A DNA stretch of 64,000 bases from Ginglymostoma cirratum (Eukaryota). The stretch's first letter is position 1; every line of letters begins with the position of its first letter. Under the pieces are notes generated by a model, which was not told where the DNA came from, searched no databases, and was given only the letters and a program-made list of their open reading frames with translations. Shown in pieces: positions 1 through 64,000 of the stretch. The stretch lies in assembly GCA_024137785.1 (NCBI GenBank), contig JAHRHZ010000002.1, positions 19,302,685 to 19,366,684 on the forward strand, written 5' to 3'. A program made the translations under genes and the position numbers.

Positions 1-199
1 TTCTGATGTTAGGAATGAGACAAGTGAAAGTGAAGAGTTCCATTGCTGATAACAGGGGTGTTTTCTGAACTGGAAAGCTTGCAACTGCCATTCTTACCAG
101 ACACATATATTTTAAAACGCAGCAAAACAGCGGTGAAGAATAACACTAAATTTGTAGATTGGCAGAGTTTAAAATTCCAGCATTGTAAGGCAATGACCT

Positions 200-546
200 A
201 CTGATATTATCACTGGACGGTCAGTCTAGAGACCCAGGTAATGTTCTGGGAACCCTGATTCGAATCCTTGCAAAGTAGATGGTGGCATTTGAATTCAATA
301 AAACATTTGGAATTAAGAGTACAATGATGACTATGAAACTGTTGTTGATTGTCTGAAAAGTCCATTTGGTTCACTAATGGCCTTGAGGCAAGGAAACTGC
401 CGTCCTTACCTGGTCTGGCCTAGATGTGACTCCAGACCCACAGCAATGTGGCTGACTCCTAACTGCCCTCTAGGCAATTAGGAATAGGCAATAAATGTTG
501 GTGAGGCCAATAACACTCTCATCCCATGAATGAATTTTTTAAAAAA
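200..546 (+). mobile_element. tRNA-headed SINE (second family); related copies at about 45860-46195 and 38140-38335
   Basis: B-box-like gattcgaatcc, shared body (ccttacctggtctggcc...tgtgactccagacccacagcaatgtgg) and A/T tail, seen in several copies. Confidence 0.7.
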
Positions 547-1849
547 TGACAAAGTAGTGAAGGTAGAAATAACAAGAAACGCAAAAATAAGTGTATGTGT
601 AACGGTCAGAAGTAGAAAAGCAATCTTTGATCCAGTAAAGGCTGAGAAGGGAGGAATGATATAAACATATGAAATAAGAGAAGAAGTAGGTCACTAGGCC
701 TCTGAAGCCTTTTCCACCAATCAATAAGATCATGACTTTTCTGATTACTCCACATCTCCACATAATCCATAAACATTCATTCCCTTGCTGAGCAATATTT
801 GCTTTAAAGATAGTCAAAACTGCTGCTCATTGACAATGGAGGGCAAAAGATCGAACGACCCTGTATGACAAAATGAATTTTCCTTATCTTTGTCTTAAGC
901 GAGCGACCCCTCTTTTCTTTAAACAAAAATTTCCGATTTTAGACCCATAGAATTCCTTTAATGCAAAAGTGGCCATTTGGCCCATCGAGTCAGTACCAAT
1001 CTTCAGAGGTGTATCGCACCTAATCAGATCTAAGCCCCACCCTGTCTTCAAAACATGGCATTTACCATGGCTTTCCCACTTAACCTGCACATTCTTAGAC
1101 ACTATTGGTAATTCGGCATGGCCCATCCACCTAACAAGCACGTTTTTAGACTATAGGAGGAAACTAGAGCAACTGTAGGAAGCTCACGCAGAAATGGGGA
1201 GAAATTTTTTAAAAAAGGTAGCTGATGCTGTGAAGTTAGCAGTGCTAACCGCTCAGCCACCCATTGGTTTTAGATCATGTCAAGGCTGTTTTATATGCAC
1301 CCTGTCAGAATCCATCATTATATGTTTTAATCAAGTTGCCCCTTACTCTTCTAAGCCCATTGGATACAAGCCTTCACTTCCCAAACTTTCCTCGTAAGAC
1401 AACCAGCTCAGTTCAAGTATTAGTATAAGAACCCTTCTCTGCACTGTTTTTACCACGTCTGCATCCATCCTTACAATTCTGTGTACAATATTCCAGATGT
1501 GGTTTCATCAATGTCCTGTGTAACTGAAATATAATCTCCTTTCTTCTGCATTTAACTGCCCTTGTAATAGAAATGTTACGTTCTTCCTGGACTTCCTAAT
1601 TATGATAATGGGTAACCAGGAAATAGCAGATATCTTTAAAAAAAGTTATGAAATGCTTTTAAGCTAAAACATCTTTTTAAGAAAAGGATTTGTTGACTCA
1701 TGTAAGTAAGGAATGTAATTCATATCAGTAGAGAAAACATAATGGAAAAAGAACCAATAATCTCTTGAAATCTTCGAATTCTGAAAGAGGTCAGAATAAG
1801 AGATAAAATGGTTGTGACCTTCCAAAATTCCATTGTCTCTGTAATGATT

Positions 1850-3110
1850 ATACTGAATAAGAACAGAAGAACTAGGAGCAGGAGTAGGCCATCTAGCCCC
1901 CCCACCCCGAGCCTGCCCCGCCATTTAACAAGGTCATGGCTGATCTTTGAGACTCAGCTCCACTTACCTGCCCACTCACCATAACCCTTAATTCCTTTAC
2001 TGTTCAAAAATTTATCTAGTCTTGCCTTAAAAAAATTCAGTGATGTAGCTTCAACTGCTTCCGCAGGGAATTCCACAGATTCACAACCCTTTGGATGAAG
2101 AAGTTCCTCCTGACCTCAGTCCTACATCTGCTTCCCTTTATTTTGATTCGCTGCCTCAAATAGGAAGAGGGTAAATGCAAGATCATAATTCAAGAAAGGA
2201 GAAAGAGATAAAATGTGGACTGACACCAGCTATTGGTTTAATAATTATTATTAAGGAGTGGTTAACAACATATTTCTCAAAAAAATCAGTTGGGGTTGGC
2301 ATGTATTTTATGGAAATTAAATCTTATCTGACCATTTTCTTAGCTATTTTGTGAAGACACAACTAATAGGGTAAAGAAAGGGACACTAGTCAGTGAGAGA
2401 AACTGAGAATTTCCAAAACACATTCGATAAAGCACCACATATAAATCTATTACGCAGTATAGATGTTCATGGAGTGGAAGGCACGTATTTACATGAGCAA
2501 GGGTAGGTTAATGGGCGGGTAGTAGAAAACAGGCAGAAGTGCATCATATTCTGACCAGCAACTTTCTATTAGAGCAGAGTACCAATGTCAGTATGAGGGC
2601 TTTTGGAATTTTCAGTCCAGAATAAATTACTTAGATGAAGAGACTGAAAGAAATAGCTTTCTGATGATACAGATAATTGAGAATCCAATTTGCAAGGAAG
2701 AAGCAAAGAGATAAGACTAGAAAGTCAAGAAAGTGCCTTGTGGGTAAGTGACAGTTGTAGATTATTTAAAATCTATTTAATGAAAGGACTGCATGTATGG
2801 TTGGTAAATTTACTGATTACACAAAGATAGGGGAGCTGGTAAGTTGTCAAGAGGAGATGAAGAGCCTGCAGAGGGAATCACAGTGGGCAATAATTTGACA
2901 GATGCAACACAATGTTAGGAAACATGATTTTTTAATTTGACAGAAGAGGCATATTACTTAAATGGAAAGAGATTGCAAGAATATTTGGGTGTCCTGGTAC
3001 ACAAGTCACATAACTTAGCATGCAAGTACAACAATAGATTACTGAAGGAAATTGAATATTATTACAAGGTTATTACAAGAATACAGAATTTAAAAATGTG
3101 GAGTTCTTAC
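1850..3110. mobile_element. Degenerate CR1 LINE fragments in both orientations
   Basis: CR1 3' end (agaactaggagcaggagtaggccat...) and decayed RT-like segments (KFxDxTK-like). Confidence 0.55.
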
Positions 3111-4261
3111 TGAAAGCCATAGCCAAGCACTCCAAGATCCCCCAGCTCCTCTTCCTCTGAGCTTCCGATACTCTTGCTGTTCATCATGCTTCTCATTAAA
3201 TTAGACACCTGACTATTTACTTTTAGGGGCTATCTGTTAGGCGATGATTTTATCTCTGTAGCTGTGGGTGCATGAAGGAGTTTATTCATTTTGATGACAA
3301 ATGATACGGCCGAAAAATTGCTTCTAACTTCAAAACTATATGAAAAGATGGAATACTGAAGTTATACAGTGTGTTTATAAGAGGTGAGGGAGACAGATAT
3401 TCTTGTGACATGAGTTGGCACATAGTGTTGAGTAATAAACCTCTAAAGGAATATACATTTACAAATGTAAACACTGTTACCAGTTAACTCCCAAAAATTA
3501 CATAGCCAAATGATTATGCTCCTGTCCAACCTCTTCCATCAGGCAAAAGATGCAGGAGCTCGAACGCACTTACCAACAGGTTTAAGACCAGCTTCTTTCT
3601 TGCTGTTATTAGACTGCTGAATGGGCCTTTCTAATTTCAAATAATGTTGATAATGTTACTGTTCGTCTTGCTTTGTAACCATAACCTTGTATGCCTTGTT
3701 CTGTCTAAGCACCCTATAATCTATTTGTCCTTGTTTGCTATGATCTGCCTGTACTGTTCACAAAACAAAACTTTGCATTGTACTTAGGTACATGCGACAA
3801 TGACAAACCAAATTATTCCTCATCTTAGTCACTTCACGTTAAACAAAGTTAATGTTAGCACAGCTATTAATGTACATTTTTTCTTCTTACAGCAGTTGTC
3901 TCTTTGCCTTCCTCTGTTGACTGATGAGAATGCAATAATATAGGAGGATGTTAATTCACCTTATTCTGAGATGTTATCGGGATAACATCCCATTGATTTC
4001 TATATTCTCTATAAATTAATGCTCTTTATCTGCTAACAAACCCATGACTGCTTTCATCTAGAAGGATAAAAGGGAAACAGATATATGAGAACACCTCCAC
4101 CTGCAAGTTTCCTTTCAGGTCACTCATCATCTTGATTTAGAAATGTAAAATCAATTGGAAGGACATCACCATTCCAACCTACTCCAGCGGTCCCCAGTAT
4201 TCCATGTTTTAGCCAATTCGCTTCACTCCACATTATAAACAGTAAATGGTTGGAGATGTTG

Positions 4262-6897
4262 GATAAGAGGTAATAGGAACTGCAGATGCTGGAGAATCCG
4301 AGATAACAAGGTGTAGAGCTGGATGAACACGGCAGACCAAGCAGCATCATAGGAGCAGGAAATCTTGACGTTTCGGGCCGAGACGCTTCATCAGAAATGG
4401 GGGAGGGGAAGAAGGTTCTGAAATAAATAGGGAGACAGGGGGAGGCGGATAGAAGATGGATAGAGGAGAAGATAGGTGGAGAGGAGACACAAGTCAAAGA
4501 GGCAGGGATGGAGCCAGTAAAGGTGAGTGTAGGTGGGGAGGTAGGGAGGAGATACGTCAGTCCAGGGAGGACGGACAGGTCAAGGGGGCGGGATGAGGTT
4601 AGTAGATAGGAGATGGGGGTGCATTTTGAGGTGGGAGGAAGGGATAGGTGAGTGGAAGAACAGATTAGCGAGGCAGGGATGAGCTGGGCTGGTTTTGGTA
4701 TGTGGTAGGGGGAGGGGAGAATTTGAAGCTTGTGAAATCCACATTGATACAATTGGGCTGCAGGGTTCCCAAGCTGAATAAGAGTTGCTGTTCCTGTAGC
4801 CTTCGGGTGGCATCGTTGTGACACTGCAGGAGGCCCAGGATGGACATGTCATCCGAGGAATGGGAGGGGGAGTTGAAATGGTTCGCGACTGGGAGGTGCA
4901 GTTGTTTATTGCGAAACGAGTGCAGATGTTCTGCAAAGCGGTCCCCAAGCCTCCGCCTGGTTTCCCCGATGTAGATGAGGCCACAACGGGTGCCGCGGAT
5001 GCAGTATAGCACATTAGCAGATATGCAGGTGAACATCTGCTTGATGTGGAAAGTCTTCTTGGGGCCTGGAATAGGGGTGAGGGAGGAGGTGTGGGGGCAG
5101 GTGTAGCACTTCCTGAGTTGCAGGGAAAAGTGCCGGGTGTGGTGGGGCTTGAGGGGAGTGTGGAGCGGACAAGGGAGTCACGGAGAGAGTGGTCCCTCCG
5201 GAAAGCATACAACAGTGGGGAGGGAAAAGTGTCTTTGGTGGTGGAGTCGGATTGCAGATGGCGGAAGTGTCAGAGGATAATACGTTGGATCTGGAGGTTG
5301 GTCGGGTGGTACGTGAGGACGAGGTGGATTCTTTTTTGGTTGTTATTCTGGGATGGGGTGTGAGGCATGAGTTGCGGGAAATGCGGGAGACATGGTCGAG
5401 GGCGTTCTTGACCACTGCGGGGGGGAAGTTGTGGTCCTTGAAGAACGAGGACATCTGAGATGTACGGGAGTGGAATGCCTCATCCTGGGAGCAGATGCAG
5501 CAGAGGCGAAGGAATTGGGAATAGGGGATGGCATTTTTGCAGGAAGGTGGGTGGGAGGAGGTGTATTCTAGGTAGCTGTGGGAGTCGGTGGGCTTGAAAT
5601 GGATATCAGTTTCTAAGTGGTTGCTCGAGATGGAGACAGAGAGGTCCAGGAAGGTGAGAGAGGTGTGAGAGATGGTCCAGGTGAACTGAATGTTGGGGTG
5701 GAAGGTGTTGGTGAAGTGGATGAACTGTTTGAGCTTCTCGTGGGAGCACGAGGCAGCGCTGACACAGTCATCAATGTAACGGAGGAAGAGGTGGGGTTTA
5801 GGGCCAGTGTAGGTATGGAAGAGGGATTGTACCACATACCCTACAAAGAGGCAGGCATAGCTTGGGCCCATGCGGGTACCCATGGCCACCACCTTTGTCT
5901 GTAGGAAGTGGGAGGAATTGAAAGAGAAGTTGTTGAGGGTGAGGATGAGTTCGGCTAAGCGGATGAGGGTGTCAGTGGAGGGGGACTGGTCAGGCCTGCG
6001 GGACAGGAAGAAGCGGAGGGCCTTTAGACCATCTGCATGGGGAATGCAGGTGTATAGGGACTGGACATCCATGGTAAATGAAGTGTTGGGGACCGGGGAA
6101 TTGGAAGTTTTGGAGGAGGTGGAGGGCGTGGGTGGTGTCACGGGCGTAGGTAGGGAATTCCTGGATCAAGGGGGAGAAAGTGGAGTCTAGATAGGTGGGG
6201 ATAAGTTCGGTGGGGCAGGAGCAGGTGGAGACAATGGGTCGACCAGGGCATTCAGGCTTGTGGATTTTGGGAAGGAGATAGAAGTGGGCGGTGCGGGGTT
6301 GGGAACGATGAGGTTGGAGGCTGTGGGTGGGAGGTCACCTGAGGTGATGAGGTTGTGGATGGTTTGGGAGATGATGGTTTGGTCCTCGGGGGTGGGGTCA
6401 TGATCCAGGGGGCGGAAGGAGGAGGTGTTGGAGAGTTGGCGCCTGGCCTCACCCATGTAGAGGTCAGTGCACCATACTACAACTGCGCCTTCCTTGTCCG
6501 CGGGTTTTATGGTGAGGTTGGGATTGGAGCGGAGGGAGCAGAGGGCTGCACGTTCTGCCGGGGAGAGGATGGAGTAGGTGAGAGGGGTGGAGAGGTTGAG
6601 GCGATTGATGTCTGGAAGGCAGTTGGAGATGAAGAGATGGAGGGAGGGTAGGAGACCTTGGGGTGGTGTCCAGGAGGAGGGCTTGTGTTGGAGGCGGGAG
6701 AAGGGGTCAGTAGAGGGAGGGTTAGAATCGTGGTTGGAGAAGTAAGCGTGGAGGCGGAGGCGGCGGAAAAACTGCTCAATGTCCAAACGTGAGCGGTATT
6801 CGTTGATGTGTGGGTGGAGGGGGACTAAGGTGAGCCCTTTGCTGAGGACTGACCATTCGTCCTCGGTAAGGGGGAGGTCTGGGGGGATGGTGAAGAC
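4262..6897 (-). mobile_element. Penelope-like element (RT + Cys-rich linker + GIY-YIG), 5'-truncated, frameshifted
   Basis: ORFs 6187-6786, 5014-6141, 4665-5036: FTMDVQSLYT, AMGTRMGPSYA, LRYIDD, VLYCIRGTRCGLIYIGET; 3' terminal region carries a hammerhead-type core. Confidence 0.92.
4367..4394 (-). ncRNA. Minimal hammerhead ribozyme-like motif in Penelope terminus
   Basis: CTGATGA-agcgtctcggccc-GAAA-cGTC; stem II partly mutated relative to other copies (gggtctaggccc). Confidence 0.55.
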
Positions 6898-6969
6898 TCA
6901 GCAGGGCTCAGAGTTGCTGTCTCCACTGGAGCTATTGTTAGTTTTATTTTCGATCGAAGCAGCACTACA

Positions 6970-7272
6970 AATCACAGATTCCCCACAGTGAGAAAGAGAC
7001 CGCTCTGCCCGCCGAGTCTGCACTGACCCTCTGAAACGCATCCCACATAGACCTTGAACCTGTTTCCCTAACCCTGCTTTTGTGATGCCTAATCCACCTC
7101 GCCCACACATCCCTGGATATTGCAGTTTCGTGTTGCCAGTCTATCTAGTCTGCACATCTATGGACTGTAGGAGGAAACCTGAAATCCGCGCAGTAACGTG
7201 GAGAACAGACAGTCACTCGAGGCTGCAATCGAACCCTGATCCTAAGGCAGTAGTGCTGACTACTGTGCCAAC
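6970..7272 (-). mobile_element. HE1/V-SINE-type tRNA SINE, degenerate
   Basis: Reverse complement of the SINE head/core (ttagcactgctgcctc..., gatgtgcaggttagg) shared with other copies. Confidence 0.7.
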
Positions 7273-8080
7273 TTTCATCATGACTTTGCCTCATGAAATA
7301 CGTGTGCTGTCCGATGATGATAGATTGTTTATCTTTGTCCCCACATCCCAGGCATTTAGAAGAGTGAGAGGAAAATGCATGCGATTCTGAGGTGCCTTAG
7401 TCCCATGTAGGACAGCCTATCTGCACAATCAAGAACTAGGGACACCGTTATCAGTTAAGGGTTAAAGTTGAGAATTGATTGGAAGAACATTCTCCATTCA
7501 ATATGTTGCGAATATTTAGAATGTTCGACACCAGGGGGCGCTTGATGCCACCGTTCGTGTATTCAGCGCGACAAAAATCAATAGATCACTAACCTCGATT
7601 TGGGTGTTCATGGGCGAACCAGAAATTGTTGAACACTATCTTTTAAGCTTAATTTTAAACGTGGGCTACTTGTATTCGTCCTTTCAAGAGGAAGCGACGT
7701 CGCAGGCAAAGACACCATGAATTGCACATCCCTAATTGTACTTGCACTGAGTGGCTGGGCCATCTTAGCAACGAAGATTCAAATCATTGCAGTCACAGGT
7801 CGTCTGGAGCAACGGAGGATGACTGATAACCCTCTCGAAAATACGTTAGTCGATCAGATAACTTTTTAAAACAATCATGGCAGTTTCATGGCAATACCAG
7901 GGCAGCTTATAATTCCAGAATAGTTTTATTAGTTAAATTTAACACGGCAAGTGGTGGAATAGAAACACTTTCCCATCGAACACTAGTTTATTCGCCTAAT
8001 TCTTGCGCTAGAAATTAGAAGGAATATACATAATTGAAAGCATCACGATAAAAGAAGATAAATAGAACAAATGTAACAGA

Positions 8081-8086
8081 TTTATT
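8081..8086 (-). terminator. Putative poly(A) signal (AATAAA) of gene A
   Basis: tttatt on + strand, about 320 nt downstream of the stop codon. Confidence 0.55.
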
Positions 8087-8406
8087 TCAGACAGAACATC
8101 AAGGGAATGACATTTAACGTCGCTGATGCTTGGAACTTGTTCAGGTGAAATTATTGGAACTTGAAGCGTTCATGTCACTAAAATTATCATATTTTGCCTT
8201 CACATTGAATAACTAAGGTTTTGCCGTAAGAACATTTACTGTCAATGAATCTGCGTATAAAACAAACAATCATTTACAATAACATTTGCGCTTACGAAGA
8301 GCGGGAAGTTGAATAATCTGTCAAACGCTACACTCATCCTTAAACTTGGCTTAAATTGACTGTACTTCACCCATTAGAAAATGCAAGGTCCAGTTGGGCA
8401 CAAATT

Positions 8407-8691
8407 CTACAAACACACTGCTGCATACACGATCTGCTCGCCCTTCATTCCGGCAGTCTGTGGGGGACCGAGCCGAGCACCAGCCTCGCTCTGACCTGGT
8501 TGTGGTAAGACCGAGTACACTATCGACGCCTCATTAGTTTTTGGAATTGGCACCGACTCACTCTTTGCTGGGTTTTCACTCTGCACGCTCAACCTCTTTG
8601 TCTCGCTCACAGCCTGATCTGGATCACGGTGGTTGTTTGAGCGGCTGATATTCAACTTCGCATAAATTGTAGCATCGGGCAAGTCTTCATT
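8407..8691 (-). CDS. Gene A exon 5, cytoplasmic tail with three tyrosine motifs
   Basis: Acceptor gttattttcag; NEDLPDATIYAKL...SIVYSVL...QIVYAAVCL-stop; matches the 8407..8682 ORF. Confidence 0.88.
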   Translation of the reverse strand, partial: NEDLPDATIYAKLNISRSNNHRDPDQAVSETKRLSVQSENPAKSESVPIPKTNEASIVYSVLPQPGQSEAGARLGPPQTAGMKGEQIVYAAVCL

Positions 8692-11600
8692 CTGAAAATA
8701 ACCAGATCATTTGTTACAATATTTGTAAATAACGGACGGCAGATTCTCTCGGTGAGGAGATATATAACTAGTTACAGCAGTAGTGCTGATATGTTTAGCC
8801 TTTTGCTGTGGGTTTCGAATGAATGCTTTCTTCGTTATTGTATTGGGCATCTTGTACTTCACGACCCATAACACCGCAGGTACAAACTGGACAGAATTAT
8901 ACCAATGAAACCCCAGGGTGTTTGCGAAATATAGCCTTGATATTATATACCATTATGTAATGTGCTAAAAAAATTCCCTGACTTCATGCAACTGCAGAGA
9001 TTTTCTTCTCGGCTGTCTCTGGTAAATTTTTAAAGCATTTTTACATCAGAAACAGCCCTCCGTTTTCGATGTCACAAACAGCCAGTGAGTAATGGAAATT
9101 TTGCATTCGTTGTGGGACTGAGCAAAAAATTGACCATGAACCCAATTGCTTTGCATTCAGGGTGGAAAATGGGAATTTCATTTCACAAACGATTACATGA
9201 AAGATAGACCGACAGAATGAGTTTGGGAACTACTCGCTCACATTCTAGACCTGTATTTGGTCTAAGCACACAGCACTCAAGTGACAAAGCCAACTGAGTT
9301 TCCACGCTAATCACTTCAAATCAATCATAGTCTGTACGCATTGTCGGGAAGCACCGTCATTTAGTAACAACTGAAGCTAAAAAGTGCTCTGATGGATCAG
9401 AGCATGAGACGTTAACATAGAGCATTGAACAGCACTGCTCGGGAAGAGGCCCTTCAGACCACGATGTTGTGCCGAACATGACGCCAAATTAAACTAATCC
9501 CTTCTGCCTGCCTTGGTCTATGTTCCTCCATTTCTTGCATATCCATGTGCTTATCTGAAAGTCCCTTAAACGCCCCGATCGTATCTGCCTCTACCACCAC
9601 CCCGACAAGGCTTTCCAGACTCTTACCACATTTCTATCTTAAAATAAACCTGCCCTTCACATATTCTTTGAAGTTTCACCTTCTGACTTTACATGCATGC
9701 TCCTTAGTATTAGACATTTCAACTTTGGGTAAAAGATTCTGACTGTCAACCCTACATATGCATCTCTTAATTTTATAGACTTCTATTAAGTCTCCCTTCA
9801 GCCCCCACCGTTCTCGAGAAATTAACCCAGGTTTTTCTAGCCTCTCTTTATAGCTCATACCCTTTAATCCAGGCAGCATCCTGGTAAACTTCTTCTGCAC
9901 CCTCTCCAAAGCCTCGGCATCCTTCCTGTAATGTAGCAACCAGAATTGAACGCGGTACTTCAAGTGTGGCCCAACTAAAGTCTTTTAAAGAAGCAAAAGA
10001 CATCCTGACTCCAGCACTCAATTCCTCGACCGATAAAGGCATGCATGCCATGCGCCTTCCTTACCACCCTGTCTACTTGGCGTGGCCGTTTTCAGGGGTC
10101 GAGTAATCGAATTCGCGTGACACAATGAACAATTTTTAAAAATAACTAGCTTGCAGTGATGTCTCTAACGTAAGGAAAGCTTGAAAGAATAAAAACAAAA
10201 TGACCAGCAGCTGAAAGGAGGAAAAGTCTTCTCTTACGAAAGTAATAAAAAATTGAGAGCAGGGATATTGGGCAGTCTCTAGCAGTTCAAAAACACAATT
10301 TATAGAAGCGATGCGTGGCTGGATGCACTCCAAATTTCATAGATAGAAACATTGGGATGCCAGAGACAATGGTCATCATGTCCTGTTAATAAGAAGTCGC
10401 AATGGATTTGTGCTAGAGAATAAAATTACTCCCTCCCTCTAGGATAAGGACAACCGAGCTATAGAATCGTAGAATCCCCACAATATTGAAGCAGGCATTT
10501 CAGCAAATCGAGCCTTCACCGACCTTCCCAACAGCATCCCACCCCACTCCACTATGTGCCTGCACCCCGCATTTCCAATGCTTGATCCACATAGCCTGCA
10601 AATCCCGGGACACTTTGGGCAATTTAGCGCGGCCAACATACCTAACCGGCACATTTTTGGATGTAGGAGGAAACCGGACCACCCGGAGGAAATCCATGCA
10701 GACAAACCAGATTTGTCATTCTCTAGGCTTCAGTCATATTGAACATTCCAGGATAAAATTTCACTTGTAAGTTAATGCTTCAAAGTTAATGTTTCGTATT
10801 TTCATCTTCATCTGATCTGCTCACCAACCCCCCACCTACCCCGCCACCCCATCCTCACCCCCATAGAAAATGTTACACCAGTACAAACATTTGAATACAA
10901 ACTGTTGAATCATTTACCCACCATTTTGCCTGTGCAATAAACTGCACATCAGACTGACATATCTTCCTAAATATTTTGTTCCTGCTCATATTCAAAGCCT
11001 GGAGTCAAGCAATTAATATTTCTTATTATTAGTTGTCATCCTCATCTTTCGTAGCATGGTGATCACTTATAATGTTAAACTCGCCCCTCATAAGCCTTTC
11101 TCAAAGATAATCACCTAAAATTGCCATCAATCTGAATACAAAGCAAAAGCCGTAATGGGAATATAGTACATACCTCATTTGCAACTTGGTCTCCAGTTCT
11201 GTTACCTATAAAAGTTATTTTTTAATTGGTTAGATATCTTAAAGCAGGAACAAAATTAACAATTGCATAAATGCAGTGCTACCGTCAAGGCATTAGGAAG
11301 AAAGATCTATAACTTATGCATTTCTTAACATCTTGACTGCAGCTGTTCAAGAGGCAGCTTACCACCACCTTCTCAGGGGCACGGAGAGATAGTCAATAAA
11401 TGCTGGCCCAGCTAGTGACATCTGAGGCCCACCAGTGAATAAATTGAAAAAAAAATTATCTTGGAGCTTGGATGTCAAAAAGGTGGCCCATGAGTGCTGG
11501 TCCCTTTAGTGAAGTATTTTCCTTTAAAAAAAAAAGACAAAGCTTACAAGATTCTCTTCTGGAATAGTGATTGCCTAGCCCTGTGATATCTTGAAAAGTG

Positions 11601-14600
11601 TCCATATTACAGAGGACAGGGTGCTGGATGTCTTCAAATGCACAAATGCATAAATCCCCAGGACCAGATCAGATGTATCCTAAAACTTTGTGGGAAGCTA
11701 TGGTTGGGCTGTTTGCTGAGACATTTCATAGAATCCCTACAGTGTGGAAATAGGCCACTTGGCCCAACAAGTCCATACTGACTGTCCAAGGAGCATCCCA
11801 CCCACACTCAGCCCCCAAATCTATCACTGTAACCTTATATTTCCCCTAGCTAATGCACTCAACCTACACATCCCTGGGCACTACAGGCAATTTAGTGCAG
11901 CCAACCCACCTAACCTGCATATCTTTGGACTGTGGGAGGAAACCAGAGCACAGAGAGGAAACCCACACCAACACAGAGAGAATGCGCAAACACCATGTAG
12001 ACAGTTGCCTAAGGTTGGAATTGAACCTGGGTCCCTGTCGCTGTAAGGCAGCAGTGCTATATGCTGAGCTATCATGCCACCCCATAATATTACATCATTG
12101 ATAGCCAGAGGTGAGGTGCTGTAAGACTGGAGGTTGGCGAATGTGTTGCCATTATTTAAGAAAGGTGGTAAGAAGAAACCAGGGAACTATAGACTGGTGA
12201 TCCTGATGTGAATGGTGGGCAAGTTGTTGGAGGGTATTCTGAGGGACAGCAATTACATGTATTTGGAAAGGCAAGGAATGATTAGGTGCTGTATAGTCAA
12301 AATGGCTTTGTGCATGGGAATTTATTGCTCACTAACTTTATTGAGGCTTTTGAAGAAGTGACGAAGAAGACTGATGAAGCCAAGGCAGTGGGCATTGTCT
12401 ATATGGACTTTAGCAAGGTGTTTGACAAGGTTTGCATGGTAGACTAGTTAACTAGGTTAGATCACACGGAATCTGGGGGAACTAGCCATTTTGATGCAAA
12501 ATTGGCTCGAAGGTAGGAGGCAAAGGCGAGTGGTGGAAGGTTGCTTTTCAGACTGGAGGCTTGTGACCTGCGGTCTGCCAGAGAGATCGGTCCTGGGTCC
12601 ATTGCTTTTTGCCATTTGTGTTTGATTTGGATTTGGATTTGATTATAGGAGGTATGCTTAGTAAATTTGCAGATGACACCAAAATAGGTAGTGTAGTGGA
12701 CAGCGAAGAAGGCTACCTCAGAGTACAATGGGACCTTGATCAGATGTGTTGATGAGTACTAAATAGAGTTTAATGTAGATAAATTTGAAGTACTGCAGTT
12801 TGGTAGGGCAAATCATGGAAGGACTTATACACTTAACGGTAAGGTCCTGGGGAGTGTTGCTAAATAGAGACCTTGGTTGCAGGTATGTTGTTCCTTGAAA
12901 GTGGAGTCGTAGGTCGGTAGAATAGTGAGAGGGCATTTGATATGCTTGCCTTTATTGGTAAGTGCATTGAGTATATGAGTTGGGAGGTCATGTTGCGGCT
13001 GCACAGAACATTAGTTAGGCCACTTTTGGAACATTGTGTTCTGGTCTCCCTGTTTAGGAAAGATATTACTAAACTTGAAAGCGTTCAGAAAATGTTTACA
13101 AAAATATTGTCAGACTTGGAGGATTTGAGCATTTGGGAGAAGCTCAATAGGTTGGTGCTATTTTCACTGGAGTGTGAAAAGCTGAGGGGTGACCTTATAG
13201 AGGTTTATAAAATTATGAGTCCAAAACTAAAAGGCATAAAATTAAGGTAATGAGGAAAAAATTTAAAAGAGACTTAAGGGGCAATGTTTTCTTACAGAGG
13301 ATGGTGCATGCATTGAATGAACTGCCAGAGGAAGAGATGGAGTTTGGTACAATTGCAATGATTAAAAGTTAGCTGGATGGGATACATGAACAGGAAAGGT
13401 TTAGAGGGATATGGGGTCAATACTGGCAAAAGGAACTGGATTAATTTAGGACCTCCAGTCGGCATGGATGAGTTGGGCAAAAGGGTCTATTTCCATCCTG
13501 TTTATCTCTATGACTCTATGACACTGTGACGGTACTCAGGATGCAAGTGGCAGTAGAATCCTGTGGTTGCCAATGGAAAGTTGTTTATACTGTAGTAATT
13601 TATAGCAGATGAGTAAACATTAAAGCCAATAGATTGTTTTCAGTCCAAAATAATGAAGGATTGATTTTGGTTTAGAAAACCCCAAATTTGATATTATCTA
13701 GGGCAGTCCCAAGGGCAGCTGACTAGGTTCAGGAGCAATTATTGTTTGCCTCATAGAAAGGAAATGTTCAGAGCAGTTCAGGGAAATTGTTATTCAGCCA
13801 AGTTTATGTTGTGTAGCTTTCAAATTAGAAGCGTACAGTTAGGAATCTGCATGGTATTGGAAACTGAGAAAGTCTAAGGTCTCAGTATCATAGGTATTCA
13901 TGTAAGAAGATTTTCACAGTTCATAGAAAAGAAATTAGGGAGAATCAATTAAGTATAAATGCTTGATATATTGAACTTATTGCTCGAGATTTGATTCTCT
14001 TAACAGACAGTGTCAGCAAACACGTGAAAGTGCTGATTTGCTGTGGTTTGTCTTTTTTAAAGAACCTTTTTTGTACATTTGGTTATTTTGGTTTTCATTT
14101 TTGTTCTTCTGATTTTGTTTGCAATAAACTTTTTTGTTAAATAGGGTCTGCAGTCTTGTGCGACTAATTTCAGTGACTGACTACGATTTTAACTAAAGTA
14201 TAAAGACAAACATATGATCTATCAATCCAAGTTTCGTTCTGGCATCTTATTCATCCAGTAATATCATCAGCTGGCGTCATGAAAACTTTAAGAATAAATG
14301 TTTCAGTGTTTTATTGCCTTTTGTTTTGGGAATAATGGTACCTAGCCTTTTGGGCAACACGATTGTACAGTGGTTAGCACTGCTCCCTCACATCACCAGG
14401 GACCCGGGGTTTAAGTTGAGTCTTGGGTGACTGCCTGTGTGGAGTTTCCACGTTCTTCCTGTGTCTGCGTGGATTTCCTCCTACAGTTTGAAGATGTGCA
14501 GGTTAAGTGGATTGTCACGCTAAATTGCCCGGTCGTGCGCAGGGATGCATAGGCTAGGTGGATTAGCCATGATAAATGCAGGCTGACAGGGATAGGGTGG

Positions 14601-17600
14601 GGAAATTGGTCTATGTGGTATACTATTTGGCAGGCCGGTGCAGACTCGATAGGTCAAAGGGGCTCTATCTGTACTGTAGAAATTCAATGAATCTAGCCTG
14701 TCATTGTTTATTATCATGCAAGGCGGTAGGAGTACAAGTGTGAGATAACCTCTAATGCAAAATACTTAAAACTAGAAGGCAATAATGAAACTCACCGACT
14801 TTGAAGTTGAGCATTTAAATACACTTTCAATATTCTACAATTTGAGCAATGACGCTTTTAATTTACGAATACTTTACGAATACTTTACGAACATGGCGCG
14901 AAAGTGAGGAATGAATGGATGGTGTAGTAATAATTTTTTGCATTTTTGTCTTTCTGATACAAGGATAAGTATGATAATTTCCTAATTTCTTGACATTTAC
15001 TATTCCTTTATAGGGCTCTCCCCCTCGCTTTCCTTTCAAAAGTCTACTCTCGTCAACAAATAAATTGGCTAATTACGCCAACAGTTCAGAGAAAATTTGC
15101 AAGTATGGTACCAAAAATATGCAGGTATACACATCAACACAAGCTGGATATCTTCTCTCTTGAGAAAAGAAGGTTGAAGCATAACCTAATTGGATTCTAT
15201 AAAATTATGAAAGCTTTGTTACAATAGATACAAGGGAGATTTTCCTCTAATGGGCAAAAGCTTAGATAGAAGCCACCAATACAAGCTCACTATCAAGCAT
15301 TTCAATGGGAAATCAAGAAGAAACTTCTTCCCATAAACTATGACAAGAACGTGAAACTCATTACTACAGTATGAAGAGAATAACAGAGTCGTAATTAAAA
15401 GTTAACTGGAAATTCACATAAGGACATACAAAAAGTTTACTAGATTTATTAGTTGAGACGATAATAGGGAGAGGTCCAAGAAGAGCGTAAACACTGTGTA
15501 GTAACTCATTCTATGTTATTTTGTACTTGAGTTCAGTAATTACCTGGAGGCCTGCTACGGTGCAGTGTGGAAATTATTTTGACTAAGATTATAACGACCA
15601 GCACCACCACCACCACTGAAAATATCAGGAGATTGGTGTTCCACTGAATTGGAGATGGTGTTTCTTCAGAATCAATATGAGCTGCGAATAGAGGGGAGAA
15701 AAACTATTTGTTTCGTTATGTCTTTGCATTTCTCTTCGCGCTTTTGGTAATGGCTATATTGGTTTCATGCTTAACTTAAAAGCTGCAAATGAGTAGCAAT
15801 GTTGCAGTATGGTGCAGCAGGGCACCTAGTTGGTGAGCAGTAAAGCAAAAAAAAAACTATGTATCTTTTTATAACCCTCCTCTGTGCTTTTCATTGCTGT
15901 TATTCTTAGTCGTATGTTTGAATTAAGGTAAACAAGAGCGTTACAAAGATCATTTGTACAAAATAAGCACAAATAAGATCAGCAGACAAAGCCACAATAA
16001 AGAGTCAGTTGAATGACTGCAAGCCTGTAGATTCCAGCAGAGGTGGTTTAGTGGACGTTGGGGTAGAAGGTGGAGGAGGGGCAGGTGTAGATTGTAGCTA
16101 TTGGGGGAGGTGAAATGTTGTACACTGTTCTGTGTATCTCTTCCTTTTTCTTACTTGTGACCTATTTCAGAACAAAATGTTCATCATATAAATTGCTTAC
16201 TTTCCATTAATTTGAACTTCTTAGGAAAGCTATATGGATTCAAAATGGACTCAAAAATGCTGCTAATCTGAATCTAATATACAATAATTCATCGTAAATT
16301 AAATATCAGTAACTATGTATCACCCATACTCCACTCGATTAAATGATCAATTAGACTCAGACAATTTTGCAACTAATTTACCCATTCCAGTTTAGGTAAT
16401 CTTTATGCTACTTTGTGAAGATGATAGAGATAGCTGACTGTATTGAAGCTATCTTAAGTTGCAAAACATGTAGAACAAACGAGCCAGTTATTATTCAATT
16501 GTGATTATAACAACCAGCACCAGGGCCACCACTGAAAATACAAGCAGATTTGGAGTTGGCATTTCTCCAGAATCAATATGAGCTGCAAATACGGGGGAGA
16601 AAAACCATCCATTTCATTATGTCTTTCCTTTTCTCTTTGTGTTTTTGGTAGTGGCTATATTGGGTTCACACTTAATTTAAAAGCTGCAAATGAGTAACGA
16701 AGTTGCAGTACAACACCACAGAGCACCTGGATGGTGAATGGATGAAATGAAAAAATCTAATTATTTTTTCATCATCCTCTTCTGTGATTCTCATTGCTGC
16801 TATCTCCATTTATCTCCAGCGCTATGTGTTTCAGTCTAATTTGTAATAACATGCTTCAATTATTTATTGATTGATTCTCAGTAATGAGTTTGAATCTAAT
16901 CAAACTAATTCCTTCAAGTTATGAGTCGCACATCTACCGTGAACAATTCCATTACTCGTGAGATTCATGCACTCATCGCATTAGTTTGATTGCACATTGA
17001 TCACAAAGAAACAACCCTCTAGAGAGCGTCGATGGATCAGTTCAAAGATTTGATGTTTTGCAAAACTCAATCTAAGTTTTCGTGACATAAAAAAATACTC
17101 ATAGAAAAAGATAGTTCCATAAATTTCGCACACTCTGTGGTCGAAGAACGCAGCACATCAGTGCAAAGGACAAAGCTGTTGCATTGTCAATCATCTGCAG
17201 CCAGGTGACATTCAATTTTCCTTCTTGACTGTTTCCAGAACACTGTATCATTGCGGATTCAAGTGCTAAACCAATTCAATTCACCGCACGTCATGCAATC
17301 AGGAACTAAATGCACTGAATACGGCCACAAAAGACCCAAATCTGTTAACCAGTTCTGTCTTTAGCTATTTAGTTCAGCTACATCATTGATATATAATTAA
17401 TAAACTTAACATGACTCTTTCATGAGAAAAGCAAAACTCAATCCAGCCAATTACTGGACACCAGACTTGTCCCAAATATCAAATAAGTAATGGGGGTTTC
17501 CTCACCAGTGGTATACAATGACAAGTGATCCATAATACCCAACGACATTTTTGCTTTCTGTCAGGGCTAAACTTTTATTGACCTGTTAACACTTTGCTCT

Positions 17601-20600
17601 CAAATTGACAGTGCTAAACACCAGTGGGAAGGCAAGACATGCTGCTTTGTGATGAAATACTCTACACTTGTCCCAGTGACATGCAAGCAATTCAAACTCT
17701 TCAGAATTAAAATAGCTTTATTTTTGGTATCCCTTCCGAGTGCCTTCAATATTCAGTAGCAGCAATGTATAAGTTGCACTGCAAGGACTCATTATGTTTT
17801 CTTTGACTACATCTCTCAAATTTACGATTTCTATTAACTGGGAGAACAGGGCCAGCGGATGTGTGAGATCAACACAAGCTTTGTGTTGGCCTTCAGATCA
17901 TCACCATTCTGATAAAGCCGAAATAAGGGTAAGATGGAGAGCTGAAATAAAAACAGAAAGTGCTAGGCAAAATCAGGCTTCTCACAGAAGCACCAGAGAG
18001 TAAAACAAAGTTAACATTTGAAGTTCAATATACCTTTTCTTTGGATCTCTTTCTGACATGGCAAAGCTTTTCCCTTTTTTTCATCGCCGCTGGTCAAAAT
18101 TCTGAGCCTTTCTCCTTTCCAGAACTTACATGAACTGAAACCGCACCACATTCTGGCACTCCTATCATGTTCTAATGGTTTCGTAGAGGCACCTAGTCAT
18201 ATTAACATACCTACACGTGAATTATCAACAGCAGTATACCACTTTTCTTCTCAAGGTTACTCTGCCACTAAGTAATATCATATTTGATTTTATTACTTTG
18301 ACCATTCATCTGCTTGCCTATTAAAAATCTTTCTGAGTTTCATTTAAAGTACTCAAAAACATTTCTTTGGAAGTCTTCCAACATGTTTTGAGGAAAGAAG
18401 ATCCAAAGACTCTGGCACTCTGAGAATTAAAACAATCTTACCTCTGCTATTAAAATTTCTACCACCTCAATGGGAGTAAATTTCTACTAGTTGATATACA
18501 ACAACTGAAGTTGTTGTAGTTATTTCTTTTTTCTATACATCATCTCAATTTTTATCTTTAATTAATGCATGTATGATTCTCCTACCCAACGACATTTCCA
18601 TTCACAATTCCATTTAAGCATTCCCATTGGAGATCATTGAGTGTAAAGACAGAAAAGTAAGAAATGTTTTTAACCAAGGAATTGTCAGTGTTTCAGCCCC
18701 AATTTTACTCACCGTTGGCATAAAATGGACAGTGACCTAAGGCGGCTTTGGGAAACTCATTTTCCACCTTGATTTCAAACACAACTGGCTTGTTTAAAAG
18801 ATCTCTGTAGAATGTATTCTTGAGGTTCATTCTAATTGGTGATCAATATCCAATGGTTTTGCCAGAAATAATCATCTTTTCACTTACAAGACGCCTGAGA
18901 TATTCAGTTTCACCTTCAGGAATGCGTTGGATGTAATCTTAAATCCAGAAGGCAAACTGAACCCTTCACAATGTCACTGATCTAACTGCTTCTGTAATTA
19001 CCAACACTACATCTGTCTATTTCATTGACCGGGTCACGATTACAATTGTTCTCTATCCTAAAAGGATCAGGCTTGATTGGAAAATTTAACATAGCTGAAC
19101 AGTCACATGAATAATTTCAGAAGATATGTTGACTTTTCGCTCCAACAGAATTCAGGGAGATGAGGCAGATGAAATTTAACTCAGAGAACGGTGGACTGAT
19201 ACACTTCGATAGGGAGAATAAGGCATTCTAAGATAGAGGTGGTGCAGAAATACAATGACCTGGAGGTACATGTGCGGATATTGTTGAAGTTGGTATGGGA
19301 GATTTAGAAAGTGGTTTAAAAGACACTGGAAGTATGAGTCCTATAAAGATAGGCATGGCATACAGAAACATGCATAGTATGGGGGATATTTCTAAAACTC
19401 TATTTCAGGCTCACTTGCATTGTTACGCCAAATTCTGGGCAGTACAATATTAAAAAGATATGATGACTCAATAGAGGGTACAGCAAAATTTATAGAAATG
19501 TCTCCAGATTCAAGAGGCTTCAGTTACCTGGATAGATTTCAGAAGATAGGCTTATTCTTTTTCGGAGAGGGAAAACTTTGACAGCTGATTAGATGGAAGC
19601 TGCCAAAATTACTAGGCGTTTAGAGGAGTAGATAGATAAAGTATTCCCACCTACTGTTGGGCTGGAACTTGTGGAAACAAATTGAATGTGAGCACAAATG
19701 ACCACCAGGAAAGAAGCGCAGAAAAATGAACACTGGTGAGGATCTGAAATGCACTACCTGAGAGTGTTATGGCAGTGGATACGATCGGGAAAACCATAGA
19801 ACTGGATAAGCAGCTGAAGCTTAAAAAAATGTATGGCTACAAGATAAAGATCAGGGAATGGGAGTTGAAGAGTTGACCTTGCAATGAGCCATCACGGGCA
19901 CAATAAGCTCTTACTGACTTGTGTTACAAGTCATTGGAAATAGTTCCTAATACTCTGAAGTGAGAGCAAAATTGGATATGGTGCAATAACAGCATTAGAT
20001 ATTGTCAGTTTATCTATTTTGCAGGAAACATCCAAGCGGGAATAAAGATGGATTTTAACTAACGTTCAAATAGAATATTGAACATAGAACTGCGCAGCAC
20101 AGGAATGGACCCTTCAGCCCACAATGTTGCAATGAACATGATGCCAAATTAAACTAATCCCTTTGACCTCCCTTGGTCCCTATCCCTCTACTTCTTGCAT
20201 ATTCATGTGCTTTTCTAAAAGGTGCTCAAGCGGCCCTATCATGTCAGCCTCCACCACCACCCTGGCAGTGCAACTTAACAATCTGGGCTGAAACCGTTTG
20301 TCAGGACTGGGGAGGGGGAGGGGAGCCCAGAAGTAAATCGAGGGAGGTGTTTGGTCTGGGCGAAGGTTAGGTGGGATGGTGATAGGTGGGCGCAGGTAGG
20401 AGGTTATTATTATTAATCAGTTTGAAGAGTGGAGCAGATAGGTGAGTAGGAAGATAGACAGGTTAGGTTAGGTCAGGGAGGCGAGAGGGCTGCACATGGG
20501 GCTGGGGATGGAGGGTTTTCAAAGCTGGTGAAGTCAATATTGAGGCTATTGAGCTGTAAGCTTCAAAGGTGAAATATCAGATGTTTTCCTCCAGTATACG

Positions 20601-23600
20601 ATTGTTCTCACTCTGACAGTGGAGTAGGCCAAGGATGGACATGTCGCCAGGTAAGTGGGAGGGGGAATTAAAATGGATGGCAACAGGAAGGTTAGGTTGG
20701 TTGGTGTGGACAGTGCACAAATGCTCCATGAACTGGTCCGCAAGTCTGCATTTGGTCTCCCTGATACAGATGAGACCACATCGGGAGCAATGGATACATT
20801 TGATCAGGTTGGATGAAGTGCAGGTGAATCTCTGCTAGATCTGGAATAATTGTTTGGGATCTTGTACGGTTAGGTGGATCAATGGGAAATGTAGGGTTTC
20901 AAGCACGGGGATAGGGTGGGGGGTTGAGTCTGGGTGAGATGTTCTTCAGACAGTCAGTGCGGACTTGATAGAGCAAACAGCCTGCTTCCACAGTGTAGGG
21001 ATTCTATGATTCGGAGATGAGAGGGGATGTGTAGGGGCAGGTGTTGCATCTTTTGCATTTGGCAGGGAAAGGTAGTGGGTGTGGTAGAGAATTTGGTGGG
21101 AGGGGGTGTAGAGCTGAGGAGAGAGTTCCGGAATGAACAGTCCCTGTGGAAAGTGACAGAGATGGGGAAGGAACTATCTTTTTGGTGGTGGGGTCTGATT
21201 GTAGGTGGCAGAAATGTCAGAAGATGATGAATTGGATTCAGAGGTTGGTGGGGTGGTACGTGAGGACTAAGGCGACTCTATCTTTATTGTTGTTGGGGAG
21301 AGGGAGTTTGAGGGTAGAAGAGCAAGAAAGGGAGGAGATATGGTTGAGGACATCCTTAATTACAGAAGATGGTAAATTCTGGGTCCTAATGTAGGATAAT
21401 ATATCTGGGATATCCTGGAGTAAAATGCTCCATCCTGGGAGCAAATGCGGCAGAGGCAGAGGAATTGTGAGTATAGGATAGCATTTTTACAGGAGGGTGG
21501 GTGAGAGATGGTGTAGTCGAGGTAGTTGGGGGAGTCAGTGGATTTGAAATGGATGTCATTGGTGAGTCAGTTTCCGGAGATGCAGACAGAGAGGTCCCGG
21601 AAAGGGATGGAGGTGTCAGAAATGATCCAGGTGAATTTGAGGGCTGTGTGCAAGGTATTGATGAAGTGGATGATCTGCTCGAGCTCTTTGTGGGAGCAGG
21701 AGGCAGCACTGAAATAGTCATCAATATAACAGAGAAAGAGGTGAAGGATGGTTCTGGTGTAGTTGTGGCAGAGGGACTGTTCCATGAATCCTACATAGAG
21801 GCAGGCATACCTCAGGCCCTTGCAGTTCATGGTTTGTAGGAATTGGGAGGAATCAAAGGAGAAATTGTTGAGAGTGAGGACCAGTTCAGCAAAGTGAATG
21901 AGAGTGCCAGTGGAGTGGGAGTAGTTAGACCTACGGGAAAGGAAGAAGTAGAGGGTTTTTAGGCCCTCCATATGGGGGAAAGGTGCTGTACGTCCATGGT
22001 GAAGATGAGGTGCTGGGGGCCGGGTAATTGAAAGTTTCGGAAAAGGTGGAGGGCTTGGATTGTGTTAAAAATGTAGGTAGGAATTTCCTGGATTAAAAGG
22101 GAAATAACAGAGTCGAGGTAGGAGATGAGCTCAGTGGGGCAGGAGCAGGCAGAGAGAATGGGTTGACCCAGGGCAGTTGGTTTTATGAATTTTGTTTAGA
22201 AGATAGAAATGGGTGGTGCAGTGTTGGAGTACTATCAGTATGGAGGCTGTAAATTGTGGATGGGAGGTCTCCTGAAGTGATGTGGCTCTTTATGGTCTGG
22301 GAGATGACGGCTTGGTGATCAGACTGGGATCATGATCAAGGGAACGATAGCAGGTGTTAGAGAGTTGGCCTCTGGCCTCAGTGATGCAGAGGTCACCGTA
22401 CTGCCACCGCATCCCCCTTATTGATAGGTTTAATAGTGAGGTTGGGGTTGGAGTGAAGGGAGCAGAGTGCTGTGTTTTCCGATGGGGAGAGGTTGGAGTA
22501 AGTGAGAGGAGTGGAGAGATCCAAGCGCTCGATATTATGACAGCAGTTTGAGATGATGAGATCGAAGGAGAGTAGGAAGGCAGGAGGGGTATTAAGGAGG
22601 ATGGAGTTTGCTGGAAGTGAGAGAAGGGGTCTTCAGAGGGTGAGTTGGATTCCCGTTCAAAGTCTCCGCAGTCTCTATGTTACTGATAACCAACATCAAC
22701 TTTGCCAACACCTTCCCCCCCACCCTAAAATTCACCTGGACCATTTCTGACACCTCCCTCCTCTTCTGGACCTCTCTGTCTGTATCCCCAGAAACTGACT
22801 CACCAATGGCATTCTGTTTCAAAAGCATTGATTCCCACAGCTACATCAATTACACCTTCTCTCACCTACTCGTTTGTAAAATTGCTATCCCATAATCTCA
22901 ATTCCTCCATCTCTGCCATATCTGCTCCCAGGATGAGGCATTTTACTCTAGGACATACCAGATATCCTCCTACATTTGGGACCTTAACTTTCCCTCCTCT
23001 TTAACTCAGGATGCCATCAACCACATCTCCTCCATTTTCTGCAGTTCTGCCCTTATACCCCCTACCTCCAACAACAATAAGGATAGAGTCCCCTTAGTCC
23101 TCACATACCACCCCACCAACCTCTGAACCCAGCGCATCATCCTCTGACATTTCTGCCACCTACAATCAGACACTATCACCAAAAAGACATTTCTCTCCCC
23201 ACCCCTGCAGGGACCATTCATTCTCATTGACTGATTGGTTGATTGATTGATTTTATTGTCACGTTTACCAAAGTACAGTGAAAAGATTTGTTTACGAACA
23301 GTATAGGCAGATCACAGCAAGCAAAGGCTGTACATATTAAAAAGACTTAGAGGCATGCAAGTTACATTACAGGTAATACTATTTGAGGCTAGAGTCCACT
23401 TAACAGTCTGATTATGGCCGAAAAGAAGTTGTTCCTGAACCTGCTTGTGCATGTGGTACTCCCTCATCAGCTTTACACCCCCTACCAACTTCTCTACCAC
23501 ACCAGGTACCTTTCCCTGCAAACACAAGAGGTCCAATACCTGCCCCTTCTCACCTCTGTCCAAGGCCCCATACAATTCTTCTAGATCCGGCAGAGATTTA

Positions 23601-26600
23601 CCTGCACTTCGTCCAAACTGACCCAGTATATCCATTGCTCCCAATGCGATCTCCTCGATATCAGGGAGACCAAACATAGACTTGGGAGCCAGTTTACAGA
23701 TTATCTGTGCTCTGCACGCACAAACCAATCCCACCTTCTGGTTGCGATCCATTTTAATTCCCCCTCCCACTCTCCTGGAAACATGTCCATCCTTGGCCTC
23801 CTTCACTGTCAGAGTGAAGCCAAATGTAAACTGGAGGAATAACGCACCGTATTTCGTTTTGGGAGCTTACAGCCCAAAGGCCTCAATATTGACTTCACCA
23901 GCTTCAAAATCCCTCCAACCCCCCCCACCCCTATCCCCTGTCCAGCCTTCCTCCACACAACCCTGACCTGATCTAACCTGCCTGTCTTCCTATTCACCTA
24001 TCCGATCCGCCCTTCCCTGTGACCAATCACAATAACCTCCTACCTGCGTCCACCGATCATCATCCCACCTACCCTTCTCCCAGCCCTAACTCCTCCATTT
24101 ATTTACTTCTGGGCTCCCCTCCCCCTCGGTCAGAATCGTTGACTTTCCTGCTCCTCCGATGCTGTCTGACCTGCTGTGCTTTTCCAGCCTCTCGTTAATT
24201 GATTCACGCTCTAAGTTCAACTGCCATACTCCTTGCCTTGAAATGAACACACTTCAGCCCATTAGTACCGTCGCGTTCATATACCTGTCTCTGCCTGTCC
24301 TTTCTTTCTGATTTACTGGTTCCACTATGTACCTTCCTCTCAATCCCTGCACTTGCTGACCTGCTGCTTTGGTTCCCAGCCCCCTGCCACTCGAGTTTAA
24401 ACCCTTCCAGGGAGCACTAGCGAACCTCCCTGCGAGGCTATTGGCTCCCCTCTGGTTTAGGTGCAACTCATCCCTCTTTTACAGATCACGACAGTTCCGG
24501 AAGAGGTCCCAATGATCCAAAGAACGTGAAACTTTCGTCCCTACACCAGTTCCTGAGGCACGCATTCATCTATCTTTCGATTTCTTGCCTCAATAGCACG
24601 TGGCGCGGGCGGTAACCCAGAGATTACTGCCCTCGAGGTCTTGCTTTTCAGCCTCTCTCCTAACTCCTACTCACTCCGCAGCTCCTCATCCCTCTTTCTA
24701 CCTATGTCGTTGGTACCGGTGTGCACCACGACCTCTGGTGCTCAACCTTCCCAGTTTCCATTTATCTACATTTTGGGGAGGTGAAGGTTGGGGGTCGGAG
24801 GGGGTGCGAAAGTGGATAGTGAAAGTGGTAAACGTACCATTTACTGTGACTCTTACGCCTTTTCCAGTCCCGCATCCACCATGGATAGCATGGACCTCGC
24901 AGTAATACGTTCCTGTATCGTTCAGTTTCATCTCGATTATTGATATCGATGCTATTTTCAATTCGCGGAAGGACGATGCATCGGTGCGCCGGACGCGGCC
25001 GATATATCCTGCGCAGTTGTTGCAAACTTCATACATCTTGTAATCTTTGTACCACATGTAGGAACCTACCAGTTTGCTTTCTGAATGGGTGGTATCCACA
25101 CTAAAATTGCAGTGTAGATTCAACGTGTCACCCTTGCTAACGTTAATCGAGACCGGAGTTTGGTTGACTGTGACTTTGGAGTCAGTGATTCCTGTAAAAA
25201 CAAAAGGACCTCAAGGATAACCACGCCGTTCTACATTGTGTGCCTTTCAATAGCAGCAGATAGCCTCAAACATAAAATATTCTTCCCTGAATAATTACGG
25301 TTATTGAAGACAGGAGCCTTTCGCCAATAATAAATAACAGATTTCACGCTGCGCCATCCTGTGCTTCGACCATTATCCGAGCCGTTTGATTTGCCGGCAG
25401 ACATTGCCCGAACTACTGACAGTATCCAGTATTTTCAAACTTTCGTTCAGATTTACACTCCATCGTGCACTTTGTTTTCTGCCTTCACTCTGCTCCATAA
25501 AGATACTGGGAAATGGGGTTCCAACTGTTTCAGAGATAGTAGGAACTGCAGATGCTGGAGAGCCTGAGATAACAAGGTGTGGAGCTGGATGAACACAGCA
25601 GGCCAAGCAGCAATCAGAGGAGCAGGAAAGCTGACGTTTCGGGCCTAGACACTTCTTCAGAAAATGTTCATCCAGTTCTACACCTTGTTATCTCAGATTC
25701 TCCAGCATCTGTAGTTCCTATTATCGCTGAAAGGTTTTTGGGTTTGGCGGCCAAATGCAATTCCACTTTTTGCTCCGGCCAACGAGTTGAAAATGTACCC
25801 GGGACAGTTAAGGGTCAAATTATCATTTAATTAAATATTCCTGCTCGAGGACAGGGGCAGTTTGAAGTGTCATCTCAATCGCAAATATAAATATAAGCAA
25901 CTAGACAGTTAACTTTTCAATCATTAAAATGGTCGGCTATTTTGCAGTTGAGACGCAATTCATTTTCAGTTACCAGAAGACAACCGCTTAATATAGGTGA
26001 AGAAGTTGATGGGGACCTAGTACTTTGTTCTCTTGAATGTCATCACTGTTTCCACTGTTCATAGAGTGATGGAGCTATCCATGAGTCTGGGAAACCATTC
26101 CAAATTCTTGGCAATAGAATGCACGCCTTTTGTAAAACTAACTTTACCCGAGGGTCACCGGGGACTTAAAAGTATTGTTAACAAGGCCCAGCTCGACTTC
26201 CACTAGGACAGAACGTGAAAGGCTTTTTGAGACCTGTTACCACATGAAGCACCCTGGGCTTGTAAAACGACGTACCTCGATGTTCCATTCACGAACTTGA
26301 ACACAAGTGACGCAGCTCTCGGAACTTTCCGATTCTGTTGTCTATTTGAAGAATATGGACAGGTTTGCTTGGAGATTTTCTTTTATCAGCGATCAATATT
26401 AGCCATATCTAATGGTATTTATATAGTGTCTTTATGTTAAGAAACCTCAAACGTGGCGTCAAAGTAGGCTCAGATTAACTGCTAAAGAATCGATCCCCTA
26501 ATTGAGTAGCTGTGTAATTTGTCTCAGTGTCGGTATATTTTATTGTGGATACAAATAAATATGTCGGCTGCATTTTGCAATACGGTATTAAGGATTTGCT

Positions 26601-26769
26601 TTATATGTGTGTTTGCATGTGCAGGTTTATACATGCCTGCAAAACAGCACACATTTTCTGTGTGCGTGTGTGGATGTGTGGGAATCTGTTCATGCATAAA
26701 AAATACCATGGGTGTGGATTACTTACTCGGGCACAACAGCAAGAGCCAAATGATTCGATTCGGCAACAT
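8407..26769 (-). CDS. NCR3-like: Gene A: NKp30/NCR3-like single-IgV inhibitory-type receptor, 283 aa; join(complement 26727-26769, 24838-25191, 15544-15681, 11174-11205, 8407-8691)
   Basis: Five exons with canonical GT-AG junctions and compatible phases (1,1,1,0) give an 852-nt open frame: signal peptide, V domain, stalk/TM, 32-nt exon, tail with TIYAKL, IVYSVL, IVYAAV. V domain aligns by eye with human NKp30 as recalled (GSxxW; EVxN...F/YxGR; YxCxV...GxGTGxG). Confidence 0.85.
9415..10090 (-). mobile_element. CR1 LINE 3' fragment
   Basis: ORF 9676-9963 QFWLLHYRKDAEALERVQKKFTRMLPGL...GDLIEVYK, typical CR1 ORF2 C-terminus. Confidence 0.9.
10460..10705 (-). mobile_element. HE1/V-SINE 3' portion
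   Basis: gggcaatttagc...aggaaaccggaccacccggagga core and (catagaat)-type tail. Confidence 0.75.
11174..11205 (-). CDS. Gene A exon 4, 32-nt cytoplasmic micro-exon (GNRTGDQVANE)
   Basis: Acceptor acttttatag, donor GAG|gtatgt; converts phase 1 to phase 0 as required to join exon 3 to exon 5. Confidence 0.75.
11610..13522 (+). mobile_element. CR1 LINE ORF2 fragment interrupted by a SINE (11727-12082)
   Basis: YMDFSKVFDKV, KFADDTK, LVRPLLEHC, RGDLIEVYKIM; (ctatga)n tail. Confidence 0.9.
11727..12082 (-). mobile_element. HE1/V-SINE full-length copy nested in CR1
   Basis: tRNA-like head, core tgcgtgggtttcctc-like segment, catagaatccctacagtg tail. Confidence 0.85.
14351..14692 (+). mobile_element. 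HE1/V-SINE
   Basis: gtggttagcactgct...ccagggacccggg...gtgtggagttt...gatgtgcaggttaagtggattg. Confidence 0.85.
14862..14891 (+). repeat. Short tandem repeat (tttacgaatac) x~2.7
   Basis: tttacgaatac tttacgaatac tttacgaa read directly. Confidence 0.85.
15544..15681 (-). CDS. Gene A exon 3, stalk + transmembrane (AHIDSEETPSPIQWNTNLLIFSVVVVVLVVIILVKIISTLHRSRPP)
   Basis: Acceptor ttttctcccctctattcgcag, donor CAG|gtaatt, 138 nt, phase 1-1, hydrophobic run of about 23 aa followed by basic residues. Confidence 0.85.
15575..16800. repeat. Local tandem duplication of about 310-330 bp (15575-15900 vs 16490-16800) covering the TM exon and its upstream intron
   Basis: Colinear similarity (gaatcaatatgagctgc; ttggtaatggctatattgg vs ttggtagtggctatattgg; aagctgcaaatgagta). 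Confidence 0.9.
16491..16582 (-). CDS. Gene A duplicated alternative TM exon 3' (AHIDSGEMPTPNLLVFSVVALVLVVIITIE-stop); possible terminal exon
   Basis: Paralog of exon 3 with intact acceptor ttttctcccccgtatttgcag, same phase, 15-nt in-frame deletion, then TAATAA. Confidence 0.55.
20290..24192. mobile_element. Penelope-like element in inverted (two-arm) configuration: minus arm ~20290-22640, plus arm ~22670-24192
   Basis: Both arms encode decayed RT (LCYIDDY; LKFTWTISDTS) and GIY-YIG regions homologous to 4262-6897, in opposite orientations. Confidence 0.85.
24240..24735 (-). mobile_element. CR1 LINE ORF1/5' fragment (esterase-like)
   Basis: HLNQRGANSLAGRFA...GLN motif typical of CR1 ORF1 SGNH esterase C-terminus. 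Confidence 0.65.
24838..25191 (-). CDS. Gene A exon 2, IgV (VJ-type) domain
   Basis: Acceptor ttttgtttttacag, donor G|gtacgt; B-strand Cys (LHC), C-strand Trp (YMWYK), DTGTYYC, J-like GTGKGVRVTV; 354 nt, phase 1-1. Confidence 0.95.
25528..25732. mobile_element. Fold-back short element made of Penelope termini, with hammerhead-like core at 25633-25660 (-)
   Basis: Terminal inverted repeats tttcagagatagtaggaac...gttcctattatcgctgaaa; CTGAAGA...cccGAAAcGTC. Confidence 0.75.
26727..26769 (-). CDS. Gene A exon 1, signal peptide MLPNRIIWLLLLCP(R)
   Basis: gggaccATG context, hydrophobic core, consensus donor A|gtaagt; phase 1 joins the V exon in frame (R-ITDSKVTVNQ). Confidence 0.8.
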
Positions 26770-27936
26770 GGTCCCGCAGCTGTCTGCCGATAACAGAAGA
26801 GTTTCTTTAACGATCTGTTTTTAGCAGCAATCCGTTCTGCACTGTCAAAAAATCATAATGTGTCTAAACATTCTTTTATTATCTTTATCTTATTACCATC
26901 GTGGAAAAAGGGAACATAGAAAGATAAGAATCCTACATAAACGTACCATTCCGACTATGGAGATCTAACACGGTACTTTTGAAGTGTACTGTTGGAATGT
27001 GGAAATTAAATGAACTCTTGGTAAACAAAAGACTGAAGTTTTACCTGGGATGGATGTGGGGTAGGGTGAGATGGTGTTGAAAGGAGTAATGAGATCAAAC
27101 ACGATCTTATGGAAAGGTGCAAACCGGCTCGAGAGTTCGACTGGTCTACTCCTGCTTCTGATTCACATGTTCGTAGAAACCACGGCTGAAAATGCCTACA
27201 CAGCAAGCTCCCACCAAAAAAGCGCTAAGGATAGATTTTCTTTTCCCGCCGCTTAAGGGAGAATAATTTCCTCGGGAAACCGTGGGCTCCTAATTTTCTG
27301 TCCGTCCGATGTGGACGGCTACGTGCGCCTGAGAAGGCGGACGGAGTTCCCACTGAACATTTAGTCTGAACGATGGCACCTCGGACAGCGCAAAATCCCT
27401 TTTTACGGGTATTTTGCTGTCAGTGTGGATATCAGTGGTTAAGTTTTGGATCGATACTTGGACCTTCAACCTTCCAGCTCAGAGATGTGCGTGCAAGTAA
27501 TTGAGACACGGCTGACAGAGCCATAGAAATTTGAAGATTTTACAACACGCTTACAACAGGCTCTCGACCCATTGTGACCGCTCGTTCACATCCAAGAATA
27601 AGCCGCCGTAGTTAATATTTCAAATAGTGACAATAATATACATGTTTTGCTAAGGTATGATGGAACACTCTTGCATAGGATCTATCAAAGGAAAGGGCGT
27701 CTCTGCGAGGTCGAAATCCCGCTTTATTGCTCACAGATAGAATGAAACAGTACCTTCTGATGGCAACTCCGCACGGAAACTTCAGACGATGTCAAAATAG
27801 AATATTGATCACTCAGTGATATACGTGTCACTGGCTACTTTGCACATCATTTCCGGTTAACATTTTTGCCACGTTTAGGAAATGCTCCAGTGTCTTCTTG
27901 GACAAGTTCGCGTTGAATCAGACAATATAATGAATG

Positions 27937-28036
27937 AACAAAAACGAAGTTGCTGGAAAAGCTCAGCAGGTCTGGCAGCATCTGTGAAGGAGAAAACAGA
28001 GTTAACACTTCGGGTCCGGCGACCCTTCCTCAGAAC
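27937..28036 (-). mobile_element. Penelope terminal fragment (family 2) with a hammerhead-like core
   Basis: Same sequence as 61698-61798 and 62240-62341; CTGAGGA-agggtc...gaccc-GAA. Confidence 0.7.
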
Positions 28037-28799
28037 AGAAATATAATGAATGAATGGAGGTTCCGGGATGCCAACACAAATTAATAGCGTTCGTGTTCTT
28101 GGTCATCGTCGTTTAGATCACGCGTTGTTCATTGAAACTTGCTCATGATCATTTCTGATACAATTTAAGAATATCTATATGACCTTATTTAATTTCGAGT
28201 TGTGGGCAATATTCAGATTTGCAGAGACATGTAATGCTCCAGTGTGTTACACACACTTTGTACCGCCTGCCTGATTTTGCGAGCTTTCGAAGGTGATGAA
28301 ACAAATATTCAGGTCAGCTATAAGATGAGGTCAAAAATCACACGACACCAGGTTATTTGAAAACACAATCTTTCGGAGTCTTGCTCTTTCAGTTGATAGT
28401 GAGAGAGGTGGCATCAGACACAGATTTTATAAGTAAAAGATCAAAGGATCATATAACTGATGCAATCGTATTGAACGAACCCAAGATGTCTATTAAATCT
28501 TTAATCAGTTAGGAAAGAAATGCAGGTTTCGATTGATTAATACGTAAATCCCAGAATTTCTTTCAAGTCACTGCCCCGAGATAACTAAAGGTTTTATGAG
28601 TACACCAGAGGTGACATCCCAGGTCAGACAATGCATTTTATGTGTGAAGTTTAGAATCTGTACGCGTTTTAACTTGGAGTCAGATTTTTATTTCCAAAGT
28701 AGGAATTTATAAAATGCCAAATTGACTGTCCACAAGTTGTATGTTTTTGATAAAAATAGAATGTATCTGCAATTACGAAACTGCGAATGCAAATTCAAC

Positions 28800-30290
28800 A
28801 CACAGATACTTGAGTAGATTTGTAGCTCAGGTTGTGGATGCTGTGGTTGGTTCTTTCGCTGACCTGCGTCGTTAGTTCGCAAGGCGTTTCATTACCCTGC
28901 TGGGTAACATCATCAGAGCAGCCTCCGGTGAAGCGTTGTTATGTGTTCCCATCTATTATTTAAACTCTGGGGCCGTTGGTATTGGTTACGCCATTTCCGG
29001 TTTTTCTTCTCAGTGGTGTATATATAGGGTCTAATTCTACGTGTTTATTGTTGGCCTTCTCGGTGGAGAGACAAGCCTCTGGAAATCCCCGTCCTTGACT
29101 CTGTTTAGCTTGTCCTAGGATCCTGATATTGTCCCAATCGAACTGACGGTTCTCCTTATCCGTGTGAATGGAAACGAGTGAGTACTGGTCATGAGATAAC
29201 AAGGTGTAGCGCTGGATGAGCACAGCAGACCAAGCAGCATCAGAGGAGCAGGAAGGCTGCTGTTTGGGCCTAGACCCTTCTTCAGAAAAGGGGCTTCTGA
29301 AGAAGGGTCTAAGCCCGAAACGTCAGCCTTCCTGCTCCTCTGATGCTGCTTGACCTGCTGTGTTCATCCAGCTCTACACCTTGTTATCTCAGATTCTCCA
29401 GCATCTGCAGTTCCTACTATCTCTAGTACTGGTCATGTCTTTTTGTTGCTAGTTGGTGTTCTTGTATTCTTGCGGCCAGTTTCCTTCCTATCTGTCCAAT
29501 GTAATGTTTGTCACAGTCTTTGCATGGGATCTTGTATATCACGTTGGTTCTGTCCATCGTGGGTAAGGGGTAAGAAGAATACCTCTACCAACTATTTAAG
29601 GACAACGGCTACCCCAACAGCTGGGTCCTACGACGCCTATCACACAAACAACAACAGGAAGATACAGTACGCCCTGACACACTCGTCGCATTACCATACA
29701 CCAAGAATATATCCAAAATGACCACAAGACTCCTACGACCACTGGGCATCAGAGTGGCACACAAACCTACATCAACCCTACGCCAACTGCTAACTCGAAC
29801 CAAAAACTCCTCACTCAGTATGGACAGAAGCAACTTGATATACAAGATCCCATGCAAACACTGCGACAAACAATACATCGGATAGACAGGAAGGAAACTG
29901 GCCACAAGAATGCAAGAACACCAACTAGCATCAAAAAGACATGACCAGTACTCACTTGTTTCCATTCACACGGAGAAGGAGAACCATCAGTCCGACTGGG
30001 ACAACATCAGGATCCTAGGACAGGGCAAACAAAGGCAAGCACGGGATTTTCTAGAGGCCTGGTTCTCCACCAAAAAGGCCAACAATAAACACATAAAATT
30101 AGACCCTATACATACACCGCTGCGAAGAAAAACTGGAAATGAGGTAACCAATTCCAACGGACCCTGGAGTTGAATACCAGGCGGGAAAACACAACACTTC
30201 AGGCTGCATCGATGATGTTACACAGCAGAGTAATGAAACATCTGCAAACTAACGAACCAGTTCGGCGAGCGAACCACTCACATCACCCCT
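28800..30290. mobile_element. Penelope-like (GIY-YIG) element with inverted arms (28800-29560 minus; 29570-30290 plus)
   Basis: IYKIPCKHCDKQYIG-TGRKLATRMQEH...DWDNIRILG...FLEAW on + and a closely similar sequence on -; hammerhead-like core CTGATGA-tgttacccagcagggtaat-GAAA at 28887-28916 (-). Confidence 0.88.
29194..29424. mobile_element. Palindromic Penelope-terminus element nested in another PLE, 13-bp TSD agtactggtcatg
   Basis: TSD at 29181-29193 and 29425-29437; arms of about 92 bp around a 7-nt loop; CTGAAGA-agggtctaagccc-GAAA-cGTC. Confidence 0.85.
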
Positions 30291-30294
30291 TAAA

Positions 30295-30301
<7 letters not shown>

Positions 30302-30331
<30 letters not shown>
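30302..30331 (+). repeat. (GT)n microsatellite
   Basis: About 15 GT units read directly. Confidence 0.95.
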
Positions 30332-30334
<3 letters not shown>

Positions 30335-31234
30335 TGCATGCGCATGTCCGTGTGGAAGACAGTGTGTGTGTAAGGCAGAGAGAGAGCGTGTGTGAGGAAG
30401 AGGGAGACAGAGAGGGTGGCACCTCCACATCATGGCTGTAGGATGAACCACTCTTCCGCTTTCTTGTGTTCTGCATATCAACTGAAGTTAAACTTTGATC
30501 CATGGCAGTGTATTAGTTCTTGGGCCGTAGATTTTTTTGAAAAATGCAAATCGGCTGCCTGCTTTCATCCCGACCCATCTGCAATACATGTGAAAATTGG
30601 GCCTGATTTGAAGCGGGCTGCCCAATGCGTGATCGTCCGTCCACCCAATCTTGGCACCATGCTGTACATCTTTTTACGTTCAAGTCTTATGTTTTATTTT
30701 CTGATGTCCGAAAATTTCTACACTAATTAGGTGACATGTTAAAATGCGCGATCCATGGTATTAAAACAAAATATAATTTTTTTTGGAAATGTCTTCATCG
30801 TCTCGTTGGAAACGGAGAGATGATCAGGCAAGGTAGAAACAATTTTGATGTTTAAATCAAATCAAGAAGCAATTATATGGTTCCTTTCTTATCCTTTCAT
30901 TTCTGCTTGCCTTCCTTCGCCTTCTCTTCCTTCTGTCCGAAAGTGGAGATGAAAGCCATTTTGCACATCTCTCCCTTTTAGATTTAAATTTATTTAATAT
31001 TGTCATTTGTACCTAGGCACAGTGGAAAGTGGATAACGCCGCCAAGTTCCAACGCCATCGTGGATTTCGGAATAAACTGTGGAATAAATTGTATAAATGG
31101 TTAAAAGCCAAGTAAATTAATAGTAAATTAGCATTACTAAAACTGAAATAGCTCCCAAAGATCATCTTTCCCTCTCCGTAAACTTCAGTCTCTCAACTCC
31201 TCCAGTCCCCGCATCCCACATCTTCCTCGGGGTC

Positions 31235-31628
31235 ATAGAGTCATACAACATGGAAACAGATCCTTCGGTCCAACCAGTCCATGCCGACCATAATCTCAAA
31301 CTAAACTAGACCCACCTGCCTGCGCTAGGCTCATACCCCTCCAAACATTTCTTATTCACGTCCTTATCTAAAGGTCTTTTAAACATTGTCACTGTAACCC
31401 CTTCCATCGCTTCCTTTGGAAATTCATTTCACACACTCCGTGAACCAAAGTTGCCCCTCATGTCGTTTTCTAATAACGACATTTTCTAATAAGAATCTTT
31501 CGCCTCTCCCTTAAAAATTTACCCCCTAGTCTTGAAACCCCCGCCACAGGGAAAAGAAACCTGCCCACTCACCTATTCTATACCCCTCATGATTTTAGAA
31601 ACCTCTATAATGTCACGTCTCAACCGCC
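31235..31628 (-). mobile_element. CR1 LINE 3' end
   Basis: catagagtcata tail; reverse strand encodes an RDIIEVSKIM-like segment. Confidence 0.8.
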
Positions 31629-34344
31629 TACGTTCCAGGGCGCTGGCATTGTGCTCCTTTTCTGCCGCCCCAGACGCCGTGGTTTCCGCGTCCGCCCCCT
31701 CCGAGCTGGGGACTGTCACAATGCACGGGTCCCTCACCTCCTCCGACGCTGGACATCGACTGACTCTGAGTAAACAGAGCGCCAGGATAGAAATAGAGCG
31801 GGGATGGAGATACCCGGGGTCCCGCCATGCCGTGGGAGGGCATCAGCAGGAAGCCTCAGGGTAACCAAAGCAAAAGCAAAACAAAGTTGCCGGGCTGGAA
31901 AGACAACGAAGAGGCCGTGTGGCAGCGGCAGAGCCAGCCGCATGAGCACGAACTATGTTCAGGAGTCAAACACTGCTGACCCTGCCGTTGCCACTATCTT
32001 AGAAGCAATTGATCAGTTCCGGTGCCACGCTCTTCAGCTACACAAAGCAATTATCCTCTTTTGTAAAATCAAGTCTATCCAGAAAGATAACAACTCCCGA
32101 AAGCTTGGCGACTTGCATATCACAACCGTGTTTTATTTATAAAGTTAGATATATTGAAAGTTCAGCACCAGAATGGAAAAAGTGGAATTGCAGCCTTTCA
32201 CAGCTTTTTGACACACGGTCTTCGATGTATTTATAATTGTGCAGATGTTGTTGCACTGTAAGAAACGTGGCAGAGAGTTTATGCGCAGCAAGTTGCCACA
32301 AGCAACATTTTGGAAATGATCAGCAACCCATTTCTAGTGATTCTAAAGGGTAAGTATTGGGAAGCAAGAATTCCCATGAAGGTCTTAAAAATTATGAACG
32401 TGGGTTACTTTACATCCACTTAAGACAAGTGAAATCTCATCAATGGACATAAATTCCTTCATTTCAGCCTTCCCTTAGTCCTGCCGGGGAGCACAAACTT
32501 CCAATTTTCTACAAATTTCGGTGAATCTGATTTGCCCCCGCGACCAGCAGATTATCAGTTGTGCCTTCTGATTATCCTCGAGACCAGATCAGCAACGAAC
32601 CAACCAGCAAATATGGTTTCGGCCTCCTGGAACAAAGTTGCAGATTGTTGCATGACACATTGGAGCTAACAGTTCCCTTGGCAGTGCTTTAAGTGTTTGC
32701 AATACTAATTTAGATGGCACACAATTAGGAAGTTGGTGGAATAAAACGATTTCCCACCAATATTATTGAGTGAAATCTGGTCTCCATGGCCACGACTTTA
32801 CTGCCAATCACACACTGGCTTTGTGAAGACCAAGGCATTGAACTTGCTCATTGCTCGTTTGTATCTTGATTAGAAAAGGCGAGGAAATACATAGCTGAAT
32901 CGCGCAGCATGGGTAGCGAAGAAACCCTATAAATGTTATTCTTGCTTGAGATCGGCGGAGCGCTCTCCACTCAATGTAGAGCGTTGGAATTACACGGGCG
33001 ACAGTCATTGGGAGAGATATGCCGAAATGAATCAGATTAGAGACGGTGCTGCAGACTGTCACCAATGGTGTCAAAGGTCATCATACCTATTGGCTGACCA
33101 CCAAACAGTTCATCTAAATCCGGTGCAGATTAGTCGATAGCTGACCTGTCACTGCTTCCCTGCTTCCATAGGTCTCTCAAAATTCTGATCATAAGTGAAT
33201 TCAATTCATCACACCAGACTGACAAACAAAACGTATAAGACGATAACTCTTTGACTAGAAAACTGGTTGGCGACGTTCACGTGGCTAACATAGAATATGC
33301 ATTAGCACCATATTGTCACGTTGTGTTCCAACTATAAGCACAATGCACCTGTCACCAACCTAAACTTGATCTTCTTCACCTTAGAATAGAAAGAGAAAGT
33401 GCTGAAGAAACTCAGAAGTCTGGCAGCATACGTGGCGAGTAAAATAGCGTTAAATTGTGTGTCAAATGATTCTTCTTCAGAACTGACTTATTTCCGACAG
33501 TATTATATACTTTTATTTCTGATTTAGAGCAGACACAGCAATTAGTTTTTGTTTGAACACAGAATAGCTTTCCCATAAGAAGTAAGGCTCGCCAAGTGTA
33601 GATCACTGAAATAAAACGTAAACGGAATGTATTCATCTGGCAAGGGAAATGTTCAGTGGAATCGCATGAACAGGATACAGCGTTTGTTAAAGGAACTTGC
33701 TGCTGTTGATGATAGAATCACCAACCACCCCCACCCACAAAACCTATCTGCTCAATGAAAAAATAGTGCTGAACATGTTATCTCTATCTACCACTTCACT
33801 CAAATAGACCAGTAGCGCCAGGAAGTTACCATATTGCCATCAATCAACGTTGACATTGTGGCACTGAAGCATCCTGATAGTGTCACATATGGGTCTCACA
33901 TTCACCATCAAGAAGTCACCCAACTCTGAACTACATATGCTCATTGAAAAAGAACTGCAGCTGTTAGATCCAAGTTGAATTAGAGAAGTTGGAACAACAC
34001 TATTCTTGCCTTGAATACCAAACTATCAATCAAAAACCTGTGTCCTCCACTCACACTTCATTGACATATGCTAGGTAGGAGGCAAGGGTGAATGCTTTCC
34101 AAATTTGCTATCATAAATATATTATCCTCACCACTTCTAGGCACCACCTCTGTATTCTTAGAGTTTACGAATTCCGCAAACCACTCCACCCAAAAATGCT
34201 GACTCTGTTGCCGTCGCTCCGGGACTAGTAAGATTTAGAGACAGGGAGATATTGCTGGAAAGTGCCAAGACATGACCTAATAGAATGGTAAGTCAGATTC
34301 GATGCACTAAATATCAGATCGTTGAATAGTTGCTTCATATCACA

Positions 34345-34624
34345 GAAGCCCTACAGTGGGGAAAAAGGGCATTCAACACACCAAGTCCACACTGACCCTC
34401 CGAAGAACATCCCACCCAGACCCAACCCCCACCCCACATTTCGTTGTAACCCTACATTTCCAAAGGCCAATCAACCTGCATAACTTTGGGCCGTGGGAAG
34501 AAACCCACGCAGGCACGGGGAGGATGTGCAAACTCCATACAGGCACTCGCACGAAGGTAGAATCGAATCCAAGCCCCTGGTCTGTGAAGCAGCGGTGCTA
34601 ACCACCGAGCCACCATACCGCCCA
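34345..34624 (-). mobile_element. HE1/V-SINE
   Basis: gtgaagcagcggtgctaaccaccgagccacc head on the reverse strand. Confidence 0.8.
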
Positions 34625-36187
34625 GTGCTTAGCAGTGTAAAGCATTAGGCCAGACCATCTTTGGTTGCTTGATCAATGCCCTTCACTGTATCATCGAAAG
34701 TGGGAATATTAGCTGATTGGACAGTGTTCTGCGTCAATTGCAACTCCTCAGGTGCTGAAGAAGTTCATGTCCAATTGCAGCAGGACCTGGAAATTATCCA
34801 GGTTCGGATTGATAATTGGCAAGTAACATTCGCCTCATTTGGGACAGGCAATCGCAAAAAGAGAGAATCTAAACATTGCCAGTGACATTCAATAACATTG
34901 CCAATTCTGAATCTCCGGCTATCAACATGGTGAGGTTGTCATTGACTCTACACCGAATCAGGATATCCGTATAAACGTAGTGGCAGCAAGAGCAGGTCAG
35001 CGGGTAGCAATCCCGCAAAAGTAACTCATCTTCTGACTCCCCAAATCTTGCCTAGCTTCGACAAGGCACAAGTTTGAAATGTGTTGGAAAGCTCCCAATT
35101 TACTGGGATGAGTGCAGCTCATCACGGACAAAAAAACACACGACTTTTGATTGACACCTCATCCACAAACATTTATTCCCTCCACTAACAGCCCTCAGTA
35201 ACAGCTGTATATGGTCTCTACAAAATGCACTGCAGAATTCACCAATCTCCTTAGACAGCACCTTCCAGATCCAAGACCACTACTATCCAGAAGGAAAGGA
35301 CAAAAGATACATGGAAACATCTCCAACTGAAAGCTTCTCTCCAAACCACACACCATCCTGAATTGGAAATACGTCAGTCCCTTCGGTGTTGCTGAATCAA
35401 AATCCTGGAACTCCCTCTCTAATCGCACGAATTCACTCAATTCAATCAAACAGTTTTTGGGTTTTTTTGGCACTTGAACTCGATTTTTGCGACGTTGGTA
35501 TTATAATCGCCGAGCTACGCTGCCAGTGATGCAGCACGGGGAGACAACAATTAGCTGTCCTGCTCGACTCAATGTCCAGCAAAAGCAATGTGGATATGAA
35601 GGGTCTAGGCCCGAAACGTCAAGCTTTCCTGCTCCTATGATGCTGCTTGGCCTGCTGTGTTCATCCAGCTCCACACCTCGTTTACCTTGGATAATATTGT
35701 TCACTCGGCTGCATTACCTCAATACTACCACCAGGCGTCAGCACATTATCATGATTCCTTCGCTTGTTATGAGTCGTTCGGTGTCTGCGGCGGCTGGGAA
35801 AGAAAAGTATCTTTATCGGAGGAAGAATGCTGCCAATGCGACTTACAATCCACTGAAGTGTTCCTGGGGCCGGAGGAGGGTGGTGGAGAGTGAGGAAAGA
35901 TGGGGAAAATATGTAGAGAATCATAGAATTATACAGTACAGATGAACGGCACTTCGGCCCATCGAGTTTCAGCAGCCAAAAGTATACTGCGACCTATACT
36001 AGTTTCTTTTCCTCACGGGGCCCATAGCCTTGAATGTAATGGAAGTTAAAGGCTGCATTGACTTTAGAGAGTAAAAGAAAGGCTAATGTTTAAAACGTTG
36101 CCTTTCCTCAGATACCAGTAGTACTGTAGTTGCCTAGCGATGGTGAAGAGTTGGATGTAGAGGTGCTGGTGTTGGGCTGGGTGGGCA

Positions 36188-37222
36188 AAATCACAAGTCA
36201 CGTGACACCAGATTATAGTCCAACAGGTTTACTTTAAAATCACAAGGTTTCCGGGCGCTGCTCCTTCGTCAAGTGAAAATGGACGGAGCACACAGGCGCA
36301 GAATTTACAGGCGGAAAGATGATCATTCCAGACAATTGAGTGTCGAAACACATATGAGCACCGCCTACCACGCACATATTAGGTACTTGTGACTCCATCA
36401 ATGTTGTCTACTTCATACGCTGCAGGAAAGGATAGCCCGAGGCATGGTATATTTCGGCTGGATCATGCAGACACTATGACAACGAACAAGTGGGACACCC
36501 GCGCAACAATAGCCAGACGGGAGTGTTCCCTCCCATTCAGGGAACACTTCAGCTGTCAAAGACATTCAGCCTCCGATCTTCGGGTAAGCGTCCACCGAAG
36601 CAAACTTCGAGCTACACAACAGACTCGCAGAGCAGAAACTGATAGCCAAGCTTTCCATAACAACGAAGACGTCCTCACCCGTGATCTTGGGCTCATATCG
36701 TGCTATATGTAATCACACCATACTGTTCTGCGTTTGTTAAATCTTCCTTACTGTTCTGTTTGGACACCATCGCCTTGATAACTTGTTATGATCTTGCTAA
36801 TTAGTTTGTACTGTTTTAGATTACTTGTTAGTTTGGTCAGACTCTCGTCATATGACTCATATTGATCATACGATTTCTAGCCATTTGGTTTGTCTCTAGC
36901 ACCACATTTTTTTTTAATTTTTGTAATTATCTCTCTGCCTTAATTAATCGAATTATAGGTCATCCCTTCATTTGCCAGTTGGGTATTGACACCTTACACC
37001 GTTTGACACTTCTGATCACCTGCAAAGACTTGATATTCAGCTTGTCGACACTCCACTCACACCATTTGTACTATCTTTGGCACTCTCGATTACCTAGGAT
37101 TACCTTGCAATGATCTCTCTGCCTATAAATTCTGCACATGTGCGCTTTCCTGCACTTCATTTGAGGAAGTAGCAGTGCTTGGAAAGCTTGTGATTTCAAA
37201 TACACGTGTTGGACTATAACCC
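36188..37222. mobile_element. Penelope-like element (third family) with inverted termini and GIY-YIG remnant
   Basis: Termini gacaccagattatagtccaaca / tgttggactataacccggtgtc are inverted; decayed endonuclease sequence 36370-36710; related fragment at 28335-28800. Confidence 0.7.
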
Positions 37223-38702
37223 GGTGTCGTGTGATTTCTGATATATTGAAAAGCAAAGACTATTGAATGGATCTGCTGTTAAACACCTCGCATGCGATTA
37301 ACAAAAAAAGGGGGCAACATGTGCATTCCCTGAAAGGACTTTGTAAACAGGACTAATAGTAGCTGTTAAAAGAGAATCGTCTAAAGTTGGATTGAACGAG
37401 AGTATGAAGAAAATAAAAGGGACTCGGACTCTTTCTGAGGCAACGCTTGCTGACAATCTGTCAGGGATGTATTGCAGATATAACTTCCTCTGTGCTGTAT
37501 CACCAGTGTTTGAAATGATTGACTGCAAAATGATTGACAGAAAATCGGAAGGCATGTTTAATCCGTTACCGCCACTGAGGCTTTATTCCACTATCCCTCT
37601 TCGACTCGCAACGTTCGCGTTGATTTCGTCCTGTATTGCAACTGTGTGCGGTACATCCTACACTGTACTCATGAGGTCCTGTCGCAGTAGAATTTTCTGG
37701 CCAGTTATCCATTTGGTTGTCACGTGTCAGACAATTTGCTCAAAGAACTGGAAAAGCGATCCGTTGTTAGTTGCGCACCACAGGTCCACGTTTCAAACAA
37801 TTTCCATGGCCTTGCGAACTCAAAGCAAATGGCTCACTGGTCCTAAGGCGGTTTACAAATTTGGCGTCCTGTAACTTCCTAGTCGTCAAATTGCCTGTGC
37901 AGCAAATACAAGCGACTGGTGACTTGTTTGGGTCCTGCCATAGAGTCGAATTGTTTGCTGGTTAACATCACCATGCTCATAATCCAACACGAATGGTGTA
38001 GTGTTTTTAGACCCATAGAACTTAAAATCGGACCGAAGCGTCTCTTTCCACCTTGATGGATAAAAGCAAACTGAACTATTTCATGGTGGAAAAGAAAATT
38101 AGACTTTTTAAAAGAAAAAAAACTCATCCAATGATAACCATATGGCCACTACCGATTTTAATCAAATCCGCTTAGTTCACTAGTGTACTTTAGGGAAGAA
38201 TATCTGTCATCCTTACCTTGTCTGGGATACAAGTGACTCCAGCAATATGATTGACACTTAAATGCCATCTGGGCAATTAGGGATGGGCAGTATTCAGTGG
38301 CCTAGCCAATAATCCACATCCCGTTAATGAATGAAGAAACGTTACTGTAAATATCGGGCTATTCAAGAGCAAAGAACCCGTCTAAAGTCCTACCTTACAA
38401 CTAATTTCTGCTTTTAATTTGCTACGGGGAACGGGTGGAGAGCTGAGGGTCCGTTAGCTCCAAAAAGATAAACCCGATAATAAAGACCGTCAGATGGCAT
38501 GTTTAGTAAGAACAATGTGGAAAGGCAGTTTTTTTTTAATGATGCAGTTTCAAAAGGGCTGCATCAGCTGAGAGACCTGGGGTAGTTTGGAAAGTAGATA
38601 TTCGCCTCCCAAAATAAAGAAAAAGTACTGGAAAAACACGACAGCTCTGGCAGTATCTGTTGAGAGAGAAAGGCAATTAACATTTTGAATCCACTATGAC
38701 TG

Positions 38703-39172
38703 AGGGCAGCATGGTGCCTCAGTGGTTAGCACTGCTACCTCACAATGCCGGGGGCGCGGGTTAGATTCTGCCCTCAGGAAACTGTGTGGAGTTTGTAGTT
38801 GAGACAGTAGGAACTGCCGTTCCTGGAGAATCTGAGATAACAAGGTGCAGAGCTGGATGAACACAGCAGGCTAAGGGTCTCGACCCGAAACGTCAGTTTT
38901 TCCTGCTCCTCTGACGCTGCTTAGCCTGCTGTGTTCATCCAGCTCTACACCTTGTTATCTTGGAGTTTATAGGTTTTCCCTTTGTCTGTGTGGGTTTAGT
39001 CCCACAATCCAAAGATGTGTAGGTTAGATGGTTTGGCCATGCTAAGCTTCCTATAGAGTCCAAGAAGGAGCAGGCTAGATGGTTTAGCTGTGGGAACTGG
39101 TGGGTTAAAGGAATGGTGTAGAATGGAGGGCTGGTGTGGACTCGATGCTTTCACACTGTAGTGATTCTATCA
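38703..39172 (+). mobile_element. HE1/V-SINE interrupted by a fold-back Penelope-terminus insertion (~38800-38960)
   Basis: SINE head, then gagataacaaggtgcagagctggatgaacacagcagg...cctgctgtgttcatccagctctacaccttgttatct; tggagttt flanks both sides. Confidence 0.75.
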
Positions 39173-40384
39173 TCACTCTTGCTGGGAACACAAGCAAAGG
39201 CCCTTCTTGCTTAGCGGTGCTTTTCTGGGACATGTAGTGCTTGGCTGTAAAGGCGCCCCAGCCAGCCTACAGGAGGCAACATTCAGAGATATCTGGCCTC
39301 TTTGGACAGCGAGCAGGCTGCGGCAATAGCAGCCATCTCTCTTCTCCATTGGAAAATAGACCCCACTGGCCTTTAAATGCGACAAGATTGCATTAAACAT
39401 TTTGGAACGTGCTGTGGAAACTTTCTATCCTGCCTCAATTGGAAAATCTTTCGGAGGAAGCAATGTGTATTTTCTTTGACTCTACATTACCTTCACCCCA
39501 CTCCACCCAATCACTTCTACCTCCACATGGGAGGTAAAATCATCTTATAACATACAAATCAAAGAAGTCATGATAGACATTTGTAATACACTGTTCAGCA
39601 CTAAGTGAAGGACAATGCCCAATTCTAGGTTGGGCACTTTAAGAAGATTAGCAAGGCCTTAGGGAGGGAACGTGGAGGAGATGGAATTGGAGACAGGGAT
39701 GAGAGGTCTCAGTTATGCAGAGCCCGGAGAAGCTGGGTTTCTTTGCCTTATCGCAGCAAAATTTAAGAAGAAATTTAATCACGTTGTTCAAAATCATGGA
39801 TGGTTTCGAAAACTTAATCAGGAAAAAAATATTTTCAGTAGCAGATTTTAACAAGGCAAAAACCAGAGAATGCCATCTTTCAGTGATATGCAACATCGCC
39901 AGAAGCAACATGAGAAATCATCTCATCACAAGCCAAGTTTTATGATCATGAATATTGGGTGCTATGCTAGGATTTTCCGAAGTAAAGCACTCGGGAACAT
40001 ATATAATACCCTAGGTGAGGTCTAACAACTGTCATATACAAGTTCAGCAAAACTTCCAGGTTTTTGTACTCTATGCCCCTCTGAATAAAGCCAAGAATGC
40101 TGCATACTCATTTGGTGCTCTCTCCACCTGTCCGTGCACATATACATGCAAGTCTCTTTGCTCCTTCTTATAGAGTTATACTTTTATTTTTATATTGTCA
40201 CTGCATGTTCTTTCTACTGAAATGTATCATCTCACGCTTCACTACACTGAAATTCATTAGCTACCTTCCACCTATTTCCATCAACTTGTCAGTTGTACAT
40301 TTAAGGTTCTACACTATCCTCCCAGATTTAATCTTTAGGACTATTATTGATATGGGAGCACTGGAAGCGGATTGGATTATAGCA

Positions 40385-40742
40385 TGACATAGAGTCGTAC
40401 AGCACGGAAACAGACTCGTCCATACTTACCACGTTTCCCAAACTAAACCAGTCCCATTTGCCTGCTTTTATCCCATATCTCTCTAATCCTTTCCTATTCA
40501 TGTACCTATCCAAATGTCTTTTAAATTTTGTAACTGTACCCGCATCTACCATTTCCTCAGGCAGTTCATTTCACACACGAACCACCTACTGTGTGAAAAT
40601 GTTGCCCCTCGGGTTCCTTTAAATTTTTCTCCTTCCACCTTAACAATATGTCCTGTAATTTTGAACTCCCCAACCTTGGAAAAAGACCTTTGCTAGTTCC
40701 CTTATCTATGCCACTCATGATTTTATAGACCTCTGTAAGATT
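40385..40742 (-). mobile_element. CR1 LINE 3' end
   Basis: ORF VDAGTVTKFKRHLDRYMNRKGLERYG; catagagt tail. Confidence 0.85.
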
Positions 40743-43029
40743 ACCAAGAAAGCAAGTATGTTTTCATTTCTAGATGACCACACACTTTAACACTTTGATT
40801 TCTGATGAAGGGTTTAGGCCCGAAACGTCAAGTTTTCCTGCTCCTATGACGCTGCTTGACCTGCTGTGTTCATCCAGCCCCATGCTTGTTATCTCGAATT
40901 CTCCAGCATCTGCAGTACCTTTTATCTCTCACACACTTTAATCTTCAAGTTTCTTTACGTATGACTTCCTTGTTAGTAATTTTGAACATGTTCTGGGAGA
41001 TTTCACTTCTCTGTCTACTAAAGTGCATAGGATTCTTAACATGGATGCAATGCTTCCTGTTTCCACAAAGGAGTATCTTTGTCAACTTCAAACTGGTAAA
41101 CATTTACTGATTAAATTTCTTCACACACTCACAAGTATTCGGTTATGGCTGGGTGGGTTGCAAAAGCGCCTCTAAGTCTGATGGTTCTGGGTGCATTGTG
41201 CTACTCCTGAGACTTGAAATTGCTCAGTGTTGCCCTATTGGATACATTGGACATTCCCTTTGGACACTGGATATTCCCTTTGGAATTATACCTTAATCTG
41301 CTGCTCAATTTGACCTTTCATATAGGCATAAATATCCATGAATATGTTTTCGAAGAAGAGCGAAGACTTTCTCCCTCACGTCCTGGCCTGGCCTGTTTTC
41401 ACTATCTACCACAACCCCCCACCCGCAACCACCACCACCAAAAATACTAATCTGGCACTTTATCACATTGATGTGTGTGTGTGTGTGTGTGTTTATGTTG
41501 AAGGCTGGGGGATAGGGGTGGCTCATTGTTTACGCAATTTCCCTGCAAAGGTTGCTGAATCACAAAAACAAACCATAAAATGGTGTACACTTACTTAAAT
41601 GAACTGTCAAGGTTAACCTCATTTTACAAATTGGACATTGCACTTCTGACAAGGCTCATCCAATTTCCCCTGAATATTTCACAGGTCAGTCAACCAAAAG
41701 AATTAAAGTGGTGTGGGAAGAAACCTTTTCATACCGTGTGTGGCTTGAGTCTTGTTTACACTGCCTGGAAATGTGATGGGAGTAAATTCAACCAAAGCGT
41801 TCAAGGGGTCTTTTTGATGGTTATATCAACAGAAATAATGTGCAATGTTATTTGAAAGGGTGGTACTAAGTTTTGGTTCTCATCTGAAGAATTAAGGAAG
41901 AAAGACCATGGACAGATTGGCCTCCTTCTGCACTCGAACAGCCATCTTCTGGAGGCACATGTTGGACCAGGTAAGAATGGCGGAATGTTTAGTGTACCAT
42001 TGATTCACTATTGCGACTGGTGTTATCATTTTTTTTGGTTGGATTTAAAAGTCATAAATTAATGGAGGAATTTGGACCCTGGGACCCTGTGCATTAGTGC
42101 ACTGACTTTAGAATTGCACCTAACGCTTGTGGTGATCCAAGCAGAGTGAATATGTTTGTGAAAGAATATGTTCCCAAGTTGACTTGCTCTTTACGAAGGC
42201 CCTTCTTGAACAACTAATATTGAAAACCCGCACATGGGTTTCAATACCTCTGTGCAGCGGAACTACATTAAAGTGCACATTGTCTTTGTTGTTTTGTCAT
42301 GACCAAGCAAAAGAGGATCCTCATAAACAGCAACAAAGTGGGGCTAAAATCGTCCCATTAAAGTGGCAGCAACTTTTCACTCTGACGCGATGAGCATGTT
42401 AGCGGCGTTTGTGTCACGGTAGCACTATTGGGCCTGGGATCACAAAGCCGCCTGCCGCACCTGGCTGACGAAGTTACTGTGAAATGTCTATATTAACCTA
42501 AACCGTTGCCAATATTTCGCCACTGAAATGTTTTAACTAAATTGATTTTATATTGATTCCCGGCGATCCATGATCCTGATTCTTATACCACGATCTCTCT
42601 CTTCGTAACAAGTTCCCCATTCTTGTGCGTACTGAACTCAGAGGTTGACATCCAACCCTCTCTAGTCCGGATTATTGCTGTTGAAAGCAAGTTTGTGTCG
42701 AATACCTTGGGAACTGACATTTATGTTTTGTTTTCTGTTATTCTGTTGCCTCTGCCTTCTCTTCATCCGGAAATACAGCTTTGAAAATCCCCCAAGACCG
42801 ATCCTCCAAATCGCTAAAATTTGCCTAATTTGCCCTTCCAATATTTCAACAATTGTTGGTGTTCCACATTGTTTACCCAATGGTTGCAAAGGTTGCTGAA
42901 TAGCCACACCTTGTAAAATCAAATGGCAAAGGTTGTGTACACTTGCCTGAATGTACTGTCAACGCTAACCTCACTGCTAACGCCAAGCTGTCGCAATTCT
43001 GTATAACGCCTTTCTTTACAAGCACTGCG

Positions 43030-43200
43030 GGGGTTGTCAGTTAGCTCAGTTGGCTGGACGGGTGATTTGCAACCAGTAGTTACAGCGTGAGTTCAATTCC
43101 TTCTCCAAGCTCACTTTACCATGAAGACCCCACTTTTTCAACGTCACCTCTGGCGTGAGTCCAGGTGACTATCAGTCATCTCTCTCTCTCTCTAATAAGA
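43030..43200 (+). mobile_element. tRNA-derived SINE (third family); reverse copies at ~43410-43500 and ~44600-44712
   Basis: A-box ttagctcagttgg and B-box gagttcaattcc; not a complete cloverleaf. Confidence 0.6.
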
Positions 43201-43887
43201 GTTCGGGGCTACAGAAACTTTCTGCTTCTTTTTGAATGTTTTTAAGATTTATTTTCAATACCTCCCGTTTGATTTTCACTTCCCCCTTTCAAAGCTAGAA
43301 GGTCACTCTGGTGGTCAGAAACAATCTAACCGAACGTTCATCGAAGATAGGCTTTTCATCTCATTTTATTACTTTGAACAAATTGAAGATTCTGATAAGG
43401 TAAAAGGTAAAGTCTCCATTGTCCTGCGAGAGAAAGAGAGAGGGCTGGTGGTGGTTTATCCTGAGGGACAACACAACTCAGGCGGTGGGGTAAGAGTGAG
43501 ACTCTTCTTCTTGGAGGAGGAAAGGCAGATAGAAGAATTGATTGAAGTATTTAAAATCATGAGACGTTGGACTGAGTAAATAGGGAGAAAACGTTCCCTA
43601 TTTTCACGTGGAAAGATGGAGAACAAGAAAGCAAGATTAGGCCCGAAACGTCAAGTTTTCCTGCTCCTATGATGCTGCTTGACCTGCTGTGTTCATCCAG
43701 CCCCATGCTTGTTATCTAAGATTTAAAGTAAGTCGTAAAAGAAGCAAAACTGTTACATGGAAAATTGTTTTCATGCAGCGAGTAGTTAGGGTCGACAATG
43801 AATTATCTGAGAATGTAATGGAGTGCAATTGGAGCATAAAAGGGACCTGATTGGGCTGGAGTTATTTTAATCGATCTGTTTAAAGAT

Positions 43888-44515
43888 GTTAGGTAGGCTT
43901 GCCTTTATTGGACAGTGCATTGAATCTTGGTGTTGGGAGGTCATATTGCGGCTGTACAGGACATTGGTTAGGTCGTTATTGGAATACAGCGTACGGTTCT
44001 GGTCTCCCTGCTATAGGAAAAATGTTGTGAATCTTGAAAGGGTTCAGAAAAGATTTACAAGGATGTTGCCAAGGCTGGAGGGTTTGAGCTATTGGGGGAA
44101 GGGGAATAGACTGGGGCTTTCTTCCCTGGAGCATGGAGACTGAGGGGTGACCTTATAGAGGGCTTGTAAAATCATGAGGTACACGGATAGGGTAAATAGA
44201 CAAGGTCTTTTCCCAGGGGATGGGTGAGTCCAAAAGCAGAGGGCATAGGTTTAAAGTGAGAATGGAAATATTTAAAAGAGACCTAAAGGGCAGCTTTTTT
44301 CAATCTGGAGGTGGTGTGTGTATGAAATGAGCTGCCAGAGGAAGTGGTGCAGGCTGGTACAATAACGACATTTAAATGCACTTTTGAATATGAACCGTTT
44401 AGAGGGATATGCGCCAAAAGCTGGCAAATGGAATTATATTCAATTAGGATATCTGGTCGGCATGGACGAGTTGGACCGAAGGGTCTATTTCCGTGCTGTG
44501 TACCTCTATGACTAC
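43888..44515 (+). mobile_element. CR1 LINE 3' fragment
   Basis: LRLYRTLVRSLLEYSVRFWSPCYRKNVVNLERVQKRFTRMLP; ctatgact tail. Confidence 0.9.
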
Positions 44516-44995
44516 GTTATTGTACACCTCTGGAGCAGGTGGGACTTGCTCGGTCTCCTTCTTCGGAGGTAGGGACGCTACCACTAAAGTCCCCCCTGAT
44601 TGAGAGTCCTTCATCGTGACCTCAGCCAGGGTGAATCGAATTGAACCCACGCTGTTGGCGTCACTCTTCATCGCAAACCCAGGCATCCAAGCTAACTGAG
44701 CTCACCAGCCCCCTCAATGGAGTCAACACCTGCTGGAATGTACGAACTGTTAAAATTAACTTTAACTGATTTATTAACGCTCTCAAAGTATTCAATGATG
44801 CCTGTATTGTATTCAAACCCGATTCTTTCCTCACTGCTTTTAAAATATCGCTGGCATCACATTCGGTGGGCTGTTAGGGATGAAACCAAACGCTGTTTGT
44901 TTTTCTCCGTTCGCGTCAACACTAGCGTTACACGTCACTCTGCTTCCCCGTAGGTCACAGGCGAGTTCTTGTCACTGTGCAAAGCAAGAATCGAG

Positions 44996-45053
44996 ATGCA
45001 AACCGTTCAAATGCGGATGTTCCTGAATTTAATGACAGCTCTTTTGCACACCG
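44996..45053 (+). CDS. Gene B exon 1, leader MQTVQMRMFLNLMTALLHT(D)
   Basis: gagATG, strong donor G|gtgagt, phase 1, in frame with V exon; exact start Met uncertain (several in-frame ATGs). Confidence 0.65.
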
Positions 45054-48000
45054 GTGAGTTTCTGTCCTATTACCCCTGATATACATATAGTGTTTTAACA
45101 CGGAACAAACTAAAAGCCGAAAGAACTGCGGATGCTGTAATTCAGAAACAAAGCCAGAAATTGCTGGAAAAGCTCGGCAGGTCTGACAGCATCTGTGCAG
45201 AGAAATCAGAGTTAACGTTTAGGGTGAGCAACCCTTCCTCAGAGCTCGACCCCGAAACGTTAACTCTCATTTCTCTCTCCAGATGCTACCAGACCTGCTG
45301 AGCATTTCCAGCAATTTATGCTTTTTGTTTCTGAAGGGACAAACAGCGCCTTTCAAGGAGAATTCCTTCTTATTAGGCATCGAGGATTATTTTCTTCCAC
45401 TCCGATGCTGTGAACTCTAAAGTGACTAAACTGTCCAATACTGCAACCCCATACCCTGCCACTGGTGGGGGAATTGGTATTTGCTGAACGAAGTTAACAG
45501 GCAATCGAGTAGCAATAAATGTGTGTGAGAAAGGGTTGTGGTTAATCCTGTGGAGAAACACAAGGTAATACATTTTGATAAGAAGAGCGTGGAGAGGCAA
45601 CATTAAATGAAGCTACAAGAGGGATTTGGATTTACATGTGCATGAATCATTAAAGGTGGCAAGAGAGTTTGAAAGTGATTAGTATAGGACACAGAATCAG
45701 AGGCCCTATAAATAGTTACATAGAGTACTACTGCAGTGAAAAATGTAGAAGGTGTATAAGACACTGGCTCAGCGTCAGCTGGATTATTTTAAATTAGGAA
45801 GGATGTGAAAGCCTCGGAGAGAGTGCAGGGTGGTTGACAGAATGGGGGAGACAACGCCCAAAAAGTGGTATTACCACTGGACTGTTAATTCAGAGACCGA
45901 GGTAACGTTCTGGGGATACAGGTTCGAATGGTGGAATTTGAATTCAACAAAAAAAACCTGGAATCAAGAATCTAATGATGACCGTGAATCCAATGTCGAT
46001 TGTGGGGAAAACCCCATCTGGTTCACTAATGCCCTTTAGGGTAAGAAACTGCCATCCTTACCTGGTCTGGCCTACATGTGACTCCAGACCCACAGCAATG
46101 TGGTTGACTCTGAACTGCCCTCTTCGCAATTAGGGATGGGCGATAAATGCTGTCTAGGCAGCGACGCACTCATCCCATGAATGAATAAAAAAATGTTCCG
46201 GGAATGAGGCATTCCTGTAACGAAGGTAGATTGGAGAAGCCTGTACTGCTCTCCTTGGACAAGGAAAAGCAGAGAGAAAAATTGATTGAAGTACTTAAAA
46301 TCATGAGACGTTGGACAGAGTGAATAGGGAGAAAATGTTCACTATTTTCGCATGGAAAGATGGAAAACAAGAAAGCAAGATTTAAAGTAAGTTGTAAAAG
46401 AAGCCAAAGTGTTATAAAGAACGTAATTTTCACGCAGCGAGTAGTTAAAGCCTAGAATGAAATATCTGAGAGTGTGATGAGACTTGAACAAACTGGGATT
46501 ATTTTAATCAGCTTGTTTAAAGATGTCATTACACACCTCTGGAGCAGGTGGGACGTGAACCTGGGTCTCCCCGTTCGGTGGCAGGGACACTACCACTAGA
46601 GTCCCACCTGACTGAGTTACATAAGATTACGAAGGTGCTGGCATGGTGGATGAGCAGGTCAATGGTGAATAACAAGGCAAAATAATTTTAAGGTGAAGGG
46701 TGTGAAGTTTAGAGGGGATTTGAGGAAAAACGTTTTAACCCAGAGAATGGAGGAAATCTGGTATGCATTGCTCGGAAGGCTAGCTGTGGCAGGAAGCTAC
46801 ACAATCTTTAAAAACTATTTGCTTGAGCAATATAAATATCATAATATTCAAGGCTACGGACCGAATGCTGGATTATGGGATTAGGGGAGACTTAGAGTTT
46901 TTTTTTATCGTGTGCAGACTCGATGGCGTGATTCTATGATTCCAGAGGAATTTACAGTGAAATTAAACTGCTGTCTGAAAGGAAACAACGGGCAGGCTTA
47001 TGGGGAGAAGGCAGAAAGTATAGCACCAAGTGAGCTGCTAATATGGAGAGCTGGTGCAAACATAATTACGAAGGAAGCCATTCAGCCCTACATCGCATCT
47101 GCACTATCTGTCCTACGAGCCTCGTGACTTAGTACCTCTCCCTCCTAATCATGTACATTGTTTCTATTCAAATAAACATCTGATATCCTATCAAATGCCT
47201 TAATTGAACCTACCATCATCACACTGTCAGGCAGTGGATTCGAGACTTTTTCTGTGAAAAACATCTTTTTACCGTCACATTTGCCGCATTTGCAAATCAC
47301 TTCAAATCTGTGCCCTCGCATTCTTAATTATTTTTATAAGTGGAAACAGTTTCTCCCTATACTCCATTCAGACATTTCAAGTGAAAGTTTCTGCCAGGTG
47401 TCTTCTCAGCTTCCCTATCCCATCCGCATAACTGGAACAATTTTTATAATTCTCATCCGTTCTATAGTGTGGTACCCAGAACTGTACACAATACCTCAAC
47501 TGAGGCTTAAAGTGTATAAGTTGTATAAATCCATGATGGGCCGAATGGTACTCTATGCATCGTAACTATTCTGCAATTCTATGACTATGATGAATCCGAT
47601 TACTTTTATGGATAGCTTTAACATAAAGTCAGACAGCGTGGAATGAGGCCATTTAGCCCATGGTTCCTTCTCTGGCTCTTTGAAAATGTTATCCTCCAGT
47701 TCGTTTCCCATGTTCATTTAATTGTTTTCCTTTACAAGTTTAGCCAATTATTTTGTGTAAATTCTTATTGTTAATCAGTTTACAATATGCTTTTAGCTGG
47801 TAAATTCCAGGTTTTACAAATTATATCTATTAAACGTTCTCATCTTAGAAAATTCTGTGGAAAACCATTAAAAATTAATATCAGCAGTTCTGGAAATAAC
47901 CGACACCTTGGACTCCTATAAGTTTTTTTTAATATAAATACAAAAATACTCTGTGGAAATCTGAAATTAAAAATAACGCAAATAGCTGGAAATATTCAGC

Positions 48001-51000
48001 AGCTGTTATGACATGAGTGGAGAGATAATCAGACCTCATTATGAAACCTTGTTAGGGAGATCATATCCTTATTTTTGTAGTTGGTTAACACTGTGGTTTC
48101 TCACTGAAACTTATTGACATGCATCTGCATGTACTATTTAAAACAGAACAACTTCTTTTACACAAATTGAACAATAAATATAACTAGCTAGGGAGATCTT
48201 AATGCAAATATCAAAACAAGAATTCAACCTGTTTTCCAACACCATTGTTGCAAAGATTCAATCCCAGAGAACTGTCATTCCTGCCTCAGATTTTCAATCC
48301 TTACTTGATTCACAGCAAATGGGGAAATGTAAATTGCTCTCTTTGGCAGGAAGAATAAAAAGGTAGTGTACTATTAAAATAGAAAGAGGTTGCAAAACTC
48401 AGGTTTTCGAGATGATCTTGTCACCCTATGCATGAATTACCAAAAGTTAGTTTGCATACAGCAAGTGATTAGCAAGACAATTGAAATGTTTTTATCAGAA
48501 AGGGAATGAAATATAGGTGTTGTGGAATTTTATGGCAGTTGCAGAGTGTATTGATGAGGCCACATCTGGAGTATTGTTTACATTTTCCATCTTGGCCTGT
48601 GGGCATCAGTGGCAATCTTAGCATTTGCTACCAAACCCAGATTATCTTTGACCTCAGTGGCTTGCTAGGCTATTTCAAAGGCCCTCAAGAGTCAACAAAA
48701 TTGCTTTGGGTCTGGAGTCATGCATGGGCCAGACTTCCTTCCCTAAACCATATTAGTAAGCCAGGATGGGTTTTTACAAACATTGAAGATATTTCCACAG
48801 TCACCATTATTGAAACAAATTACTAATTCCTGGTTTGCTTTTATTAGTAATGTGTTGAACCCATATTCCTAGAGCATTAGCCTGCATCTCTGGGTTGCTA
48901 ATCCAGTTACTTTTGCTTTTATTTAACCTATTATCCTATTCAACCTGTTCAGAGATGTTCCAGGATAAGGATGTTACTACTGCACCACAAGCAGGCCCAA
49001 GCCTGTGAACTTTACATTTAAGTGTAAAGCCTCTCAAACTGCAAATTAACTGATACTTTACACTCAAATATATAGGGCCCCATTTATTCATTACTGGCAC
49101 GTGAGCACCTTTGGCAGAACTGACATGCTTTTCTGGATCTGAATAACACCAGAGAAATTGATGGTGGGCATCATTTTTAATAAGCTACACTCTATCTGGT
49201 GTATGTACCCATAGTGCTGTTTGGGAACAGAGTTCCAGGATTTTGACCCAATCACAGTAGGGAACAGTGATATAGTACCAAGTCAGAATGAAGTGTCTCT
49301 TGGAGGGGAACTCGTGGTGTTCCTAATTCTCTGCAGCCCTTGTCCTCCTATCCGATAGAGATCACAGGTTCAGAAGCTGCTGTTAAAGGAGACTTAATAG
49401 AGTACAGCAGTGTATCTTGTAGATGGTATATTTTACTGCCACTTTGCAATATTGCAGAAAGCCTGAATATTGAAGCTTGGATGGGGTGCCCAAACAATCT
49501 GTCTGCTTTGTCTGGGATGATGTCTATTTCCTGAAATATTGAAACTGCAACTGTTTGAAAAAGTGAGGAACCTTGAATCAGGGTCCTCACTTGCATCCCA
49601 CATATGATGGGAAGCCTTTGGGGAATCCAGAAGTGAAGTTGCTGATTCAAACAGATATGAATGTCGGGAATTCTCCACCTCAGGGAGTCAGTTATTGAAT
49701 ATGAAAGAGGTTGACTGTATTTTGGATACTTTAGGATTGAATATCTTGGGGGATTATTCTGGAGGTATTTGTGAGGTAGGAAATCAGACATTAGTCTAGT
49801 GAATGGTGGAGCAGGCTCCAAGGGCCGGCTCCAGCTACCGATCATGTGTTCTTCTGATGAAATTGTTCCATTGTACTCCAGACAGCGTGCTGATGAGGGA
49901 AGTCAAAGCGTTCCAGTCTCCAGATGTTGTGCGTGCGACAGAAGGAGAATCTGTGCAGCTGAACTGTACCTTTGAAGCACTAGGGCGGGTTGGAAAAATT
50001 GTTTGGAGGCGTGCCTTTGAAAACGCAGAAGTTTCGGACAGGAACCCTTTCTATGAGAGGCGGCTGGAGACATTGGGGTCTGAGTTATTTGCCCAGGGCA
50101 AGACTTCCATTAAAATCAACAGAGTATCGAAAATGGACTCAGATTATTATTACTGCCAGGTGGAATTCATGACAACTGGGAAAAGCAATGGGACCACTAC
50201 ACAACTTGTTGTAACTGATCGTAAGTGAACAGACAAGAGTTGATTTTAAGAGATTTTTTTTCCAGTATCATGACATTTTCATAGCTTATGTTCATGTTAT
50301 ATTCCCAGATAGCATGTGGGCACTGTCAGTTATAGCCTTGCATCTGGATCAGTTTTGGCAAATTGCTTGCAGGAAAAAAGGAAATGCAATAGGAAACATC
50401 TCTTCCTGGTGTGTTGCCCTAACTGACACCAAGGGTAACCATCCCTCACTGCGCTCATTGACCTAGGCTGACTCCTCATCCTTATAACTTGTGACTTTTC
50501 TCTATGGACCAGCCCGTCCCTATCGTTATCCTCTTTGTCATCCTCACTGCCCCTGGGGATTCTCCGTTCCTTCAATTCTGGACTGTTGTGCGATGCCCCA
50601 TTTAAAGAACAAAAAGCAAAGAGCTTTACAGCACAAGAACAGGCCTTTCAATCCACCAAGCTTTGAAATGACACATGATGCCCTTCTAATCTAAAAATAT
50701 TTTGCCTCTATGTAATCGTATCCTTTTATTCCCTGCCTATTCAAGTATCTGTCAAGATGCTCTTGAATGTTGTGATTATCTGTTTCTACCACCTCTTCTG
50801 GCAGTATCCAGGCACTTACTACCCTCTGTAAAACAAAGCACTTACATTTCCGTTAAATTCTCCTCCTTTTACCATAAACCTATGTCCCCCAGTAATTGAC
50901 ATTTCTACCATCTGTCATCTCAACATAGGAGGTACTGTCTTCAACTCCCAAAGCTCTGAGAGCTACTCTCTCAAAAATTTTCCCCCTATCTAGCCCCCAC

Positions 51001-54000
51001 CCCACTCCTTTAATGCCCAGCTCCTGGAGATCTTTTTCCATGTAGGTCTTACAGGAAGTGCTTTATGAGATAGTTGATGCATTGGTTTCAATTTTCCAGA
51101 ATTTCCAAGATTCCAGGTAAGTTCAACTGAATTGGAACAGGAAAAATATAACCCCTTTACTCAAAGAGAGAGAGACTGAGAGAGAGAGAGAGAGAGATAC
51201 AGAAAACATGAAACTATAGGCCAGTTAGTTAACATCTGTCAAAGGAAAGATGGTAAAAGTTATCACTACATATGTTCTGGCAGGACATTTTGAAAAAAAA
51301 TTAAAGTAATAGGGCAGAATTAACATGATTTTGTGAAAGGGAAATCATTTCTCACTGACTTATTGGAGTTACTTGTGCTATCAGTAAAGGGGTACTGGTG
51401 GATTTTCTATGCTTATATTTCCAGGAGGCATTTCAGAAGGTGACACATTGAAGATTATTGTAGAAATGAAAAGCTTGTGGTTTGTAGGTAGCATATTGAC
51501 ATGGATAGGAGATTGGCTAGCTAACAGAAAAGAATAGGCATAAGTGTCATTTTTCAAGGGGCAACAAGTGGTGTGCCTCAGGGATTGGTGCTGCATTCTC
51601 ACATTTTTATAATTTACCTAAGTAACTTGGACGAAGGGACTAATTGTATCTTAATTAAATTGGCTAAAAACACAAAAATAGGTCGGAAAGTAAGTCATGA
51701 AGAGGACATTAGAAGGCTACAAAGTGATTTTAGAGAGAGGTTGTGGTGGTGGGGTGGTGGGGAGCTAGCAGGAGTTGGTGGAGTTTGAAATTTTACCATA
51801 ACCCACCAGTCAGAGATGCAAGTTTTCACTCCATCGAGTTACTGTGTTTGAGATGATGGCATTGAGTGAATGTTACTGGAAATTTTAGTTGCATTTAGTT
51901 TATTTCTTCAGAAACTGGTTGTGGAGAATTCATAGACCCTGCAATGTTTATTGGTGTGCTGTTGTGAGTTACCTCAAGAATGGCTAATGTGATTTTGTAG
52001 GAATACTACATGCACACATCATTCTCCCCGTTACATTTTTCAGAAATGCTTCAGATTGCTATGTAAATTAATAATTGTGAATTAAATGGATCTTTGTTGT
52101 CTTACACCAGAGCATGGAACTGATTGTCCTCAACCAATCATCAGTCAATCATTTTCACTGATGCTGGGGCTCCTGGGGTTATTCACGCTTGCGATTATTG
52201 TCCTATTCTTTCGACTGTACAGTCAACATAAAGGTATGGTGTAAAAGCAAAAACAGTTATGACTTTTCTGTTATCTTTGAGAATGTATTGTAGATTTGTG
52301 GCAAGCTTGGTGCTGATTGTAGGGATTGCATGTGTTATTGCAATTATTATAGCATAAAAGCTGTAATTAGCAAAGAAGTATAAGAGAATGTCTTAAATTT
52401 CACTAATTTTATAAACTTTCCTTTCAATTTAGTTTTATCGAGTCTTAAAGGGTATGTATGGAATGTTTCACTTTTCACTATATAAGTGTCGGCTTTTACA
52501 ACATAGGAACATACAATCCATAATGTCTTTAACTTGATCTTATCTTCCAGGTCACACACAGTCACACAAGTGAAAGGAAATGACTGTACAGATGGTAATG
52601 TTTTATGGCCATTTCTTATAGTCAGACAATTGTATAGTTAAATATTGAACCATGTTTTTTGCTGCTATGATGTACTTCATAAGGGTGTTTAAATACCTAA
52701 TCTATAAATAGTTGTTTGAAAGTATGAGACATCAGCATGAAATTAATTGTCAATAACAAATAATTTATAATCTCACCTCAAAGAACAGCCTTCATTATTC
52801 TTGATCTGCGCAAAGCTAGGACAATAAAATGAACTGCAGTAACACCCTAACCCCTGTCTCAGAATGTTCAGGATGCATGTCCCACTCAAGAAAGTGAAGG
52901 AAAAAAGTCAAGGCTGGCACTTCCTTCAGTGCTGAACTGTTTAAGATACTGACATCCAGACAAGATCTGAAACTAATGCCTAGTTGGCCTGTTCAGTTGG
53001 CATGGTGCTACAATTAGGGAGTTCTTGCTGATATACTCTCCAGGTCTCTAGTTCAGTGATGGCTCACTTGCAGGCATTTCCAAGGTTACCTCATCCTCTG
53101 TAACTGAACTGCAGCATACAGACAATGCTTGTGTCTGCATTTACTCCAGGCCAAAGTCAACATAGGAACGTGCACAACAGCAAGGCCCTTACACTAAACT
53201 TTCATAAGATAAAGTTCATCTACTAACCTGTCCCCTGGTTATCAAAATCCATGACAAGGCCTTCGACAACATAGAGTATCTTCCATACCTTGTGAGCTTA
53301 CTATCAACTAGGTCAGACATTAAAGAGGACAGAGCATCTGGGTAGGATCCACATGTCAGGAGTGTCATCGCTGTTGGTAAGCAGATGTCAAACCTCAGCA
53401 GAAAGAGGTGCAGCTGGCAAACCAGATATCCCACCCTCCGATTTCCAAAACTAGCTACTGTCCCATATGTGATAGAGACTGGTTCATGTTTTCATTACCA
53501 AGAGGTAATTTTTAGCATTACCTAAATGCTAAAAATTTAGGTAATTTTTAACAGGTTTGCTCAACCAGAAGGTACCGCTTAAGAAGAAGAAGAAAAAGAA
53601 TAAGACTAGCCACTTCAGATCCATCGATCACAGTGCTGTTTTTGAGAACTGGCTGTGCACCAATTAGCCACTGTGTTCCATACGCTATGACAGTGACTAC
53701 ACTTCAAAGCACATTGTGATGTTCTGGAATTGTGTTTTCGCACCAAGGTGGTGGAAATCTAGAATCTCATTCCTGCAAAAATCCAGAGAGGGCAATTGAA
53801 AATTCAGAATTGAGATGTACCAGGGTAAAGGGGCTGAATGGTCTCCTTCCTGTTCCAAAACATTGGTGACTTGGAAAAACTATGGGGTTAGTGATTCTCA
53901 ATGGGCACTTGGACACTGCAAAAGGAACGCTGCGTGGAGTCTCAGTTTAAATTCTAAGTAAGAAGAATGCTCACTTGCATGAAGTATGACTGACTGGTGA

Positions 54001-55962
54001 GCAGTCCAAGCACTGTGCCCAGCCAATGTCAGTGCAGTCATGACAGGAATGAAGGAGGGTTTGGGGGGAGGACGTAGAAAGTGCGCTCAGTTGTTGGACG
54101 GCAAAAATAACTCATCTGCATTATGTAACTGTGCATCACTGTTTGTTTCTATTCCAGAGGCAATTGAAGTTCAGGTAAGATTATTTTGAAATTGTTATTT
54201 CAAATAACAATATAGACCTGTATACTAAAACCAGATAATTGGTAGAATTGTCGCCTCTGAGTAGGAAGGCCCTTGACCCAATATTTTTAGCCATCAAACG
54301 GGTGCATTTTACATTAATAAATAATGAGCTTTGCTGGCAAGGCTAGAATTTATTGCCTGTCTCTAAGTGTCTTTGAGAAGGTGGAGCAAAGCATCCTCGA
54401 TTTACTACAATCCATAGAGTGCAAGTATGTCCAAAGGATTGATGATATGGCAGCACTGGAATTTTGACCCAATGAAAGCAAAAGAGTGGTGATATAACTG
54501 CACTAATAGGACGGAGAGTAACTTGGAGGGGAACTTGCGAGTGGTGGTGTTCCCTTGTGTCTGCTGTCCTTTTATTTTTAATGTGCCAGAGATTTGAAAG
54601 ATACTGTTCAAGGGAACTTGATGAGTTGCTGCAGTGCATCTTATAGCTGGTAGACACTGCTGCCACTGTGTCTGTGGTGGAAGGAATGAATGCTTAAGGT
54701 GGTGGATAGTGTGCCAATTGAGCAAGTTGTTTTGTCCTTAATGGTCAAAGTTTTTTTTATTGTTGTTGGAGATTCCCTCAGCCAAGTGGAGAGCATTCCA
54801 TCACACTCCTGACCTATGTCTTGTAGATGGTGGACAGACTTTGGGAAGTCAGGAAGTCAGGAATCACCACAGAATACCCTGCTCTTGCAACCACAATGTT
54901 TATGTAGCTGGCACAGTTTAATTCCTTGCCAATGGCAACTCCTATGGATGTTGATGGCAGAGGATAAAGGACAGTAACAGCACTGAATATGAAGGGGAGA
55001 AGGTTTTATCACCTTTTGTTAGCAATGGTCGTTATGCAATAATTGAGTGGTGCAAACACTGCTTGAGTCTGAATGTTGTCCAGATCTTGTTGAATGTGGA
55101 AGTGGAATGCTTCGATATCTGAGGAGTTTCAAATGGTACTGACCACGATGTAATCAACAGTGAACGTGCCCATTTCTGTCCACTCGTATGAGAATTCGTC
55201 TGTAATGCAGTAGCTTGGGTCCAGGACATTATTTTCAGGAACACATGCAGCAATTCCCTAGGGGTGAGAAGCTAGCTGCAAACAACCATGAACTATGATT
55301 CCAACCAGTGACGAATTTCCCTCCTCAATAGCATGGGTTTCAGTTTTACTGGGGCTCTTTGAGGTTTCTATGAGTGTTTCTAAAGATTGACTGTGCCTGG
55401 AGGCTCATCAACTCAGTCAAAGATGCTCTTTGATCTGTCTGAAACCTGTTGGTCTTCCAGAGCAAGCAGTTGACCTTGACCGAGTGTTGCAGACTGGCCG
55501 ATTCCAAGGTCCAGGGCTACATGCTAAGGGATGCACTAAGGCTTAGGGCAGCTTTGGTCAAAGCACAGTGGGGAAAGACCACCATCGAAGATGTTTCTGC
55601 TGAAGTTAAATAGGGGTACATTCAGTTATCGGATTCCCCAGTGCCTCAGATATATGTAAATGGTATCTTGCATAAGTAAGAAATACCCTAGGTTTTGTTT
55701 GTCCTCCCTACAAAGACTGTACAGAACCAAACTGCTTTAGTGACTATGTATATGTAGAATTTTTAGGAGTAAAGTATATTTTTGAAATTAAAAACAATAT
55801 TATTTTTAGGAAACATCATCTGGTCCCAGGCAAGAGACAGTTCTGCCATTCAAAAGCCAAATCTCCTTACCTGTGTACAGCACGGTAAAAGTACTGAGCA
55901 CTGCTAGAGAAATCACCTCTTCAAACCAACATCTCACCTATGCCCAAGTCACATTTCATTAA
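44996..55962 (+). CDS. NCR3-like: Gene B: NKp30/NCR3- and CD28-like single-IgV inhibitory-type receptor, 229 aa; join(44996-45053, 49882-50220, 52111-52233, 54158-54174, 55810-55962)
   Basis: Five exons, canonical GT-AG, phases 1,1,1,0, 690-nt open frame; V domain strongly NKp30-like (QSPDVVRATEGESVQLNC; EVSDRNPFYERRLETLGSELF); tail has PVYSTV and LTYAQV. Confidence 0.85.
45110..45335. mobile_element. Fold-back Penelope-terminus element (family 2) in gene B intron 1
   Basis: Inverted arms aattgctggaaaagctcggcaggtctg.../...cagacctgctgagcatttccagcaatt, starting about 55 nt after the exon 1 donor. Confidence 0.75.
49882..50220 (+). CDS. Gene B exon 2, IgV (VJ-type) domain
   Basis: Acceptor ttgtactccag, donor C|gtaagt; LNC, IVWRR, DSDYYYC, GKSNGTTTQLVV; 339 nt. 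Confidence 0.95.
51165..51198 (+). repeat. (GA)n microsatellite within a CR1 fragment (~51060-51730)
   Basis: Read directly; flanked by NYRPVS-like and GVPQGLVL CR1 motifs. Confidence 0.85.
52111..52233 (+). CDS. Gene B exon 3, stalk + TM (QHGTDCPQPIISQSFSLMLGLLGLFTLAIIVLFFRLYSQHK)
   Basis: Acceptor ttgtcttacaccag, donor AAG|gtatgg, 123 nt, phase 1-1, uncharged TM, stalk Cys. Confidence 0.88.
54158..54174 (+). CDS. Gene B exon 4, 17-nt micro-exon (EAIEVQ)
   Basis: Strong acceptor gtttgtttctattccag and donor CAG|gtaaga; makes the required phase 1 to 0 change. Confidence 0.75.
55385..55795 (+). mobile_element. L1/Tx1-clade LINE 3' end
   Basis: Decayed frame CAWRLINSVKDAL-SV-NLLVFQ...ECCRLA...WGKTT resembling the Tx1/L1 ORF2 C-terminus; ends in taaagtatatttttgaaattaaaaa. 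Confidence 0.6.
55810..55962 (+). CDS. Gene B exon 5, cytoplasmic tail (ETSSGPRQETVLPFKSQISLPVYSTVKVLSTAREITSSNQHLTYAQVTFH-stop)
   Basis: Acceptor tatttttag, phase 0, canonical ITIM LTYAQV next to the C-terminus. Confidence 0.82.
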   Translation, partial: ETSSGPRQETVLPFKSQISLPVYSTVKVLSTAREITSSNQHLTYAQVTFH

Positions 55963-57540
55963 GATTACAAGAGCTATTGAAAAACTGCACTGAAGAGAAA
56001 GGCTCCATGAAGGATGACCGAAGTGGTAAAGCACTTGATATGAAGTCAGTTTGCATCTAAGAAGTCTTTTCATGTATTATTATACATCTCAGTCAGACCA
56101 AAAAGTGATGTTAAAGATCGCAAATGATAAACATTCTCTTTTCATGTTTCTTGTATTTGTTTTGAAGGATTGTGAAATTAGTTCAATTTGAAAGTCTGTA
56201 AGAATATCAACATTTTTTTCAAAGAAAGGGTACTTTGGACTATTTTCAAATGCTGGAATGCATGATATAAGTTCACTGCTTGAGCTTGTTTACTGGAAGT
56301 CACGCGTTTAAATGAATTGCCATCAGGAGTTGTGGCCATCCACACAGCACAACTGGGAATTGTATGCACATGTAGAGTTCAGCCCAGGCGATGACAGTCT
56401 TCTGCACTGGGAAACTCCATTGCCAATGTCCCCTGACATGTGAGTGGATCACATTGCAATGAATCTCAGCTCATTCTTGAACCTAAGTAATGATCACTGT
56501 CAAAGAGGGAACTTGGGGATCTGAATGCAATACGATTCAGACAAGTAACTCCCATCTGTTGGCCACTCATTAATCTCAATCCATAGTCACTTGCACAATT
56601 TTGTAGAGAGCATTTTTCACAATATACTGCAGCCCTTCTGCTCCCTGAATTGTTATTTGCATAAAATTGGGCCTCATTGACACAGAATAAATCACATGCG
56701 ACACCCCACTATCACCACCCCACCTACCCCAATCACCACAGCTCCCAGTGTCCACCACATGAGAAGGCAGAGGTATTTCAATTTCTGGCTTAAACTTACC
56801 TAAATCAACACTCTGTATGGGCACAGAAACGTTGTGACGAAGAAAGAATCTGTTTTCATTTTATCCTTTCTCCATCCGGGTACTGGCAAGACATGACAGT
56901 CGAGTTGCTAACTAATCCTAGCAGTCATATTCCAAAATGTACTGCTCTGAAACAATCACAATTTATTTGGAATGATATAATGGTGTGCCTGGTAGGTCAA
57001 TGTGAGAACTGGGCAAACAGAGTCATCTCCTTCTCCTGAGAAGCTTGTATAAGACTTCTCCTTCACATAGCCTGACAAAACTGTGTCCCAGGGATAACTG
57101 CATGTATCAATGACAACTGCCTGTGCCTAGTGACGCTCACGTGTACCTTGACATTGGACTGAAAGCTATCTGAGACACTTCATATTTTAGCACTTTTCAT
57201 CCAAAGCTAATAATTAATTGGCCATTTTTTTTGGTTAATCTCAGTAAAAGACATTAACTTATCTTTGACTGGTGTGCCTATGCATCCATGTTAGGGCATT
57301 CCAAAGATATATGCCTGCACTTCCATATTTCAAACTGTGTCAATAAGCTTTGTATTTTTATTGAATAAGTTTTGTCTTATGATAAGTCAATAGTTTTCTT
57401 GTTTATTAAAGTAATCTGGTTGATGAAAGCTTGTTATGAAATTGGCCATATCAAGAACTGGCCAAAATTCTTTACTTAAACTTAAATTTATCTTGTAACC
57501 AGCACACTAGTGGGCCAAGAGAAAGACAATACAATCCTTC

Positions 57541-57773
57541 TGAAATAACTCCACAGAGGCCGTTATCCCCTCGCCAAGTCGGCCTTTATTTGCACGTACA
57601 TATTTCATGACACTGGTCTGGCTTCCTCAGGCCAGCTCTCAGAGTAAACAGAACCTCTGACAATCTTGTTTTTATCTGTCAGTCAGGGCCCCCTGATTGG
57701 GTCAGGTTAACAGCCCTAATCAGGGAACTCATATTCTGAGATCCGCACAGCTGATCTTGTTACAATCACTACA
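57541..57773 (-). mobile_element. Probable solo LTR
   Basis: TG...CA ends, flanks ccttc/tcttc (5-bp TSD, 1 mismatch), AATAAA on the minus strand. Confidence 0.55.
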
Positions 57774-58632
57774 TCTTCCACAACTGTCAGTACTACAGTG
57801 AAGCAGTAATTCCATTTCAAAAGTATTTAATTGGCTCTAAGGCGGTTTCAGACATCTGGTGATCATGCAAGAGTCCCATAAATACTAGCCTTCCATTGTT
57901 TCTCCAAAGTAATTAGCATTTATGTTTCTGTACAATTTGGCTCAGTGCCTAACACACCGGTTGGAATCAGAAGGTTTATGCTTTGAGACTCTCTCTAAAG
58001 ACTTGAATATAGAATAATACCACAGGAGGAACTTACAACTTAGGAGCAAGAGAAGGACACTCAGCCTTTTGTGTCTGCTCCGATATTCAGTAAAATCATA
58101 GGTGATCTGGCTGTGATCACAACAATTCTTTCTTGACTACCTCCTGAAAGGTTGATTCACTTGCATATCCAAAATCTATTTAACTCAGCCTTGAATAATT
58201 TCTATATCCCAGCCATGTGTGCTTTTTTGGGAAAAGAATTTCAAGCACTAACAAATAAGTTTGACTAATCTCTATTTGAAAAATAAAACTTCATTCTTAA
58301 AATTAAGTCTTCTAGTTCTATTCTCTCTTACATGAGGGAACATCCTACTGGTATCCATCCTATGCCTCCCCCTCAAGATGTTACACACTTCAGTTCTATA
58401 CTACCAACCAATTATTAAACATTGCTAAATGGAAACATTGTCTTGCACTCATCAGGATGAGGATGCAAAAAACCAGATTTGGAAATGGAACACCACCATG
58501 CAAAGAGAGTTCTAATTGGTTCTACTATCATTGACATGAAGATGAAACTCAAAATATTAACTGTCATTCTTTCTTCTATAGCCTTAAGTTGTGACCCATG
58601 ACTACAGTGCATTGATCTGAGACTTCTTTAGA

Positions 58633-58975
58633 TCATAGAATCCCTACAGTGTGGAAACAGACCATGTAACTGAACAAGTCCACACTGCACCTCTGAAGAG
58701 CATCCTGCACAGAACCATTCCCTACAACCTGGCATTTCCTATGTCTAATCCAACTAACTTACGCTGGACACTAAAGGCAATTTAGCACAGCCAATCCACT
58801 TAACCTGCACATCTTTGGACTGGGGGAGGAAACTGGAGCACCCAGAGGAAACCCACACAGACACAGGAAGAACATGCAAACTCCATACAGACAGTCACCT
58901 GAGGGTGGAATCAAACCTGGGTCCCTGGCGCTAACCACACGCTAACCGCAGTGCTAACCACTGAGCCACCATGCT
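58633..58975 (-). mobile_element. HE1/V-SINE
   Basis: Same core as other copies; catagaatccctacagtg tail. Confidence 0.85.
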
Positions 58976-59622
58976 GTTTTTCACAAGGTTGAATCCTCAC
59001 ACAAATCTGCAGAACATATCTATTTGAATTCTTGGAAATGTACCTTAAGACTTCTTCTGCACATTGTTGAACATTTGAAAAAGAATGTACAAAAACGCAG
59101 ACAAGATATGTGAGGGAAATTGACCTTTTGTGAATTTCAAACAGCAGTTTTATTCTGGCAATTCTGAAACATCAACAGTATGATTCTCTGAAGTTCAGGC
59201 AGGATGCCAAGAACCAAATTTTCACTCCAGAACAAAGATAAAGGCATCAGGGAGACTAGAGAATTGAAAGCTAATTCAAGCAGAAGAACTTCCTAGATTT
59301 GCCATAAATTTGAAACAAATAGGTATCGGAAAAATAACAAGACTAAAGAGAAAAACATTTTAATGAGCCGCACTTTCACCTCAGAATATCGAAAGAAATT
59401 AGTGAAGATATTGCATATCACATTCTTGCAAAACTTGTTTCAGGGATTGTCCCTTCAAAATGGAAACTTCAGTGTCACTTAATTTAATGAGCTGGTCGCA
59501 AGATCTGAAAATCATAAACCTCATATCTCATCATCTTTTGTGAAACTGAAATTGGAAAAGTCTTGAATTCCATGTTTGAAAAAACATATTAATGCATTAC
59601 GGGCAGTTTGCAGAAGGTTCCC

Positions 59623-59926
59623 AACACGGGGGCTCAGCAGTTAGCACTGCTGCCTCACAGCAGGGACCTGGGTTTGATTCTACCCTTGGGCGACTGTCTG
59701 TGTAGAGTTTGCACATTCTCCTACTGCGTGGGTTTCCTACGGATGCTCCAGTTTCCACCCACAATCGCAAGTTGTGTAGGCTAGGTGGATTGGCTATGCT
59801 AAATTACCCGTAGCGTTCAGGGATGTGTAGATTAGGAGGGCATGGGTCTGGGTGGGATGCTCGGAGTGTCAGTGTGGACTTGTTGGGCCAAAGGGCCTGT
59901 TTCCACACTATAGGAATGATATGATT
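59623..59926 (+). mobile_element. HE1/V-SINE
   Basis: ttagcactgctgcctcacagc...gactgtctgtgtagagtttgcacattctcc. Confidence 0.85.
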
Positions 59927-60567
59927 CTCACAATAAGGAGTTTATCCGCTGAGGAGATACTTGACAATTTTGGTCTGTTTCCATTGGAGCTGAGCAGAAT
60001 GAGAGGCAATCTTACCAAAAGATACAAATCCTGAGAGGACTTGGCATAGTGAATACTGAAAGGATGATTAATCTTAAAGGAAAGATTAAAATAAGACAAA
60101 ACGTTGTAAAATATAAGTTGTCCCCCATTCAAGACGAAGCTAAGGATATTTTCCTTTTGAGGGTTGAGAGTCTGTGGATATTTGCCCAGAGTACAGTGGA
60201 GGTCATTAAATATTTTTAACCTCCTCATAGGCAGGTATTCATTATAGACAGGAAAGTGAATTTGAAGTCACAATCAAATCAGACAAACTCTAAATGGATG
60301 GCAGACTAGTCCTGAGCAACATTACTCCTTCCAGGCTTACTCCTGTTCCTCGTTCATATGTTAACAGCCACAAATGACTGATTGACTGTGCACTTGGGTA
60401 GATATTAACAAATCAGATGGAGTGAGTACGGATTAATAAAGACTAGCACATGGTAAACTAATATAGGCAATCTTTTCTACATAATTTAATAATGGAACAG
60501 GACTAAATAGGGGCAGACTTCACGATACAGTTATAGGCTACATCTGGAGTACTGTTCCCAGTTCTCA

Positions 60568-60924
60568 GTGGGGTGGTTTGATGGCTCAGCGGTTAGCACT
60601 GCTGCTTCACAGCGCCAGGGACCCGATTTGACTCCACCCTTGGGCGACTGTCTGTGTGGAGTTTGCACATTTTCCCCGTGTCTGCGTGGGTTTCCTCTGG
60701 GTGCTCCAGTTTCCTCCCACAGGCCAAAGATGTACAGTTTAGGTGGATTGACCATACTAAAAATTGCCCCTGGTCTGCAGGTTAGGTGGATCAATGGGAA
60801 ATGTAGGGTTTCAAGCACGGGGATAGGGTGGGGGGTTGAGTCTGGGTGAGATGTTCTTCAGACAGTCAGTGTGGACTTGATAGAGCAAATGGCCTGCTTC
60901 CACAGTGTAGGGATTCTATGATTC
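60568..60924 (+). mobile_element. HE1/V-SINE full-length copy
   Basis: Intact head/core and attctatgattc tail. Confidence 0.88.
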
Positions 60925-61269
60925 TGGCATGCATTTTACATCATGAAGGATTTTCTGGGTTTGAACAGGTTTCCATAAAGATTCATGGGAATAATTGCAA
61001 GGACAATTTGCATAGACAAAGCTTACAGTTCCTTGAAAACTGTTAAGATCTAATGTAAGCATTTTGAATGTAAGGAATTTGATAGGGAAGTATGTTTTTC
61101 TCTGGTGATGACATTCTAAAACAAAGGGAACACAATCTTAAAGCCTTTGATAGAGCCAAGATATTCTGGAAATAGTTTGGAACCAAGGACCTTTGAATGA
61201 AAACTTGGGGCTCTGTCCAAAAGAAGCTGGTGAGGCTCAGGGACAATAAAAATGTCACAACCAACTGAT

Positions 61270-62206
61270 AGAATGTAGAACATAGGACAGTACAGCACAG
61301 GAATGGGCCCTTCAGCCCACAATGTTGTGCCCAACATGATGCCAAATTAAACTAATCTCTTTTGCCTGCACTTGGCTCACATCCCCCCCATTCCTTGATT
61401 TCCATGTGCTTATCTAAAAGCCACTTAAACACCCCTATCGTATCTGTCTCCACCACCACCATTGGCAGCGTGCCCTGACACCTATCACTCTCTTTGTAAA
61501 AAAATCTTGTCCCTCACATCTCCTTTGAACTTCCCCCCTCTCACCTTAAATGCATGCCACCTAGTATTAGACATTTCAACCCTTTAAAAAAGATTCTGAC
61601 TGTGAACTCTATCTATGCATCTCATAATTTTAAAGACTTCCATCAAGTCTCCCCTCAGCCTCTGCTGCTCTAGAGAAAACCACCCTAGTTTTTCTAGAAC
61701 AAAAACAAAGTTGCTGGAAAAGCTCAGCAGTTCTGGCAGCATCTGTGAAAGAGAAAACAGAGTTAACGTTTCGGGTCCGGTGACCCTTCCTCAGAACTGA
61801 TGGTGGCTGGGAAAATGTCAGTTTATATGCAGAAAATAGGAAGGTGGGTGGGGTAGGGAGTAAACGATGGGATAGAGCACGAAGAGAGAGAAAGACAGTT
61901 GGACAGACAAAAGGAGTTGCTATCGTTAGGAAGTGTCACCGCACCCGAAACGTTAACTCTGTTTTCTCCTTCACAGATACTGCCAGACCTGCTGAGCTCT
62001 TCCAGCACCTTTGTTTTTGTTCCTAGTTTTTCTAGCCTCTCCTTATATTTTATACCCTGTAATCCAAGTAGAATCCTGACAAACCTCTTCTGCATCCTCG
62101 CCAAAGGCTCCACGTCCTTCTTGTAATGTGGCATCCAGAACAGAAGGCATTTCTCTAAGTGTGGCCTAACCAAAACACTACAAAGCTACAACATGACATC
62201 TTGACT
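61270..62206 (-). mobile_element. CR1 LINE 3' fragment with nested Penelope-terminus insertions
   Basis: VRPHLEKCLLFWMPHYKKDVEPLARMQKRF...KERLEKLG, split by the insertion at 61698-62021. Confidence 0.85.
61698..62021. mobile_element. Fold-back Penelope-terminus element, 14-bp TSD cctagtttttctag, hammerhead core at ~61761-61798 (-)
   Basis: TSD 61684-61697 / 62022-62035; minus strand reads agtt-CTGAGGA-a-GGGTC accg GACCC-GAAA-cGTT-aact. Confidence 0.85.
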
Positions 62207-62341
62207 AAAAACCAAAATAACTGCAGATGCTGTAAATCAGGAACAAAAACAAAGTTGCTTGAAAGGCTCAGCACGTCTGGCAGCATCTGTGAAGGAGAAA
62301 ACAGAGTTAAAGTTTTGGGTCCGGTGACCCTTCCTCAGAAC
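62207..62341 (-). mobile_element. Single Penelope-terminus insertion, 13-bp TSD tgacatcttgact
   Basis: TSD 62194-62206 / 62342-62354; hammerhead core mutated (CAAAA for CGAAA). Confidence 0.8.
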
Positions 62342-63059
62342 TGACATCTTGACTGTTGTTCTCAAGAGTGATGTTTGATATGGAGTGAAGGTACATAATC
62401 CCACAATCTATTTGGAAGGGGAAGACGACTCAAAAGGTCAAGATCAGTTCTTCAAAACACAAGAAACTAAAAGAAAGGAAAGGGACAATAATATTCAATA
62501 CACCTGGATAATTGAAGCAGATTCTCAATTTTATTAAATCACAAGATTTGCTTACAAAGGAGACACGGTACAAAAGGTGAATTTTAGGCATCAGAATAAA
62601 AGCACCAAGTGATCTGGCTCTTCTTCCACTCCCAATCTGGGGTGAGAGGAGGTAACACACTGGAAGTGGATTAGACTGCATGAAAGGCAGAGGCATGGAT
62701 AAACTAAATTGTTATATTGGACTGCTATTCACTAAACTATAGGTAGTGCACACACCTTGGCTGGAGAAAGGGGAACAGGAGGGTGGAAGACAGAGGACAC
62801 ATACATACTCTCCCAATGAGTACAGCTTATCTTTCATAGACAAATATCCACCCTAAATATTTCAGCCAGGACAGTAGTTGGGGGCTCTGCAATTGGCCAA
62901 ATTGACTCATTGTCATTAAGGTTTGGGGAACAATAGATGATCCAGGGTTCCCACTCAAACTTACAGGAAAGAACAAGTATGGTGTTCGTTGCAAAACCGC
63001 CAGGCAATCAATAGGCAGAGGCTTTGGCCTGACTTCCCAAGCAAATGGCCACTCAAGGC

Positions 63060-63086
63060 AGCGGCGCGAAAGTGAAATTCCCGCCT
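63060..63086. promoter_or_regulatory. Candidate IRF/ISRE site overlapping an NF-kB-like site in a CpG-richer unique segment
   Basis: GAAAGTGAAA at 63068-63077 runs into ttccc (reverse: GGGAATTTCA); motif match only. Confidence 0.3.
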
Positions 63087-64000
63087 TGATACATAACATA
63101 GCACAAGATCTGTATAACTGTCGCTGCGAATATTTTTCTCTCAAAAAAAAAGGGCTCCATTTACACTGCACACAGTTAAAATTCTCAGCACGAGAAAAAC
63201 CTTCAGTATCCGTATTTAAAAGCGAAGTGAAGAATGTTTTCAATTACATGTTGTCCAGATTATGGTTTCGGATATCTTACAACACAGAGACATGTGCTGT
63301 CTGTCCGAATTAATCCTATCAAAATGAACTTTCCTCGGATTTTAATTACTTTGTCGGCAGTGACACTTAAAACAAACACAAAAGCAAGACTCCCTGTTTG
63401 TTTTAAGAACCCAAAAGGAGCAAGGCAACTGGAAACATGCTTCTGTAATATTTTTTTTTAAACTCTAGGCGGTGCTGTTGCGCCAGACAAAAATGCTAGA
63501 ACACCAAGGGTCAGAGGCCAGCGGCAGTGGACAGCATTTTTTCAAAAAATCCTTTTTAACCCCAGATTGAAGCCCTCTTTGCGCGCGGGATAATAGGAGT
63601 AACGTTTTCAAATTGGCCACCGAGTGTAAAACCGGCATTGTGTGTTCCTGGAACTAGTCTACTATTCCATTCAAACCAGTTTGCACGGCCAAGCACCCGC
63701 TTGAAGTTAAATACTCAATAGGGGCAAAATTTTGCAATGCAGTCCGAAGAACTAATTGCCTCTCTCTACTGGACCAGCACTTCAAAGCACAAATCTCTCT
63801 CACCTCTCATCTGCCTACAGATGCAGACGGATCAAGGTATCTTTAGCACTGGATCTACCCTGGTTAAAACAAATCGGTGTTCAAATAGTGAGGTGGACAC
63901 AGACACTCAACTGATCAGCAAAGATACTCCCTACAGGAACTAAGCAGAACGAGGATCCTCCTCTCAGCTCTGGTTTTGAGAAGATCTTTCAAAAATTCCA

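Follow-up and report, generated by a model that had tools for sequence, protein, structure and literature searches.

Are the two receptor genes that lie head to head in this part of the nurse shark genome checkpoint-like relatives of PD-1 and CD28, or members of the NKp30 (NCR3) family with inhibitory tails? NKp30 is the one NK-cell receptor known to be traceable across jawed vertebrates. MHC linkage has been reported for shark NCR3 loci, and these genes are used in arguments on the origin of NK and antigen receptors near the MHC. The window, i.e., the whole 64-kb stretch of Ginglymostoma cirratum DNA that was analyzed, contains two divergently oriented, intact genes for type I receptors with a single V domain, and no other gene was found in it. 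The reading considered probable here (roughly 0.8) is that both are NCR3-family genes, the plus-strand gene being QTT61903.1 and the minus-strand gene a paralogue from a different elasmobranch-wide lineage, with an inhibitory mechanism proposed for the pair.

Layout and exon structure of the gene pair

The outer ends of the pair are the stop codons at 8407 (minus strand) and 55962 (plus strand), and the start codons are located at 26769 (minus) and 44996 or 45011 (plus). Two intact genes on opposite strands with ATGs 18.2 kb apart had been proposed from the sequence alone, and this is confirmed by exon, splice-site and leader mapping. In both products a signal peptide is followed by a single non-rearranging V domain of the VJ type, a short stalk, a transmembrane (TM) segment and a tail with tyrosine motifs. 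The intergenic region (26770–44995) consists of interspersed and inverted repeats, and neither a further family exon nor a Pfam-recognizable ORF was found there. The suggested co-regulation of the genes from this region is unsupported, since 18.2 kb of interspersed repeats is not a compact bidirectional promoter. In bamboo shark the two genes could also be adjacent, as their LOC and XP numbers are consecutive and lie on a single contig. Queries for the database searches were single exons or database proteins, and exon joins served solely to examine the reading frame, identity to the deposited protein P0155 and similarity to proteins already retrieved.

The plus-strand gene has seven coding exons and encodes 250 amino acids. 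Its translation is 100% identical to QTT61903.1 (UniProt A0A8A9WR28; P0155), a nurse-shark record named 'natural cytotoxicity triggering receptor 3', and all seven exons are required for this identity. Exon 1 (44996–45053; ATG at 44996, donor GTGAGT, phase 1) encodes the leader MQTVQMRMFLNLMTALLHT, which is identical to that of P0155. The V-set domain is encoded by exon 2 (49882–50220, 339 nt, phase 1/1), which ends in the J-like motif NGTTTQLVV. Exon 3 (52111–52233, 123 nt, phase 1/1) encodes a stalk with a cysteine (GTDCPQP) and the TM segment and is part of the P0155 match. It is followed by a 19-nt micro-exon, exon 4 (52433–52451; VLSSLKG, phase 1 to 2, bordered by tttag and gtatgt), which is needed for identity to P0155. 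Exon 5 (52551–52594, 44 nt, SHTVTQVKGNDCTD, phase 2 to 1) and the 17-nt micro-exon 6 (54158–54174; EAIEVQ, phase 1 to 0) are likewise contained in the match. Exon 7 (55810–55962), entered in phase 0, encodes the tail with PVYSTV (55870–55887) and LTYAQV (55933–55950) and ends with TAA.

Exons 4 and 5 are absent from the earlier five-exon model, and its ORF stayed open because the omitted 63 nt (19 + 44) keep the frame. A role of the 44-nt exon as a poison exon, entered in phase 1 and reaching TGA at 52571, was ruled out by the 19-nt exon upstream. The leader, V, stalk-TM and tail exons that the sequence-only reading described are present in both genes, with V exons of phase 1/1 and tails in phase 0. 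The proposed 17-nt (54158–54174) and 32-nt (11205–11174) micro-exons also exist, and both match homologous proteins. The 'same five-exon plan' for the pair does not hold, given the seven coding exons of the plus gene. Existing annotation with these tails had been named in advance as an outcome that would speak against that reading; for the plus gene it exists, this gene being the nurse-shark NCR3 already deposited as QTT61903.1.

The minus-strand gene is an open ORF of five exons with canonical splice sites, encoding 283 amino acids. Exon 1 (26727–26769; ATG at 26769, donor GTAAGT, phase 1) encodes the leader MLPNRIIWLLLLCP, in which 10 of the 14 residues match the leader of the bamboo-shark protein P0006 at the expected position. 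Exon 2 (24838–25191, 354 nt, phase 1/1) encodes a VJ-type V-set domain with five cysteines and the J-like motif GTGKGVRVTV. A short cysteine-less stalk and the TM segment (LLIFSVVVVVLVVIILVKII) are encoded by exon 3 (15544–15681, 138 nt, phase 1/1), which is 75% identical to P0006. The tail exon 5 (8407–8691, phase 0) contains TIYAKL (8670–8653), IVYSVL (8523–8506) and IVYAAV (8433–8416) and ends with TAG.

Exon 4 of the minus gene (11174–11205) is a 32-nt micro-exon encoding GNRTGDQVANE (phase 1 to 0). Splice scores alone could not choose it among 174 phase-compatible candidates, and the choice was made by homology: the corresponding segment reads YNGTREQVANE in P0006 and DKRTGTQVVSK in P0017, and its length of 11 residues is kept across sharks and rays. 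The complete model is colinear with P0017 (48% identity) and P0006 (65%), and its colinear homologues include horn-shark and ray RefSeq models named "NCR3-like"; the P0006 model has 14 additional residues between the micro-exon and the tail. The minus gene thus probably has five coding exons, as judged from splice consensus and homologue colinearity, on which its junctions rest. Intron 2 also harbors a partial duplicate of the stalk-TM exon (16494–16640, minus strand), which is about 85% identical to exon 3 over about 230 nt. It has an intact acceptor, a 15-nt deletion in the stalk, a retained TM sequence, two stop codons (TAA TAA) and no donor. No deposited nurse-shark protein matching the minus gene was found; it is apparently an undeposited member, with orthologues known as automatic RefSeq models only.

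Family assignment and the two elasmobranch lineages

Both V exons match the Pfam V-set family above the cut-off (minus, E = 3.6e-6; plus, E = 1.5e-9). The V domains had been called very divergent, and they share a measured 24–25% identity. Human NKp30 is the top PDB match of each in phmmer searches (minus, 4.3e-7; plus, 3.7e-8). With lineage profiles NKp30 is the best single-domain chain, with E-values of 1.7e-17 and 1.9e-16; SIRP-alpha comes next in these searches at about 1e-11, the NKp30 values being 4–6 orders of magnitude better. In a Foldseek comparison performed for the minus V domain alone, the fold predicted by AlphaFold (pLDDT 80) has NKp30 (3noi) as its top match with a TM-score of 0.72–0.74, and identity to NKp30 in these alignments is 26–28%. 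Look-alikes found in an atlas for the minus V domain belong to V-set clusters of a generic kind (Nectin, CD22, PD-1-family and others) at 0.94–0.95 throughout and are non-discriminating. In each gene the V and J-like segments are encoded by a single exon; the J-like motif of the plus gene is degenerate (GKSNG).

By sequence comparison, both genes belong to the NCR3 (NKp30) family. Membership is supported by sequence matches and lineage profiles, and for the minus V domain also by its predicted fold. The NCR3 name applies to the plus gene through QTT61903.1, whereas for the minus gene it comes through the automatic 'NCR3-like' names of its orthologues alone, which is a weaker basis.

Both genes come closest to RefSeq models from sharks and rays, and many of these models are automatically named 'NCR3-like'. 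In an ML tree constructed without PD-1, CD28 and CTLA4 sequences, the plus gene forms a clade with horn shark and sawfish proteins, apart from a minus clade that includes horn shark, great white, sawshark and stingrays. As placed by this tree, the plus and minus genes are separate elasmobranch-wide lineages. A further nurse-shark protein on deposit, QTT61901.1 (P0069), is placed next to the plus lineage and ends in the ITIM-type motif VEYATI. Nurse-shark NCR3 family genes were reportedly described by Kinlein et al. in 2021 (GenBank MT914154–MT914161), and an NCR3H lineage is said to have been described by Janes et al. in 2023.

The minus gene could be given a more specific place, although this is tentative and held at less than even odds. 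It may be a so far undescribed member of a distinct shark and ray NCR3-like lineage whose tail with two to three ITIMs was kept for approximately the age of the elasmobranchs. It would then represent a dedicated inhibitory NKp30 paralogue, possibly of the NCR3H lineage or of a new one, beside the second NCR3 lineage. In that case, recognition of the NKp30 type would have begun with paired or inhibitory receptors, of which mammals kept the activating form only.

The family is known and so is the plus gene, and the minus gene is apparently a new member. Exact genomic structures are provided for two nurse-shark NCR3-family members, with one exon count corrected, and two old separate elasmobranch lineages are placed head to head. 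The apparently undeposited minus member has the clearest inhibitory-type tail. These results are of use as annotation and provide a concrete target for expression and SHP-binding work. No new question is opened, as shark NCR3 multi-member families with tyrosine-motif tails are already present in databases and the literature.

Tail motifs, signaling and transcript data

The tails of the two genes are 84 and 117 residues long, and each contains at least one cytoplasmic [S/I/V/L]xYxx[I/V/L] motif. In the minus tail IVYSVL and IVYAAV are canonical ITIMs and TIYAKL is ITSM-like. In the plus tail LTYAQV is a canonical ITIM and PVYSTV, with proline at position -2, is non-canonical. The C-terminal motif of the minus lineage, [I/T/V/F]VY[A/G]x[V/I], occurs in 6 of the 7 compared full-length members (the nurse-shark model counted), and its first and middle motifs recur as [IV]xYxx[LV] in several members. 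In the plus lineage xYST[V/I] is found in four species, and LTYAQV is canonical in nurse and zebra shark only. The ITIM-bearing tails of the sequence-only reading thus stand insofar as both genes carry such motifs, partly conserved across elasmobranchs. This partial conservation makes an inhibitory role plausible, and inhibitory signaling by both receptors is a reasonable inference from the motifs.

Under the inhibitory reading, the V domain would bind a ligand on the surface of another cell or the like, probably a B7-family protein by analogy with the NKp30–B7H6 pair. The tail tyrosines would be phosphorylated by Src-family kinases, and the phosphorylated tails could recruit SH2 phosphatases (SHP-1, SHP-2 or SHIP), which would dampen the activation of NK-like or T cells. 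The shark receptors would then be inhibitory counterparts of the activating NKp30 of mammals. Ligand, cell type, phosphatase recruitment and signaling sign are in this scheme predicted for both receptors.

Alternatively, one or both receptors could be activating or dual-function, through ITSM/ITT-like switch motifs, through YxxØ endocytosis motifs or through pairing of the minus TM lysine with an adaptor. TIYAKL fits TxYxx[V/I/L], and ITSMs may signal in either direction; PVYSTV deviates from the ITIM consensus, and every motif in both tails fits YxxØ. The loss of two of the three minus-lineage tyrosines in horn shark indicates that the motifs are not strictly required. The TM cores of both genes contain no charged residue. 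The minus TM segment has a lysine near its cytoplasmic end (LVKIIS), kept in nurse, bamboo and horn shark, so that adaptor pairing is conceivable. However, this lysine lies at the cytoplasmic boundary and is followed by HRSR, a typical stop-transfer arrangement, and it is missing from the other minus-lineage members. The minus tail has a pair of canonical ITIMs which, together with the recurrent [IV]xYxx[LV] of sharks and rays, constitute the classic inhibitory signature, and an activating or dual function is considered unlikely.

Another possibility is that the minus gene is transcriptionally silent or decaying, i.e., that it is on its way to becoming an unprocessed pseudogene and its frame is open in appearance only, and that only the plus gene is functional. 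Read mapping covered 8200–14199, the minus TM exon and the plus gene lying outside this interval. The minus tail and micro-exon received zero reads in two raw RNA runs (X8 and X9; tissue not stated). Within 8200–14199, neither these RNA runs nor two contig sets showed spliced joints at minus exon borders, and read depth in the introns of this interval is repeat-derived. The missing nurse-shark protein record and the degenerate TM-exon duplicate within intron 2 also fit a silent gene, and NK-receptor families generally evolve via birth and death.

Against this, exact low-depth contigs in X1 and X2, whose RNA nature is a guess, cover 8200–8654, which includes the last minus exon and its 3' flank, while unique intron sequence is not covered. 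Receptors of this kind are often limited to rare cells. The reading frame stays open through all five minus exons, whose splice sites are canonical, and gives a colinear product of 283 aa. Relative to the bamboo-shark orthologue (65% identity), the cysteines, the tryptophan, the YYC framework, the J-like motif and the C-terminal ITIM are conserved, which argues for purifying selection on the minus gene. A silent minus gene is accordingly rated as rather improbable.

Comparison with known receptor systems

The sequence-only reading had gone further and taken both genes for checkpoint-like intermediates, with a shared PD-1-like five-exon plan, in which the ancestral state that connects NKp30, CD28/CTLA4, PD-1 and CD28H may be preserved. 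PD-1 is likewise composed of a single V domain, a TM segment and a tail with ITIM and ITSM, and inhibitory signaling of the shark genes could be analogous to that of PD-1. Five coding exons, the fourth of them short, are also probable for the minus gene, and the stalk cysteine of the plus gene resembles those of CD28-family dimers. However, the seven coding exons of the plus gene depart from the PD-1 plan, and many IgSF receptors have short cytoplasmic exons and Ig exons of phase 1. PD-1, CD28, CTLA-4, ICOS and TMIGD2 chains are absent among the 60 matches listed in each of four sequence and profile searches. No CD28-family receptor occurs among the minus-V fold matches in the listed ranks to 50, rank 38 (7ux5) being an entry of the ligand PD-L1. 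No specific sequence or fold affinity of the shark genes to the PD-1/CD28 family was thus found. A GxG motif does loosely connect CD28-family V domains with VJ-type genes, NKp30 among them, but every CD28-family member, PD-1 included, has its own orthologue in cartilaginous fish, so these families had already split (Quiniou et al. 2024, PMC11599192). The PD-1-like or CD28-ancestral reading is largely refuted and is retained as highly improbable.

SIRP-alpha also combines a VJ-type V domain with an ITIM-bearing inhibitory tail, but its ectodomain is V-C1-C1, while each shark gene has a single V domain. The deposited nurse-shark NCR3 genes (MT914154–MT914161) share a single VJ-type V domain, a TM segment and a tail with tyrosine motifs with both genes of the window; no deposited nurse-shark protein was found to match the minus gene, whose lineage is separate. 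Human NKp30 (PDB 3noi, 3pv6 and 6yjp) has a VJ-type V domain encoded by one exon, with the G-x-G-bearing G strand GTGNGTRLVV, compared with GTGKGVRVTV and NGTTTQLVV in the shark genes. Mammalian NKp30 is an activating receptor that signals via a TM arginine and CD3-zeta, and it is encoded by four exons as opposed to five or seven coding exons in the shark. The charged TM segment and short motif-free tail of the mammalian receptor contrast with the uncharged TM cores and motif-bearing tails of the shark pair.

Exon structure and status of the two genes

The two genes lie head to head in a window of vertebrate-type, repeat-rich composition. Their leader exons, located at 26769-26727 (-) and 44996/45011-45053 (+) and both ending in a consensus donor, agree with the 18.2-kb distance between start codons given by the sequence-only reading. 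The V-set exons (25191-24838 (-), Pfam V-set E = 3.6e-6; 49882-50220 (+), E = 1.5e-9) are both in phase 1/1 with clean acceptors and donors, and both matches pass the curated Pfam cut-off. The stalk-TM exons (15681-15544 (-) and 52111-52233 (+)) come next; the tail exons (8691-8407 (-) and 55810-55962 (+)) have entry phase 0 and contain tyrosine motifs. Single exons or database proteins served as queries in all database and fold searches, exons being joined only for frame and identity checks.

A profile search with both V exons, open to proteins of any length, returned shark proteins, and mapping of these back onto the window identified zebra-shark XP_048376288 as the plus-gene orthologue. Between TM and 17-nt micro-exon, this protein has some 21 residues that are absent from the plus-gene model proposed earlier. 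A search with XP_048376288 found P0155 (GenBank QTT61903.1 / UniProt A0A8A9WR28), a nurse-shark NCR3 (NKp30) deposit. The translation of seven plus-strand coding exons is 100% identical to P0155, with all splice sites canonical: exons 1-3 (44996-45053, 49882-50220, 52111-52233), exons 4-5 (52433-52451, 52551-52594), which the sequence-only reading missed, and exons 6-7 (54158-54174, 55810-55962). The plus gene is therefore an already deposited nurse-shark NCR3; these deposits are given as MT914154-914161 in a later paper of the same group. The five-exon ORF owed its open frame solely to the combined length, 63 nt, of the two exons it skipped. Since seven coding exons are needed for the complete match, the proposed PD-1-like five-exon architecture fails at the plus gene.

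In the minus gene, 174 micro-exon candidates compatible in phase remained when splice scores alone were used. The segment 11205-11174 (-), encoding GNRTGDQVANE, was picked by homology: its counterparts are YNGTREQVANE in bamboo-shark P0006 (XP_043533738) and DKRTGTQVVSK in horn-shark P0017 (XP_067865303, "NCR3-like"), and its length of 11 residues is unchanged in great white, sawshark and stingray homologues. The resulting five-exon model has an uninterrupted ORF of 283 aa with canonical sites and aligns colinearly with P0017 (48% identity) and P0006 (65%). P0006 has 14 additional residues, apparently from read-through at the micro-exon donor.

Whether the genes were already known is answered differently for each: the plus gene is deposited, whereas no nurse-shark protein matching the minus gene was found among database proteins of 162-514 aa and 64-205 aa. 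This absence is credible, since the minus model and P0006 share 55 five-residue words while a pair with only 23 was detected by the same search tool, and since other nurse-shark NCR3 deposits (P0155 and P0069, QTT61901.1) are present in the database. The minus gene seems to add a new member, from nurse shark, to a lineage already known and widely predicted.

Reads were compared with the 3' part of the minus gene (8200-14199). The tail and micro-exon had zero depth and no junction reads in two raw RNA runs; in two contig sets, which may derive from RNA, exact low-depth pieces lay on 8200-8654 and unique intron sequence was uncovered by them. The expected junctions gained no support from either source. 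The minus gene is therefore well supported in its intactness, its splicing being predicted and its expression putative. In the RNA runs, intronic repeats within 9400-13600 (e.g., 11600-12000, 12800-13400) were covered very deeply by contigs and reads, the reads being 95-99% alike and nearly all fitting only partly. This depth is due to transcripts from other copies of these dispersed repeats in the genome, not to this locus.

Intron 2 of the minus gene contains a partial copy of the stalk-TM exon (16494-16640 (-), ~85% identical over ~230 nt), with acceptor and TM intact, a 15-nt stalk deletion, then TAA TAA, and lacking a donor. Two readings are possible: a dead pseudo-exon, or an alternative terminal exon that would yield a tail-less isoform. 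Apart from this degenerate copy, a six-frame profile scan of the window revealed no further family exons.

Intergenic region and repeats

No genes besides the pair, from the MHC or otherwise, were found in the window. The 18.2-kb intergenic region holds interspersed and inverted repeats and no recognisable gene; the suggested co-regulation from this shared region is neither supported nor contradicted. Nested inverted repeats at 28937-30196, with arms of 257 nt (84% complementary) and 147 nt (89%), carry similar ORFs on opposite strands of the arms, which suggests a head-to-head insertion of two transposable-element copies. A SINE-like 81-nt core occurs in five intergenic copies (29308, 35605, 38879, 40814, 43637; 67-100% identical), and related ORF fragments occur elsewhere in the window (e.g., 25373-25606, 40856-41110). 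GC-rich blocks with strong GC skew (4100-6800 (-), 20500-24000) carry degenerate reverse-transcriptase ORFs (RVT_1, E = 1.7e-5, under the Pfam cut-off) and related ORFs, and are therefore regarded as LINE-type retroelement remnants flanking and inside the minus gene.

Family assignment and proposed relation to PD-1 and CD28

The NKp30-lineage assignment of both genes holds. Among solved structures, human NKp30 is closest to each V exon (E = 4.3e-7, minus; 3.7e-8, plus); with lineage profiles it is the best single-domain chain (1.7e-17 and 1.9e-16), followed by SIRP-alpha at ~1e-11. NKp30 is also the first fold match (TM 0.72-0.74) of the minus V domain as modelled by AlphaFold (pLDDT 80). Many of the closest database proteins bear the automatic name "NCR3-like".

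The strong divergence claimed for the two V domains is borne out by their identity of 24-25%. An ML tree of V domains places the genes in separate, supported lineages: the plus lineage includes zebra shark, bamboo shark, horn shark and sawfish, with the second nurse-shark NCR3 (P0069) adjoining it, and the minus lineage includes bamboo shark, horn shark, great white, sawshark and stingrays. The duplication is therefore older than the shark-ray split; the pair is no recent inverted duplication.

Among the top family matches from outside the window, many (P0001, P0002, P0003, P0007, P0011, P0014) are protein models from rays, sharks and a frog in which 2-5 NKp30-like V domains stand in tandem; their automatic names are pIgR-like, turtle-like or NCR3. 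They could be either genuine multi-V receptors or tandem gene arrays fused in prediction.

The proposed evolutionary link to PD-1 and CD28 is unsupported: neither V domain is tied to the CD28 family by sequence or fold, and PD-1, CD28, CTLA-4, ICOS and TMIGD2 chains are absent from the matches listed (sequence, profile, minus-V fold). According to Quiniou et al. 2024 (PMC11599192), every CD28-family member, PD-1 among them, has an orthologue in cartilaginous fish, and NKp30 is named there only among several VJ-type IgSF genes. The families had thus separated already, and the two genes are not intermediates between NKp30 and CD28/PD-1.

Tails, transmembrane segments and likely signalling

Both genes have inhibitory-type tails, as the sequence-only reading described. 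The minus tail carries TIYAKL (ITSM-like) and the canonical ITIMs IVYSVL and IVYAAV. Of the seven full-length members of the lineage compared, the nurse-shark model included, six retain the C-terminal motif (IVYAAV, IVYATV, TVYAAV, AVYGKI, VVYGAV, FVYAAV); the exception, the great white model, ends early. Other versions of the middle motif are VVYATV, IVYATL, VVYSQL and ILYADV. The first motif reappears as VAYADL and VVYSDV, but horn shark and one stingray have lost it. In the plus tail, LTYAQV is canonical, a state shared only by nurse and zebra shark; the Tyr of PVYSTV is kept in four species, the horn-shark form being canonical LEYSTI.

The TM cores of both genes are uncharged. The minus TM has at its end a Lys, followed by HRSR, that is shared by nurse, bamboo and horn shark alone. 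A stalk Cys, present in plus and absent from minus, may allow the plus receptor to form a dimer.

ITIM receptors recruit SHP-1, SHP-2 or SHIP once their tyrosines are phosphorylated, which results in inhibition. By analogy, phosphorylation of the tail tyrosines would recruit these phosphatases to the shark receptors, and both would most likely signal in an inhibitory manner through SHP-1/SHP-2/SHIP.

Follow-up and report, generated by a model that had tools for sequence, protein, structure and literature searches.

Human NKp30 (NCR3; PDB entries 3noi, 3pv6 and 6yjp) is encoded by an MHC-linked gene and consists of a single VJ domain in which the cysteine and threonine of the F-G hairpin are 15 residues apart. 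Its signalling runs through a transmembrane arginine (PMC6514059). The receptor has no stalk cysteine and is reported to be monomeric, and its kinship with the CD28 family is already in print (PMC3135353). The members of that family, CD28, CTLA4 and ICOS, are defined by a PPP in the FG (CDR3) loop (PMC11599192), and the interchain disulfide of CD28 is conserved in mammals and marsupials only (PMC7378745).

The nurse shark (Ginglymostoma cirratum) gene analysed here, termed gene B, is similar to human NKp30 in its single VJ domain, its hairpin spacing, its linkage to the MHC and its retention of Gly51, Leu80, Ser82, Phe85 and Glu111. It differs in the absence of the transmembrane arginine, in a long ITIM-containing tail, in the possession of a stalk cysteine, in having lysine in place of Ser52 and in the location of its G-strand sequon two residues before Asn121. 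The best explanation, which is considered probable, is that gene B is a spliced and previously deposited nurse shark paralogue of NKp30/NCR3 that functions as an inhibitory surface receptor.

Gene structure and genomic setting

Gene B lies in the window, the whole 64,000-nucleotide stretch of DNA that was analysed, as a chain of seven exons (44996-55962) with GT/AG ends (Table 1). The translation is letter for letter that of QTT61903.1 (P0001; UniRef A0A8A9WR28; 250 residues), which was deposited as nurse shark 'natural cytotoxicity triggering receptor 3'. With zero sequence difference between the two proteins, gene B is already catalogued as a member of the nurse shark NCR3 family and is not a new gene. 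The family was reportedly described by Kinlein et al. in 2021 (Immunogenetics 73:333). None of the papers listed by literature searches is on gene B, and within the same coverage a search for inhibitory shark NCR3/NKp30 with transmembrane or cysteine features found nothing.

The spliced peptide given in the preliminary description (YYCQVEFMTTGKSNGTTTQLVVTD/QHGTDCPQP) is real and is encoded by 50148-50220 and 52111-52136 with a phase-1 GT..AG intron between them. A contig from run X1 (presumed to be RNA) skips 50221-52110 with GT..AG ends and also contains the downstream joints, and in a second contig from this run (likewise presumed to be RNA) the leader is spliced directly onto the V exon. 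A sequencing-run search listed no RNA run containing the gene. Reads of run X10 fell mostly on repeats and gave exons 2-3 no depth, run X11 yielded no aligned reads, and neither run is informative on expression. The product is a membrane protein of type I; a single unrearranged VJ domain is followed by a short stalk containing one free cysteine, an uncharged transmembrane segment and a tail with two tyrosine motifs.

Table 1. Exons and sequence features of gene B (numbering of the window)
Feature	Position	Strand	Basis
Exon 1, signal peptide, 58 nt	44996..45053	+	QTT61903.1 chain match; leader-to-V joint in run X1 contig
Exon 2, single unsplit VJ-type Ig V domain	49882..50220	+	Pfam, PDB, AlphaFold/Foldseek
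KSNGT, sequon Asn122 then Gly123	50181..50195	+	Alignment A3; Cys-to-Thr distance
Exon 3, stalk and transmembrane segment, no charged residue, no YxxxxT	52111..52233	+	Exon chain; run X1 contig
Cys138, candidate interchain disulfide	52125..52127	+	Cys positions; orthologue alignment
Exon 4, cytoplasmic micro-exon, 19 nt	52433..52451	+	Exon chain; run X1 contig
Exon 5, cytoplasmic, 44 nt	52551..52594	+	Exon chain; run X1 contig
Exon 6, cytoplasmic micro-exon, 17 nt	54158..54174	+	Exon chain; run X1 contig
Exon 7, tail: ITIM-like Tyr223 (PVYSTV), canonical ITIM Tyr244 (LTYAQV), then stop	55810..55962	+	Exon chain; motif reading

The contig that contains the window (C2) holds 13 of the 14 related V exons, so that gene B sits among other NCR3 paralogues, and 25 of the 28 MHC class I matches, the nearest of which is ∼9.4 Mb from gene B. 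The CD28/CTLA4 trio of the same genome is on contig C145, and gene B is thus outside this three-gene cluster.

Assignment of the V domain

The V domain of gene B contains Cys48, Trp61 and Cys111, with sequons at Asn47 and Asn122, and strands A to G are all encoded by one unrearranged 339-nt exon. It matches the Pfam V-set family (E = 6e-10). A sequence search of the PDB produced NKp30 chains as the top four matches (E = 4e-8; profile search, E = 2e-16), and CD28 and CTLA4 were absent from the 28 matches at E<=0.01; the first PDB matches of the true CD28-cluster exons of this genome are CTLA4/CD28. An AlphaFold model from the single sequence was unusable (pLDDT 56.8), and a model from a 72-row alignment (pLDDT 91.6) was taken instead. 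A Foldseek search with the gene B model placed NKp30 at ranks 1-4 (TM 0.77-0.81). The VIA structure search also returned NKp30 first (Z 15.9, r.m.s.d. 3.4, 111 residues aligned), in a tie with antibody and TCR V domains, which were within 1 Z unit. No CD28 or CTLA4 chain was among the matches listed by either structure search. Against three-sequence profiles, gene B scored 73 and 61 bits with paralogous NCR3-like V exons and 14 bits with the shark CD28 cluster, a comparison that goes against the mixed NKp30/CD28 character proposed in the preliminary description. Orthologues in horn shark and sawfish carry the name NCR3-like. Gene B is almost certainly a member of the NKp30/NCR3 family, and the earlier assignment of an NKp30-like V domain with an FG loop of NKp30 length is borne out by these matches and by the Cys-to-Thr distance of 15.

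It is very improbable that gene B belongs instead to another inhibitory V-domain family (SIRP-, PD-1- or CD28H-like) and owes its NCR3 name to similarity only. SIRP chains are the next PDB matches after NKp30, and an hhalign comparison with the CD28H-like exon of this genome gave a probability of 97%; however, NKp30 outscores SIRP by ∼12-15 bits, several ligand-groove residues of NKp30 are kept, and gene B has NCR3 paralogues around it on the MHC contig. The E-I-P motif in the CDR3 loop of CD28H/CD28HL is present in L013 on contig C61 but absent from gene B.

Resemblance to CD28

The preliminary description placed gene B between the NKp30 and CD28 families, as an intermediate molecule with the KSNGT motif and stalk disulfide of CD28 and with E-x-M as a further hallmark. 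Its motif letters are correct but less diagnostic than was claimed. KSNG are the letters of human and goose CD28, and in a published CD28/CTLA4 table KSNG/RSNG occurs in amniote CD28 rows only, being found in none of the 11 chondrichthyan CD28/CTLA4 rows and missing from amphibian and fish CD28. Among the shark and ray orthologue records of gene B, E-x-M is present in two of nine and KSNGT in one of nine, the latter being altered as near as zebra shark and both bamboo sharks, although its codons are unchanged in a close relative (run X8, ∼96% DNA identity). The glutamate of E-x-M is equivalent to Glu111 of NKp30, a B7-H6 contact. The N-G-T site falls on the first glycine of G-x-G in gene B and on the second in CTLA4 and NKp30, a register shift of two residues. 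Neither motif is supported as a hallmark of CD28, and loss of KSNGT from other elasmobranchs had itself been named in the preliminary description as a sign of chance similarity.

Alignment A3 shows no variation at Gly123, Thr126, Leu128 or Val130, and the Cys-to-Thr distance is 15 in every orthologue row. G-x-G is intact in five of nine orthologue records, the second glycine having been lost in four carpet sharks including nurse shark, the records of which have threonine or alanine at the second glycine of G-x-G-T. The resemblance of KSNGT to CD28 is likely to be a coincidence, which could have arisen from lineage-specific drift of the G-x-G-x-G-T strand. A motif background of 139 non-orthologous proteins (108 V domains parsed, 31 dropped) contained C-x-[VIL]-[ED] in 45 of the 108 V domains, a methionine five residues past the cysteine in 12 and a G-strand N-G in 41 (33 at the second glycine and eight at the first). 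A stalk cysteine was present in 19 of the 70 background proteins having a transmembrane segment and exact C-P-x-P in none of them. Exact KSNG was found in none of the 108 V domains (best partial match four of five letters, once), and the rarity of the two exact strings favours the reading as an intermediate. The case shows that five letters shared with a human protein should be checked for register and for conservation among orthologues.

Gene B resembles CD28, CTLA4 and ICOS, including three true CD28/CTLA4 genes of the nurse shark (L015-L017), in having one V domain, a stalk cysteine, one transmembrane segment and tyrosine motifs, and all belong to one broad VJ-domain superfamily. It differs from them in its contig, in its canonical tryptophan and in the absence of a second intradomain cysteine pair, since Cys48 and Cys111 are the only cysteines of the domain; the extra pair is present in L015-L017 and CTLA4. 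The PPP loop of L015-L017 is absent from all nine orthologue records, in agreement with the earlier observation that MYPPPY is missing. YxxM and YxN are absent from the cytoplasmic tail of QTT61903.1, and the transmembrane YxxxxT of all three predicted shark CD28-cluster exons has no counterpart; the gene B segment contains no tyrosine, and reading it as YxxxxT-like was rejected for this reason. The distance from the stalk cysteine to the G-strand threonine is 12 residues in gene B versus 10 in CTLA4 and shark L017.

The best V-domain trees do not group gene B with CD28/CTLA4, with deep branches unsettled. Sisterhood of the gene B orthologues and the CD28 cluster was not rejected in an AU test (log-likelihood 10.1 lower, p = 0.311) on a tree of 33 chosen rows with long branches and an unsettled bootstrap; an earlier tree was without L016 and contained one gappy row. 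This result, the published kinship of the two families and the stalk cysteine predicted in all three shark CD28-cluster genes favour an intermediate. Set against the failure of the CD28 hallmarks, the restriction of the CD28 disulfide to mammals and marsupials, the profile scores and the presence of a complete CD28 trio elsewhere in the genome, they leave that reading highly improbable.

Signalling, dimerization and ligand

The NCR3 paralogue has no charged residue in its transmembrane segment. Without the arginine it would be unable to pair with CD3zeta/FcRgamma as human NKp30 does, and it is thus not of the activating human type, although a member of the family. Its two tyrosine motifs are 21 residues apart, a spacing that would suit tandem SH2 phosphatases. 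Tyr-x-x-hydrophobic is present at the first tyrosine site in all five full-length orthologue tails and a canonical ITIM in three, the tails of bamboo shark and catshark being without one. Judged from these sequence features, inhibitory signalling by this NKp30 paralogue is probable. The V domain would use an NKp30-type groove to bind a self ligand that is probably a member of the B7 family. Once phosphorylated by Src-family kinases, Tyr223 and Tyr244 would recruit SHP-1/SHP-2 and damp activation, and the receptor could in this way balance activating NCR3 paralogues.

Alternatively, the paralogue could be mainly activating or dual, or a signalling-silent decoy, with tyrosine motifs that serve endocytosis or adaptor binding rather than phosphatases. 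Tyr-x-x-hydrophobic is also an AP-2 sorting signal, two of the five full tails lack a canonical ITIM, and in the horn shark orthologue the transmembrane segment carries an arginine at its outer end. This alternative is nevertheless unlikely given the uncharged nurse shark segment, the absence of YxxM and YxN, and the motif spacing.

The cysteines of gene B are at positions 48, 111, 138 and 192, Cys138 being the sole unpaired extracellular cysteine. D-C-P is kept in five of the six orthologue records having a stalk exon, whereas the cysteine is missing from the bamboo shark orthologue. The preliminary description was right that the stalk cysteine could form a covalent dimer. An unpaired cysteine conserved to this extent makes a disulfide dimer plausible; Cys138 may join two gene B chains, with about even odds. 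That gene B is a covalently dimeric inhibitory NKp30 which arose by convergence is conceivable but somewhat doubtful. If it is both inhibitory and dimeric, the MHC chromosome of sharks would encode NKp30 receptors of both kinds, activating and inhibitory, working as pairs. Such a checkpoint-like role, which the human gene lacks, would interest comparative immunologists without changing the paradigm.

Of the 11 B7-H6 contact residues of NKp30 named in Table II of PMC3135353, five (Gly51, Leu80, Ser82, Phe85 and Glu111) are identical in gene B in the PDB-search alignment, compared with an overall identity of ∼31%; three are conservative and three are changed, Ser52>Lys and Leu86>Ala being among the changes. 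Binding of B7-H6 by the human receptor is reduced 150-fold by Ser52Arg and 53-fold by Phe85Ala/Leu86Ala (PMC3135353). These losses and the three changed contacts suggest that the ligand is possibly not the classical B7-H6 epitope. A ligand from the B7 family is moderately favoured. A search with Pfam PF22705 for a shark B7-H6 gave 22 C-domain matches, counted as matches only. A broader proposal is that the NCR3 subfamily of gene B comprises disulfide-linked, ITIM-bearing NKp30 molecules with a stalk cysteine that goes back to the ancestor shared by NKp30 and CD28/CTLA4, that dimeric checkpoint-like signalling is ancestral and the monomeric activating human NKp30 derived, and that a basic residue at the Ser52 position marks a ligand other than classical B7-H6; as a whole, this is quite improbable. 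The residue at the Ser52 position is basic in seven of eight records.

Exon structure and identity of gene B

Brute-force testing of GT/AG boundaries gave a single seven-exon chain for the NKp30/NCR3-family gene B that translates exactly into protein record QTT61903.1 (P0001), named 'natural cytotoxicity triggering receptor 3' of Ginglymostoma cirratum. The phase-1 joint of the V and stalk/transmembrane exons yields the same peptide as the spliced sequence of the preliminary description, and the leader-V, V-stalk and downstream joints are present in contigs of sequencing run X1 (putative RNA). Two cytoplasmic exons are micro-exons (19 and 17 nt), both with contig backing. Three further matches carry the same name (QTT61898.1, QTT61901.1 and QTT61904.1), and PMC12227049 gives eight nurse shark NCR3 accessions (MT914154-914161), which we take to be the set of Kinlein et al. 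2021. Gene B is an already known NCR3 paralogue.

Positions of gene B exons and other features (window coordinates unless a genome contig is given)
Feature	Position	Strand	Basis or remark
V exon, gene B	49882-50220	+	exon chain = P0001
Stalk/transmembrane exon, gene B	52111-52233	+	exon chain = P0001
Other exons, gene B	44996-45053, 52433-52451 (19 nt), 52551-52594, 54158-54174 (17 nt), 55810-55962	+	exon chain = P0001
NCR3-like VJ exon, gene A	25192-24842	-	Pfam V-set E 4e-10, G-x-G intact
Candidate transmembrane exon, gene A	~15677-15550	-	uncharged
Decayed copy of gene A candidate transmembrane exon and flanks	~16500-16800		76% identical to 15590-15900 over 318 nt; in-frame stop
Complete nurse shark CD28/CTLA4 three-gene cluster (L015-L017)	G000:C145:669568-751682
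CD28H-like V exon (L013)	G000:C61:1860641-1860967		E-I-P-P-P loop

Family placement

A search of the gene B V exon against PDB sequences ranked four NKp30 chains first (E 4e-8), with SIRP and TCR alpha next; CD28 and CTLA4 were absent from the 28 matches at E<=0.01, and with a nine-row profile NKp30 reached E 2e-16. For an AlphaFold model built from a 72-row alignment (pLDDT 91.6), NKp30 occupied Foldseek ranks 1-4 and was also first in the VIA comparison (Z 15.9, rmsd 3.4, 111 aligned), yet tied with antibody and TCR domains. Against profiles of equal size (three rows each, gene B orthologues being kept out of the NCR3-like paralogue sets), gene B scored 73 and 61 bits with two NCR3-like paralogue profiles and 14 bits with that of the shark CD28 cluster.

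The genomic setting separates the same families. Thirteen of the 14 related V exons of the genome lie on C2, the contig holding the window. The same contig carries 25 of the 28 MHC class I matches (0.67-9.97 Mb; gene B at 19.35 Mb). The three CD28/CTLA4-type V exons of the genome lie inside 82 kb on contig C145 and have CTLA4 and CD28 as first matches; in agreement with the account of cartilaginous fish in PMC11599192, these genes show PPP loops and an additional Cys pair, and YxxxxT is present in their predicted transmembrane exons. Each of the three also has a predicted stalk Cys.

The tree unites the seven gene B orthologue rows (94/95) and leaves the deep branches open. In an AU test on 33 chosen rows and 111 columns, with unsettled bootstrap, a sister relationship between these orthologues and the CD28 cluster was not rejected (p 0.311). 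The family question is thus decided by motifs, scores and synteny rather than by the tree, and these argue against the earlier view of gene B as an intermediate between NKp30 and CD28, which is not supported.

The F-G motif and the stalk cysteine

The comparison drew on nine orthologue records, from nurse, zebra, two bamboo, horn, cat, basking and smooth-hound sharks and a sawfish; eight of them were aligned and the ninth was read separately. C-x-V-E occurs in all nine and in human NKp30, where its Glu is Glu111, which forms a salt bridge with Lys130 of B7-H6 (PMC3135353); the following Met, aligned to NKp30 Leu113, occurs in two. This C-x-V-E-x-M stretch had been proposed as a CD28 hallmark.

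KSNGT is found in one of the nine records, and its codons are kept in a close relative (run X8). Gly123, Thr126, Leu128 and Val130 are invariant among the aligned records, and five non-carpet-shark records have G-x-G-T at this site, so that the nurse shark N-G-T uses the motif's first Gly, the second having been lost in carpet sharks. In alignments, the N-G-T of NKp30 and CTLA4 uses the second Gly, as presumably does that of human CD28, judging by its continuation past KSNG in the preliminary description. By hhalign, Gly123 pairs with the first Gly in the shark CD28-type exon. The human CD28 row of the published table stops at KSNG, and KSNG/RSNG is confined there to human, mouse and goose CD28, all 11 chondrichthyan rows lacking it (PMC11599192 supplement 2). 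The shifted position carries a sequon in 6/9 records, a fairly stable feature. Occurring in one record of nine and in another register than the N-G-T of CTLA4 and NKp30, KSNGT is not supported as a CD28-like hallmark.

Six records have a stalk exon; of the other three, two stop at the V exon, and the model for the sawfish ends divergently and has no transmembrane segment. Five of the six read D-C-P, Chiloscyllium plagiosum having lost it, and three read C-P-x-P. A stalk Cys also occurs in 19 of 70 background relatives having a transmembrane segment. PMC7378745 restricts conservation of the CD28 interchain disulfide to mammals and marsupials and names YxxxxT as the conserved dimer motif; gene B has no YxxxxT. 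The stalk Cys lies 12 residues after the G-strand Thr in gene B and 10 in one shark CD28-cluster gene, which is CTLA4's register. Since all three genes of that cluster have a predicted stalk Cys, one in this register, an old shared origin with the CD28/CTLA4 Cys keeps a small probability. In L017, Cys-Pro stands at the V exon end in CTLA4's register.

Human NKp30 is reported to be monomeric and to lack the CTLA4 stalk Cys (PMC3135353), whereas gene B has Cys138. No other extracellular Cys of gene B is unpaired, and conservation of Cys138 extends over four shark orders, so that a disulfide-linked homo- or heterodimer through this residue is plausible, with the chances about evenly balanced.

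Signalling, ligand groove and neighbouring loci

The transmembrane segment of gene B is uncharged, and the cytoplasmic tail carries Tyr223 (PVYSTV) and, at Tyr244 (LTYAQV), a canonical ITIM; neither YxxM nor YxN was found in P0001. Human NKp30 signals through a transmembrane Arg (PMC6514059). In gene B, ligand engagement would be followed by tyrosine phosphorylation of the tail and then by SHP-1/2 recruitment, leading to inhibition. The canonical ITIM is present in three of five full-length orthologue tails, and the horn shark orthologue (P0147/P0004) combines it with an Arg at the outer end of the transmembrane segment, possibly as a dual-signalling receptor; the sign of the signal may therefore depend on lineage.

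Of the 11 B7-H6 contacts of NKp30 in Table II of PMC3135353, five are identical and three conservative in gene B, and the ligand groove looks preserved. The position of human Ser52 (V exon C strand, window ~50000) is Lys or Arg in seven of eight records; Ser52Arg reduces human NKp30 binding to B7-H6 150-fold (PMC3135353). This residue hints at a different ligand, and specificity may differ from that of NKp30.

The NCR3-like V exons on C2 form two clusters, at 10.0-11.0 and 19.17-19.35 Mb, the former directly adjoining the MHC class I matches of 9.7-9.97 Mb. About 42 kb from L013 there is a C-type Ig match (PF22705). Within the window, gene A is in divergent orientation, and the decayed copy of its candidate transmembrane exon is a trace of internal duplication.
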